Shown piece by piece: positions 1-64,000 of a DNA stretch of 64,000 bases. A program made the translations under genes and the position numbers. The notes below the pieces were generated by a model, which saw only the letters and a program-made list of their open reading frames with translations, was not told the origin of the DNA and did no database searches. Numbering within the stretch: the stretch's first letter is position 1; the number at the start of each line of letters is the position of its first letter. Origin of the DNA: Pristiophorus japonicus (lineage: Eukaryota); the NCBI RefSeq assembly GCF_044704955.1, contig NC_091983.1, positions 22,754,001-22,818,000 on the forward strand, in the 5' to 3' direction.

Positions 1-354
1 GGCAGAGAGGTTGTTTCCATTGGTAGGGGAGACTAGAACTAGAGGGCCCAGCCTCAAAATACGGAGGAGCCAATTTAAAACTGAGTTGAGAAAGAATTTC
101 TTCTCCCAGAGGGTTGTGAATCTGTGGAATTCTCTGCCCAAGGAAGCAGTTGAGGCTAGCTCATTGAATGTATTCAAGTCACAGATAGATAGATTTTTAA
201 CCAATAAGGGAATTAAGGGTTACGGGGAGCGGGCGGGTAAGTGGAGCTGAGTCCACGACCAGATCAGCCATGATCTTATTGAATGGCGGAGCAGGCTCGA
301 GGGGCTAAATGGCCTACTCCTGTTCCTAATTCTTATGTTCTTATGTTCTTATGT
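1..354 (+). mobile_element. CR1 LINE 3' end (ORF2 C-terminus, 3' UTR, (TTCTTATG)n tail)
   Basis: ORF 11-250 'TRTRGPSLKI...FFSQRVVNLWNSLP' is the CR1 ORF2 C-terminus; ends in ttcttatgttcttatgttcttatg. Confidence 0.93.
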
Positions 355-1099
355 ACTGACTCTGAACAGAGGTGAGAAGAAATATTTCAGCAAGCTTTGT
401 GTTAGTGAAGAATTTTTATCTCCAGTTACTAGTCTTGAATATGCTTAGTTGTCTAATGTTGAAGGGGTAACGTATAAGAACATATCTAGAGCATGCTAAA
501 TATAGTGCTACTGCTGCAATTAATTTTCTTTGGAAAAGCTTAAAAAAAGGCAGTTTTCAGGTAATAGGAGTTTAAAATAGAACCCACTCATTCATAAGAG
601 TTGATAGAAAACATGGGCCAGCATTCATCCTATCAAACTGGTTCATTCCACAAACCACATACAATTCACTCCATTGGCGCTCTACCTACTTAGTGCTTTG
701 AAGAAAAGTTCGACAGATCCTGTCTCCCTAAAGGTAAATCAAGCAGAATGTCTAATATTTATCTAACCTTGCACCTTACATTATTCAGGCCAGACTGTAC
801 ACTTTCATGCCATTAGAATTCCAAGGGGCCAGCAGCTCAGGAATCATCTTGTTTCACCTGATATCCTTCATCAGTATCTGTACTTACCCTTAAATCCTCA
901 ATCCCATGCCTCTGAGCAGCATTTTTTTTTCCAAATTTTCACTTCTATACTTTTCCCCTCCCGACACTCCGGGATGTATCGCCTCTTGCAATGAGCCACA
1001 GATGTTGTGGATAACGGGCGATTGATCCGACACTGCCCGTTGTGCGCCAACGCCCGAGACAAATTTCCAGTCTGTTCACCGCCCCGCTGGCCTCTATTA

Positions 1100-1300
1100 T
1101 GAATACATGATTGCCGCTGGTGAGTGCTGACAGGTGATGGACTGTAGGGCATCACCACAGCTGAGCTCAATCCGGACATCACCAGGAGTGCACACTTCCA
1201 GAAGAGTCCTGGGTTAAAATATTTTCTCCTTAGGCCAGGTCGGCTGAGGCCCATTGGAGTGCTTCGACTGCTACCCTGGATGAGATCAGTTAGCTCGACA
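1100..1300 (-). repeat. Degenerate SINE-like interspersed repeat, unclassified (related fragment at about 26970-27082)
   Basis: Reverse complement 'gagctaactgatctcatccagggtagcagtcgaagcactccaatgggcctcag' resembles a SINE body I recall from shark genomes; 'ggattgagctcagctgtggtgatgccc' parallels 'ggatcaggcctggctgt|gatgctc' at 27066/28461. Confidence 0.45.
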
Positions 1301-1424
1301 CCATCCAGCTCATTTTTAACAAGTGTTGGTCAAATACCTCTTCGAAAGAGTAGCTGTGTGGCGCCAATGTGCTCATCTGTTTATTGTTGACTGTTTGCAA
1401 CCTTGCCATTCTATTTATTAAGTT

Positions 1425-2135
1425 TGTTTTGGGATGTGGGCATCGTTGGCAAGGCCAGCCTTGAATAGGTGGTGAACCGCTGCAGCCTGGATGGTGAAGG
1501 TACTTCCACAGTGCTGTTAGCGAGGGAGTTCCAGGATTTTGACCCAGCGACGACGAAGGAACGGCGATATATTTCCAAGTCAGGATGGTGTGTGATTTGG
1601 AGAGGAGAACTTGCAGGTGATTGTGTTCCCATGTGCCTGCTGCCTTTGTCCTTCTATGTGGTAGAGGTCGCCGGTTTGGGAGATGCTGCCGAAGAAGCCG
1701 TAGCGAGTTGCTGCAGCGCATCTTGTAGATGGTACACACTGCAGCCACGATGCGCTAGCGTTGGAGGGAGTGAATGTTTAAGGTGGAAGGTGTGGAGCCG
1801 ATCAAACGGATGGTGTCGAGCTTCTTGAATGTTGTTCAAGCTGCAGTCATCCAGGTATACCATCACACTCCTGACTTGTGCCTTGTAGATGGTGGAAAGG
1901 CTTTGGGGGAGTCAGAAGGTGAGTCACTCGCCGCAGAGTTTATATGGCTGGTTCAGTTATGTTTCTGGTCAATGGATGTTGGTGGTGGGGGATTCGGCGA
2001 TGGTAATGCCGTTGATTATCAAGGGGAGGTGGTCAGACCCTCACTTGTTGGAAATGGTCCTTGCCTGGCACTTGTGTGGCACGAATGTTACTTACCACTT
2101 ATCAACCCAAACCTGAATGTTGTCCAGGTCTTGCT
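1425..2135 (-). mobile_element. CR1/L2-group (Daphne/Crack-like) LINE 3' fragment, degraded
   Basis: Minus-strand 'YRRSFVVAGSKSWNSL' C-terminal motif; homologous to 31420-31745 and 52625-54420. Confidence 0.8.
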
Positions 2136-2292
2136 GCGTTTTGATTCTGAGCTGAGCTTCTGACCCCAAATGGAGAGAGATTAAAAAATGTTGCAGTACA
2201 GAGGGACCTGGGATCCTTGTACATTACCTTTACCATTACCATTATCAAGTGATTATCCAGTCATCAGTATCTGTACTTACCAAGTGATTATC

Positions 2293-2570
2293 TGTCTCCG
2301 CTCCTGCCTCAGCTACTCTGCTGCTGATACCCTCATCCACACCTTTATTACTTTGACTATTCCAATGCTCTCCTGAGCAGCATCCCACTTTCCACCCTCC
2401 GTAAACCTGAGCTCATTCTGAACTCTGCTGCCCATATCCTAACTCGCACCCAAGTCTTGTTCACCTGTCACCCCTGTGCTCGCCGACCTACATTGGCATC
2501 GGGTCTGGCAACACCTTGAATATAAAACTTTCATCCTTGTTTTCAAATCCCTCCCTGGGCTCGCCCTCCC
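2293..2570 (+). mobile_element. L2 LINE RT C-terminal fragment
   Basis: Translates to 'AADTLIHTFIT..DYSNALL...NSAAHILTRT...PVLADLHW..V...LEYKTFILVFKSLPGLA'. Confidence 0.8.
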
Positions 2571-3351
2571 GCCCCCCTTCTTATCTCTGTCACTGCCTCC
2601 ATGCACTGTGCCCGCACCCCCTCAGTGTACCAGGTCTCGAGAAGCTGAGCCAGCGATCTATAAAGGGACGGCTGGAGGCCGCTCCGGAAAACTGGATTGC
2701 TGCTCCTAGGTCCACCAAAACACTCCGGCTCAGTGGCACAACTTTCAAGACCCCCACCCCCCCCCCCCCACCCTAAGGTTCACCTTACACCCCCTTACCC
2801 CAGGCCCGAACTACCAGCCAGTTCAACATGGGAGTCGGCCGACTGCCCACCATCTCGCCACCGGCTCGCTGCAGCGGATCACCCATTCGCCGCCCACAAC
2901 TCACCCAGTGGTGTTTAATCGCAGCCTGAACCCACGTTTAGATCGGGGCCTCGTATTGGTGCGGGCAGAGCGCCCTCCCCGCCGACTTGGCGGCCATTTT
3001 GGGCCGAGGTCCCATTTTTCGGCCTGTCATTCCTTTCTTGCGGACCCGCTTTCTGTTTCCGACATTTCGTCTCTGTTCTAAAGTCACAACAACCTTTCTG
3101 CTCATCTGCAGATTCGTCGATTTTTATAACTTCAGAAAACAAATGATGAGCAATGCTCTGAACTAAAGCTGCCAGCAGCTTCACTGCTCTGAACCCAGGC
3201 CAAGTAATGTACCTGCTTAAAATGAACAAATACATTTTCTGAGTTGCATCTGCACATCACTGTATGAACTATGCGTTTGATGTTCATAACTTGGGAGAAT
3301 TGGCAAGGGACGTTGGGTAACATCGCCCACTGTTAGTCTTAAAATAGGAAA

Positions 3352-4790
3352 GTCTTGTGTTTATACTGCGTTTTTCTTGACCTCAGAACATCCCAAAGCG
3401 CTTCACAGCTGATGAAGTACTTTAGTACTTTATAAACTGTTGTAATGTAGGAAATGCAGCAACAAATCTGCACACATCAAGGTTCCACAAAAAGCAATGA
3501 GATTAATGACCAGGTGATAGAAACATAGAAACATAGAAAATAGTAGGAGTAGGCCATTCGGCCCTTCTAGCCTGCAACGCCATTCAATGAGTTCATGGCT
3601 GAACATGAAACTTCAGTACCCCATTCCTGCTTTCTCACCATACCCCTTGATTCCCCTAGTAGTAAGGACTTCATCTAACTCCTTTTTGAATATATTTAGT
3701 GAATTGGCCTCAACAACTTTCTGTGGTAGAGAATTCCACAGGTTCACCACTCTCTGGGTGAAGAAATTCCTCCTCATCTCGGTCCTAAATGGCTTCCCCC
3801 TTATCCTTAGACTGTGTCCCCTGGCTCTGGACTTCCCCAACATTGGGAACATTCTTCCTGCATCTAACCTGTCTAACCCCGTCAGAATTTTAAACGTTTC
3901 TATGAGGTCCCCTCTCATTCTTCTGAACTCCAGTGAATACAAGCCCAGTTGATCCAGTCTTTCTTGATAGGTCAGTCCCGCCATCCCGGGAATCAGTCTG
4001 GTGAACCTTCGCTGCACTCCCTCAATAGCAAGAATGTCCTTCCTCAGGTTAGGAGACCAAAACTGTACACAATACTCCAGGTGTGGCCTCACCAAGGCCC
4101 TGTACAATTGTAGCAACACCTCCCTGCCCCTGTACTCAAATCCCCTCGCTATGAAGGCCAACATGCCATTTGCTTTCTTAACCGCCTGCTGTACCTGCAT
4201 GCCAACCTTCAATGACTGATGTACCATGACACCCAGGTCTCTTTGCACCTCCCCTTTTCCTAATCTGTCACCATTCAGATAATAGTCTGTCTCTCTGTTT
4301 TTACCACCAAAGTGGATAACCTCACATTTATCCACATTATACTTCATCTGCCATGCATTTGCCCACTCACCTAACCTATCCAAGTCGCTCTGCAGCCTCA
4401 TAGCATCCTCCTCGCAGCTCACACTGCCACCCAACTTAGTGTCATCCCCAAATTTGGAGATACTACATTTAATCCCCTCGTCTAAATCATTAATATACAG
4501 TGTAAACAGCTGGGGCCCCAGCACAGAACCTTGCGGTACCCCACTAGTCACTGCCTGCCATTCTGAAAAGTCCCCATTTACTCCTACTCTTTGTTAGTGA
4601 TCTTGGTTGAGGGATTGTCCAGGACACTGGGAGCTATACCCTGGTCTTCATCCAATAGTGCCATGGAGTATTTTACTTCCACCTGAGAGTGTAGACAGGG
4701 CCTCAGTTTTGTGTTTTTTCTGGAAGATGGCACCTCCAACACTGCAGCACTCCCGCAATACTGCACTGAAATTTTAGCCTGACACCTAAA
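3352..4790 (-). mobile_element. Deu-domain tRNA-derived SINE (SacSINE1-like), split by a CR1 insertion (SINE parts 3352-3518 and 4593-4790)
   Basis: Both parts align to the near-complete copy at 29404-29855 and are contiguous across the CR1. Confidence 0.75.
3519..4592 (-). mobile_element. CR1 LINE, 5'-truncated, with a 312-aa open RT C-terminal region
   Basis: ORF 3613-4551 'SGVPQGSVLGPQLFTLYINDL...KFGDDTKL...[15 protein letters not shown]'; (tagaaaca)n reverse tail at 3519-3540. Confidence 0.95.
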
Positions 4791-5389
4791 GATGCCTGAA
4801 AGCTAGTAAAGGAATAATATTGTCTTATATAACAGTAAGGAGTAAAACTGGAGGGATAGAGGTACCTTGTGAAAGGTAAGTTTTTGCAAGGCAAGGAATA
4901 AACTCATCACTTCTATCACAACCTCTTAACTGGTAGTGTCTGTGAAATAAAACATAGGCCGTGAAATTCGTTTCCTTTACACCGGCAGTTATGGCCACTT
5001 TTTAAAAAGAATGGCATCCGCCTTGCTTGCACCATGTTTGGCGTGGCCCTCGCTGTCCGCCATCTTGGCGAGGGCGATCGCGCAGACGGTGCGTGCGTGC
5101 ACCAGCACTATGCAGTTGGCAGGTCGCGACGTCACGCTGACATGATGCACGAGCTGCCATTTTCGGCATCGCTGCCCTCTCCTAAACATGCACAGCTGAA
5201 CGTGGGTTAAGCTGCACGAGGGACCGCGCCCCCGCCCCCCCAACCAGCGCTACTTAAAGCGATCCATCCAATTTGCAGGTTAGTTGATTATTGTTTCCAT
5301 TCTGCCTCTTGCAGAGTTTGTAGGATTGCTGGGTTGCGGGGAGGAGATTTATAAAGTTGGTAACGTGTGCAGGGAGTGCTGCTGGATGC

Positions 5390-6474
5390 TGGGAAGGCAT
5401 TGGCTCCACCACTTGCTACCAGTCCTGCGGGCTGTAGTTACCGTCCTCCTCGTGCTGCGGCAATGGAGCACAGGCAGCAAAGTCACGCTGCTCACACAGG
5501 GAGGAGGAAGAGAGGAGGAGGGCCCACAGCAGGAGGCCTTCCCCACCTAGAGTCTTCAGGGAGCGCTTCTTCTACCTGCACCTAAGGCAGGAGCAATGTG
5601 TTCGGCGGCTCCGCTTCGCCAAGTATGTGGTCACAGAACTCTGCTACCTCTTGGAACCAGACCTGCAGCCTCAAACCAGGGCCACGACATCTCTGCCAGT
5701 GGCTCTCAAGGTGACCGTGGCCCTGAATATTTTCGCCAGCGGATCCTTCTCAGCTGCAACACACGACATAGCAAACACCTCGCAGTGCGCCATCCATTGC
5801 TGCACTCAAGAGGTCACAGAGGCTCTGTACACGTGGAGAAGGGGCTTCCTTGTCTGCTCTCTAAACAGAGAGAAGCAGGAGGAACAAGCACAGGGCTTTG
5901 CCCGGATATCGGGCTTCCCCATGGTGCAAGGTGCCATCGACTGCACACACGTGGCTTTGTGGGTGCCGCAACTCAATGGTGAGATGTTCCCAACTGCAGA
6001 GGGCACTACTCACTGAATGGGTAGTTGGGGGTGTGACCACGCCCAGCACATCACAATGGTGAATGCCCACTATCCTGGCAGCAGTCATGATTCCTTCATC
6101 CTGCACCAGCACTGTGCCAGCAATCTTCCCGCCACCACGTCCAACCCGAGGGTGGCTGCTCGCCGACAAGGGCTATCTGCTCCCTACCTAGCTGATGACT
6201 CCCCTCCGCAACCCCACCAATCCTGGCCAGCACTCGTATAATGAGAGCCATGCTGCCATCAGAAACACCATCGAGCAGCCCATCGGGGTTCCGCTGCCTT
6301 GACCGCTCGGGAGGAGCCCTCCAGTACTCGGTAGAACGGGTGCCCCATTTTGCTGTAGTCTGCTGCGTACTCCACAACTTGGCCATCATGAGGGCACAGC
6401 CCTTGCCACCAGGAGTTCTGCGACCAGCTCAGGAGGAGGGGACAGTAGTGGAAGTACAAAGGCTGTCGTCCTGA
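5390..6474 (+). pseudogene. HARBI1-like DDE transposase, frameshifted
   Basis: 'LPVALKVTVALNIFASGSF', 'GFPMVQGAIDCTHV', 'YPGSSHDSFIL', 'WLLADKGY', 'FRCLDRSGGALQY..VCCVLHN'. Confidence 0.92.
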
Positions 6475-6489
6475 GAGAGGACAACAGGT

Positions 6490-7377
6490 TTATGCTCCAT
6501 GGAGCCACTGCCATTCCTGGCGTCTCAGCAATCCTAGTAATCTGTTGGAGGGCAGATTGTTGGACTGCTGTGATGCCCTGCAAGCCGCTTTCCGCACTGG
6601 GAAACGCATGATGGCAGCAGTGTGAGCTTGTGCGGCAGCAAGCTCAGACCTTGGGTGGCTTCTGCTTGTGCTGCAATGGAAGCTGAGACATCGTCCATCA
6701 GACCCTGCATCAAGTTTGGGTCCAGTGCTCTGATCGAGTTGCCCATCACTTCCATCCTGGAAATCATGGGCTCCAAGCTCTGCGCAAAGCCCTGTGCAAG
6801 ATTGGTGCCGGGCTCCTCCATGCTCATTGACAGTGACAACAGACTCTCTGGCAGGCCTGCCAATGCACCAAGCATTTCGGTGTGCACGCCCATCACCCTT
6901 CTTCTGAAGGCCAACCCCTTCGAAGTCCTCATCTGAGTCCTCTGCAGCAGAACTCGCCCTCCAGGGAGCTGGCACCTGCGCTGCCCTTTCCCCCTGCAGG
7001 CCTCTCATGCCCAGTGATCTCCACATGCAGTTCCGGCCTCTGTACTACCCTCTAAAGTACTCACAGTACCAGTTTCTGAGCTGGTGTCTGCGAGTGTCAG
7101 ATCACGTGATGAGTGAAGGTGAATCTTCTCCATCACTCTCCTCTTGCTCTTCTTGCTCTGGCTGAGAAGCTTGGAGTTCTTGGATATCTGAAAGGGAAAA
7201 GGAGGATTAGGTATGAGAATTCCGTCTTCTAAAATAGTTTCAGCCTCGCCAATTAGCCTCAGTGACGGCCCCTCCAATATTGTTAAGCACCAATTCCTCA
7301 GCTGAGTCAGGATATGCAGTCGTACCTGATTGCTGCTGGTTAGTTGCTGCTCTCTCCTGCTTTGCGCCACCTTGCCC
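6490..7377 (-). pseudogene. Harbinger Myb/SANT-partner gene, downstream exons, degraded
   Basis: Acceptor 'ctctcttgcag|GGCAAGGTGGCG' gives GKVAQSRREQQLT, paralleling exon 2 of element B; coiled-coil-like ORF 6534-6932. Confidence 0.7.
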
Positions 7378-7689
7378 TGCAAGAGAGAGGGAAGTATGTC
7401 AGTGAGTGTGGTGCAATGTGTTCGGGTGCTGTGCCATGTCATGGCTGAAAAGCTGGCAATGTGTGCCAACTATGAGATGTGGGCGTAAGGCTTGCAGCAG
7501 TGGTAAGTGTGTGAGGGTGAGGCAAAGCCATGAATGTGAGGTATGAGTGGTGTTTGGTCGTGATTGTTGATAGGTGAGTGATGGGGGTTGTGGTGCATTG
7601 AGCAGCACGTGAGGCTGGTGGGGCAGTGGTAGCACTCATGCCTTTGAGTTGGAAAGTTGTTGGTTGAAGCCCCTGCGCACCTAATCCAG

Positions 7690-7985
7690 GCTGACACTGA
7701 GGGAGTGCTGCAGTGTTGAAGGTGCTGGTTTTAAGATGTTCAACTACAGCCCCTGCCTGCTCAAGTGGAAGTAGAAAATCCCAGGGTACTTTTGCAAAGA
7801 AAAGCAGAGATTTCTCTTGGTATCCTGGGCAATATTCTTCTGACTAATATCAGGGGGAAAAAAAGATTTACTGGCCATTTATATCACTGCTGTTTGGTTG
7901 ATCTTGCCACGTGCAAATTGGCTGTTGTGTTTGCCTACAAAACAATGACTGCACCTGAAAAGTAATTTGTTGCTTGTGAAAACAA
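7690..7985 (+). mobile_element. Deu-domain SINE, degenerate
   Basis: 'gctgacactgagggagtgctgcagtgttgaaggtgc...tcctgggcaatatt' aligns to 29404-29855. Confidence 0.7.
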
Positions 7986-7989
7986 CATC

Positions 7990-8135
7990 TGGCACTTATA
8001 TATAATGCCTTTAATGCGAAGAATGTCCCAAAGCGGGGCACAGGCAAGAATAAGAAAACAAACACCAAGCCAGGATGGGCAACGTTAGGAGTGGTGATCA
8101 AAGGCTTGATAGAAAAGATTGAGGTGTCCGAAGAA
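7990..8135 (-). mobile_element. L2 LINE 3' tail fragment
   Basis: Homologous to 49300-49545 ('aatgtcccaa...ggtgatcaaa..cttg'). Confidence 0.55.
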
Positions 8136-8212
8136 TATGAAAGGCACTGGGTTAGTACAAATGTATTAAGTTTTCAGTAATGTAGTGGTAATGTAATGTA
8201 ATATAATACCTG

Positions 8213-8855
8213 CCCCCCCTATATGGCTCAAAGACGTGGACCATGTACAGTAAACACCTCAAGTCGCTGGAAAAATACCACCAGCGATGTCTCTGCAAGA
8301 TCCTGCAAATCCCCTGGGAGGTCAGATGCACAAACATTAGTGTCCTCGTCCAGGTCAACATCCCCAGCATTGAAGCACTGACCACACTTGATCAGCTCCG
8401 CCGGGCAGGCCACATAGTTCGCACGCCAGACACGAGACTCCCAAAGCAAGCGCTTACTTGGAACTCGTCCACGGAAAACGAACCAAAGGCGGGCAGAGGA
8501 AACATTATAAGGACACCCTAAAAGCCTCCCTGATAAAGTGCGACATGCCCACTGACACCTGGGAGTCCTTGGCCATAGACCGCCCTAAGTGGAGGAAGTG
8601 CATCCGGGAGGGCGTTGAGCTCCTCGAGTATTGTCGCCGAGAGCATGCAGAAATCAAGCGCAGGCAGCGGAAGGAGCGTGCGGCAACCCAGGCTCCCTGT
8701 CCACCCTTTCCCTCAACGACTACTTGTCCCACCTGTGACAGAAACTGTGGTTCTCGTATTGGACTGTACAGCCACCTAAGAACTCATGCTAAGAGTGGAA
8801 GCAAGTCTTCCTCGATCCTGAGGGACTGCTCATCATGATGATGATGATGGTGATG
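8213..8855 (+). mobile_element. RTE-clade (BovB-like) LINE 3' fragment with (ATG)n tail
   Basis: 'LYGSKTWTMYSKHLKSLEKYHQRCL..IL.IPW', 'GHIVR.PD.RLPK', C-terminal 'CPTCDRNCGSRIGLYSHLRTH'; (atg)n tail. Confidence 0.92.
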
Positions 8856-9147
8856 ATGGTTATATTCCGGACTACCAATCTGGAAATAAATAAATAGCTG
8901 GTATCAGTACAAATGACCCACAACGCTGTTGTAAAAACCCACTTGGTTCACTCTGTTTCCTCTGGGGAAGGAAACTTGTTGTCCTGACCCGTTCTGGCCA
9001 AAACGTGACTCCAATCTCACACCAATGTGGTTGACTCTTAACTGCCCTCTGAAGATGCTGAGCAAATCTCTCGATTCTATCCTAGGGATGGGCAAAAAAT
9101 ACCTGGCTTGCCAGCAATGCTGATATTCTGCGAATTAATTAAAAAAA
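8856..9147 (+). mobile_element. Bipartite SINE: tRNA-like head/5' region of the Daphne-like LINE fused to that LINE's 3' tail
   Basis: Body matches reverse complement of 55040-55260; tail 'tagggatgggcaaaaaatacctggcttgccagcaatgc' matches LINE tails at 1430-1460 and 52640-52690. Confidence 0.7.
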
Positions 9148-9959
9148 TATATATATGTTAATACCTCTTATTTGCAATTCCAGGTAGAGGAATTTTCCGC
9201 AAACATAGTAACCTGCTTCTGACAAATGTCACACAGCATGATTTTCACCCAGTGTGTGTTTTTAGTACAGCTATATTTATAAGAAACTGAAAAATAGCCT
9301 GAGAAAGTGGATGAATCCCCAAGCTTTTGCCTTGTGGGCATCCTCTGGAGAGAAAGAGAGAATATGTATTGTCTCCAATTCCCACAGGAATGCCAGCAGC
9401 CAAGGACAAAGCTCAGGGTATTATTCATTTAATCTAATTCCATGTTGAATCTCCATGTACGTGCAGTCTCTTTGTTTGGTAAGCTTGTTAGTGATAGAGA
9501 TATTGTAATGATCTAGCTGGTCTGTGGAATGATGCCTTTAAATTGACGGGGAGGAGAGGTGTGTGACAGGCATTTTGATTGTATGTTTACCGCTCAGTAC
9601 TTCCTTGTTTTTTTAATGGCTGTGAGGTACTAGGGTTTAACATCTGAAAATGGCAGTGTGAAAAGGTGAAGTGGAAGGCCTGTTTTCTGTGATTGAGGTC
9701 GAGACCTGAGATTTGTGCTTATAACGAGGAAAAATGAATCATGTGTCCAGAAAGTATTAAATGGTACCAAAGCACAAATACAATAATGTTAAACAAGATT
9801 GGATTTAATGATGGTTATGTCACACTGCTGATCGCCATGTCACCCTGGCTCAGTTGGTAGCACTATCACCCCTGAGTCAGAAGATTGGGATTCAATACCA
9901 CAGGCTTGGACTGGAGTGCAAAACACATGAACATACGAACAATGACGGACAGGTAAAGA

Positions 9960-10945
9960 AAGAAAGTCTTACATTTAGATTGCGTCTTTCACGACCACCA
10001 GATGTCTCAAAGTGTTTTACAGCCAATAAGAACATAAGAAACAGGAGCAGGAGTAGGCCATACGGCCCCTTGAGTCTGCTCCGCCATTCAATAAGATCAT
10101 GGCTGATCCGATCATGGACTCAGCTCCACTTCCCCGCCCGCTCCCCAAAACCCGTTATCGTTTAAGAAACTGTCTATTTCTGTCTTAAATTTATTCAATG
10201 TCCCAGCTTCCACAGCTCTCTGAGGCAGCAAATTCCACAGATTTACAACCCTCTGAGAGAAGAAATTTCTCCTCATCTCTGTTTTAAATGGGCAGCCCCT
10301 TATTCGAAGATCATGCCCTCTAGTTCTAGTCTTCCCCATCAGTGGAAACATCCTCTCTGCATCCACCTTGTCAAGCCCCCTCATAATCTTATACGTTTCG
10401 ATAAGATCATCTCTCATTCTTCTGAACTCCAATGAGTAGAGGCCCAACCTACTCAACCTTTCCTCATAAGTCAACCCCCTCATCCCCGGGATCAACCTAG
10501 TGAACCTTCTCTGAACTGCCTCCAAAACAGAGCATATCCTTTCGGAAATATGGAAACAAAAACTGCACGCAGTATTCCAGGTGTGGCCTCAGCAATACCT
10601 TATATATCTGTAGCAAGAGCTGCATTGTTGTAACTGTTTCAAACTTCCACAAACAGCAATGATAAAGACCAGATAATCTGCTTTTGTCATGTTGATTGAG
10701 GGCTAAATATTGGCCAGGATACTAGTGAGAACTCCCCTGCTCTTCTTCGAAATAGTGCCAAGGGATCTTTTACGTCCACCTGAGAGGGCAGAAATCTCAT
10801 CTGAAATACGGCACCTCTGACAGTGTAGCACTCCCTCAGCACTGCACTGGAGTGTCAACCTAGATTTATGTGCTCAAATCCCTGGAGTGGGACTTGAACC
10901 CACAACCTTCTGACTCAGAGGCGAGTCCCACTGAACTACAGCTAA
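9960..10945 (-). mobile_element. Deu-domain tRNA SINE split by a CR1 fragment
   Basis: Reverse B-box 'gggacttgaaccc' near 10890; Deu core 'aatagtgccaagggatcttttacgtccacctgagagggcag'. Confidence 0.8.
10028..10615 (-). mobile_element. CR1 LINE 3' fragment
   Basis: ORF 10112-10525 '[23 protein letters not shown]...'; reverse tail 'taagaacataagaa'. Confidence 0.93.
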
Positions 10946-11053
10946 CATCTCTATTCCATTCAGTCTGTCCCACACAATTGTGATACCTTGTGTATCACAA
11001 TATTCACACTCTCCACCCCACCCGAAACCTTGCGATCTAGGAGTGGCAAAATA

Positions 11054-11257
11054 TGTTGCGTATGCAATAACTCAATAGGCTTAGTAGCATGAACTCAATC
11101 AGGTGTGACCTGACTCTACTTTCTTAGCTCTCAAAGTGAGGATTAAATATGGAGGCTTTCTTTATATACAAGGGCTGCACGTGTGTGTCTGTGGCCCAAT
11201 GACCTCCGACGGTTGCTTCCCCTGGTGGCAAGTAAACCCAGGTATATATACATTACA
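11054..11257 (-). repeat. 3' LTR of outer Gypsy
   Basis: Direct repeat of 19841-20044; adjacent to the polypurine tract. Confidence 0.93.
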
Positions 11258-11293
11258 TCATTCCCCCGCCCAAGACCTTGGTATCAGTCCTAT

Positions 11294-14200
11294 TTACAAA
11301 TTGAGACGGTCCGGGGCTTTCCGCTCCCTAGTTGATCGTCTCAGTTCAATTCCAGATCTGGGTGAGCTCTCCGAGTCATTCATGACTTGAGGATGGGTAG
11401 CCGATCTAATGGGAGTGACAGTGTCCATGTCGGGGATTGAAGGTCCAGATTCATTGACAACAGCAGGGTCTTCTGATGGCTGAATATGAATCGGTTGGTC
11501 ATTGATGGTGTCTTCTTCAAGCTGTTCCGGTTCATCTGTGTGCCGCAATTTCGTCTGATCAATATGCCTCCTGCATGTTTGCCCGTTAGTGAGCCTGGCA
11601 TTAAGCACCCTGTTACTCTCCTTGGCCGTAACAGTGCCAGTGACCCACTTGGGGTGTTGACCATAATTTAGCACATACACTGGATCATTAATAGAGATGT
11701 CGCGTGACACGGCAGTGCAATCATGATACCACTGCTGATGTTGACGTCTGTTTTCGACGTGATCGTTAAGATCAGGGTCGACAAGCGAGAGCCTGGTCTT
11801 GAGACCTCTCTTCATCAACAGTTCAGCAGGGGGGACCCCAGTAAGAGTGTGGGGTCTTGTCCTGTAACTAAGCAGTATGCATAATAATCGAGACTGCAAA
11901 GAACCGTGAGTTACACGTTTCAGGCTCTGCTTGATGGTTTGGACGGCCCACTCCGCTTGACCATTGGACGTGGATTTGAATGGTGCTGACCTTACGTGCT
12001 TGATACCATTGAGTCTCATAAACTCTTGAAACTCCAAACTCGTGAAGCACGATCCGTTATCGCTCACAACAATGTCGGGCAGACCATGAGTGGCGAACAT
12101 GGCACAAAGGCTCTCAATGGTGGCTGTAGATGTGCTGGATGACATGATTACACATTCTATCCATTTGGAATGCACATCCACCACCACCAAAAACATTTTG
12201 CCCAGGAAAGGACCCGCGTAGTCGATGTGGATCCTCGACTATGGTTTGGATGGCCATGACCACAGACTTAGCGGAGATTCCACTGGTGCATTGCTTAATT
12301 GCATGCAAGTGTTGCACTGATGCACACATGACTCCAAATCAGAGTCAATGCCAGGCCACAAAATGTGAGACCTAGCAATGGCCTTCATCATCACAATATT
12401 GGGATGGGTACTGTGTAAATCCCGTACAAATCTCTTCTTGCCTTTCTTGAGCATAACAACACGATTACCCCACAGCAAATAATCGGATTGAATGAATAGT
12501 TCATCTTTGCGATGGTTGTAAGGTTTGCTCTCATCACACACTTCCCTGGGAATGGTCGGCCAATCACCACTAATGACACAACATTTTACAACGGATAAGA
12601 TCGGATCCTGGCTGATCCAGGTCTTAACTTGTTGAGCAGTGACAGGCGACACTTCACTCTCCAAAGGTATCCATGACCAACAGTAGGTCTGCGGGCTGTG
12701 GCGTTTCCACCTCCGGCGTGGACAACGGTAAATGGCTCAATGCATCGGCACAATTCTCGTTGCCAGGTCTATGGCAAATGACATAATCATAGGCAGATAA
12801 TGTCAGCGCCCACCTCTGGATGCAGGACCAATGCGTTGGTATTGATACCTCTATGCTCGGAAAACAAAAATATGAGCGGCTTGTGATGGGTTTCAAGCTC
12901 GAAACGATGCCCAAACAGACACTGGTGCATCTTTTTAACCCCATATATGCAGGCTAAAGCTTCTTTCTCTACCATGCCGTAGGCTCTTTCTGCTTTAGAC
13001 ATGCTTTTCGACGAGTACACAAGGGTTGTAGTTTTCCCGACTCATTGGATTGTTGGAGCACGCAACCAACCCCATGTGATGAAGCGTCATAGGCCAATAC
13101 TAAACGCTTGCACAGGTCATAATGTACCAGCAATTTGTTGGAACAAAGCAGATTTCCAGGCTTCTCGAAGGCCCTGTCTTGAGATCCACCCCAAACCCAG
13201 TTGTCGCCTTTTCTGAGCAGCATGTGCAGTGGCTCTAATAATGTGCTCAATTTAGGTAAGAAATTACCGAAGTAGTTGAGAAGACCAAGGAACGAACGCA
13301 GCTCCATCACATTCTGGGATCTGGGTATGTTTTTGATGGCCTCTGCTTTCGAGTCCGTAGGTCTGATGCCGTCTGCAGCAATCTTCCTTCCCAAGAATCC
13401 AACTTCCAGTGTCATGAAGACGCACTTTGAACGTTTCAGCCTGAGCCCCACTTTGTCCAGATGACGTAGAACTCTTCCAGGTTGTGCAGGTGTTCGGCAG
13501 TGTCACAACCTGTGACCAGAATGTCGTCTTGAACACCACGGTTCAAGGACAGACTTCAGTAAACTCTCCATGTTTCTCTGAAATATGGCTGCAGCCGAGC
13601 GAATTCTGAAAGGACACCTGTTGTAAATGAACAGCCCTTTTTGTGTATTGATGCACGTAAGTTTCTTCGACAATTCAACAAGCTCCTGTGTCATATAAGT
13701 TGACATCAGATCCAATTTGGTGAACGACTTTCCCCCTGCTGAACAGGTCATCAGCCTTTGGTAACGGGTACTGATCCTGTTTCAAAACTCGGTTGATCGT
13801 AACCTTGTAGTCTCCACAAATCCTGACAGTGCCATCACACTTCAGCACAGGAACAATGGGACTAGCCCATTCGTTAAATTCGACCGGTGAAATGACCCCT
13901 TCACGTTGGAGTCTGTCCAGTTCAATTTCAACCTTCTCCCTCATCATGTACGGGACCGCCCGGGTTTTGTGATAGATGGGTCTTGCATCCGAGTCCGGGC
14001 GGATCTGTACCTTGGCTCCCGTGAAGTTGCGATGCCCGGTTCAAACAGCGAGGGAAATTTGCTCAGCACTTAACAAAGCTTTAATATTGTTCCAGTTCCA
14101 CTTGATTTTTTCGAGCCAATTTCTGCCGAACAGCATTGGACCATTGTCTGGAACGATCCACAGCGATAGATCATGAATCGCCCCATCGTACGACACCTTG

Positions 14201-15227
14201 ACTGGTATGAGCTCTTTGGTGTAGGTACGCAATTTTGCATTTACTGGACTCAGCTTGGGTTTCACGGCCTTGGTGTCCCATAGCTTTTCGAAAGTCCTCT
14301 GGCTCATAATTGACTGACTCGCACCCGTGTCTAATTCCATAGATACCGGCACGCCGTTCAATTTTACTTCAATCATTATTGGTTGGCTCTTTGTCAGGAA
14401 CAAAATGACACTATACACTTCCTCCTCGGGTATCTTAGATGCATTGCCAGATCCGCTCCGGATCGGTCATCATCATCCACGTGGTGTGCCGCAGCACACT
14501 TGCTGAGCTGCAGACACATCCGCTGAAGGTGCCCCATTTTCGCACAGCCTCTACAAATATACTGTCTGAAACGGCACTGATGAGTCCGATGATTGCACCC
14601 ACAACGACAACAGGTTGAAATCGGATTTGTACCCAATGGCGGACTTCGAGCAGTTACAGGTTTCGCAAACACAGTCGGGTAGGCCCTGCCAGGTGCTGCT
14701 CTGCCAACCGACGACACAATCTGGTGCACAGTACTTGCCGTGGAGTTTCGACTCTGCGAAGATATCTGCTTTGTACTGTCGACCGTGGTCAGGCAAGCCT
14801 GAGCGATCGTGATGGCCCTGCCCAGATCCAGCATCTCCGCAGCCAGCAGTTTACGCAGGATCACCTCGTGGTTTATGCCTATTACAAAGACGTCGCGCAG
14901 CATGGCTCTCAACGCGGTTCCAAACTTACACGGCCCAGCGAGACGTCTCAGGTCGGCAGCAAATTCCGCCACGTCCTGACCCTCAGAACGAACATGCTTG
15001 TAAAAGTGATATCTCGAGTTAATGGTGCCTTCTTTAGGTTTGAGTTGGTCCTGAATCAGAGCACACACACAATTCCTCATAGGTCTTTTCCATTGGACCT
15101 GCAGGTGAGAGCAGATTCTTTATAAGGCCATAGATTTTTGGACCACAAACCGTGAGGAAAACCACCCTGTGCCTAACTGCATCAGCGTCTTCATCCATCT
15201 TGTTGGCCACGAAGTACTGGTTGAGGC
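11294..15227 (-). pseudogene. Gypsy gag-pol of outer element (zinc knuckles, protease LDTGA, RT, RNase H, integrase), frameshifted
   Basis: 'CRGCAKMGHLQRMC', 'MELDTGASQS', 'WASPIVPVLK.DGTVRICGDYK', 'AYDASSHGVGCVL', 'IVVSDNG', 'RRSTRERKAPDRLNL'. Confidence 0.93.
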
Positions 15228-18200
15228 TGTTACATTCATAATAAATGGTCAGACTGAGTACTGTGTGCAATGAGCAAGTGTGACCTTAGCTCCTTTATTG
15301 TAGTTCCAGGTGCAGGTACCTTGTGGGTGGCCTGCTTATATTCTGTGCTCCCAAGGGATGCTGGGATCCCTTGGACTCCAACAGATAGGCCCTCTGGTGG
15401 ACAGGTGTGATGCAGGTTACAAGGGGTTAAATAGATAACATCACTCCCCCGTGAAGTCAACAATACACGTATTTACAAGGTGAGACGATCTGGGGCTTTG
15501 CGCTCCCTTGTTGACCGTCTCGGTACAAATGCTGGTGTGGATGAGTTGGTTAGTTCTTCACTGGGCTGTTGGGCAGCTGGCCTTGCTGAGCTGCTGGGGA
15601 TGATGAGTTCTGTTTCGTGGTCAATTGTGATGTCAGTTGTCACTTGTGTGTGTGTTGGAAGGTCAAAGTTGGTGGTGTCCTCTTCAGGTTGAACGTAGCT
15701 GTTGGTGAATCGCAGTTTAATTTGGTCCAAGTGTTTTCTCTGCGTTTGTCCATTGGCGTCAGTTTGACCTGAAATACCCTACTCCCCTCTTTGGCTGTGA
15801 ACGTGCCAGCGAGCCATTTGGGACCATGTCCATAATTGAGCACAAACACAGGATCATTGATCTCAATATCGTGTGACAAGTTTGCGCTGTCATGGTACAC
15901 ATTTTGTTGATGCCGCTTGTCCTCCACGTGATCATGTAGATCAGGATGGACCAGAGAGAGCCTTGTTTTAAGTGCCCTCTTCATGAGCAGCTCGGCTGGG
16001 GGAATCCTGGTGAGTGAGTGGGGTCTGGTGCGGTAGCTGAGCAGTACTCAGGACAACCGGGTCTGCAGGGAGCTTTCCGACATGCGTTTCAAGCTTTGCT
16101 TGATGGTCTAGACTGCCCGTTCTGCCTGGACGTTGGATGCGGGCTTGAACGGCGCAGATGTGACATGTTTGATCCCATTGCGGGGTCATGAATTCTTTGA
16201 ATTCGGCATTGGTGAATCACGGCCCATTGTCGCTGACTAGGACATCGGGCACGCCGTGCATGGCAAATATAGCTCGTAGACTTTCAGTGGTGGCCATGGA
16301 TGTGCTGACAGACATTATTGCACATTCAATCCACTTTGAGTAGCATCCATGACAACCAAAAACATTTTGCCTAGGAATGGGCCCGCATAGTCTACATGGA
16401 TCCTCGACCACGGTTTGGATCGCCAGGACCACAAACTTAGTGGTGCCTCTCTGGGTGCATTGCTCAACTGAGAACAAGTGTTGCACTGGCGCACACATGA
16501 CTCTAAATCTGAGTTGATCCTCGGCCACCGCACATGGGATCTGGCTATCACTTTGATCATCACGATGCCTGGGTGGGTGCTGTGCAGTTCGCAAATGAAT
16601 GTGCCTCTGCCTTTCTCGGGCAAGACTACACGATTGCCCCACAAAATACAGTCTTCCTGCAGGGACAGCTCATCTTTGCATCTGTGGAATGGCTTAGTCG
16701 CTTCCTGCATCTCCAATGGGACACTGGACCAGCTATCATGGAGGACACAGTTTTTTACCAGGGAGTGTAAAGGATCCTGGTTGGTCCAGATCCTGATCTA
16801 GCGGGCCATAAGGGGGATTTCACGTTCTCAAATGCCTCCATGACTATGAGCAAGTCCTCTGGCTATGCCATTTCCACCCCGGTGGTGAGCAATGGTAGCC
16901 GACTAAGAGCATCTGCACAGTTCTCTGTGCCCGGGTTACATCGTTGTATGCTGACAGCGTGAATGCCCATCTTTGGATGCGAGCAGGTATTAATCACTTT
17001 GCTCTCCGAGAATAGTGATATGAGCGGCTTGAGGTCAGTTTCAAGCTCGAACTTGAGGCCAAACAAGTACCGGTGCATTTTCTTTACCCTGTAAATGCAC
17101 GCCAGAGCCTCTTTTTTAACCATGCTGTAGGCCCTTTCGGCCTTGGACAAACTCCTGGATGCATACGCAACTGGTTGCAAAATTCCCGATTCATTAGCCT
17201 TTTGTAACACACACCCGACCCCGTATGACGACGCATCGCAAGCTAGCACTAATCATTTACAAGGGTTATACAGGGCAAGCAGTTTGATCGAACACAATAA
17301 ATTTCTGGCTTTCTTAAAGGCAGCCTCTTGTGAATTCCCCCATACCCAGTGGTCTCCCTTGCGCAGTAGCGCATGCAGGGGTTCTAGCAGGGTGCTTAAC
17401 CCAGGTAGGAAATGACCGAAGTAGTTAAGGAGTTCCAGGAACGACCGCAGTTCCATCACGTTCTGTGGTCACAGCGCGTTCTTGATGGCTTCCGTGTTAG
17501 CATCGGTGGCTCTGATGCCGTCTGCTGCGATTCTTCTTCCTAAGAATTCGACGTCCTGTGCCAGGAAAACACACTTTGAGCATTTCAACCTGAGTCCCAC
17601 GTGATCCAACTGACTAAAAACCTCCTCCAGATTCTTCAAGTGCTCCATGATGTCCCGACCTGTAACCAATATGTTGTCCTGGAAAACCACTGTACAAGGA
17701 ATCGATTTAGCAGGCTCTTCACGTTCCGTTGGAAGATTGCTGCGGCCGACCGAATCCTGAACGGGCACCGGTTGTAGATAAACAGACCTTTGTACATGTT
17801 GATGAGGGTGAGGCCTTTTGAAGACTCCTCCAGCTCCTGCGTCATGTAGGCCGAGGTCAGGTCCAGTTTGGTGAATGTCTTCCCTCCAGCCAGGGTCACG
17901 AATAGGTCGTCTGTCTTGGGTAGCGGGTATTGGTCCTGCAGCGAAAAACGGTTAATCGTTACTTTATAGTCCCCGCAAATTCTAACCGTACCGTCCTCCT
18001 TGAGTACCACAACAATCGGACTGGCCCAGTCATTGAATTCCACCGGCGCAATACTGCCTTCACATTGCAGCCTGTCCAGCTCGATTTCTACTTTTTCACG
18101 CATCATGTACGGTACCGCCCGAGCTTTGTATTGGATAGCTCATGTACCTGGAACCAAATGGATCTGCACTTTCGCCCCTGAGAAGCTTCCAATGCCTGGC

Positions 18201-19742
18201 TCAAATAACAAAAGGAATTTTCTTAGAATCTGGGTACATGCAGTGTCGTCGACAGACAAAAGCGCTGCCGATTTTCCCCAGTCAGCTTCTGCCAAACAAG
18301 GTGGGGCCATCCCGTGGCACAATCCACAGCGGGAGTTCATGTACTGATCCATCATAGGAGACTTTGACTTCAGCACTGCCAATTACAGGGATTAGTTCCT
18401 TTGTGTAAGTCCTTAGTTTGGTGTGAATGGGGCTGAGCTTGGGCCTGTGTACCTTCTTCCCCCACAGCCGGTTGAAGGCCATTTTACTCATTATGGACTG
18501 ACTTTCCCCCATGTCCAGCTCCATAGACACTGGAATACCGTTCAATTCAACTTTCAACATTATTGGTGGACATTTCGTCGTGAACATATGTATCCCGTAC
18601 ACCTCTGCTTCCTCGGTGCAAGTCTCCAATTCCATCTGATCAACTGTGGACCGATCTTCCTCTGCAACTTGGTGGTTTGCAGGGTTTGCAGCTCGCCTGC
18701 ACATTCGTTGAAGATGTCCCATTGTTCTGTAGCCATTGCATGCTTACTGCTTAAAGCAGCATTGATGGGGCCCTTGACCCCTCCCGCAGCGCCAACAGGG
18801 TGTTAACTGCCTTGCATTAACAGATGACGGCGGACGCTGGGTCAATTGAGGTCGGGCCACAGCAGCCGGCGTGTACGTTCTGCCCTGTACATTTCTGCTC
18901 AAAACCGACGTTGCTTTATGCACAGTACTGGCCGAAACTTCTTTATTCTGCAAAATCTGCTTGGTGTTGTCGCTGGTGGACATAAATGCTTGGGCTATCG
19001 TCATGGCTTTACTCAGATTCAGAGTCTTTACATTGAACAGTTTGCGAAGGATTGTCTCATGTCCGATGCCCAGTACAAAAAAGTCTCTGACCATTTGTTC
19101 TTGGAATCCTTCAAACTCACAATGCCCTGCAAGGCGCCTTAGTTCGGCGATGTAGCTCGCCACTTCCTGGCCCTCCTGATCGTTGACACGTGTAGAACCG
19201 ATATCTCGCCATCAAAACACTTTCCTTAGGATTTAGGTGCTCCCAGACCAGCGTACACAGTTCTTCGTAGTATTTTTCTGTTGGTTTAGCCGGGGCCAGG
19301 AGATTCTTCATGAGGCCATAGGTTCTTGCCCCACAGACAGTTAGGAGGATCGCCCTTCTTTTGGTCGCATTCTTGTCCCCTTCCAGCTCATTGGCCACGA
19401 AGTATTGGTCAAATCGCTCTACGAAGGCCTCCCAATCGTCCCTCTTTGAGAACTTGTCCAGGATGCCGACTGTTCTTTGCATTTTCACGTGGTTATTTGT
19501 TACCTCATCGCCAATTGTTACATTCATAATAAATGGTCAGACTGAGTACTGTGTGTAATGAGCAAGTGTGGCCTTAGCTCCCTTATTGTAGTTGCAGAGT
19601 GCAGGTACCTCGTGGGTGGCCTGCTTATATTTTGTGCTCCCACAGGATGCTGGGATCCATTGGGATTCCAACAGGTAGGCCCTCTGGTGGACAGGTGTGA
19701 TGCAGTTACATAACGGAGACATAAGGGGTTAAATACATAATG
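15228..19742 (-). mobile_element. Gypsy (Mag-like) LTR retrotransposon, inner element nested in outer gag
   Basis: LTRs 15228-15440 and 19516-19742; PBS 'tggcgatgagg'; PPT 'gggggagtga'; TSD gaggc/gagac. Confidence 0.95.
15473..19482 (-). pseudogene. Gypsy gag-pol of inner element, frameshifted
   Basis: 'MQRTVGILDKF..DDWEAFVERFDQYFVAN', 'FTKLDLTSAY', 'VVFQDNILVTG', 'ACDASSYGVGCVL', 'HSTHPGIV', 'RRSTRERKAPDRLTL'. Confidence 0.93.
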
Positions 19743-19840
19743 GAGACGAGCTATAAAATCCCTCAACGAATCGCTTCAGGATTCCAACAGTGATCATTTT
19801 TTTTTGTGTGTGAAAGTTCGTATTGTGCCTCATCGCTAAA

Positions 19841-20044
19841 TGTTGCGTATGCAATAACTCAATAGGCTTAGTACTGTGAACTCAATCAGGTGTGTCCTGA
19901 CTCTACTTTATTAGCTCTCAAAGTTAGGATTAAACATGGTGGCTTTCTTTATATACAAGGGCTGCACGTGTGAGTCTGTGGTCCAATGACCTCTGATGGT
20001 CGCTCCCCCTGGTGGCAGGTAAACACAGGCATACATACATTACA
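19841..20044 (-). repeat. 5' LTR of outer Gypsy
   Basis: Repeat of 11054-11257; PBS adjacent. Confidence 0.93.
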
Positions 20045-20775
20045 AAAAAACAGGCCAATTTGAGGGGAAAATCCTGGAAATTCCTCTCCAACTCATCTAA
20101 GCGATCAAAACTAGTCCAGGAGATCACTCTGGCCCTGAATTCCCTGCACTACCTAACTTCTGCAAGAGGTGATCTCTGCCCCAGGCAGAAACAGGTCCAG
20201 CTCTCGCTTGAAGGAATTCAGCGAATCAGCATCCACCGCCCGAGACGGCAGCCTGTTCCAGAGGCCCACTATTCAAGAGGGAGTTAGATATGGCCCTTAC
20301 GGTTAAGGGGATCAAGGGGTATGGAGAGAAAGCAGGAAAGGGGTACTGAGGGAATGATCAGCCATGATCTTATTGAATGGTGGTACAGGCTCGAAGGGCC
20401 GAATGGCCTTCTCCTGCATCTATTTTCTATGTTTCTATTTTTCTATTCTCTGGGAAAAGAGCCATCTCCAGACATCTAACCTAGATCTGGCAACTATACA
20501 ACTTAAATTTGTGACCCCTGGTCCTCTCTAACCTATTTAATTGGAACAAAGTGGAACACAATCTATTACCTTCATTATCTTATAAACCTCTATCAGATCA
20601 CCCCTAAGTCTATGCTTCTCTAAAGTGTAGAGTCCCAACTCCTTTAGCATATTCCTGATAACTAAGATGCTTTTTACTGGGAATTAGTCTAGTGGCCTGC
20701 CCCTGCACCCGTTCCAAAGCCTCAATATCACCCACCATGTGAGGAGACCAAAACTGGACATAGTATTCCAAGTAA
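20045..20775 (-). mobile_element. CR1-like LINE 3' portion (continues at 10950-11053), hosting the Gypsy pair and a small + strand CR1 tail (20273-20446)
   Basis: 'YLEYYVQFWSPHMVGDIEALERVQGQATRLIP'; UTR similar to 37780-37930. Confidence 0.75.
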
Positions 20776-21918
20776 GGCAACCTTGGCTGATACCTTAGTA
20801 CAGTACTGAAAAACTGCCTCAATCTTGGAAGTGCCATCTTTCAGTTGAGAGTTCCGGTGGTTTGTTGCATTTTGTGAAGTAAAACAGTTTTCATGTTGGT
20901 TCCTCCCTCAATCAACGTCACAAATCAACTAATTGATGTTTGAGGAATCTCGCTATTGTTTACCTGCACTGTAATTTAAAACATGAATAATTCTTAAAGT
21001 GAGGAAGGCTGTTCAGCCCATCTAAATTCTTATTAATTTATGACCTGAACTTGGATATACAGGGCATAATTTCAAAGTTTGCAGATGACAGGAAAATAGA
21101 AATTCTGGGCTCAATTTTCCCCAGTGATTTGCACTGTTTTTTTGGCACGTGCCACTTTAAGAACATAAGAACATAAGAAATAGGAGCAGGAGTAGGCCAT
21201 ACAGCCCCTCGAGCCTGCTCCACCATTCAATAAGATCATGGCTGATCTTTCTTTGGCATAAGTTAAAAAATTAAATTTCCCCAAGGAAAATGCACCAGCG
21301 TAACTCAGGTAGTTACGATTTTTTAGGTTAGTTTTTTTTTGGGTCATGGGGCGTAACCTGATGACTGCGCCAGTTTTTATCAATTATGTAAGTTTGGCCA
21401 AAAAAATGTCTCCTAGGTCGGCGTATGTGACCATTCCCAAAAGACCTTCTGGCGAGTTAAGAAAATGCAGCGCACGTTAAAAAATTGGCGCAGAAAGACG
21501 CCATTGTTTTTCAGTGAAGTTTTGGAGGGAGTCAAGAACACTTAAATATGCATAATAAAGATTGTTTTTTTTTAATCTGATAATACAGTAAATGGAAGTT
21601 TGATGGAATTCTGCAATTTTTTTTTCAACTGACACATCACCACCGAATGTCTGCAAACAGGCCTCAAGGGTCGGAGCATCGGCCGGCAGACTCGGTCCCG
21701 CGCCCGGACACAGTGGCTCGGGGCTTAGCTGCAAAAGAAGCCCAGGGGGTGGTGGGGTGGAGGAGGTGCTGTGGAACGCAAAGGGAAAGCATCAGAAGCC
21801 TGCACTACCCATCAAATCAAGCCCGGGTGGGTGGGGGGGCTTTGGAAGACAGGAGAAAGAACAAAGAACCTTGTCCTGCCTGCCATTTTGAGCTTCTTGC
21901 AAGGGTAAAATTTAAGCA

Positions 21919-22280
21919 TGGGGGCAATACTGAGAATGCTATACCTTGTGCCAGCCTTTTGCATGATGGTGCTGTGGAGGAGACAATTGATTCGACGTCA
22001 TCGCATTAGGAACCTCAGAGTGCATAATGTGATGGGCAGGCGGCCTTAACCATGTCAGGTCTATCGAGACAAGCGTTCACACCTGCACCTGAGTGAGGCA
22101 GACAGTGTCAGAAGGCTGTGTTTCCACAAAGAAGTTGTAACCGAGATCTGTGAGTTAGTAAAAGCAGACCTGCAACCTAGAAGCATCAGGAAGACTGCTT
22201 TGTCAGTTGAAGTGAAGGTTACAGCTGCACTTTCATTCCATGCATCTCGATCGTTCCATGCTACAACTGGGGATGCGGTA
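21919..22280 (+). pseudogene. HARBI1-like transposase N-terminal remnant
   Basis: 'RRLCFHKEVVTEICELVKADLQPRSIRKTALSVEVKVTAALSFHAS' then truncated. Confidence 0.8.
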
Positions 22281-22649
22281 ACTATTCCACATGGACCATG
22301 TTTACTGTTTCAACCTGTTCCATAATGTTGTGTTGTGTTCATGGAACAAATGGAAATGATTCAGTTATAATTTAAAATATATTTTATTCAAAAGTTTAAC
22401 AAACATTTGTTTGTACTTACCTTAACTTTAATAAATATATTCTGGTATCAAACTTTAAAGTTTTCAGTTAAGATCACTTACAAACTCTAAGATCACTTAA
22501 AAACTTTAAGATCACTTACTAACTTTTACTAACGTAAATTTACATAACTTACACAAAATGTTTAATTTGAGTACAGTTACAGCAGTAACAATAATAATAA
22601 CAACAACAACAACAGCAGCAAAGAAAGGCTGCACCCATCTCTCCTCCAC

Positions 22650-24570
22650 CTTATTGTAAGACTGCCCACTGCTCTTGGACTTGCTGACTTCACTCCAGCC
22701 CACAGGCAGTGGCGCAGCGTTTCTTGGGTTGGTACCAAGCTTATTCTTTCAAACATCTCGGGTAATACGCACTTCTTGATGGTGGCAGGGTGGGGGGTGG
22801 AGTGGGGGAGGGGGGGTGCGGGGTTTGGCAGTCAGTAATGTGGAAGGGGCCCGGCTTGGGCCTCTTCAGAGGATGGTCTGGGGATTGGAGTGGGAGAGGC
22901 AGTTGATTCTCTCAAAGGGTGCGAGTCTTAGCGACTTCCCTTATTGCAGCCAGCAACTCCAACTTCTCAACTACCTCCAACATTCCCTCCCTCATGTGCC
23001 CTGACAGTGTCTCAACTACCTCCAATATTCCCTCCTTCATGTTCGCCGACAGTGTCTCACCTACCTGTGACATGCCCTCCCTCATGTTAAGCAAAAGTTT
23101 CTCAACTACCTGTGCCATTCCCTCCCTCATGTTCACTGACAGTGTTTGAACTACCTGTGACATTCCCTCCCTCATGTGCACAGATAGCGCATCAGCTACC
23201 TGCAACATTCCCTCCCTCATGTGCCCGGACAGTGTTCCCGTTTCTCATGAGAGTGTTGTTACTTCTCCCGACAGTCCCAACACCTCATCACCCACTCTAC
23301 TGATGGTGTCCAGGAGTGATCGGTTAAGGCCAATGCTCTCCGCACTCATTGCCATCATCTGTGAATCACATCTTTTAAATCCTGCACCTCAGGAGAGCGC
23401 TGTCGAGCTCTCCTTCCCCTCCTCATCCTGGGTGTGGCTCACTTCGTCCCACTGGGACCCGTAGCCTCGGACGGTGGGGCCCTGGGTGTGCCTTGCTGCA
23501 TCCCACTGAGACCCGCAGCCTCAGACGGTGGAGCCCTGGGTGTGCTTCGCTGCACCCCACTGGAACCCCCAGCCTCGGACAGTGGGAAACCATGGATTGT
23601 CCCACCAATACTCAAACCACCACTCAGGGAAGGGGCTAGGTCCTCAATGGGTGGCACATGCACCTCCCCCAAAGTGAGTACAACAGTGGGGACTTCATCC
23701 ATCCCCTCACCCTCCCTCTCCCCGTCATCCCCATGCTCTTGGTCTGGAAGGTGGGATTGGAAGATATTCTCCTCTTAAGGCTCCTTCTCATCTGAATCTT
23801 CTTCTGCGTCGTCAAGGTTGGCCTCAAGTTTTGCAAAATATAACAGAACAGACAAATGGTTAGTAGCAGAGGAGGGGGCAGGGTGGGTGGCATGAGTAGG
23901 CTCACACAGCGCAGGCAGCAGGCTGATTTGAAGGACCCGGATGAATAGCACATTGCATCAACCGAAGCGTAGCTGACGGAGACATCCCCATGAACCGAAG
24001 CATGGCTAGCCCGCATAGTACTTAACATTCAGCAAAGCCAGACTGTGGAATTTGCAGGACTTACCCTCTCCCTTGAGTGTGGGTCCAGCTTGTGCAGTGG
24101 TGGTTGCTTTTCTCCAGGTAGGACCCATCAAAACAGTGACCCTCTCTTCCAAGTGTGTCAGTGGGTGCAGATTTTCCAGGCCTCCTCCTGTTCGAGTTCT
24201 TTCTCATTTGTTGTGTGCCACCTTCCTCTGCAAAGATGAAAATATAACTTTTTAGAGAGGGTGTCTTTCTGCTGGGTGGAACATATACAAATGGTTTCAT
24301 TTACAATTGCAATTCCATTGAAAAATGAAAATGTTTGCACTAACTACTTGACCGAGGTCTTGCCACTTCTTTGTGCTCTGGTCTTCAGACCTTGGGGTCG
24401 CCAACATTGTAGTAATCCTGTGCAAGTTGGTTCCAGCGTTTCTTCAGTTCTTTGGGGGGAACTTTTATGTGACCTCTGCTGGTGTTCAGCTCATGCTATC
24501 TGGCCTCAATCACAGTAACTAGTACCTCCACTTCATCCTGTAAGAAATTCTTGGTCCATGCGCTTCTTGT
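22650..24570 (-). pseudogene. Harbinger Myb/SANT-like DNA-binding partner gene, three exons, degraded
   Basis: Exon 1 'TKNFLQDEVEVLVTVIEAR...KKRWNQLAQDY...KKWQDLGQVV'; exon 2 at 24065-24227 with AG/GT 'RKVAHNK*ERTRTGGG'; exon 3 acidic with tandem repeats. Confidence 0.82.
22965..23235 (-). repeat. 45-bp coding tandem repeat, about 6 copies (MREGMxxVxxxLSxx)
   Basis: 'cattccctccctcatgt' recurs every 45 bp. Confidence 0.9.
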
Positions 24571-25779
24571 ATTGCAGCTGCGATTTTTCGAATGATAATT
24601 AAAATTCTTATACACACAACTGGTTCTTTAAAAATGGTCGCTTGCAGACCGGGAGCTGTACTGGGCATACACACCCATAGGAATCACGTCAGAAACATCC
24701 TTTTTTTTCTGCATATGCGCAGAAGGGGCGGCATCGTTTTTTCGGCGCAGACATTTGGCTCCACCCCCTGAGTCGACAGGACAGGCTGTGCGGCACCAAT
24801 TTTAAAAAATAGAGCGGGGAAACTTGGCACATTTATTTTTGGAGCAGTTGTGGCCGAGAAAAATGGGCGTAACTCTGGCAACACACCAAAAAACACCTTT
24901 GGGCAAAATTGAGCCTGCAGTAATCAGTGAGGAGGATAGTAACAGACTTCAGAAGGACATAGACAAACTGATGAAATGGGCAGACACCTGTAATAAATTT
25001 AACGCAGAGAAGTGTGAAGTGATACATTTTGGTAGGAAGAATAAGAGAGGCAATTATAAACTAAATGATAAACTATTGAAGGGGGTGAAGGAACAGAGAC
25101 CTGGGGGTGTATGTATACAAGTTGAGAAGGCTTTTAAAAGCGTATACAGGATCTTTGGCTTTATAAATAGAGAAATAGAGTACTAAAGCAAGGGAGGTAT
25201 ACACATTTTTTATAAAATGATGGTTAGGCCACAGATACGGTATTGTGCACAACTCTGGACACCACACTTTAGGAAGGATATCAAAGAGAGGGTGCAGAGG
25301 AGATTTAGAATGGTAGAATGGTACCAGGAATGAAAGACTTCAGTTAGATGGAGAGACTAGAGAAACTGGGGTTGTTCTTCTTAGAGCAGCGAAGGGAGAT
25401 TTGATCGAAGTGTTCAAAATTATGAAGGGTTTTGATAGAGTAAATAAGGAGAAAGTGTTCCCACTCGCCGAATGGTCGGTAACCAGTGGGCACAGACTTA
25501 AGGTATTTGTGAAAAGAATTGATCAGGGCAAATAATATTACACGAGTTGTTGCGATTTGGAACGTACTGCCTGAAAGGGTGGTGGAAGCAGATTCAGTAG
25601 TAACTTTCAAAAGGGAATTGGGCAAATACGTGAAGGGGAAAGGTTTGCAGGGCTGTTGGTAAAGAGCAGGGGAGTAGGACTAATTGGATAGCCAGAATCT
25701 CTCAGTCGGAGAGAAGAGCAGAACCTCTTCAAAGTGGACATTTCTGGATGACAAGTGGCATTTCTGAATTCATCGACTC

Positions 25780-26130
25780 ATAGAACGATGCAACATAGAA
25801 GGAGGCCATTCGGCCCATCGTGAGTGCTCTTTGAAAGGACACTTCAGCTTGTCTCACTCCCCTGCCCTTTCCCCGTAGCCCTGCAATTTTTTTTCCATCA
25901 GGTACTTATCCAATTCCCTTGTGAAAGCCACAATTGAAGCTACCTCCACCACCCTTTCAGGCAGTGCATTCCAGATCCTAACCACCCACTGCGTAAAAAA
26001 GTTTTTCCTCATGTCGCCTTTGGTTCTTTTTGCATATCACCTTAAATTGGTATCCTCTGGTTCTCAATCCTTCCGCCAATGGGAAGAGTTTCTCTCTATC
26101 AACTCTGTCTAGACCTTCATGATTTTGAAC
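25780..26130 (-). mobile_element. CR1 3' fragment
   Basis: Reverse of the CR1 C-terminus/UTR ('caccctttcaggcagtgcattccagatc'). Confidence 0.8.
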
Positions 26131-27082
26131 ACAATCTTCCGAACCATAAACCATATCGAAAGTTTCAATTATATTCTTTTCTTCTTGATATTCAACGATT
26201 TCATCTATAATTCAAGATCTCAAAATGTTACCGACCACAGATGTTTAACTTGTAATTATCTCGGTTAGCTCGACCTTCTCTTTTAAAATGGGTATAACAT
26301 TAACCTCTCCCCAGTCCCCCGACGCAAATCGACTCTTAATAGAACGTATGTAAATGTTTCTAATGCCATTCTCTGCTAAATCTGAAAAAAAGGTTTGATT
26401 GAATTGTCAGAACATACCTGTACATTACTCTAGCAGGGATGTACAGAAGTGAAGTGAACCATGTGACACTTGCCCTCCAGCTGTGACTCTGTGTACTGAT
26501 GTTTTGTGTTATGCTTTAATTGGATGGAAGTCCAAGAAATCAAAATAACATTGCAAGTTGTGTCAACCAAGGCATGACCCAATGGAGATTCTACATCAGT
26601 TTGTGAAATGTGTCAGCATTGATAGTTCAATTAAATTTTGTTAGTGCAAGTTAGATGTCACTAAACAATGGAACATTTTCCATTGTGCAGAAAGCATGCA
26701 TTTTTTGTGGGACAGCTGTGATTTGAAACACTGAAAACTATCAGAAAGTTTAAACAGTAAGGAAATTCAGTTTCTGAAATGGAACAAAAGCACTATTTCA
26801 TTATCATATCTTACTCAAGGGGCCACCAAATCCCTTTTGAACAGGGTATGTTGGTGCTGGCTAAGCTGATCTTAGCACGGATGATAATAGGCTTTTTTTA
26901 AAAAAATACTTGATCTTGGTATGTTGCTGACAAGGCCGCATTTGCTGCTCATCTTTAGTTCTCCTCAATACCTTGGCCTGTTGAGGGGACAATCAGCCGG
27001 GGCTCCTGCTTCTCCGGCGACATCCTATGTAAAATGTATGTGTGCGCGGACCTAAGGTCAGGAGAGGATCAGGCCTGGCTGT

Positions 27083-28460
27083 TGTCATGTATCCTACATG
27101 GTTACTGCTTGTACCATTACAAGGTGTGCCACCAGAGGGCACTGCAGTGGGAGACTTGTAGGTTACCTGTACAGGTGTGCCAGGCCTAGTATAAAAGGCA
27201 GGCCACCAGGTGTGATCCTCACTCTGGAGTTACATTGGCCCCAAGTTTCCACATGATTTGCGCTTGATTTTTAGGAGCAACTGGTGGAGAACGGATTATC
27301 TTAAAAATCACAATTCTCCACATTTTTTTTTCTGCAGTTCTAGTCCATTAGAACAGTTTCACTTTGGAACAGAATTTTTTCTTCAAAAGGGGGCGTGTCC
27401 GGCCACTGACGCCTGATTTCAAAGTTTCCACAGTAAAAACGTACTCCAAACTAACTTAGAATGGAGCAAGTGAAGATTTTTGTAGAACTGAAAAAACCTG
27501 TTCTACACATTAAAAAATCAGGCGCAGGTTACAAATTAGGCGTCCAGAACGAGGTGGTGGGGGGGGGGCGGGGGGGGAGGGGAAGGGAAGTTATTCAATT
27601 CTATAATAAATCTTTATTTATACTTATACAAATAAATCCAACCTGAATAAAAATTTATAAGCAAAGAAAAGATTAAATAAACCATCTTCCTACCTGTGTG
27701 AAAGTGCTTCAGCCAGGGAGAATTCTGCAGGAAGCCTCACAAGTTGAGGCAGCCGTTCCCGACGGTGGGCGGGGTGGACGGGGGGTGGGGGGAGGGAGGG
27801 AGTGCAGGCCCGACCGACCGAACGAACGCAGCGGGGGGGGAGGAAGCCGTTCCAGACGGCGGGGGGGGGGGGGGGAAGGAGACAGTGAGAAGGCTGCAGG
27901 AAGCCTCACAAGTTCAGCAGCCATTCCCGACGGCAGGGGGGGGAGGCCATCGGGAAACGGCTGCCTCAACTTTCTGAGGCTTCCTGCAGCCTTCTCACTG
28001 CTGCAAGAAGCCTCAGTGCTGATGTGCTGATGGCAATGTGCTTTTATTAAAAAATGTTCTAAAATTAAACAGCTACAAAGAACTACAAAAATGGCCGAGT
28101 GCCAATGTTTCCTTCACACTGCGCGTGCGTGAACGCTCCAACGCGCACGCGCAGGGTTGCCGGCAGGAAAAAAACTAATTTAAATGGTACCCGCCCCCTC
28201 CCACTTACAAAATCGGCGCGAGTGTAGGCTCCGCCCCCCTGGGCGCCGCGCCAAGCAGACAAGGAGCTGCAGGGCGCTCCAGAATCGCGCGTTTTTTTTC
28301 CGGCGCCGTTTTCGGCGGGTAAAACGGGCGCCCAGCTCGGAGGGGCGCCCGTTTTGTAGCGTGTGGAAACTTGGGGCCATTAAATGGACTAAGGTTATTA
28401 CAGTTCAAGCACAACACATTGTCTCGGGGAATCATTATTAGAGCATCTGAAGACATAACA
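27083..28460 (+). mobile_element. Gypsy-type solo LTR with 5-bp TSD GCTGT, interrupted by a MITE
   Basis: TG..CA ends; GCTGT at 27078-27082 and 28461-28465; TATAAAA at 27190. Confidence 0.85.
27237..28378. mobile_element. Harbinger-type MITE (D), 17-bp TIR, TSD ATT
   Basis: ggccccaagtttccaca / tgtggaaacttggggcc flanked by ATT on both sides. Confidence 0.9.
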
Positions 28461-28474
28461 GCTGTGATGCTCGT

Positions 28475-28890
28475 AGAATCATACAGCACAGCAAGAGGCC
28501 ATTTGGCACCTTCGTGTCCATGCTGGCTCTTTGAAAGAACTGTCCAATCAGTCTCATTCCCCTGCTCTTTTCCCCCAAAGTCCTGCATTTTTTTTTCCTT
28601 TTCCAGTATACAGATATATCCAATTCGCTTTTGAAAATTACTGTGGACTCTGCTTCCATCACCTTTTCAGGCAATGCATTCCAGATCATAACAACTAAAG
28701 TTAAAAACGTTTCTCATCTCCTCTCTGGTTCTTTTGCCAGTTATCTTAAATTTGTGTTCTCTAGTTACCGACCCCCCCAACCAGTGGAAACAGTTTCTCC
28801 TTGTTTACTCTATCAAAACCCTTCGCAATTTTGAACACCGCCATTAAATCTCCCCTTCGCCTTCTCTGCTCTGAGGAGAACAATCCCAGC
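28475..28890 (-). mobile_element. CR1 3' fragment
   Basis: 'IWNALPEKVMEAESTVIFKSELD'. Confidence 0.82.
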
Positions 28891-29039
28891 TCCTAATAAT
28901 TAGGCAGCTTGCTAAGATGCACTTCCTTTCTTTGGGTGAGATCCTGAAAGGTTGCCATAGTCCATGGAACTACAACCTAGTAAAGAATCAGAGAGAGAAA
29001 GGGAAGGGGGAGAAAGTTACTCTGATAGCACACAACACA

Positions 29040-29248
29040 TCTGTTTCCTTTAGAATAACTCCACAAGACTATATATCTTAAGCTCAAACTGTTGTGACCT
29101 TGGTCTCTTTATTGTAACTCCAGAGTGAAGAGGCAGCATGGTAGACTGTCTTTAATACCTGCTTGCCCGGGGTGTGCAGGTGACCCTTGGGTCTCCCACA
29201 GTTGCGCCCCCTGGTGGCAAGTCTTACACATTGTTTACATACATAACA
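29040..29248 (-). mobile_element. Gypsy-type solo LTR
   Basis: Reverse polyA signal tttatt and 'gtaactccagagtg' shared with 45806-46105; ends ataaca; imperfect TSD acaca/acacc. Confidence 0.7.
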
Positions 29249-29403
29249 ACACCAAAAAAAATGGCCTGTGCCTCTGTTCTTTCCACAAACTAAGTAGACA
29301 GTGTCCAGACCAGTGTGTAGAGCATTCACATGAAGACCATGCTAAAAACAAATGCATAGGGAGCTATAGCTGCTCCCTTATGCTTTTCTGGTACTGCTCC
29401 CCA

Positions 29404-29855
29404 ACCGTGGCTCAGTAGGTAGCCCACTCGTGTCTAGTTTGATGGTTGTGGGTTCAAGTCCCACTGCAGAAACTTGAGCATAACTTCCAAGCTGACAGAC
29501 AGTTCTTTACGCAGAGAGAGCTGCACTGTCAGAGGCACTGTCCTCCAGATGAAACATTAAACCAAGGCCCCGTCTTCCCTCTCAGGTGGGCAAAGTAGAT
29601 TTCATGGCACTAATTCGAAGAAGAGAAAGGGGTGTTCACTTCGGTGTCCTGGCCAATATTCATCCCTCAACCAACACCAGTATAAAAAGATGATCTGGTT
29701 ATTAGGTCATTGGTGTCTGTGGGAGCTTGCTGTGCACAAACTGACTGCCACGCTTCTGACATTACAACAGTGACTACACCCCAAAAAGTACTTCATTGGC
29801 TGTAACGCGCTTTAGGACATTCTGAGATTGTGAAAGGCTCTATAAAAATGCAAGT
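29404..29855 (+). mobile_element. Near-complete Deu-domain tRNA SINE (SacSINE1-like)
   Basis: A box tggctcagtagg, B box gggttcaagtccc, Deu core, L2-like tail '..gaaaggctctataaaaatgcaagt'. Confidence 0.85.
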
Positions 29856-30849
29856 GCTTATTTTCCTCCTTGCACGGGTTATTTGAGATGCGAGGTTTTG
29901 CCTCCGATGAACTCTCCGTGTCGGTATCTTCTCGGTTCAGTGCTTCTGACCAGAGTGCAGAAGGCTATTCACGCTCCATCCCCTGAGCGCCAGTCTCTGA
30001 TGCTAAAGGTGACGTTGAACACCTGAGCTTGACGGGTGAGCGGGGGGGAAGAGACTGAAACGAGGATGAAGACAGTTTGTGCCGTCCTTTAGAGAAACAC
30101 CCGATCCCACAAACCCTAAAATAAAAAGGCCTCGATAATTTTAGCATTCATCTTGCCTAGGACTAAAACAGATCCCTCACGCCTACCACTTACTCCACCT
30201 GTCTCAGCCAGAGACCAGTCAGAGGGCTTTAGTATGCCTGGTCGCACCGACCTGTGATTTCTTCCATTTTATCTATAAAGGATATGTGCACATTGTGTTT
30301 ATTCCATAGACTCCTGTGTGGCAAAAGTAGAAAATCCAGTAGAGACAGCACTGGCTCGTGGTCAGCCAAAGTGCCACTTCATCTGCTCTATTGATGCTTG
30401 CAAGTAATGGCAACATGACAGATTTTGTGCGCACTTGGGGTGGGGGGGGGGGTGGGGTGGGAGGGCGGGTTGGTTTGGATTCATTAAATCTTCAATTCTC
30501 AGTGCCAGAATTGCACATTTGAAGGGAAATACTGCTCCCCGAACTCAGGTTTTGTAATGGGGAGAGGGGGTGGGGGGGTTGTGGGCGTGTAACTGTTCCT
30601 CTGAAGATGCCTCTCATTTAGAAAATGGCCAAGGCTATTCCTCTCACCATTAAACTCCGTTCTAGCCACAGGAGTGTTCTTTCTGAAAAAATAAAATAAT
30701 TGAGGGTAGAAAACACTTGGGATATTTTTGCTAAGTAGGTTCTGTTAAGAGAACCTGCTGCCAATCTAACCGCTGCCAATCTTTGGCTCCCCCCCCCCCC
30801 CCCCCACACCCCCGCATCCTCAGAGCCTGTTTCTTTTTCTCTCCTTGTC

Positions 30850-31160
30850 TCGAATGGCAGCTGGTTATTATCTCACCATTCACACCCTATCTCGACTAAT
30901 GTTTTTCTAACTTCTGGCATTACTATTTGAATTTGGGCCATCATCCCTTTTGTCTCACTAATCTCTCCTGTGTTCCAACCTAGCACAGACCTTCCCTTTT
31001 GTTCTTTCTTCCCCTCCCCCTTTCAGTGCTTGTTAAGAATCTGTTCTTTCTGAACACTCTCCAGTTCTGATGAAGGGTCACAGACCTGAAACATTAACTC
31101 TGCTTCCTCTCCACAGATGCTGCCTGATCTGCTGAGATTTCCAGCAGTTTCTGTTTTTAT
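30850..31160 (+). mobile_element. Penelope-like element terminal repeat
   Basis: Pyrimidine-rich region, then ctgatgaagggtcacagacctgaaac...cacagatgctgcctgatctgctgagatttccagc. Confidence 0.72.
31060..31100 (+). ncRNA. Minimal hammerhead ribozyme core, likely degenerate
   Basis: CUGAUGA (31067-31073), stem II GGUC-aca-GACC, GAAAC (31088-31092). Confidence 0.6.
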
Positions 31161-31419
31161 TATATATCATACAAGAGAAAATGTGACAATGGCCTGTTTT
31201 CCAGTCTGCCTTCTCTGACAGAGATAATGGATGGCTTCCATTTAATCCGCTTTGAGAGTGTCAGTCACGGTTGGTTCCAGGCTAGATAAATCTACAGTTT
31301 CACTCTTTTAGTCGTGTTCTTCCAAATGAGGAATTTAGAGATTAGAGGACATCATACATACATGGCACGTAGATGGCAGTCAATGGTGACCGAGATTATT
31401 TTAGTATATCACCATTCTC

Positions 31420-31745
31420 GTGGATGGGGTGTCGATTAAGCGGGCTGATTCGTCTTGGATGGTGTCAAGCTTCTTAAGTGTTGTTGGAGCTGCACTCATC
31501 CAGGCAAGTGGAGAATATTCCATCACACACCTGACATGTGACTTGTAGATGGTGGAAAGGCTTTGGGGAGTCATAAGGTGAGACACTCGCTGCAGAATAC
31601 CCAGCCTCTGACCTGCTCTAATAACCACAGTATTTATGTGGTTGGTCCAGTTAAGTATCTAGTCAATGGTGACCCCCAGGATGTTGATGGTGGGGTATTC
31701 GATGATGGTAATGCCGTTGAGTGTCAAAGGGAGGTAGTTAAGTTG
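31420..31745 (-). mobile_element. Daphne/Crack-like LINE RT fragment
   Basis: 'RAGQRLGILQRVSHLMTPQSLSTIYKSHVRCVMEYSPLAW'. Confidence 0.8.
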
Positions 31746-32543
31746 TATATTGTTATCAAGGCCCATATACCTTCATGTGTCTATGCAATCTGCCATTTCT
31801 TGATGTCACATGGAGTGAATCGAATTGGTTGAAGATTAACAGCTGTGATATTCTGGAGGAGGCCGAGAAGGATCATCTACAAATACGAGATACCTGCAAA
31901 GATGGGAAAGATTGAGCAATGAAGAAAGGGGAAGGGGGGAAATCTGCATGTTGGGGGGGGGGGGGGGCGGGCGATGTGGTGGTTTCACAGTACAGGCAGC
32001 ATTCAGAATTGTTTTTTGTTGAGCCAGCTTTTATGAAGGTTTAAATGCAGGGTTGCTGTATATATTGTATGCTAAATCTATCCCAATGGTATAATTATAT
32101 ATCAATACGGACACAACGACAGCAATTTCCTGCAGTACCCATTGCAATGCCCCTTGTGTCAGAAAGCCAACAGGCTGTATGGTTTAACTTGCTTTGCAAC
32201 AAGTGGCTGAGGTACATAGGGTTACATCAGATTACGTAGGATATACAGTACAGAAACAGGTAATTCAGCCCAACCAGTCCATGCCGAAGTTTACGCTCCA
32301 CTCGAGCCTCCTCCCGTCTTTCCTCACCTAAATCTATCAGCACAACCCTCCAATCCCTTCTCCCTGATAGACTTGTCTAGCCTCCCCTTAACTGCATCTA
32401 TACTATTTGCATCAAACATTCCCTGTGGTAGCGAGTTCCACATTCTCACCACTCTTTAGGTAAAGAAGTTTCTTCTGAATTCCCTATTGGATTTCTTGGT
32501 GACTATCTTATATTGATGGACTCTAATTATGCTCTTTCCCACA

Positions 32544-32787
32544 GAGCAGGTCTCCAATCGTCTTGGTTAATCCTTGCCACTGGACCAAGACCTGGCTCTG
32601 TCAAGCCTGTGTGGTGGCTGGTGTGCAACGGCACCAAACGTTGAAAAAATCCACGCACTGGCACCTTCCACCCTTCAAGATTTAGTTCGGGACATGGAAT
32701 TTTAGGTCCTTCATTGAAACACCTGTGAACTTTTTGACGTGGAAGCAAGTCATCCTCGATTCGAGGGACTGCCTATGATGATGATGA
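32544..32787 (+). mobile_element. Non-autonomous RTE-tailed retroposon (SINE-like)
   Basis: Tail gtggaagcaagtcatcctcgattcgagggactgcct(atg)n matches the RTE tail at 8795-8850; imperfect TSD tct(t/c)ccaca. Confidence 0.8.
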
Positions 32788-33050
32788 TCTTCCCCACAAG
32801 TGGAAACACTCTCTCTGTATCCACTCGATCAAAAGCTTTCATAATTTTAAAGACCTCTACTAGGTCACCCCTCAGCATTCTATTTTCAAAGGAAAAGAGA
32901 CCCAGCCTGTTCATTCTTTCCTAATATGAATACCTTCATCTCTATATCTTTTTTATAATATGGCGACCAGAATTGTACACAGTACTCCAAGTGTGGTCTA
33001 ACCAAGGTTCAATCCAGGTCTAGCATAACTTCCCTACTTTTCAATGCTAT

Positions 33051-35781
33051 GGGCTAGATTTTGCATTATTTTTGCATGCATAACACTTCAGAATGGGCGA
33101 TCCCACTGCCCATAATATCGGCCAGTGTTACTTTCGGCACATAATTAACATTCAGATCTAATAATATCACCCGCCCACTGTTTTTTTCCAGCAAGATCAC
33201 ATTTGCCAAAACTAACGCCCAGTATATCGGCCATCCTTACTTTCGGCACCGCACACATCTCGCCCACAATATCGCTCGTCGAAAAAAATGCCGGGAAAAA
33301 GTGGAACGACCAGGAACGACGCACAGCGGTATGGACGCCATGTTCTAAATCACATGTTGCATCATTTAAAAGGCTGCTCTGCTTCAACTTCGGGGGAGTT
33401 CGGATGTACTCTGGAGGTCTTTGGAGGTGATGTGAACATCTGAACAAACATCTTTGCCATAGTGTGGACGACTGGAATTTAATAGGTGTCTTAGTTGGGT
33501 CATTCATTCTTGGTGAGCAATCGGTGGAAAACAGATAGCTATTGGAATGGGGTCTGTCCTTTCTCACCCTCTCTTTTTGACCAATTACATGCTGCAGACT
33601 CGAGATAGCAGAAGGTACGCTCAACAGCATCATGTGCCCAATGTAAGATGCGACTGCGTGATGAGGAGGATCAGACGTTACAACCCCGAAAGTACAGCAA
33701 GAAGCAATCTTACCTCAACTTGCTTGACCCCACCTGCCTTCGGAGACTGCGCTTCCACAAAGAGGTTATCAGTGAGATATGCCAGCTCATTAGGGAAGAT
33801 CTGCAGCCTGCCAGCACCATCAGGACTGCACTGTTCGTCGAGGTCAAAGTCACCGTGGCACTGTCGTTCTAGGCGTCGGATTCTTTTCAGGCCTCAGCTG
33901 GTGACATTTGTGGTATGCCTCAGCATGCCACACATTGCTGCATTAGAGAGGTCACTGAAGCCCTGTGTGCATGCAGGATGGACTTTATTAGCTTCCCTAT
34001 GACCAGGGAGGCTCAGACTGAAAGGGCTTTAGGATTCTACAGAATTGCAAACTTCCCCAAGAGGCAGGGAGCAATAGACTGTACGCACATCGTGATGCGG
34101 GCACCTTTTCAGGATACAGAGGTTTTCAGGAACCGCAAGGGATTCCACTCCTGAATGTCCAACTCGTTGTCGACCACCAGCAAATTATAATGGCAGTGAA
34201 TGCTAAATTTCCAGGCAGCATCCATGACGCTCACATCCTGCGTGAGAGCACTGTATCTGACTTGTTTAACAATTAGCCACAAGGTCAATGCTGGATGCTT
34301 GGTGACAAAGGATATGGCCTCACCACCTGGCTGATGACCCCCCTGCGTGACACCCACACCAAAGCCAAGAAGCGATACAACGAGAGACACAGAGCCACTT
34401 GCAATATCGTGGCGAAAAACATTGGTGTGCTTAAGCAGCGCTTTAGTTGATTGGACCACTCAGGAGGTGAGCTCCAATACCACCCAGAGCAGGTCAATTC
34501 GTGGTGGTGTACTCCATGCTGCACAACTTAGATAACAGGAGGGGACAAGATTTGCCAGAAGGGTGTGAGGGTCAACCTCAAGAGAGAGAGGAAGGGGAGG
34601 ATGAGGAGGTGGGCGCTGACCTCAGGCCACTTAATCAGGTTGATGCTGAAGCCATGCCCCTGCCCCCCTGTAGACCACAGGAAAGGGCCCGTGGTGGCAT
34701 CATAGCTGCAAGACTCTTTCGTCAGGAGCTCATAAATGAGCGCTTTGCCTGAAAGAATATTAGTGGTATTTACAAGGCTGACACACTGCTGGGTGTGCAG
34801 GTCATACATCAAATGGTGGGCTTCACCTTGGTGACATGTAAAATTTAAGTTGATTGAAGTTAAGTGTAATTATACCCTTTGATATTAAGGAATCACCAGC
34901 ATGTAACGGTGCAGCTATCTGAGTCAATGCGCAACAAGGTTATGTTAAATAAAAAACATTTAAACCAAACCTTTATCTGAAATCATAAGTATATCTGTAA
35001 AAACCAACCCCCCCCCCCCCACTTCCCCCCTCACTTCTCATCCCCACCTCTACCACTTCCCCTTCCCCTCCTGACTCCAAGCCACCTGGCCGAGGAGTTC
35101 CTCAGGCGCTGCTTCATGGGCGGGGGGATGACGGCTGAACCGCTGCTTGGATGGATACGGGAGAGGACGGTCCAAAGGTTGGAACGTGCTCTGAGCCAGA
35201 AGCAAAATGTTGCTCCTGGCTCTCATGTCATTGGCAATGGGGATGCGACACCTTGGGGTACAGTGCCGCACTCCAGGACTACTGGGAGCCCTCTGGCTAA
35301 CAGCTCCAGGGTCCCCTCCATCCCTTCCATGTTATATATTATTTGTTCGGCAAAAGCTCGGTGCTAACTATGTTCTGGGTGCTTAGTAGGCTTTTTGCTG
35401 CTGGTGAATCTCCTTCGTGCCTCCCACAATAGCCAAACAAGCACACACCACAGCCACACACGCTTTCAGTCCCTCGCTGTTCCATCTCTCTCTGTCTCCT
35501 CTTCCGCACATGTAACGATGACCCCCTGACCTCCTGAATCGTGGGAAACGAGTGTTACCATGCCATTGCTAAGGACGGCGACACTTTATGGCTGAAGGTC
35601 AGGGAGATTTAACGCTAACGCCCATTTCAGATCACTCGTGGTAACGCCCAATTTTTTAAATGGAGTCTAGGGGCTTTGAAAATGGGCGACAAGCTGGCAA
35701 TCTGAAAATCCATTTATACCGCCCATGCCAGAAATACCGCCCATTTTTGGACGATCTGCACAAAAGTATAAAATCTAGCCC
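33051..35781 (+). mobile_element. Harbinger transposon C: TIRs and TSD TAT, transposase retained, Myb gene largely deleted
   Basis: TAT-gggctagatttt ... aaaatctagccc-TAT. Confidence 0.92.
33547..34752 (+). pseudogene. HARBI1-like DDE transposase, near full length with stops and frameshifts
   Basis: 'RRLRFHKEVISEICQLI', 'NFPKRQGAIDCTHI', 'FRNRKGFHSLNVQ', 'FPGSIHDAHIL', 'WMLGDKGY', 'MLHNL', 'RQELINERFA*'. Confidence 0.93.
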
Positions 35782-35943
35782 TATACCTCTAGAAATAAAC
35801 CCTCGTGCTTGGTTAGCTTTTTTTATGGCACTATTAGCCTGTAATTTGTGTATTTGTTCTCCGAGATCTCTGTATTCCTCTACCCCACCTAGACTTGCAC
35901 CCTCCAAGTAATAAGTGACCTCCCTATTCTTCCTCTCAAAATG

Positions 35944-38900
35944 CCTGTCTAAATGCACATAGCATTCGTAACAAAATAGATGAGTTGACGGCACAAATAG
36001 ATACAAATGGGTATGATCTAATTGCCACTACAGAGACGTGGTTGCAAGGTGACCAGGATTGGGAATTAAATATTCAGGGATATTTGACAATCCGGGAGGA
36101 CAGACAGAAAGGAAAAGGAGGTGGGGTAGCTCTATTGATAAAGGATGGAATCACTGCAACAGTGAGAAACGATATTGGCTCAAATGATCAGGATGTTGAA
36201 ACAATTTGGGTGGAGATAAGGAATAATAAAGGGAAAAAGTCACTGGTGAGCATAGTCTATTGGTCCCCTAACAGTAGCAACTCTGTTGGTCGGAGTATAA
36301 ACCAGGAAATAGAAGGGGCTTGTAAAAAGTGAACAGCTGTAATCATGGGTGATTTTAACCTCCATATTGATTGGACAAATCAAATTAGTCAGGGTAGTTT
36401 TGAGGAAGAGTTCATTGAATGCATAAGGGATGGGTTCCTTGAGCAGCACAGTACCAGGGGTCAGGCTATCTTGGATCTGGTCCTGTGTAATGAGACAGGA
36501 TTAATAAACAATCTCTTAGTAAAGGATCCTCTTGGAATTAGTGATCATAGCATGGTTGAATTTTAAACTCAGATAAAGGGTGAGAAAGTTGGATCTCAAA
36601 CCAGTGTACTAAGCTTAAATAGAGATCATGAAGGTATGAGGGCAGAGGTGGCTAAAGTGGACTTGGAAAATAGATTAAAGTGTCGGAAGGTTGATGAACA
36701 GTGGTGTACATTTAAGGAGATATTTCACAACTCTCAAGAAAAATATATTCCAAGGAGGAGAAAAGGGTGTAAGAGAAAAGATAGCCATCCGTGGCTAACT
36801 AAAGAAATAAAGGATGGTATCCAATTAAAAACAAAGGCATAAAAGATGGCCAAAACTAGTGCGAGGACAGAAGATTGGGAAGCTTTTAAAAGCCAGCAAA
36901 GAATTACTAAAAAATTATTAAGAAAGGGAAGATAAACTATGAAATAAACTAGCACGAAATATAAAAACAGATAGCAAGAGTTTCTATTGGTATATAAAAA
37001 GGAAAAGAGTGGCTAAAGTAAATGTTGGATCCTTAGAGGACGAGAATGGGGAATTAGTAATGGGGAAAATGGAGATGGCAGAAACTCTGAACAAATATTT
37101 TCTATCAGTCTTTACGGTAGAGGACACCAGCAATATTCCAACAGTGGGTAGTCAAGGGGCTATAGCAAGGGAGGAACTAAACACAATCACTAAGGAGGTT
37201 GTACTCAGTAAGATAATGGGAATAAATGAGGATAAATCCCCTGGACCTGATGGCTTGCATGCTAGGGTCTTAAGAGAAGTAGCAGCAGGGATTATGGATA
37301 CATTGGTTGTAATTTACCAAATTCTCTGGATTCTGGGGAAGTCCTAGCAGATTGGAAAACTGCAAATGTAACACCCCTATTTAAAAAAGGAGGCAGACAA
37401 AAAGTAGGAAATTATAGACCAGTTAGCCTAACATCTCTGGTTGGGAAAATGTTGGAGTCCATTATTAAAGAAGCAGTAGCAGGACATTTGGAAAAGCATA
37501 ATTCAGTCAAGCAGAGTCAGCATGGATTTGTGAAGGGGAAGTCATAGAAACATAGAAGCATAGACACATACAAATTTACAGCGCAGAAGGAGGCCATTTC
37601 GGCCCATTGTGTCCACGCTGACTAACAAAGAGCCACATGGCCCTTGGTCAGCAGCCCGAAAAACACATATAAACCTATGAACAATGATGGAAAGGCAAAG
37701 AGCACCCAGCCCAATCAGTCCGCCTCACACACCTGCGACACCCCTTATACTGAAACATTCTACACTCCACCTCAACCAGAGCCATGTGATCTCCTGGGAG
37801 AGGCAAAAACCAGATAAAAACTCAGGCCAAATTAGGGAGAAAAAGTCTGGGAAAATTCTTCTCTGACCCATCCAGGCGATCGAAACAAGTCCAGGAGATC
37901 ACCCTGACCGTATTCTATTCCCTGCAGTACTTACCATTATATCTGCGCCGTTCAACAAAAGATCATCCAGTCTAATCCCAATTACCAGCTCTGGATCTAT
38001 AACCCTGCAGGTTACTGCACTTTAAGTGCCCATCCAACCATCTCTTAAAAGTGGTGAGGATTTCTGCATTCACCACTCTTCCAGGCAGTGAGTTCCAGAT
38101 CCCCAGAACCCTCTGCGTAAAGAAGCCCCGGCCCCCCTCAAATCCCTTCTAAACCTTCCACCAACCACCTTAAAACTATGCTCCCTCATCATGTATGACA
38201 AATTTGCTGGAATTCTTTGAGGATGTAACAAATAGGGTGGATAAAGAGGAGTCAGTGGATGTGGTGTATTTGGACTTACAGGAGGCATTTGACAAGGTGC
38301 CACATAAAAAGTTACTGCACAAGATAAAAGTTGACAGGGTTGGGGGTAATATATTAGCATGGATAGAGGATTGGCTAACGAACAGAAAACAGAGAGTCGG
38401 GATAAATGGTTCATTCTCGGGTTGGCAATCAGTAACTAGTGGGGTGCCGCAGGGATCAGTGCTGGGACCCCAACTATTTACAATCTATATTAACGACTTG
38501 GAAGAAAGGACTGAGTGTAACGTAGTCAAGTTTGCTGCTGATACAAAGATGGGAGGAAAAGCAATATGTGAGGAGGACACAAAAAAAATTTACAAAAGTG
38601 CATAGACAGGCTAAATGAGTGGGCAAAATTTTGGCAGATGGAGTATAATGTTGGAAAGTGTGAGGTCATGCATTTTGGTAGAAAATAATCAAAGAGCAAG
38701 TTATTATTTAAATGGAGAAAAATTGCAAAGTGCTGCAGTACAGCGGGATCTGGGGGTACTTGTGCATGAAACACAAAAGGTTCGTATGCAGGTACAGCAA
38801 GTGATCAGGAAGGCCAATAAAATCTTGGCCTTTATTACAAAGGGGATGGTGTATAAAAAGCAGGGAAGTCTTGCTACAGTTGTACAGGGTATTGATGAGG

Positions 38901-39459
38901 CCACACCTGGAATACAGTGTACAGTTTTAGTTTCCATATTTATAAAAGGATATACTTGCTTTGGAGGCAGTTCAGAGAAAGTTCACTAGGTTGATTCCGG
39001 AGATGAGGGAGTTGACTTATGAGGAAAGGTTGAGGAGGTTGGACCTCTACTTATTGGAATTCAGAAGAATGAGAGATGATCTTATCGAAACGAAAGGGGG
39101 CTTGACAAGGTTGATGCAGAGAGGATGTTTCCACTGATAGGGGAGACTAGAACTAGAGGGCATAACCTTTGAATAAGGGGCCACCCATTTAAAACTGAGA
39201 TGAGGAGGAATTTCTTCTCTCAGAGGGTTGTAATTCTGTGGAATCACTGCCTCAGAGAGCTGTGAAAGCAGGGACATTGAATAAATTTAAGTCCGAGATA
39301 AACATTTTCTTAATCAATAAGGGATTAAGAGGTTATGGGGAATGGGCAATGAAGTGGACCTGAGTCCATGATCGGATCAGCCATGATCGTATTAAATGGG
39401 GGAGCAGGCTCGAGGGACAGTATGGCCTACTCCTGCTCCTATTGCTTATGTTCTTATGT
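35944..39459 (+). mobile_element. CR1 LINE with nearly the whole ORF2 (APE endonuclease + RT), degraded; TSD AAAATG
   Basis: 'LNAHSIRNK..DLIATTETW', 'MGDFN', 'SDH', 'KSPGPDG', 'GVPQGSVLGP', 'FAADTK'; ttatg tail. Confidence 0.93.
37547..38188 (-). mobile_element. CR1-like 3' fragment nested in CR1
   Basis: Reverse tail 'agaaacatagaagcatag'; 'REHSFKVVGGRFRRDLR'; host resumes at 'tcatgtatgacaaat'. Confidence 0.78.
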
Positions 39460-40536
39460 AAAATGTAATACCTCACATTGATCTGTGTTGAACTTCATTT
39501 TCCAATTAAATGCCCACTCTGCTAGTTTATTAATGTCCTCCTGTAATTTGTTGACGTCCTCCTCAGTATTGATTATCACCCCCAATTTGGTGTCATCCAC
39601 AAATTTAGAAATTGCATTTTTGATTCCAAAGTCTAAATCGTTAATATAAATTGTGAACAACAGTGGTCCCAGCACTGATCCTTGTGGAACACCACTACCC
39701 ATATTCTGCCACTGTGAATAGCTACTTTTTACCCACTGTCTGCTTTCTGTCTTGAAGACAGCTAGCTATCAATTCTGCTACTCGTCCCCTAACTCTGCAT
39801 TCATGTTTATTATGGGTTATCTTATCGAATGTCTTTTGAAAATCTAGATAAATTACATCTACTTCATTGTCCTTGTTTATTATCTGTTACCTCTTCCAAA
39901 AAATTCATTGAGGTTGGTCAAGCAAGACTTTCCCTTTTGAAATCCATGCTGACTATTCATTTTTATATTTTTGGTTTCTAGATATTCTTCTATTTTCTCC
40001 TTTAGTAGGGATTCCATTAGTTTTCCTACCATCGATGTTAAGCTGACTTGTCTATAATTCGCTGGACATGTTCTATCCCTCTTCTTAAATATAGGGATTA
40101 CATTAGCTATCCGCCAGCCCTCTGGCAATACAACTTTTTCAAACAAATTATTAATATGTGTAGTAATGCTTCTGCTGTCTCTTCTGTAGATTCTTTTAAA
40201 ATGCATGCAGGGTTTTATTCTATTTGAGTTTGATTAGTTTATTTAATATAGCCCCTCTTTTTATTTTAAATGCACTTATCTCATTACTAATCTCATCATC
40301 CAATGTCATTTCCACCTGTTCTATCTCCCTGGTAAATACTGAAGCAAAATAATTACTTAATATTTCTGCCATTTCTCTTTCGTTTCCTGTGGCATTAATG
40401 ACCATATTCCCATCCCAACCTTCCTTTTTTATTGCTGTGCCTGTAAAATATTTTACTATTTTGTTTTATGTTCCTTGATAATTAAATTGCATAGTTCCTC
40501 TTTGCCTTCCTAATTGTTTTTTTTACTTCTCTCCTC

Positions 40537-41202
40537 GGGGGAGGAATTTGGTTGTTTAGCGCCACCATTAGCACCAGAGAGGGGCTAAGCACCTATTGCC
40601 CGAGCGCCGTGCTATGGCAACCTGCCGTGAACTTCACTGGTGGTTTTGCGGTGGCGCTTCATTTAGCGCTGCGCTCTCTAGCGCCTCCCACCTGGTGCCG
40701 TCAAGAGTGTGCAATGCCCCCTTTGCGACTCGTTTCTGAAATTGGCTGCTTTTGCCTGCCGTAGCGCCTGGCCTGTCACTACTCCTGACAGGGGGAAGTA
40801 GACGCAACACCGAGGATTCCGGGGCGATATCGCAGGGAATGAAGAGGTAAGTGTTGAGAGTCAAGTTTTTAACAATTACTTACTTCTCTTACCTGTGGAA
40901 GGTTGCTGGTAGCCTCCCTTCCATGTTTTTGCAGGTTGCACATGGCCGACCACACCTCCTCTTTCGACGCTAGGATGCCGGTGCCCTCGCGCCTCAACTT
41001 GAGAAGTGCTCCCGCGCTCCCGCCCCGCGATGGGCTTTAGCGCCCGATGAGGATTGTGCAACGCTTCCCTTAGCGCTTCACTTTCCTCTTGGGGCGATAC
41101 AACTGAATATCCCACTTTGTGGCTGGAGACATCGCCCCGCGATAAAGGTAGCGTCCCAACGGCGTCACCGCCTCAAAGGGGGCGATACCGAATTTCTAGC
41201 CC
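40537..41202. mobile_element. Harbinger-type MITE (E)
   Basis: Imperfect TIR gggggaggaattt / gaatttctagccc; CpG-rich; interrupts CR1; TSD ctc/cta. Confidence 0.72.
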
Positions 41203-41500
41203 CTAATCTCTTTGTATTCTCCCATATCCTGCACTCCCCTGCTGTCTATGTACTTAATATATGCTTCTTTCCTTACCCTCAATTGTTCCCTTATGGCTTT
41301 ATTCATCCATGGAGTTTCATTAGTGTTTGGTGTTTAGGTAGAAAGGCTGAAGAGATGGGGGCTGATTTCTAATGGGATGAAAATACTTTTTTTTTTGCTA
41401 TGTCAAGAATGAAATTTATGAACATTATATTTCATTATAGCAGAGATGTGGATTCTTTCAACACAGGTACATTGAAGAAGCATCATTACTACCCATGTGA

Positions 41501-41625
41501 TACACATCCCTGTCCCAATAGGCTACAGTAGAGATTGGTCAATCATACACATCCCTGCCAGGCTACAGTAGAGATTGATCAATCAGACACATCTCTGCCA
41601 GGCTACAGTAGGATTGGCCAATGCA
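41501..41625. repeat. About 39-bp tandem repeat, 3 copies
   Basis: aggctacagtagagattggtcaatcatacacatccctgcc repeated. Confidence 0.85.
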
Positions 41626-44345
41626 GGTTAGATTGGAAAGACAATTCAAGAGGTTCATTTCTCCCCCTCTCACACCCACAGTTATACGTTCCTGTTAAAG
41701 TATTTTTAATAATACACCAAGCTACCCAGGAGCAGCCAGATTGAGCAGATCTTTAAAGACACACTCAACTAAATAAACCTATTGAGAGAGGAGGGCCATT
41801 GTCCCCAAACAGGGGCAAAAGAAGGAACATTCTATGAAATGACTCTTGTGCTGAAATGTACAACTCCCAATATTATAGGGCACTAGGACCATGGGGAGAG
41901 GATGGTGGCAGCCATCTGGGCTCCAATTAAGTGGGCACAGGTGTTCCTATTTAAAATAGACAGGCAAGGGGCTTACCCAACCCAAACCTGCCAGATATGG
42001 GGAGATTGTCGGGAAGGGAGGTTGGAAAGGTGCAGATTGCATTGGTCTGTGACAACCTTGAATGTCAGTGTATTTTGTTTGATGAATCGAAGAATAAAAG
42101 TGTGCAGGAGCTGAACTGCCTTTGGCTGACTGGAGTGACTCAGTTTCGAGAAGACCGGGGGGGGTGATACAAGTGTTGGCCACCCTTAGACAAGGGACGC
42201 TTGATCACACTCCATATCCCTGGAATGATGGTAACGGCAATGCTGCTATTTTATTTCTAAAGATGTTGATGTAGCCGAAACATATTACAATCTTCAGCAA
42301 GAATGCCTCATCCTTATGAACACGCAAACTTAAAACAATGTACAGTTGTCCTGATTATTCAGTCATTTTTGAGCTGAAATGTTTGTTCTACCCATAATTT
42401 GAATCAAGTAATGTAAACTCCATAAAGAATTTAGTGTGAAAAGAAGGAATTTGAATTAAGCAACTTTGAATTTAGAGGAGTAGCATGTATAAGATTAGTT
42501 GATTGATTTATTATAGAAAGAGAGGATTGCCTTGATATACCTTCCACATGCTTGTGATATTGTGAAGTGCTTCTCAGTCATTGAATTACTTTTGAAGTGC
42601 AGTCACTTGTTTTCTGGAAAAAAGCAACAGCCAATTGGTGCAACTGAGACAAATGAGAGTGAATTTGTTTTGGATGGTGTTGGTTGAGGGACGGACATTA
42701 GCTGGGATGCAGAGAGAGCTTTCTGCTCTCACTACCATGGGATCTTGCATGTCCACCTGACAGGCAGATGGGACCCAGGTCAGCCATCTTTGCTCTTGCA
42801 TGACCATGCCAATTATTCTCTGAGTCCCCTTTACTCTCCAATAATTACAGAATGTCACATCAGTGCATGCTCTATTTTATGAGTGAATTCCATAATGTAC
42901 ACAATCAACCTACTCTTTTGTAACACCATGATTCCCCTTGGCACCTACATCTGTCTTGTATTTTTTTTTAGCCTGTTCTTGTGCACCTGAGGGTAGGGGG
43001 TTGCAGAAGTTGGTTGGCTGCTCATGTTTGGCACATGCAGGTGGCACCTCCTCTCTCTCTCGAGCTTGCTCCTGGTCTCGCTGTGCACGTCCCACTGGCT
43101 TGGACTCTTGAGGAGGAAGGCCAGAGGACTGAGAGAGAAGACTGTCTCAGAAAGGTGGAGTCCATCCATTGTCATTCTACAGGTCCTTGTCTGCACTGGC
43201 CAGCTGGTTTAATGCTGGCTATTGGAGGCCGAGAGCCTTGAGGCTCGGCAGTTACCATGGTCTGGAAGGTTATTTTACATGCTCCACTTGATTCTGTTCC
43301 CTAATGCTTCCAAAGCTGACTGTGCTGCGGTGGAGGTGGAGGCACCTACTGGTCCCTGGTCAATGTCTTAGCTGGGTGTGTGCTGCAGTTCCCAATGAAG
43401 CTCCATTGGAATTCCTGCAAGGAAGGCAAAGCTTGCATTTGTGCTGAAAAACAGGTGCAACGCATACCAATTTCTATTCCAGTTTCTCTGTATCTATCCA
43501 GTCGAATGCCCTTATTTATTTTAAACCTCTCGATTTAGATCACCTCTCCATCATCTAATCTCAAGGTAATACAACTCCAGATCAATTTAATCCTTTTAGC
43601 CCTGGTCTCTTTCCAGTGAATCTAAACTGTACGCCATACAAGACTATTATCTTTCTTGGGGTGGAGTGCCCAAAGCTGAACGCAGTACTCCAGGTGGGGT
43701 CTGACCAAAGCTCTACAACTGAAGTATCACTTCCTCACTTCTGTTATTCTAAATCCCTTGAGGAAAAAAAGCCAACATTTCATTAGCCTCACCAATACTT
43801 TCTATATTTGTGCCTGAGCTTTTAGTGATTTGCAAATGAGTGGACCCAGGAACCCTACAGGGCCTCTGCAGTCCATTGGTGAGTGTCTACATCTTGAAGT
43901 GGAAATTCTGGGCCTGCTGATCTGATAAAGACATTTGGTTGACATCACATTTTCACAAAAGCAATATGCCTTTAAAATGAATGTTAGCAAATCTCAGTCA
44001 TGCCAGTTTTGATTTGAATAGCCTCCTTTTCGTTTGTTTTTGCTGCTAGTGTATCTTCTCTGCCTTACTCTGCTACACTACCATGGAGTCCTTCCATTTA
44101 ATGGTCCAGCACAGATGGCAACACCTATTCTCCTGATTGGGAGCCCAGTACACCATTTGATGGGGGCATTTTATATTGGGAGTGAAATTACCACACAATT
44201 AATAAAATCAAGGAAGGACAATGCAGAATTCAACATATTCCTGTTTGACTTCCAATGGATACATTACACCTTTCTCCCCAGTCCCATTCTCCTTCTTTAT
44301 TGTTCACCTGGGTTAAACCAAAGGATGCACAATCTTGATTTAAGC

Positions 44346-44900
44346 CTCATTTGGTGCTGAACTTCAAGCCCCACATTCAGGCTATCACCTAGACTACCTA
44401 CTTTCAACTGCTAACTATCGTCCCTCTCCATCCTTACCTCACTATCATTGCCCTAATCCAAGCCTTCATCAGCTCCATGACTTGACTGTTTCAATGCTCC
44501 CTTTACCAGTCTCCTAAGTTCCAGAAACTCCAACTCATCTCGAACTTTAATGCCCATATCCTATCCCACACTAATTTTCCCTGTTCTATTTCCTCACCAG
44601 GTGATGAAGGCTTGGGTTAGGTTATCCATGGCAATGATAGTGAGGTAGGGAAAGAGAGGAATGATATTTAGTCTTGGTGAGGGACTGAATGTGGGGTTTG
44701 AAGTTCAGCACCAGATGAAGCAGACCTCCTTTGCTCCCGTTCTCTCAGCGCAAAGATTTTAAAATCCACAACCTTGTCCACAGTTCCCTCCAGGGCTTGG
44801 TCTGGTCATACTAACCCTGCAACCTTCTGAACCCTGACAAATCTGCTTCCATCCTCTGCCTCTTGGATTCTGATTGACTCCTCGTCTCCCTCTTCACCAG
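44346..44900 (+). mobile_element. L2 fragment with an internal inverted duplication
   Basis: 44346-44473 is mirrored at 44601-44720. Confidence 0.7.
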
Positions 44901-45805
44901 AGCCTTTAAGAATATGGTCAGCTCTCCGTCACAGAGCAACAGTATTCCAAGTGGTCAATACAAGGATAAATGTCCCACTCCGCACTCCCGTCAGCGAGCC
45001 TCGCCCGCTGGAAGAGCAGATCAGAAACTCGGGCATGCTCCTTTCATGATCAGGCTTCTGTATGTTCTCTCGGCACAGCTCCCTGGTAGCAATATCAAAC
45101 CCAGAAAATTATCTCTTGCATATAACTAGAATAACATTTTAGTTGCTGCTCATGGAGAAGTTCGTTAACTGCCTTCACCTGCCCTCCCCCACCCCACCTT
45201 TCTCAATGCACAGGCTAGATCCACTCAGGTCAAAGGTCACTCCTGAAGTTTGGCTAACTCATGCTTCATTTACATAGAGTGCCTGATGGAATTTAATCCA
45301 AATCATGCAATTTGTAAATATTAATTTTCTGTAATGCTGTACCCTATGATCTGCTTTATTATAATCTTTTATGATGAAACTATTTAGATGTACTGGGTTG
45401 ATTGCTCCACTTCAAATGTTCCACAATTATCAGTGGAAATCAATAGTTCAAAAATATGAGGCTGTACGAATTGATTACTACATCTGATTAACAGGAAACT
45501 CGTATCACGGGTAACTGTGTGAAATTGTCCTGCGTGCATGAGGGTCCTTTTGTTATTTTGTTTCGCAGAATGCCTTTCCAGCACATTCTTCCATTCACTC
45601 CCATTAATGAACAATTGGAGTACGATAGAACAGTCAAAATCAGTCTTGCCCCAGGCAGAATGATGTTTGCAGATAACATTGTGCTTGCATAGTTCTCCAT
45701 GAGAGTTGAAACCAGTGTGTTGTGAACTCCCAATTCACGTTAATGACACCATGGTTCAGTTTAAGTTTCTATTTTTAAACAAAACCATAAATTTCTTGTA
45801 CAAAC

Positions 45806-46105
45806 TGTTATGTCTGTAATGTACCTATGAATGACTCCACGAGGCAATGTGTTGTACTCAAACTGTAGTGACCTTGGTCCTTTATTCGTAACTCCAGAGT
45901 GAGGCAGCCGCATGGTGGCTATTCTTTTATACAGCCTCTGCCACCAGGGCAGGAAAACCCATTCTCCACCAGTTGCACCCTCTAGTGGTGTCAGCATAGT
46001 ATAAGTATAAACCTTATTGATAGGACATCAGGTAAACAAGTCTCCATCTTATTCAACTATACAGTGACTACACAGAGAGTATATCTATAGTCTGCATATA
46101 TAACA
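45806..46105 (-). mobile_element. Gypsy-type solo LTR (300 bp)
   Basis: TG..CA ends, TSD caaac/caaaa, reverse TATAAAA and AATAAA. Confidence 0.82.
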
Positions 46106-46277
46106 CAAAAGTTGACACTAGGAAAGCATTATTGCACTGCACTGTGCCTGGGAGATCACTGGGAAACCTTGGGAACCACAGTGCTTTTATGGGCTCAATC
46201 TACTTTAATGGTGCAGTTTTCCATTCTTCGTGAATAGATCCTAGTGAACGTGTCTTTTATTTTCTTTCTTTTTATAG

Positions 46278-46382
46278 GAACAACGTGCTCTGTGAACATA
46301 AATGAGTGCTACTCTGAGCCTTGCTTGCATGGTGGGACCTGTGTTGACCTGATCAATCGGTTTGAGTGCATCTGCCTTTATG
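46278..46382 (+). CDS. Internal exon of a host gene encoding a calcium-binding EGF-like module (EYS/Crumbs/Notch-type)
   Basis: Polypyrimidine tract + TAG acceptor, G|GTAAG donor, 105 bp phase 1-1; (G)[34 protein letters not shown](G). Confidence 0.9.
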
Positions 46383-46559
46383 GTAAGCAGGACGAAAAGG
46401 CTGTTAACCCGTACTCTATCTTTTGTCAGCTTTGTTGTGCAGTTTTATACGTCTGTCACAGGCTTCTTTTATAGAGACTCCTATTGCAGTGTTTCGCAAT
46501 TGTCATTAGAACGTATTGGTAACACCTGCTTTCAGACGTCAGAAGATGTACACATTGTT

Positions 46560-47630
46560 ATCGATGGCTCGGAGTGCCTCTGAGTCTAAAGGTTGTGGTT
46601 TCAAGTCCCACTCCACACTTAAGCATATAAAATCTAGGCTGACACTCCATCATCATCATCATCATCATCATTATCATCATAGGCAGTCCCTCGGAATTAA
46701 GGAAGACTTGCTTGCACTCTTAAAATGAGTCCTTAGGTGGCTGAACAGTCCAATACGAGAGCCACAGTCCCTGTCACATGTGGGACAGATAGTCGTTGAG
46801 GGTAAGGGAGGGTGGGACAGGTTTGTCACACGCATCTTCCGCTGCTTGTGCTTGATTTCTGCATGCTCTCGACGATGAGACTTGTGGTGCTCAGCGCCCT
46901 CCCGGATGCTCTTCCTCCACTAAGGGCAGTCTTTGGCCAGGGACTCCTAGGTGTCGGTGGGGATGCCACCCCGCACCTTATCAAGGAGACTTTGAGGGTG
47001 TCCTTGTAACGTTTCCTCTGCCCACCTTTTGGCTCGTTTGCCATGAAGGAGTTCCGAGTAGAGCGCTTGCTTTGGGAGTCTCATGTCTGGCATGCGGACA
47101 ATGTGGCCTGCCCAGCGGAGCTGATCAAACGTGGTCAGTGCTTCGATGCTGGGGATATTGACCTGGTTGAGGTCACTAATGTTGGTGCGTCTATCCTCCC
47201 AGGGGATTTGTTGGATCTTGCGGAGACATCGTTGGTGGTATTTTTCCAACGACTTGAGGTGTCTACTGTACATGGTCCTAGCACTCCAGTGCAGGACTGA
47301 AGAAGTGCTGCACTGTTGGAAGTGCTATCTTATGAGTTAGACGTTAAACTGAGGACCCATCTGTCCTCGGGTGGGTACAAATGGTCCCAAGGCACTATGT
47401 GAAGAAGAGTTCTCCCCAGTATCCTGGCCAATATTTATCCCTCAACCAACATCACTAAAAAAATAGATTATCTGGTGATAATCATATTGCTGTTTATGGA
47501 AACTTGCTGTGCTCAAATTGCCTGCCACATTTATTACATTTAAAACACTTCAAATAATTGCTTGGCTGTAAAGGGCTTTGAGGTGTCTCAAGGTTGTGAA
47601 AGGTGATGTATAAATGTAAGTTTTTTTTTT
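46560..47630 (+). mobile_element. Deu-domain SINE split by an RTE
   Basis: Head with 'ggtttcaagtcccactcc' at 46598-46615; body resumes at 47280; 'cactcca' occurs on both sides of the RTE. Confidence 0.78.
46649..47277 (-). mobile_element. RTE (BovB-like) LINE 3' fragment
   Basis: 'MYSRHLKSLEKYHQRCLRKI..LRWAGHIVRMPDMRLPKQALY'; (cat)n reverse tail. Confidence 0.92.
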
Positions 47631-47983
47631 ATTACCTCTCAATTGCAAGCATTGAGTTGACATTGAATTTTGGACCATTCTTATAGTAAGGAATGCAAAA
47701 GCTGTGTAAATACAGTCTGTTACTGATAATTAAAGTCTTCCTGTGTGCTAAAGATGAATCATCCAATCATTTGAATTAAGCAATGTAAACAAAGCAGCCA
47801 AGTAAAACTTTAGTGCTATTTAAAAAACTTGAAATGTGTTTAAGAATTTGAAGCAAGCAACTTTTGAACTAGCAGCAGAATGTGAAGTGTAATAGTTTCT
47901 GTCATGTGACCAAGCCTTATACTGTACAAGCTGCTAACATGGGTTGTGTTCTTGCCCTGAGCCTCTGTTTATAAACTTGAGTA

Positions 47984-48450
47984 TATTATATATTTAACCC
48001 TTTGTAACCTGCATCACACCTGAGCACCAGAGTGCCCACCTGTTGGAGTCCCTTAGGTGTACAGTATATCAGCAGGCCACCCACGAGGTACCTGCACTCT
48101 GGAATCTTAATAAAGGAGCTAAGGTCACACTTGCTCATTACACACAGTACTCACATGATGAGACTAATAGAGCAAATATATTCAGAGATAATGAAAAGGC
48201 GATGTTTTGTATATGCAATGAAGATGATATCCTGGTTTTGGTGAGTTAAACTCTGTTTTTTCCATTTGATCGGATTGGGCTGGATTTTCTTGCGTACAAA
48301 TTGCGGTTCACCAACAGTTACGAACAACCCGAAGAGGACACCACCAACTTTGACTTTCCAACACACACATACAAGTGGCAACTGACATCATAGTTGAGCT
48401 CGAAACCAAACTCATCATCCCCAGCAGCTGTTGGTGAACTGCAATTTCCA
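47984..48450 (+). mobile_element. Scrambled fragments of the inner Gypsy family (partial LTR, integrase tail)
   Basis: 47984-48152 resembles the reverse complement of 15260-15440; 48297-48430 resembles the reverse complement of 15590-15720. Confidence 0.8.
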
Positions 48451-49299
48451 CAAAATAATTTTGCACCTCAACAAACATCATGCATGCATGCATTCATCCA
48501 TATATGTGTTACTCTTTCTGGAGAATGGTATGTTTTATGCTGCACCTTGAACTTAGTTTTTAATATGAAGGACTCCTTCATTGGGTGTAGCGTGGCAGAA
48601 TAAAGCTTCCATCTATTCCACCCCATATTGCACTTTAACCCTAACCCCACCAGCATGATACTTTAATTTCCAACACAAACCTTGTGGCCTCTGAGTGAGA
48701 TTGCAAATGTAGAGGTAGAATTTCTTCTCCAATATTTGTGTCGAATTGGTTCGACTCGTAAGTGCAATTCCTCTGTTCACCATCCTATCAAAGTCATTAA
48801 CTCATAATCAATTAATTAAACGTAACACCAAGAAAGAACAAAATAAAGTTGCACTTGTATAGCACCTCACCCCATCCTCAGGACAAACTAAGGTGCTTTA
48901 CGAGCAACTGTTGCAGGCAACTGTGACTTGCACACGGTAAGGTGCCAGAGACAACATATGAATGATCAGACAATCTGTTCTTCGTGAGGGAGGAATCAGC
49001 CAATAGGAAACCCACTGATCATCTTCGAATCATGGTATTATCCTTTAAATCACTTGAACAGGACACCTGGCAGCAATGCTGACTCCCTCAGTACTCACAA
49101 AAGCATCAGCCTAGATTACATGCTCAAGTCCATGGCTGGGCTTGAAGGCAGGACCTTCTGAGTTGCAGGCAAGTATGCTCCCAACTGAGCCAAGCTGACA
49201 GAACAGGCATTATATCCCTTGTTAGTTTTTGCCTTTTTGGGCAGTTTTATGCCATGGACCCACATTCCCCCAGGAGTTGGATTGAGATTAAACAATGAC

Positions 49300-49545
49300 T
49301 TGCATTTATATAGCGCCTTTCACATAGTAAAATGTCCCAAGGGGCTTTATCGAGCATAATCAGACAAAAATTGACAGCAGGCAAAAGAAGGAGACGTTAG
49401 AACAGGTGATCAAAAGCTTGGTCAAAGAGATAGGTTTGAACAAGTGTCTTAAAGAAGGAGAGAGAAGTGAAGAGTTTTAGGGAGGGAATCTCAGAGCTCG
49501 GCACCTAGACGGCCGAAGTCACAGACGCCAATGGTGGGGTGAAGC
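49300..49545 (-). mobile_element. L2 LINE 3' end
   Basis: 'cttgcatttatatagcgcctttcac...ttagggagggaatc'; tail shared with the Deu-SINEs. Confidence 0.72.
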
Positions 49546-49678
49546 AACTAGGGCAGTCCAACCATCTTGGTTAAAGCTGCCTTTGTTTTGTGTTTAATGG
49601 GCTGTGGTGGCAGTGGGCCACCAACCCATGGGTTTCATGTAGCCAGTGGCATCCCCACAGTAAAATGCCAGCTTCACT

Positions 49679-50595
49679 GGGAGTGATTTTGTTCCCGTAT
49701 ACGTTGGGCGCTAAAGAGCCTCCGAGGTGGCCAAGTCCGTGTTTGGCGCAAGACGCCATCTTAGTAACGGAGTTGAAGCTTGTGCTCGGAACGGCTGCCC
49801 AGAGGATTGTTTAGCAGATGATTGCCACTTAAATTGCCTGTTAGTGGTCGCTAGGGGTCATTAACAAGGTTGCATGAGATTTTGGTGGATAGCTAGCACT
49901 TGATCTAACACCCGACAGCAACCTGCTGATTGGTGAGTAAACTAGTAGTATATCACCTTTTACTATTCACTTGCTGCTGGTGGTTTGAAGAGGATTTTGA
50001 AACATATTGGAGACTTTCTGGGACACTTTGTTAAGACTTTGTCAAGACTTCACCTAACACTAACATTTATTCTGGAAATTCTCTGAGGACTTTACTTAAA
50101 AAGAGTGAGCACTGTGCAACTCTACCTTATTGGACATCTTATGATTTGCTAGGGTTCCCCCTTTGGTCGGGAGGAGGATATGAGGCTTGGTAGACCTGGT
50201 AGGGCTGTAGGAGGGTGAGGTGGATACCCTTTCTCTTCCCCCTCCACCCCCCACCCCCCCAACCGGCCGGTCCCTCCTGCTCTGGCTGCGTCCGAGAATA
50301 TGTGCACCCTTTCTCTCACTCCCTGAGCCATCCTGAAACCTGCCGCTGTGTGTCAGCCAGTCCATTCCACACCTTCTGTGGAAGTGGGTGCGTGAAGCCC
50401 ACATATCTTGCTCCACGAAAATTGATTCGAATCCGTGGTAAACCAACAGGCATCTGATTTAGTACCTCCAGACATTATAGTAATTGGCAATTAGGACCTA
50501 AATTGTGTACCAAAACTAGACATTCAAACAGGCATGTCGTATCAGCACAGCACCCATTTGGCGCCTGTTTTCACCCTTTCACCAAAATAACCCCC
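49679..50595 (+). mobile_element. Internally deleted Harbinger derivative (F), TSD ACT
   Basis: ACT-gggagtgattttg ... caaaataaccccc-ACT. Confidence 0.75.
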
Positions 50596-51399
50596 ACTAC
50601 ATCCAACCAAATTTGGCAACCCTACATACAGTCCTTACAAACTTTAGTTAAAACCTCAGTTCTATATCGCATTATCCACATCAATATCAGATACACTGGT
50701 GTCCTGTAAATGGTCTCTGAGTAAGCATCATCCTACCTTCATTAACTCATGGATTTCAACAAGATACCTCTCAGTAAAATGATTAAACTTGAGTTCAGAA
50801 GTAAATTGTCGTTGCTGTTTTTGTTTTTTCGCTCTCTCGCTCTCTCGCTCTCGTCGGGACAGTGGTAATAGCTTTGCATATCTGTTTGAGTTGTGTTTGC
50901 TTGATTGTTTGTCTTCGTCGCATCGCCACAGAATAGAGAATCAGGTAAACCACCTGATCTGTAGGAAGCTGCAGAATTTGACTTGTAATTCTCTTTTTTC
51001 ATATGGTAGTAGCAAAAACAAATTAAATATCAATATTTAAGTCCCATAACCGGTGTAACAACATGGATATCTTGTAGCCTGCCTGCAAATTTCCTTTTGA
51101 GGGCAGTGTTCCAGGGTCTAATGAGGTGTTCTGTGGTGCATGATGGACTATTAAAGCATCCCCATCTATGGAGAGGGTGGCAGCACCTCCCCATGAGCGA
51201 CTCTGAAGTGGTTGATGGTTGTCCACTCTTTGCGAGGAAGGTTTGGTCCTGCAGGTTGTACTGTGGAGTCCTCCTACAAGGAGCCTATTTGGTATGTCAC
51301 AGTTCTTCCAAGCATTATAATTGAATTTGGTTTTTAACCTTCAAGTATGACACTGGTTCTGATGTCAAGCAAAGGAGGAAAGTGCAAAAGCTGGAAATG

Positions 51400-51560
51400 A
51401 TGAGTAAAAATAGAACATTCTGGAAATGCACAGCAGGTCAGTCCGCATCTGTAAAGACAACAAAACCCACAAGTTCATGTTTCAGATGTCTAGCTTGATT
51501 AGAACTGATGAAGGGTGGACACACAAATGTCAGTAACCTATGTAACAGATTCGGGTCTGC
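51400..51560. repeat. Inverted pair of degenerate Penelope-type tails
   Basis: Reverse copy (ctggaaatgcacagcaggtcagtccgcatctgt) abuts forward ctgatgaaggg. Confidence 0.55.
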
Positions 51561-52624
51561 CGACTCCAGTATAGCCGTATCAGTCACTCCAGTAAGTGGC
51601 TTGATTATCTTGTGTTTAGGAGTGCCCACTATCTAACTACACAATAGCATAACCTGGGTTGTAACAATAGGACCCTCGTGTGATCTGAACTGGGTTTCGT
51701 CTCCATACCTCCAGTTCGGGATTTCCGCATGCACTTGCACATGAGTGAAATAACATGCGCACACATGTGTTGATAAGCTATTCGTGCGGGCCACAAAAAA
51801 GTAATCACTGGTGTAGATTTGGGCTATTTGACAAACGAATGGCCAGCAATTGCACACGGAAATATTATGGCTCAATGCCTGTTGGCATCAGCGAAAAGGG
51901 ATATCAAAGGCATTAATTAAATATTTTCATATCGTAAATTATGCACATACACTATCAAATGAGTTTATGCAAATATTTCCCTTACAGTTTTAATGATGTC
52001 TTAAAATTATCAAAAAATTAAATTTTTGTGAGGTTGGTGGAATGAAGGTAATTACGAATAAAATTCTAATTCTGCAAATTGTAATTAGATTAGATTTTGG
52101 GATTCCATTACATTTCATTATGGGACTCCCTTTGAAAATGATTTAAAATGGAATTCTGCTTTTTGCTTGCTGCCTACGTCCCTGTGATCCATGGACCATT
52201 ACACTGCCTCCTACCTCGAGGTCTGAGACTGCAAGCTTCGCAGCCTCTCCGCCAAAGGTAGGTTCGTAATTCGTCCGTGGGTCGGAGGTGTATTCCGACA
52301 ATACACCTCCGACCGCAATTTTTGGTGTCGTGTCCTTTAAATGTTTCTCTAAGCCTTTTGAAGAGAAACTGAGAAAGCACTTGAAAAGACCAAACCAGAT
52401 TAATCCATTTCAGACAGCAAATGGACATGCAGAGCAATAGTTCCAATTGGACATACTTAACTTAATCAGTATAACTTGCCTTTGAGTACTAATGCAAAAA
52501 TAATAAATGTACTCTGCTTTCCCACATCAGTGATTTTCCTTGCTTGGCTTAAACAAAAGAACTTTTACCAAACAACCTTTTAGCAATCATCCCAGGGTTT
52601 TGGGACTTCCCAACACAGTGGCTT

Positions 52625-55320
52625 TTTCGAAATGTATTTATTCGTGGGATTGGGGCGTTGCTTGCAAGGCGACCATTTATTGCCCCCAAGAAGGTGGTGA
52701 TAAACCGCTGCAGTCTGGGGTGTAGGGTGTTCGTTTTCCAATTTACTTTGATTTATAGACCTCTGGAATTACAGGAAGGACTCCACGTAACGCAAAGTTT
52801 AGGCTTAAACCCAACTGTTAGTTTATTACACACAAACCAACTAAAAATGACGACAAGACTTCTTCTTGGAGATTGAGTGAAGACATACAATCACCCATCC
52901 AGCCAGTTGCTGCTGTAGTCGATTGTAGGCTCGTGGAGCTAGGGAAGGTGTTGGGTCCCAGCTGCTTGCTTCGTGGTCATTGTTCCTTTTGACCTGCTCC
53001 CCTGAGGTGTTTCTTCGACCTGTTCCCCTGAGCTCATCCTAGTTGTTCCGAGCTCTTCCTGTTGTACCGAGTTCTTCTTCTCGACTCTTGCATATATATC
53101 CATTTGATTATACACATCTCTATGGCTGTGATAATGGGTCTGGATCTGTTTGGATGGCCACAATTCACACTTATTTCGGTGCACGGAATCGACAGGGCAG
53201 AAGATAACTACTTATCTTTTGTGCCCCGTTATTCAAAAATGCACGCCTTGTGGGATCCTTTGTTGTCCTGGGTTTTCGCAGACTTGTAGTCTCCATAGGG
53301 GACTGGTTTTTCCCCTCCGGCCAATTAATCCATGGGCTTCTCTGCTTGATTGTATCAAAACCCTTTGTCTCGATGTTAATCGGGTCTCGCTCCTGATCCC
53401 AGAAATTGCTTTAATCAGTTATGAGTCACCACCTGCCCCAGGCTGGCATTCTTTCTCCTGCCCAACAGTCCCACAGGTTTTCTTTAATGCATTTTAGCCC
53501 ATGGCCTCTTGCTGTGCCTCGGTCATGAAATGTGTAAACGTTACAGGGGTGAATGTGCTCCCACAGAGCTCTTGGGTAGGGAATTCCAGGATTTTTACCC
53601 AATGACAATATATTTTCAAGTCAGGATGGTGTGTGACTTGGAAGGGAATTTGGAGGCAGTGGTGCTCCCATGCGCCTGCTGCCCTTGTCCTTCTAGGTGG
53701 TAGAGGTCGCGGGTTTGGGAGGTGCTTTCGAAGAAGACTTGGCGAGTTGCTACAGTGTATCTTTTAGTCACGGTGCGCGGGTAATGGAGGGACTGAATGT
53801 TGTGGATCGGGTGCCAATCAAGCGGGCTGCTTTGTCTTGGATTGTGTCAAGCTTCATGAGTGTTGGAGCTGCAATCATCGAGGCCAGTGGAGAGTATTCC
53901 ATCACACGCCTGACTTGTGCCTTGTAGGTGGTGGAAAGGCTTTGGGAAAATCGGGAGGTGAGTCACTCACTACAGAATACCCAGCCTCTGACCTGCTCTA
54001 GTAGCCACACTATTTATGTGGCTGGTCCAGTTAAGTTACTGGTCAATGGTGGCCCCCAGGATGTTGATGGTGAGGGATTCGATGATGGTAATGCCGTTGA
54101 ATGTCAAGGAGAGGTGGTTAGACTCTCTCTTGTTGGAAATAGTCATTGCCTGCCATTTTTGTGGCACGAATGTTATTTGCCACTTGTCAGCCTAAGCCTG
54201 AATGTTGTTCACATCTTGCTGCATGTGGACATGGACTGCTTCATTTTCTGAGGAGTTCCGAATGGAGCTGAACACTGAAATCTTCAACAAACATCCCCAC
54301 TTCTGATCCTATGATGGAGGGAAGGTCATTGATGAAGCAGCTGAAGATGGTTGGGCCTAGGACACTGCCCCGAGGAACTCCTGCAGCAATGTCCTGGGGC
54401 TGCGATGTTTGGCCTCCAACAACCACAATCATCATCTTTTGTGCTAGTTATGACTCCAGCCAGTGGAGAGTTTTCCCCTGATTGCTATTGACTTCAATTT
54501 TATTAGGGCTCCTTGATGTCCGACTCATTCACATGCTGCCTTGATATCGAGGGCTATCACTCTCCACTCACCTCTGGAATTCATATCTTTTTTTTTTCAT
54601 GTTTGGACCAAGGCTGTTCTGAGATCTAGAGCCAACTGGTCCTGCTGGAAGCAAAACTGAACACCAATGAGCAGGTTATTGGTGAGTATTCAGCTGGAGA
54701 TTTTCTTGCCCCGTGTTTGACCTGCTGCTCTGCAACATCGTGATCTGGAGTCAATGTTGAGGACTCCCAGGGCCACTCCCTCCTGTCTGTATACCTCTGT
54801 ACCACCACCTCTAGTGGGTCTGTCCTACCATTGGAATAGGGCATATCCAGGGATGGTTAAGTCTGGGAGGTATGATTTTGAGTGTTGCTATGTCAGGCTG
54901 TTGCTTGACTAGTTTGTGGTGCAAGTACCCAGATGTTAATGTGGAGCGTTGACTGGGATGGGTGTTGCAATTTAATGCCGAGGTCAATGCTGGCTGGTCT
55001 GTACATTTTTATTTTTCTTGTAATTTGTTTGTAGCAGTCAGATACAACTGACTGGCTTGCTCTGCCATTTCAAAGGGCAGTTAAGAGTCAACCACAGTGC
55101 TGTGGGTCTGGAGTCACATATAGGCCAGACCGGGTCAGGACAATGGGCTTCATTCCCCAAATGGTGTTGGTGAACCATTTGGGATTTTACAGCAATCCGA
55201 TGGTTTCTTGCTCACGCTTACTGATAACTTTTTATTGCAGATTTAATTAACTGAATTTAAATTCAGGGAAGGAATATTAGTCCAGGCCTCCAGGAACATA
55301 GCCGCTACACTACCATACCC
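52625..55320 (-). mobile_element. Daphne/Crack-like LINE with tRNA-like 5' head, partial APE and RT, internally deleted, interrupted by a solo LTR
   Basis: Head 55040-55320; 'LVKQQPDIA' APE start near 54900; 'GVPRGSVLGPTIFSCFINDLP' near 54350; tail 52630-52716. Confidence 0.78.
52721..53545 (-). mobile_element. 825-bp solo LTR (ERV- or Gypsy-type), 4-bp TSD GGGG
   Basis: TGTA...TACA termini; GGGG on both sides; host LINE contiguous across it. Confidence 0.82.
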
Positions 55321-56193
55321 TTGGATGTGAGGTGCTTATTGATTACCAAGATCAGGCTAATGAATTACATATTTGTATTTGTCTTTGGGGGAAATCATTT
55401 CAATTCCAAGTTCATTGACATTTGTCACGTTTTTTTTTAGAAAAAACACATACTTTGCTTTTTTAAAAAATAACTGTTGTTCCAATGGAACAACAATCAG
55501 ATCAGTTCTATAAGGTTGAGAATTGCCAATCACTGTTTACAAATTCTGACTTATGACATGTATATTTTCAGAACTTTTATGGTACCGTACTTGTTATAAG
55601 TAAGGATTGGCCTCAACTTGTGTATTTTGATTGGCGTGCGAGAAAAGCTAATGAATTCATTTTTTTAATTTGTTTATAGAGAGCATATTCCTGGGGTTTA
55701 AATTATGCATATGAGCAATCTTCGTGGGATTACTGGTTAAAATATTATGAGTGTATACCTAAAATTCTGGATTTCAGCTGCATTAATCATTATTCAGTGT
55801 GGAGACTGAGCAAGATGATTGAACGCTGACACGAGGGATAAGGACTAAAATAACAGTGCGAGATGGTAGTGAATTTTCGGTTTGTTTTTTTAGTTCTCTC
55901 AATATTACCATTTTTATTTCATGGGTTTAAGCATATAGTAAATCTTATGGCAACAAGCCGACATCTCTCTTTAATTAATGTCGCTTTTTGTGGTTATTGT
56001 AGTGCAAAATTTGTCAATAAGGGAGATTTAGTGGCAAGTGCAGCAAGTATATATGTGAGGGATTGAGAAGCTTAATAAAGCTGCTTTAATTTAGTGTGAA
56101 AATAAAGTGAAGCAATTCCTTCTAATGGAAACAATACTATTCACAGGGGTACAGTAGCATTTAATAAACTAAATAGCAGGTTTGTAATGTCAG

Positions 56194-56810
56194 TCATCAT
56201 CATAGGCGGTCCTTCGAACGAGGATGACTTTCTTCCACATGGGTTCACAGATGTTTCAATGAAGGACCCGATGTTCCAGTCCTGAACTCCAATTGAAGGG
56301 GTGGAAGATGCCTGTGCGTGGATTTTTTTTTAACGTGTGGTAACCGTTGCATTTCAGCCACCACACGGGCGTGACCGAGCTAGGCCTTTATCCAGTGGCA
56401 AGAGTTAACCAGGACGACTGCAGACCCGCTCTGCTGCACGGACCTAGCGTGCACACATCACAGTGTGGGCTGGCCCGTGCTGCCCCTGGGCCCTCGGCTC
56501 TTCTGGTCCCCGTACTCTCATTCGCCGCACCTCCGCCACAAACATTCGCCGCACCTCCGCCACGATCTCTCGCCGCTCGTCCGTCCCGACCTTCCCGCCC
56601 CTCCGCTGTACCTGGGCCCCGCCGATGTTCCTGCCCATGCTACAAACGCCAACCTGGGTTTTGATGACATCGCCCACTGCGAAGCCGTCACACACTTGTA
56701 GCAGCTCGCGCTGGAAGCTGCAGTGGTGTGTTCTTTTTTTTTTTATCCTTCCGACCTGCAGTGGTGTCCCCTTGCAGGTTGGGATGGCCCACAATGTTCC
56801 AGGGGCCCGC
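56194..56810 (-). mobile_element. Longer copy of the RTE-tailed non-autonomous retroposon
   Basis: (cat)n + RTE tail; 56240-56435 resembles the reverse complement of 32544-32730; internal 'cgccgcacctccgccac' repeats. Confidence 0.75.
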
Positions 56811-57064
56811 ACTGTCAGTAATGCGGTTGCGAAGGGCAGCGCTCAGCTTAATCATTCACATGGGGTTGGTGTCGCTGAAGTAATGGAGTAAAGTTTGAAT
56901 GCAGAGAAAATTGCTTATTTTCACCCTGTTATCATGCCAGGTTTGACTCTCTGTCATCATCAACTCAGAATGGAGGGTCCGATTTCCCGTGGAGGCTGGT
57001 TCAACATCATTGGCAGATATCAGTTTAAAACTCTGATCTATTTTTATATTTGACATTTCTGAAT

Positions 57065-57435
57065 TCATAGAATCATAGAAACATACAGCATAGGAGGCCA
57101 TTCGACTCATCGTGCCTGTGCCTTTTGAAAGAGCTCTCCAATTAGTTAGTCCCTGCTCTTTCCCCATGGTCTTGCAAATACTTCTCCTTCCAAGTACTTA
57201 TTCATTTTACTTTTGAAAGTTATTATTGAATCTGCTTCCACTGCCCTTTCAGGCAGTGCATTCCAGATCATAAACAATTTTTGTTTTAAATTCTCTTCTC
57301 GCCTCTGGTTCTTTTGCCAATTACCTTAAATCTGTGTCCTCTGGTTACCGACTGTCCTGCCATTGGAAATAGTTTCTCCTTATTTACTGTCCGAGCCCCT
57401 CATCATTTTGAAAACCTCACCGTAACTTTCTCTGT
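57065..57435 (-). mobile_element. CR1 3' fragment
   Basis: Reverse tail 'catagaatcatagaa' and CR1 UTR. Confidence 0.8.
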
Positions 57436-57787
57436 TGTTTGGGAATTTTCTTCTTCTTCTCCAATTTTATTGGTTTGAGGAAAATTTCAACGCTTCATCA
57501 ATTTCAAGTGTTTACCTGGAGTGTTTCTGTGGATATGTGGGAGTGGGTGTGAGTGAAACATACACCACATTAGCAGCATAAGGTTAATAACAAAACCAAA
57601 ACCCGATTTGATTGATTAACTGGACTAGTTGAAATAACATAGAAAAAATGCTTCAAAAGACTTGAGGAAATGCAAAGCATAAGAAAAAAGCAAGACTTGC
57701 ATTTGTATAGCGTCTTTCACGACCACTGGAAGTCTCTAAGCGCTTTACAGCCAATGAATGTACAATGTATTCACTGTTGAAACATCT

Positions 57788-58485
57788 AGGACTGTATTTT
57801 CAGCTCTTCTCGCCTTTGCTTGTGCCCTGGCGGGGTGGTAAATGCAGTTTCTGGGCGTAATGCCGGGCATCCAGGAATTACCGCCCGGCCAGTAGATTCA
57901 GCTACTGGTTAGCGTCAGTGCAAAAACTTACCGCCCCCGGTCCATTTTTAGCATGATGAAGATTTCAATTGTCATGTAAAGTTGCACCGGTGCCCTGGAT
58001 GGAAATTTCAGCCTTAATGCCTCATTTAACTCCCGCCCCAGAAAACGCCTGAACAAACCAGGCGGTCCCAGGGTGCAGCAGGCGCTATTGGCAGCATATG
58101 TAAACGGAGGCTGGAGGATCTTATATCGCAGTTGTCAGTAATTGCCACAGTTGCGCGCAGAACTCTGCGTGAGGCTCCAAGTTGCGACCTTTTATGTGCC
58201 GTGACACTTCGCTTACGAGGTCAGTGAGAGGTTTGAATCGGGTCGATATTAGTTTGCCAGTGTATCATGCTGGTTGCTATTGACGGGCGGCTTCAAGCTG
58301 GAAGAAGGATTTTTGGCCATGTCGGGCCACGGATTAGAAGAGGTCGCAGATGTCTGGAGAGGAGGCCGTACCACTCACTGGTTTACAGGGACCATCGCTC
58401 ATAGCTCCAGCTCTCTGAGGCGCGGTGCCTTTTAGAAGGTTGTGCTTCCAAAAGGAAGTGCTGACCGAGATATGCCAGATCCAAA
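57788..58485 (+). mobile_element. Harbinger left arm (G) with HARBI1 N-terminal remnant, truncated by CR1
   Basis: 'ggactgtattttcag' end; repeated accgccc motifs; 'RRPYHSLVYRDHRS..RLCFQKEVLTEICQ'. Confidence 0.72.
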
Positions 58486-58489
58486 AGCC

Positions 58490-60635
58490 AGTTTAACAGA
58501 CTTTCAGCACCAATATGACATTTTAGAGACCGCATTGATGAACTACAACAATTGTACATCCCTGTCTGGCTAAAAATTAAAAAAAGGGAAGGTGGCTCAA
58601 CCGTGGCTATCAAAGGAAATCAGGGATAGTATTAAAGCCAAGGAAGTGGCATACAAATTGGCCAGGAATAGAAGCGAACCCGAGAGCTGGGAGAAATTTA
58701 GAACTCAGCAGAGGAGGACAAAGCGTTTGATTAGGGCAGGAAAAAGAGAGTACGAGAGGAAGCTTGCAGGGAACATTAAAATGGACTACAAAAGCTTCCA
58801 TAGATATGTAAAGAGAAAAAGGTTCGGAAAGACAAACGTAGGTCCCCTGCAGTCAGAATCAGGGGAAGTCATAACTGGGAACAAAGAAATGGCAGACCAA
58901 TTGAACAAGTACTTTGGTTCGGTATTCACTAAGGAGGACACAAATAACCTTCCTGATATAAAAGGGGTCAGAGGGTCTAGTAAGAAGGAGGAACTGAGGG
59001 AAGTCCTTATTAGTCGGGAAATTGTGTTGGGGAAATTGATGGGATTGAAAGCCGATAAATCCCCAGGGCCTGATGGACTGCATCCCAGAGTACTCAAGGA
59101 GGTGGTGGAATTAACGGATGCATTGACAGTCATTTTCCAACATTCCATAGATTCTGGATCAGTTCCTACGGAGTGGAGGGTAGCCAATGTAACCCCACTT
59201 TTTTAAAAAAGGAGGGAGAGAGAAAACAGGGAATTATAGACCGGTCAGCCTAACATCGGTAGTGGATAAAATGATGGAATCAATTATTAAGGATGTCATA
59301 GCAGCGCATTTGGAAAGAGGTGACATGATAGGTCCAAGCCAGCATGGATTTGTGAAAGGGAAATCATGCTTGACAAATCTTCTGGAATTTTTTTAGGATG
59401 TTTCCAGTAGAGTGGACAAGGGAGAACCAGTTGATGTGGTGTATTTGGACTTTCAGAAGGCTTTCGACAAGGTCCCACACAAGAGATTAATGTGCAAAGT
59501 TAAATCACATGGGACTGGGGCTAGTGTGCTGACGTGGATTGAGAACTGGTTGGCAGACAGAAAGCAAAGAGTAGGAGTAAATTGGTTCTTTTCAGAATGG
59601 CAGGCAGTGACTAGTGGGGTACCGCAAAGTTCTGTGCTGGGGCTCCAGCTGTTTACATTGTACATTAATGATTTAGACGAGGGGATTAAATGTAGTATCT
59701 CCAAATTTGTGGATGACACTAAGTTGGGTGGCAGTGTGAGCTGCGAGGAGGATGCTATGATGTTGCAGAGTGACTTGGATAGGTTAGGTGAGTGGGCAAA
59801 TGCATGGCAGATGAAGTATAATGTGGATAAATGTGACGTTATCCACTTTGGCTGTAAAAACAGAGACTGACTATTATCTGAATGGTGACAGATTAGGAAA
59901 AGGGGAGGTGCAACGAGACCTGGGTGTCATGGTACATCAGTCATTGAAGGTTGGCATGCAGGTACAGCAGGCGGTTAAGAAGGCAAATGGCATGTTGGCC
60001 TTCATAGTGAGGGGAGTTGAGTACAGGGGCAGGGATGTGTTACTACACCTTTACAGGGCTTGGTGAGACCACACCTGGAGTATTGTGTACAGTTTTGGTC
60101 TCCTAGCTTGAGGAAGGACATTCTTGCTATTGAGGGAGTGCAGCGAAGGTTCACCAGACTGATTGATTCCCGGGATGGTGGGACTGATATATCAAGAAAG
60201 ACTGGATCAACTGGGCTTGTATTCACTGGAGCTCAGAAGAATGAGAGGGGATCTCATAGAAACATTTAAAATTCTGACCGATTATACAGGTTAGATGCAG
60301 GAACAATGTTCCCAATGTTAGGCAAGACCAGAACCAGGGGTCACAGTCTAAGGATAAGGGGTAAGCCATTTAGGACCGAGATGAGAAGAAACTTCTTCAC
60401 CCAGAGAGTGGTGAACCTGTGGAATTCTCTACCACAGGAAGTTGTTGAAGCCAATTCACTAAATATATTTAAAAAGGAGTTAGATGTAGTCCTTACTACT
60501 AGGGGGATCAAGTGGTACAGCGAGAAACAGGAATGGGATACTGAAGTTGCATGTTCAGCCATGAACTCATTGAATGACGGTGCAGCCTCGAAGGGCCGAA
60601 TGGCCTACTCCTGCACCTATTTTCTATGTTTTTAT
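58490..60635 (+). mobile_element. CR1 LINE ORF2 (RT) and 3' end
   Basis: 'PWLSKEI', 'KSPGPDGLHPRVLKE', 'YLDFQKAFDKVPH', 'FVDDTKL'; same family as 3519-4592. Confidence 0.94.
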
Positions 60636-60993
60636 GAGTCCCCAACAAAGGATGATTGCAAGGAAATTCACATCTTGTTGGTGTTGTGGTGGTTTCCATT
60701 CAGCCTATTCATGCCGCTTCAAAGGGTATGTTTGCAAGAGCTGTGGAACAATGGGGCACCTCCAACGAGCTTGCAAATGTGCTGCAAGCTCTGCAAAACC
60801 TGCTAACCACCACGTGGCAGAGGAAGATCAGTCCATGGTGGATCAAAGCAATTGCGAGCCTCCGAGAGAGGAGGCAAATGCTGAACTACATGGGGTGCAC
60901 ACATTTGACGAAATGTCCACCTATAATGCTAAATTTTAAATTGAATGGCTTACCCATAGCCATGGAACGGGACACTGGCGCTCGCCAATCCAT
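60636..60993 (+). mobile_element. Gypsy gag zinc-knuckle/protease fragment
   Basis: 'SCWCCGGFHSAYSCRFKGYVCKSCGTMGHLQRAC', 'MERDTGARQSI'. Confidence 0.85.
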
Positions 60994-61317
60994 AACCCCT
61001 TATTTCCTTATCGTTTAAGAAACTGTCTATTTCTGTCTTAAATTTATTCAATGTCCCAGCTTTCACAGCTCTCTGGGGCAGCGAATTCCACAGAGTTGCA
61101 ACTCTCAGAAGAAATTTCTCCTCCTCTGTTTTAAATGGCCCCTTATTCTAAGATCATGCCCTCTAGTACTAGTCTCCCCCATCAGTGGAAACATCCTCTC
61201 TGCATCCACCTTGTCAAGTCCCCTCATAATCTTATACATTTCGATAAGATCAGCATTCATTCTTCTGAATTACAATGAGTAGAGGCCCAACCTACTCAAT
61301 CTTTCCTCATAAGTCAA
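60994..61317 (-). mobile_element. CR1 3' fragment
   Basis: Near copy of 10155-10475. Confidence 0.88.
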
Positions 61318-61594
61318 TACACCGGTCATACGTTCCCTCCGATGTAAATCTTTTCTCCTTGTACTGTGGATGGTTCAATTCTTCAGTTTACTCAGAAGAT
61401 CACTGTCAATTTCCACCGCTGCCTCAGTGTGTTCCCTATTAAATTAATGCCTGACTGCACCAGCCACTATATTTGTATGACAAACTGCAATTTGCAGGAA
61501 GCTTCGGCTTTAGAGATTCCATCAGCTTCTGCCGCCAACATGGAATAAACGGCGAGTCCGGCTACACCCAAGCCATTGCACCGCGTGGATTTTG

Positions 61595-61895
61595 AGCGTG
61601 AAGGGGACTGTTCTGTCGCATGAGACATTAAACCGAGGCCCCGTCTGGCCCCTCGGGTGGACGCTAAAATGATCCCAAAGCACTATTTCAAAAAGCAGTG
61701 TACTTCTCACCATTGTCCCACAAGGGTTATTCGTCATTTATCTCATTGGTTGTTTGTGGGCTCTTGCTGTGTGCCAATTGGCTGCCGTGTCTAACCTGCA
61801 TTACAACAGTGGCTACTGTTCAAAAGTATTTCATTCGTTGCAAATTGCCTTGGGACGCCCTCTCATTGTGAAAGTTGCTGTATCAAATTCAAATT
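61595..61895 (+). mobile_element. Deu-domain SINE fragment
   Basis: 'atgagacattaaaccgaggccccgtctggcccctcgggtggacg'. Confidence 0.75.
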
Positions 61896-62282
61896 CTATC
61901 AAGTCCTGAAATCGCAACATATAGATGAGCAATGCCATGTGGCCCACTTTTGCTGAACTGAACAGAGAAACAGCTATATTCCAAGCCTCTCCTGCCCCTT
62001 ACAGCATCCAACTCGCTGTTCAATCACCTACACTGCCAGGCAAGTTCTTCCAGGCAACGTCATCCTTGACCAGGATGAACCGGTGCGCCCTTGTCCACCA
62101 CCATTACACCTTTCTGTTAAGTAGTGCTTTGGATTCACACAAAACAAATAACGATCAAGTTATATTGCAGGAATTTGCTTGGTGGTCATCGGGCATCGTG
62201 GGATAATTTCTATTCTTTTCATTAACAGTTGGATGTAATGGGCGGGAGAGGCATGGACTGTAGGGGCTGGATTTTGGGCTTT

Positions 62283-62519
62283 TGCAATTTCATGGCATTA
62301 ATCGCAGCAGGGCGGTAAAGATACTGCCTGAAAATAGTTCGCTGCCCCAGAGAGCTGTGAAAGCTGGGACATTGAATAAATTTAAGACAGAAATAGACAG
62401 TTTCTTAAACGATAAGGAAATAAGGGGTTATGGGGAGCGGGCGGGGAAGTGGAGCCATGATCTCATTAAATGGTGGAGCCATATGGCCTACTCCTGCTCC
62501 TATTTCTTATGTTCTTATT
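62283..62519 (+). mobile_element. Harbinger-like left end (62283-62345) joined to a CR1 tail (62346-62519)
   Basis: 'ggggctggattttgg' TIR-like start; CR1 'RAVKAGTLNKFKTEIDSFL' and tail. Confidence 0.6.
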
Positions 62520-63431
62520 GTGTCGGAAAGCAAGACCTTTGCTTCTCTCTCTCAAAGCAGCATTACTGCAGAGGTGGAGAATGAACCTAAAAACCTTTTT
62601 GGGAAAACGGTGAAGCAATTGTTTTGTTTGAAACCCTTGCTTCCAGAATATATTAGCTGCATCCCAATGGATTAGGTGTGAAATAGCAGGACAGTTAGAA
62701 ACCTTGTGTCCCAATGTTATTGATACAAAGCGATGCACTGTGCTACTGCCATCAATTTACCTAAACAAACCTGTTACTGTGACTGTCAAATGACAGCTTG
62801 GTAAAAGATGGATGAAAACAGGTTGCAGTAACAGCTGTCGAAAATCACCAATGCTACTCTGCAAATTTGTCAGGGGAAATAAGTAAGAGTACGAGCCATC
62901 TAACGCTTTGTTACAACCTTGAAATTGCATCTCCTTCCCTGTTCAGAACTAAGAGGGGGGCGCACGCATTATTGAGTGGCGGTAAGTTGCTCTAAGCTGT
63001 TTTCCACGAGTACATGCTATCCCTTACCGTCCAGTGTTAACGATGCAAATTCCATTAAACCAAGCTGGGCTTTCCATTTGGTGTTAGTTTAATTGAGTTA
63101 GCATAGCTCTTTAATGTCGCTTGTTGCAGAATGACGAGGAATACGGAGTCCACCTACTCCTTGGAAAGTGAAGTCCTGATTTTCCCTACCTGGGTGGGTC
63201 CAGTCCCAATGGGGTCTGTGGGGGGGGCACGAGGCCATTGCTGCCTGCATCCAGCTTGCAAAATAAAGACTTTCCCATGATGGGATGTTAAACCCGCCCA
63301 GGGTGTTACCCAGCCCAAATGATAATGTGCAGGTCTGGTGACGTCAGCGCTGGAGCGTTTGGTGCCGGTATATTTAAAGGGGCCATGGCCACATTACATT
63401 TGAAGATTCATCCAGGAGTGTGGAAGCTAGT

Positions 63432-64000
63432 TATTGTGTTCCGAACACAGATGAGGCTGCACACAGGGAGGTTAAAGTAACAGTGACCTCAGTCTTTAAT
63501 AAGACACTCCAGAGTGAAGAACAGGCCTTAGAGGCTGGCTTATATACAATGCTCCCAAGGGATGTTGGGATCCCTTGGGACTTCAGGGGATGAGCTCCCT
63601 GGTGGCGGAACATGGGCGTGCATGCTTTACAGATGCACAACATCACTCCCCCGTCAAAGTCAAAGTGAAAACTATTTACAAGGTTAGTCGGTCGGGATCC
63701 TTTCTTTCCCTGGTGGACCTCCTTGTTACAAATGTCTGTTCTAGTGTGTTGGCTATGCCCTCGCTGGGCTTGCATGTTGTTGGCCCTGCAGGGCTGCTAG
63801 GTGAGCCTGGCCTTGCTAGGATTTTGGGCGTGATGGGTTTGATTTCCTGGTCCGGGGTGGTGTCGTTGATCCTTTGGGTGTGTGTTGTGGGTTTGAAAAA
63901 GGTGGTGTCTGCTGTGGGTTGTTCAGGGCAGTCTGTGAACTGCAGCCTCGTTTGGTCCAGGTGCTTTCTGCAAATTTGTCCATTGTCTAGTTTGACTACA
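63432..64000 (-). mobile_element. Gypsy element 3' LTR (63432-63642), PPT and integrase C-terminus; continues beyond the window
   Basis: PPT 'tcactccccc'; reverse frame 'RRSTRERKDPDRLTL*'. Confidence 0.88.

What the first reader, a model, noticed from the sequence alone, without database searches (positions are those of the whole stretch)
11215..63606. CTCF-consensus motif fixed about 50 bp upstream of the TATA box in different LTR families
Seen on the LTR sense strand: CCACCAGGGGGCGC (29204-29219), CCACCAGGGGGAGC (20001-20016; variant 11215-11230), CCACCAGAGGGCAC (27127-27142), CCACCAGAGGGCCT (15387-15402, 19677-19692), CCACTAGAGGGTGC (45975-45988), and weaker CCACCAGGGAGCTC (63592-63606). 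Orientation and spacing to the TATA box are the same although the rest of the LTRs barely align. Established: this matches the CTCF core consensus. Inference: these retrotransposons carry their own insulator or promoter element and scatter oriented CTCF sites; there are about 8 in this 64 kb alone, which could shape chromatin loops across a giant intron.
Basis: partly seen in the sequence, partly recalled or inferred. Interest (0 to 1): 0.75.

Follow-up and report, generated by a model that had tools for sequence, protein, structure and literature searches.

The report
CTCF motif in vertebrate Gypsy LTRs
Jumping genes of one Ty3/Gypsy group carry a match to the binding site of the chromatin protein CTCF at a fixed place near the start of their terminal repeats, in this genome and in relatives that group with fish elements but not in their other relatives, so these elements likely use CTCF to run their own promoter, although binding has not been shown.

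Summary
All eight sites are real. They lie on the LTR sense strand, starting 57-61 bases before a TATA-like box. The LTRs are not unrelated families: all six lineages align outside the motif (15 of 15 pairs), so the shared spacing is inherited. The motif is still their most conserved window.

A test blind to the motif widened the result. Among relatives picked by integrase alone, 7 of 7 families that group with fish elements carry the motif 28-44 bases inside the LTR, against 0 of 42 others and 0 of 35 loci in a second set. The fish LTRs do not align with these LTRs, lack the TATA spacing, and fall in three further integrase groups.

After insertion the motif decays like the rest of the LTR (4/42 against 49/545), so host use for intron loops is unsupported. 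Best reading: a CTCF site selected for the element's own promoter.

No ChIP data were found, and hosts are inferred. Transposon-borne CTCF sites are known; my ten searches found no report of this pattern, nor had the scan noted it elsewhere.

The parts
19841..20044 (-). 5' LTR of element A (TG...CA, 204 bases), followed by a degenerate primer-binding site; motif 20002-20015 (20.2 bits, +29 from LTR start)
11054..11257 (-). 3' LTR of element A, after a polypurine tract; 91% identical to the 5' LTR; motif 11215-11228 (17.1 bits, one change against the 5' copy)
11258..15227 (-). Internal region of element A: broken gag, protease, RT, RNase H, integrase (Ty3/Gypsy order); its gag start lies at 19743-19840
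   Evidence: Pfam RVP, RT_RNaseH, Integrase_H2C2, rve; sequence
19516..19742 (-). 5' LTR of element B, which is nested in the gag of A with a 5-base target duplication (one mismatch); motif 19677-19690 (12.4 bits)
15441..19515 (-). Internal region of element B, broken gag-pol, 66% identical to A over 3.7 kb
15228..15440 (-). 3' LTR of element B, about 93% identical to its 5' LTR; motif 15387-15400 (10.6 bits)
27083..28460 (+). Solo LTR D with a perfect 5-base target duplication, interrupted at its poly(A)-signal region by a 1142-base element with terminal inverted repeats (27237-28378); motif 27129-27142 (21.5 bits, +46)
29042..29248 (-). Solo LTR C (target duplication 4 of 5); best motif, 29204-29217 (24.1 bits, about +31)
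45815..46030 (-). LTR E (5' end uncertain, may reach about 46105; no target duplication found); motif 45975-45988 (15.3 bits)
47984..48155 (+).
63455..63642 (-). 3' LTR F after a polypurine tract; its integrase tail runs to the window end; weak motif 63592-63605 (9.3 bits); 3' end of the LTR not fixed
46278..46382 (+). Host exon, 105 bases, AG...GT, encoding one EGF-like domain; the only EGF-pattern exon found in the window; gene not identified

Best explanation
These are related LTRs of K02A2.6-like Ty3/Gypsy retrotransposons that carry a CTCF-type motif near the 5' end of U3, likely a true CTCF site that selection on the elements themselves has kept because it would open or activate their own promoter. 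Steps: (1) shown: the motif is in 9 of 9 LTR copies here (one decayed), sense strand, 57-61 bases before TATA in 8. (2) Shown: it is the best-conserved block between lineages but decays at background rate after insertion. Inferred from this: the constraint acts while the element is copying itself, not on the resting copies. (3) Shown: the same motif, strand and place occur in non-alignable LTRs of three other integrase groups whose named relatives are fish elements, and not in other relatives. (4) Inferred: the partner is a host factor of these animals, CTCF. (5) Inferred: with TATA at about -30 the motif centre is about 80-85 bases upstream of the start site, on the sense strand. In mouse cells CTCF activates promoters directly from about that position in forward orientation. 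(6) Side effect, untested: each new insertion drops oriented CTCF motifs into the host genome, most of which are probably methylated and unbound.
For: Top window of 199 across six lineages, 0.79. Conservation follows CTCF information content, rho 0.66, p 0.002. In public runs laid on 19500-20060 (3 of 4 runs gave records), the only listed variant inside either motif is a G/T change at the position where the CTCF matrix allows G or T: 21% of depth in X5, 17% in X8, 0.2% in X1; 40 rows shown, 7 hidden. Sister copies also stop matching exactly at the motif's 5' edge (50 records in X1, 8 in X5). Blind set: 7 of 7 fish-grouped families positive, 0 of 42 others, 0 antisense hits, among 49 evaluable of 56 families. 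Second set: 0 of 35 evaluable of 47 loci, its three hits lying outside LTRs. Shuffles of the positive LTRs reach 9 bits in at most 22 of 2000. Fish neighbours: herring protein in the 90% cluster of L030, shad and cod in that of L043, conger 71% to L038, Acnodon 77% to L086. Literature, passages read: lamprey CTCF ChIP enriches two LTR/Gypsy families, odds ratios 58 and 24 (PMC5504073). Forward CTCF a median 79 bases upstream of the start site activates mouse promoters (PMC12695661). [quoted passage not shown]
Against: No binding data for this organism. The matrix is recalled from memory. The start site is inferred, not mapped. The fish LTRs have no TATA-like box 57-61 bases after the motif (0 of 7), so the activator geometry is shown only for this clade. 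Several motifs are modest (B 10.6-12.4, F 9.3, L086 9.9). In the L018/L023 family only the 5' LTR variant has it. Two loci from records of symbionts of a tubeworm and a clam (L103, L115), whose hosts should have CTCF, lack it, so 'host has CTCF' is not sufficient. Hosts of most negative loci are not labelled, and their LTR starts are lower in G+C (median 0.36). No conserved upstream (M2) half-site was seen by eye. In mouse IAP LTRs most motif-bearing copies are not bound (PMC7898769). The paper's 'forward' is assumed to be the JASPAR strand; the passages read cite JASPAR but do not spell this out.
Confidence: 0.58

Rival explanations
1. The site is bound by CTCF but works as a barrier at the outer edge of the element. 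It would keep flanking methylation or heterochromatin out of U3, or dock host enhancers through cohesin, rather than activate directly. This is not exclusive of the best reading.
For: The feature shared by all four integrase groups is distance from the LTR 5' end (28-46, or 52 in one copy with an insertion; E uncertain), not from TATA. Mouse IAP LTRs have the motif at the 5' end of U3, with binding inverse to methylation (PMC7898769 passages).
Against: The two LTRs of one element give same-direction sites, which by the convergence rule (established knowledge) would not close a loop around the element. In this clade the spacing to TATA (57-61) is tighter than the spacing to the LTR end (29-52).
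Confidence: 0.2
2. The conserved block serves something other than CTCF: another zinc-finger factor with an overlapping site, or a signal used in reverse transcription or integration near the U3 end.
For: It lies close to the polypurine tract and the LTR end. Binding has not been tested. Two relatives from probable invertebrate bilaterian hosts lack it.
Against: A signal for the element's own enzymes should be shared by all relatives with similar pol, yet 42 of 49 families and 35 further loci lack it. Variation between lineages falls mostly on CTCF's tolerant columns. The variants with TAG at positions 5-7 (E, L030, L038, L068) fit CTCF and not the ZIC-type site (recalled).
Confidence: 0.12
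3. The host has co-opted these copies as CTCF anchors that shape loops across the long introns of the EGF-repeat gene.
For: Nine motif-bearing LTRs in 64 kb in both orientations, five of them strong. Repeat-borne CTCF sites act as barriers in mammals (PMC3368268 passages).
Against: After insertion the motif changed at 4 of 42 sites against 49 of 545 elsewhere in the LTR (p 0.79); G has decayed and A3 has lost a core G. Most motif-bearing IAP copies are unbound. [quoted passage not shown] The test has low power and cannot exclude one or two co-opted copies (C and D are solo LTRs and could not be tested).
Confidence: 0.08

Closest known systems
Lamprey LTR/Gypsy repeats #743 and #697 (Kadota et al. 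2017, PMC5504073; passages with Table 3 read, supplement unreadable)
   Same: Gypsy-class LTR elements of a non-mammalian vertebrate whose copies overlap CTCF ChIP peaks (96 of 166 and 137 of 359 copies).
   Different: The passages read give no motif position, no clade and no comparison across hosts. Whether those repeats belong to this clade could not be checked, and the supplement may bear on it.
Mouse IAP LTRs (PMC7898769; passages read)
   Same: CTCF motif at the 5' end of U3 of an LTR; binding is inverse to methylation.
   Different: IAPs are endogenous retroviruses; only about 10% of their LTRs carry the motif. Here it is in every copy of the clade and recurs in non-alignable LTRs of several Ty3/Gypsy lineages.
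Mammalian SINE-borne CTCF sites, e.g. rodent B2 (Schmidt et al. 2012, PMC3368268; passages read)
   Same: A retroelement spreads CTCF motifs through the genome.
   Different: Those are non-LTR elements with occupancy and barrier function shown; here there is only sequence evidence, and it points to a use by the element's promoter.
Promoter-proximal activating CTCF sites of mouse genes (PMC12695661; passages and one section read)
   Same: Forward motif about 80 bases upstream of the start site (inferred here from TATA).
   Different: Those are host gene promoters tested by depletion and reporters; nothing was tested here, and the fish LTRs lack the same TATA geometry.
Bovine leukemia virus LTR CTCF sites (PMC8989512; abstract and outline read); Drosophila gypsy Su(Hw) insulator (recalled)
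   Same: An LTR element carries a site for a host insulator protein that affects its own transcription.
   Different: In BLV CTCF represses the 5' LTR and favours the 3' LTR. The gypsy insulator is a cluster for another protein outside the LTR (recalled).

Membership tests
Ty3/Gypsy LTR retrotransposon | pol order protease-RT-RNase H-integrase | tested here: met
   Pfam hits in this order in element A (RVP, RT_RNaseH, Integrase_H2C2, rve) and element B (Asp_protease_2, RVT_1, RT_RNaseH, Integrase_H2C2)
Ty3/Gypsy LTR retrotransposon | Direct LTRs with TG...CA ends, primer-binding site, polypurine tract, short target duplication | tested here: met
   A and B LTR pairs 91% and 93% identical; PBS-like and PPT sequences; 5-base duplications at B (4 of 5), C (4 of 5) and D (5 of 5)
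Mag clade of Ty3/Gypsy | RT or integrase groups with named Mag reference elements | not tested
   The label is recalled; no named Mag element was in the tree. Named relatives are annotated K02A2.6-like or Gypsy integrase-like
CTCF binding site | Core motif match | tested here: met
   9.3-24.1 bits, p 6e-5 to 2e-9 per site, matrix recalled
CTCF binding site | Variation concentrated at low-information columns | tested here: met
   rho 0.66, p 0.002 over 19 columns, six lineages; G/T variant at the G/T column
CTCF binding site | Upstream (M2) half-site, present in only part of known sites | tested here: inconclusive
   Looked for by eye in the alignment; no shared upstream word; no matrix was available
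CTCF binding site | Occupancy by CTCF in cells | not testable with these tools
   9 runs listed, none labelled ChIP, library descriptions blank
Host-co-opted CTCF anchor | Motif conserved above background in resting copies | tested here: not met
   4 of 42 against 49 of 545, p 0.79, three pairs only, low power
Host-co-opted CTCF anchor | Loop or domain boundary at the site | not testable with these tools
   No Hi-C contact data or genome held

The most novel reading that the evidence does not exclude
Separate Ty3/Gypsy lineages independently gained a forward CTCF site at the same place in U3 when they colonised vertebrates. The motif would then be a convergent host-adaptation signature of LTR elements and a long-running source of oriented CTCF sites in fish genomes. 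The four motif-bearing groups share no other LTR similarity, and the data reject one clade of all vertebrate-hosted lineages (AU p 0.010, group named after a first tree was seen).
Probability: 0.35. Interest if true: 0.75.

Novelty: new variant of a known kind. Interest (0 to 1): 0.55.

Why it matters
Transposons are known to spread CTCF sites, but why they carry them is open: passenger, host co-option, or benefit to the element. Here the motif is constrained between element lineages, decays freely in resting copies, and tracks the host group across non-alignable LTRs. That pattern favours benefit to the element and can be tested directly with existing fish and lamprey CTCF ChIP data. It also names a concrete source of oriented CTCF motifs in repeat-rich fish genomes.

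Tried and rejected
Chance match: rejected.

Convergence among the window's own LTRs: rejected, they are homologous.

Fixed distance to TATA as the general rule: holds in this clade only (0 of 7 fish LTRs).

Own genome: none held, so no genome-wide counts.

ChIP or RNA evidence: 9 runs listed, none labelled ChIP; no RNA holder listed. Run X9 laid 0 records. Depth from contigs was not used as copy number.

Absence of common variants in the motif within the family is not significant alone: about 1-2 would be expected per motif.

Viral collection: the single-protein query gave 0 loci; the alignment gave 16, of which 2 are relatives and were used; the tract-plus-motif pattern gave 2 matches, neither an LTR; the L086 query gave 1 weak match, not used.

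Three apparent positives in the second set (L114, L134, L142) lie outside LTRs. Seven of 56 families and 12 of 47 loci had no usable LTR sequence and were dropped.

Host gene: search with the 34-residue exon returned only generic EGF-repeat proteins, best 22 of 34 identical; unresolved.

Hosts of negative loci: cluster look-ups gave no organism names; the Atlas lead for a flanking NACHT protein was 'commonest Cnidaria' on 16 members, a lead only.

Two papers read for a definition of the Mag clade gave none. A zebrafish transposon epigenome paper does not mention Gypsy in its main text (PMC9341505); its supplements were not read.
Full report
Observation. All eight motifs are present within 1-2 bases of the stated coordinates and on the LTR sense strand. 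A degenerate pattern found 25 matches against 13.4 expected, and 0 of 100 shuffles reached 25. A CTCF matrix recalled from memory (JASPAR MA0139.1, not from a call) gave 4 hits of at least 16 bits against 0.45 in 60 shuffles. The five best hits in the window are in LTRs C, D, A5, A3 and E. The B pair (12.4, 10.6) and F (9.3) are modest.

What the LTRs are. There are nine copies from seven insertions. Element A (11054-20044, minus) has 204-base LTRs that are 91% identical. Element B (15228-19742) is nested in A's gag with a 5-base target duplication. Both have broken protease, RT, RNase H and integrase in Ty3/Gypsy order. The nearest named integrase is from hagfish (64%), and relatives are annotated K02A2.6-like; 'Mag clade' is my recalled label and was not tested. 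One EGF-type exon (46278-46382, plus) marks a host gene that I could not name.

The LTRs are homologous. They align at 64-73% between lineages, and with the motif left out 15 of 15 lineage pairs align (z 4.4-36). They share motif, TATA-like box (57-61 bases after the motif start in 8 of 9 copies) and poly(A)-like signal (101-105). Fixed spacing is therefore inherited. The motif is nonetheless the top window of 199 (0.79, against about 0.5 pairwise identity overall and 0.65 for the TATA window; windows past the poly(A) signal are understated because D was truncated there). Column conservation follows the matrix's information (rho 0.66, p 0.002).

Selection on the element or on the host. Differences that arose after insertion fall in the motif at 4 of 42 sites and elsewhere at 49 of 545 (three pairs, p 0.79). 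Constraint between lineages with none in resting copies points to selection during replication; the test is weak and says nothing on C and D. Public contigs laid on 19500-20060 gave 7344, 206, 71 and 0 records in four runs. They list no common variant in the B motif and one in the A motif, a G/T change at the column where CTCF accepts either base. Sister copies stop matching at the motif's 5' edge. Seven rows were hidden and this absence of variants is not significant alone.

Blind test in relatives. They collapse to 56 families at 85% identity, 49 with LTR sequence. Seven carry a sense-strand motif of 9.9-20.5 bits, 28-44 bases after the LTR start: L030, L038/40/43, L050, L068, L086, L088/90, and L018/23 in its 5' LTR variant only. 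The other 42 score at most 6.2, and no antisense hit reaches 9. All seven group with fish elements. L030's 90% cluster holds a herring protein and L043's holds shad and cod proteins; L038 is 71% identical to conger and L086 77% to Acnodon. L068 and L018 are placed by the tree only (SH-aLRT 85 and 91), and I labelled them after seeing it. The Fisher p of 1e-8 treats families as independent; the honest count is three groups in this set plus the window's clade. A second set of 47 loci, apparently host-animal DNA inside bacterial genome records, gave 0 of 35 evaluable, three hits lying outside LTRs. Some negatives group with sea-fan or anemone proteins, but most hosts are unlabelled. Two negatives come from records of a tubeworm symbiont and a clam symbiont (the clam link is recalled), so the pattern may be vertebrate-specific rather than CTCF-wide. 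The fish LTRs do not align with the window's LTRs or each other (z at most 4.0, mostly under 2) and have no TATA at 57-61. An AU test rejects one clade of the 27 vertebrate-hosted or vertebrate-grouped rows (p 0.010, short integrase alignment, group named after a first tree, window element B left out).

Mechanism. I commit to a CTCF site kept for the element's own promoter (0.58). With TATA at about -30 (general knowledge) the motif centre is about 80-85 bases upstream of the start site on the sense strand. In mouse cells CTCF activates promoters directly when bound forward a median 79 bases upstream (PMC12695661, passages and one section). A barrier role at the element's edge (0.2) fits the constant distance to the LTR end and the IAP precedent (PMC7898769, passages). 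Another factor or a replication signal (0.12) fits poorly with absence in most relatives. Host co-option for loops (0.08) has no support. Binding, start site and activity are all untested.

Known and new. Known: SINE-borne CTCF sites in mammals (PMC3368268, passages); the motif at the 5' end of U3 in about 10% of IAP LTRs, most unbound; CTCF ChIP enrichment on two lamprey LTR/Gypsy families (PMC5504073, passages; its supplement could not be read and may show motif positions); DNA transposons in zebrafish (PMC7182764, passages). Ten searches of the open library (listings only, and four of them aimed at background topics) showed no report of a position-fixed CTCF motif across vertebrate Ty3/Gypsy LTR lineages. 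Subscription papers, including shark and skate genome papers that I recall, were not seen. The scan's earlier notes hold no match to this, only a P element with CTCF-like sites.

Verdict. A real feature, a new variant of a known kind. Interest 0.55.

Noticed in passing
window 27237-28378: A 1142-base element with 17-base terminal inverted repeats and a 3-base target duplication sits in the poly(A)-signal region of solo LTR D; it looks like a non-autonomous DNA transposon.
   Followed up: partly
window 15228-19742 inside 11054-20044: Element B is inserted about 100 bases after the 5' LTR of its relative A, in the same orientation; both LTR pairs are about equally diverged (7-9%).
   Followed up: partly
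window 15347-15370 and 63553-63580: B-type and F LTRs carry a short inverted repeat (about 8-base arms) between the motif and the TATA box; C has a shorter palindrome there. Function not examined.
   Followed up: no
L043:640-3813: The 90% protein cluster of this element holds proteins named from shad (Alosa) and cod (Gadus), distant fish groups; this suggests horizontal transfer.
   Followed up: no
L098-L144: Forty-seven Gypsy-type integrase loci lie in bacterial and archaeal genome records of the genome collection, some on contigs of hundreds of kb or more; most likely host-animal DNA binned into these genomes.
   Followed up: partly
L018 and L023, contig starts versus 3' ends: Two LTR variants of one family: one has the U3 part with the CTCF-like motif, the other lacks that part.
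   Followed up: partly
L088:473-491 and L090:3641-3659: A second strong CTCF-like match (20.6 bits, sense strand) lies inside the coding region of this fish-type element.
   Followed up: no
window 47984-48429: LTR G is followed after about 140 bases by a piece of B-family integrase tail in the same orientation, with no second LTR: a rearranged remnant.
   Followed up: no
window 22919-23267: Tandem array of a 45-base unit, at least six copies.
   Followed up: no
window 5990-6008 (+): A 15-bit CTCF-like match outside any LTR found here.
   Followed up: no
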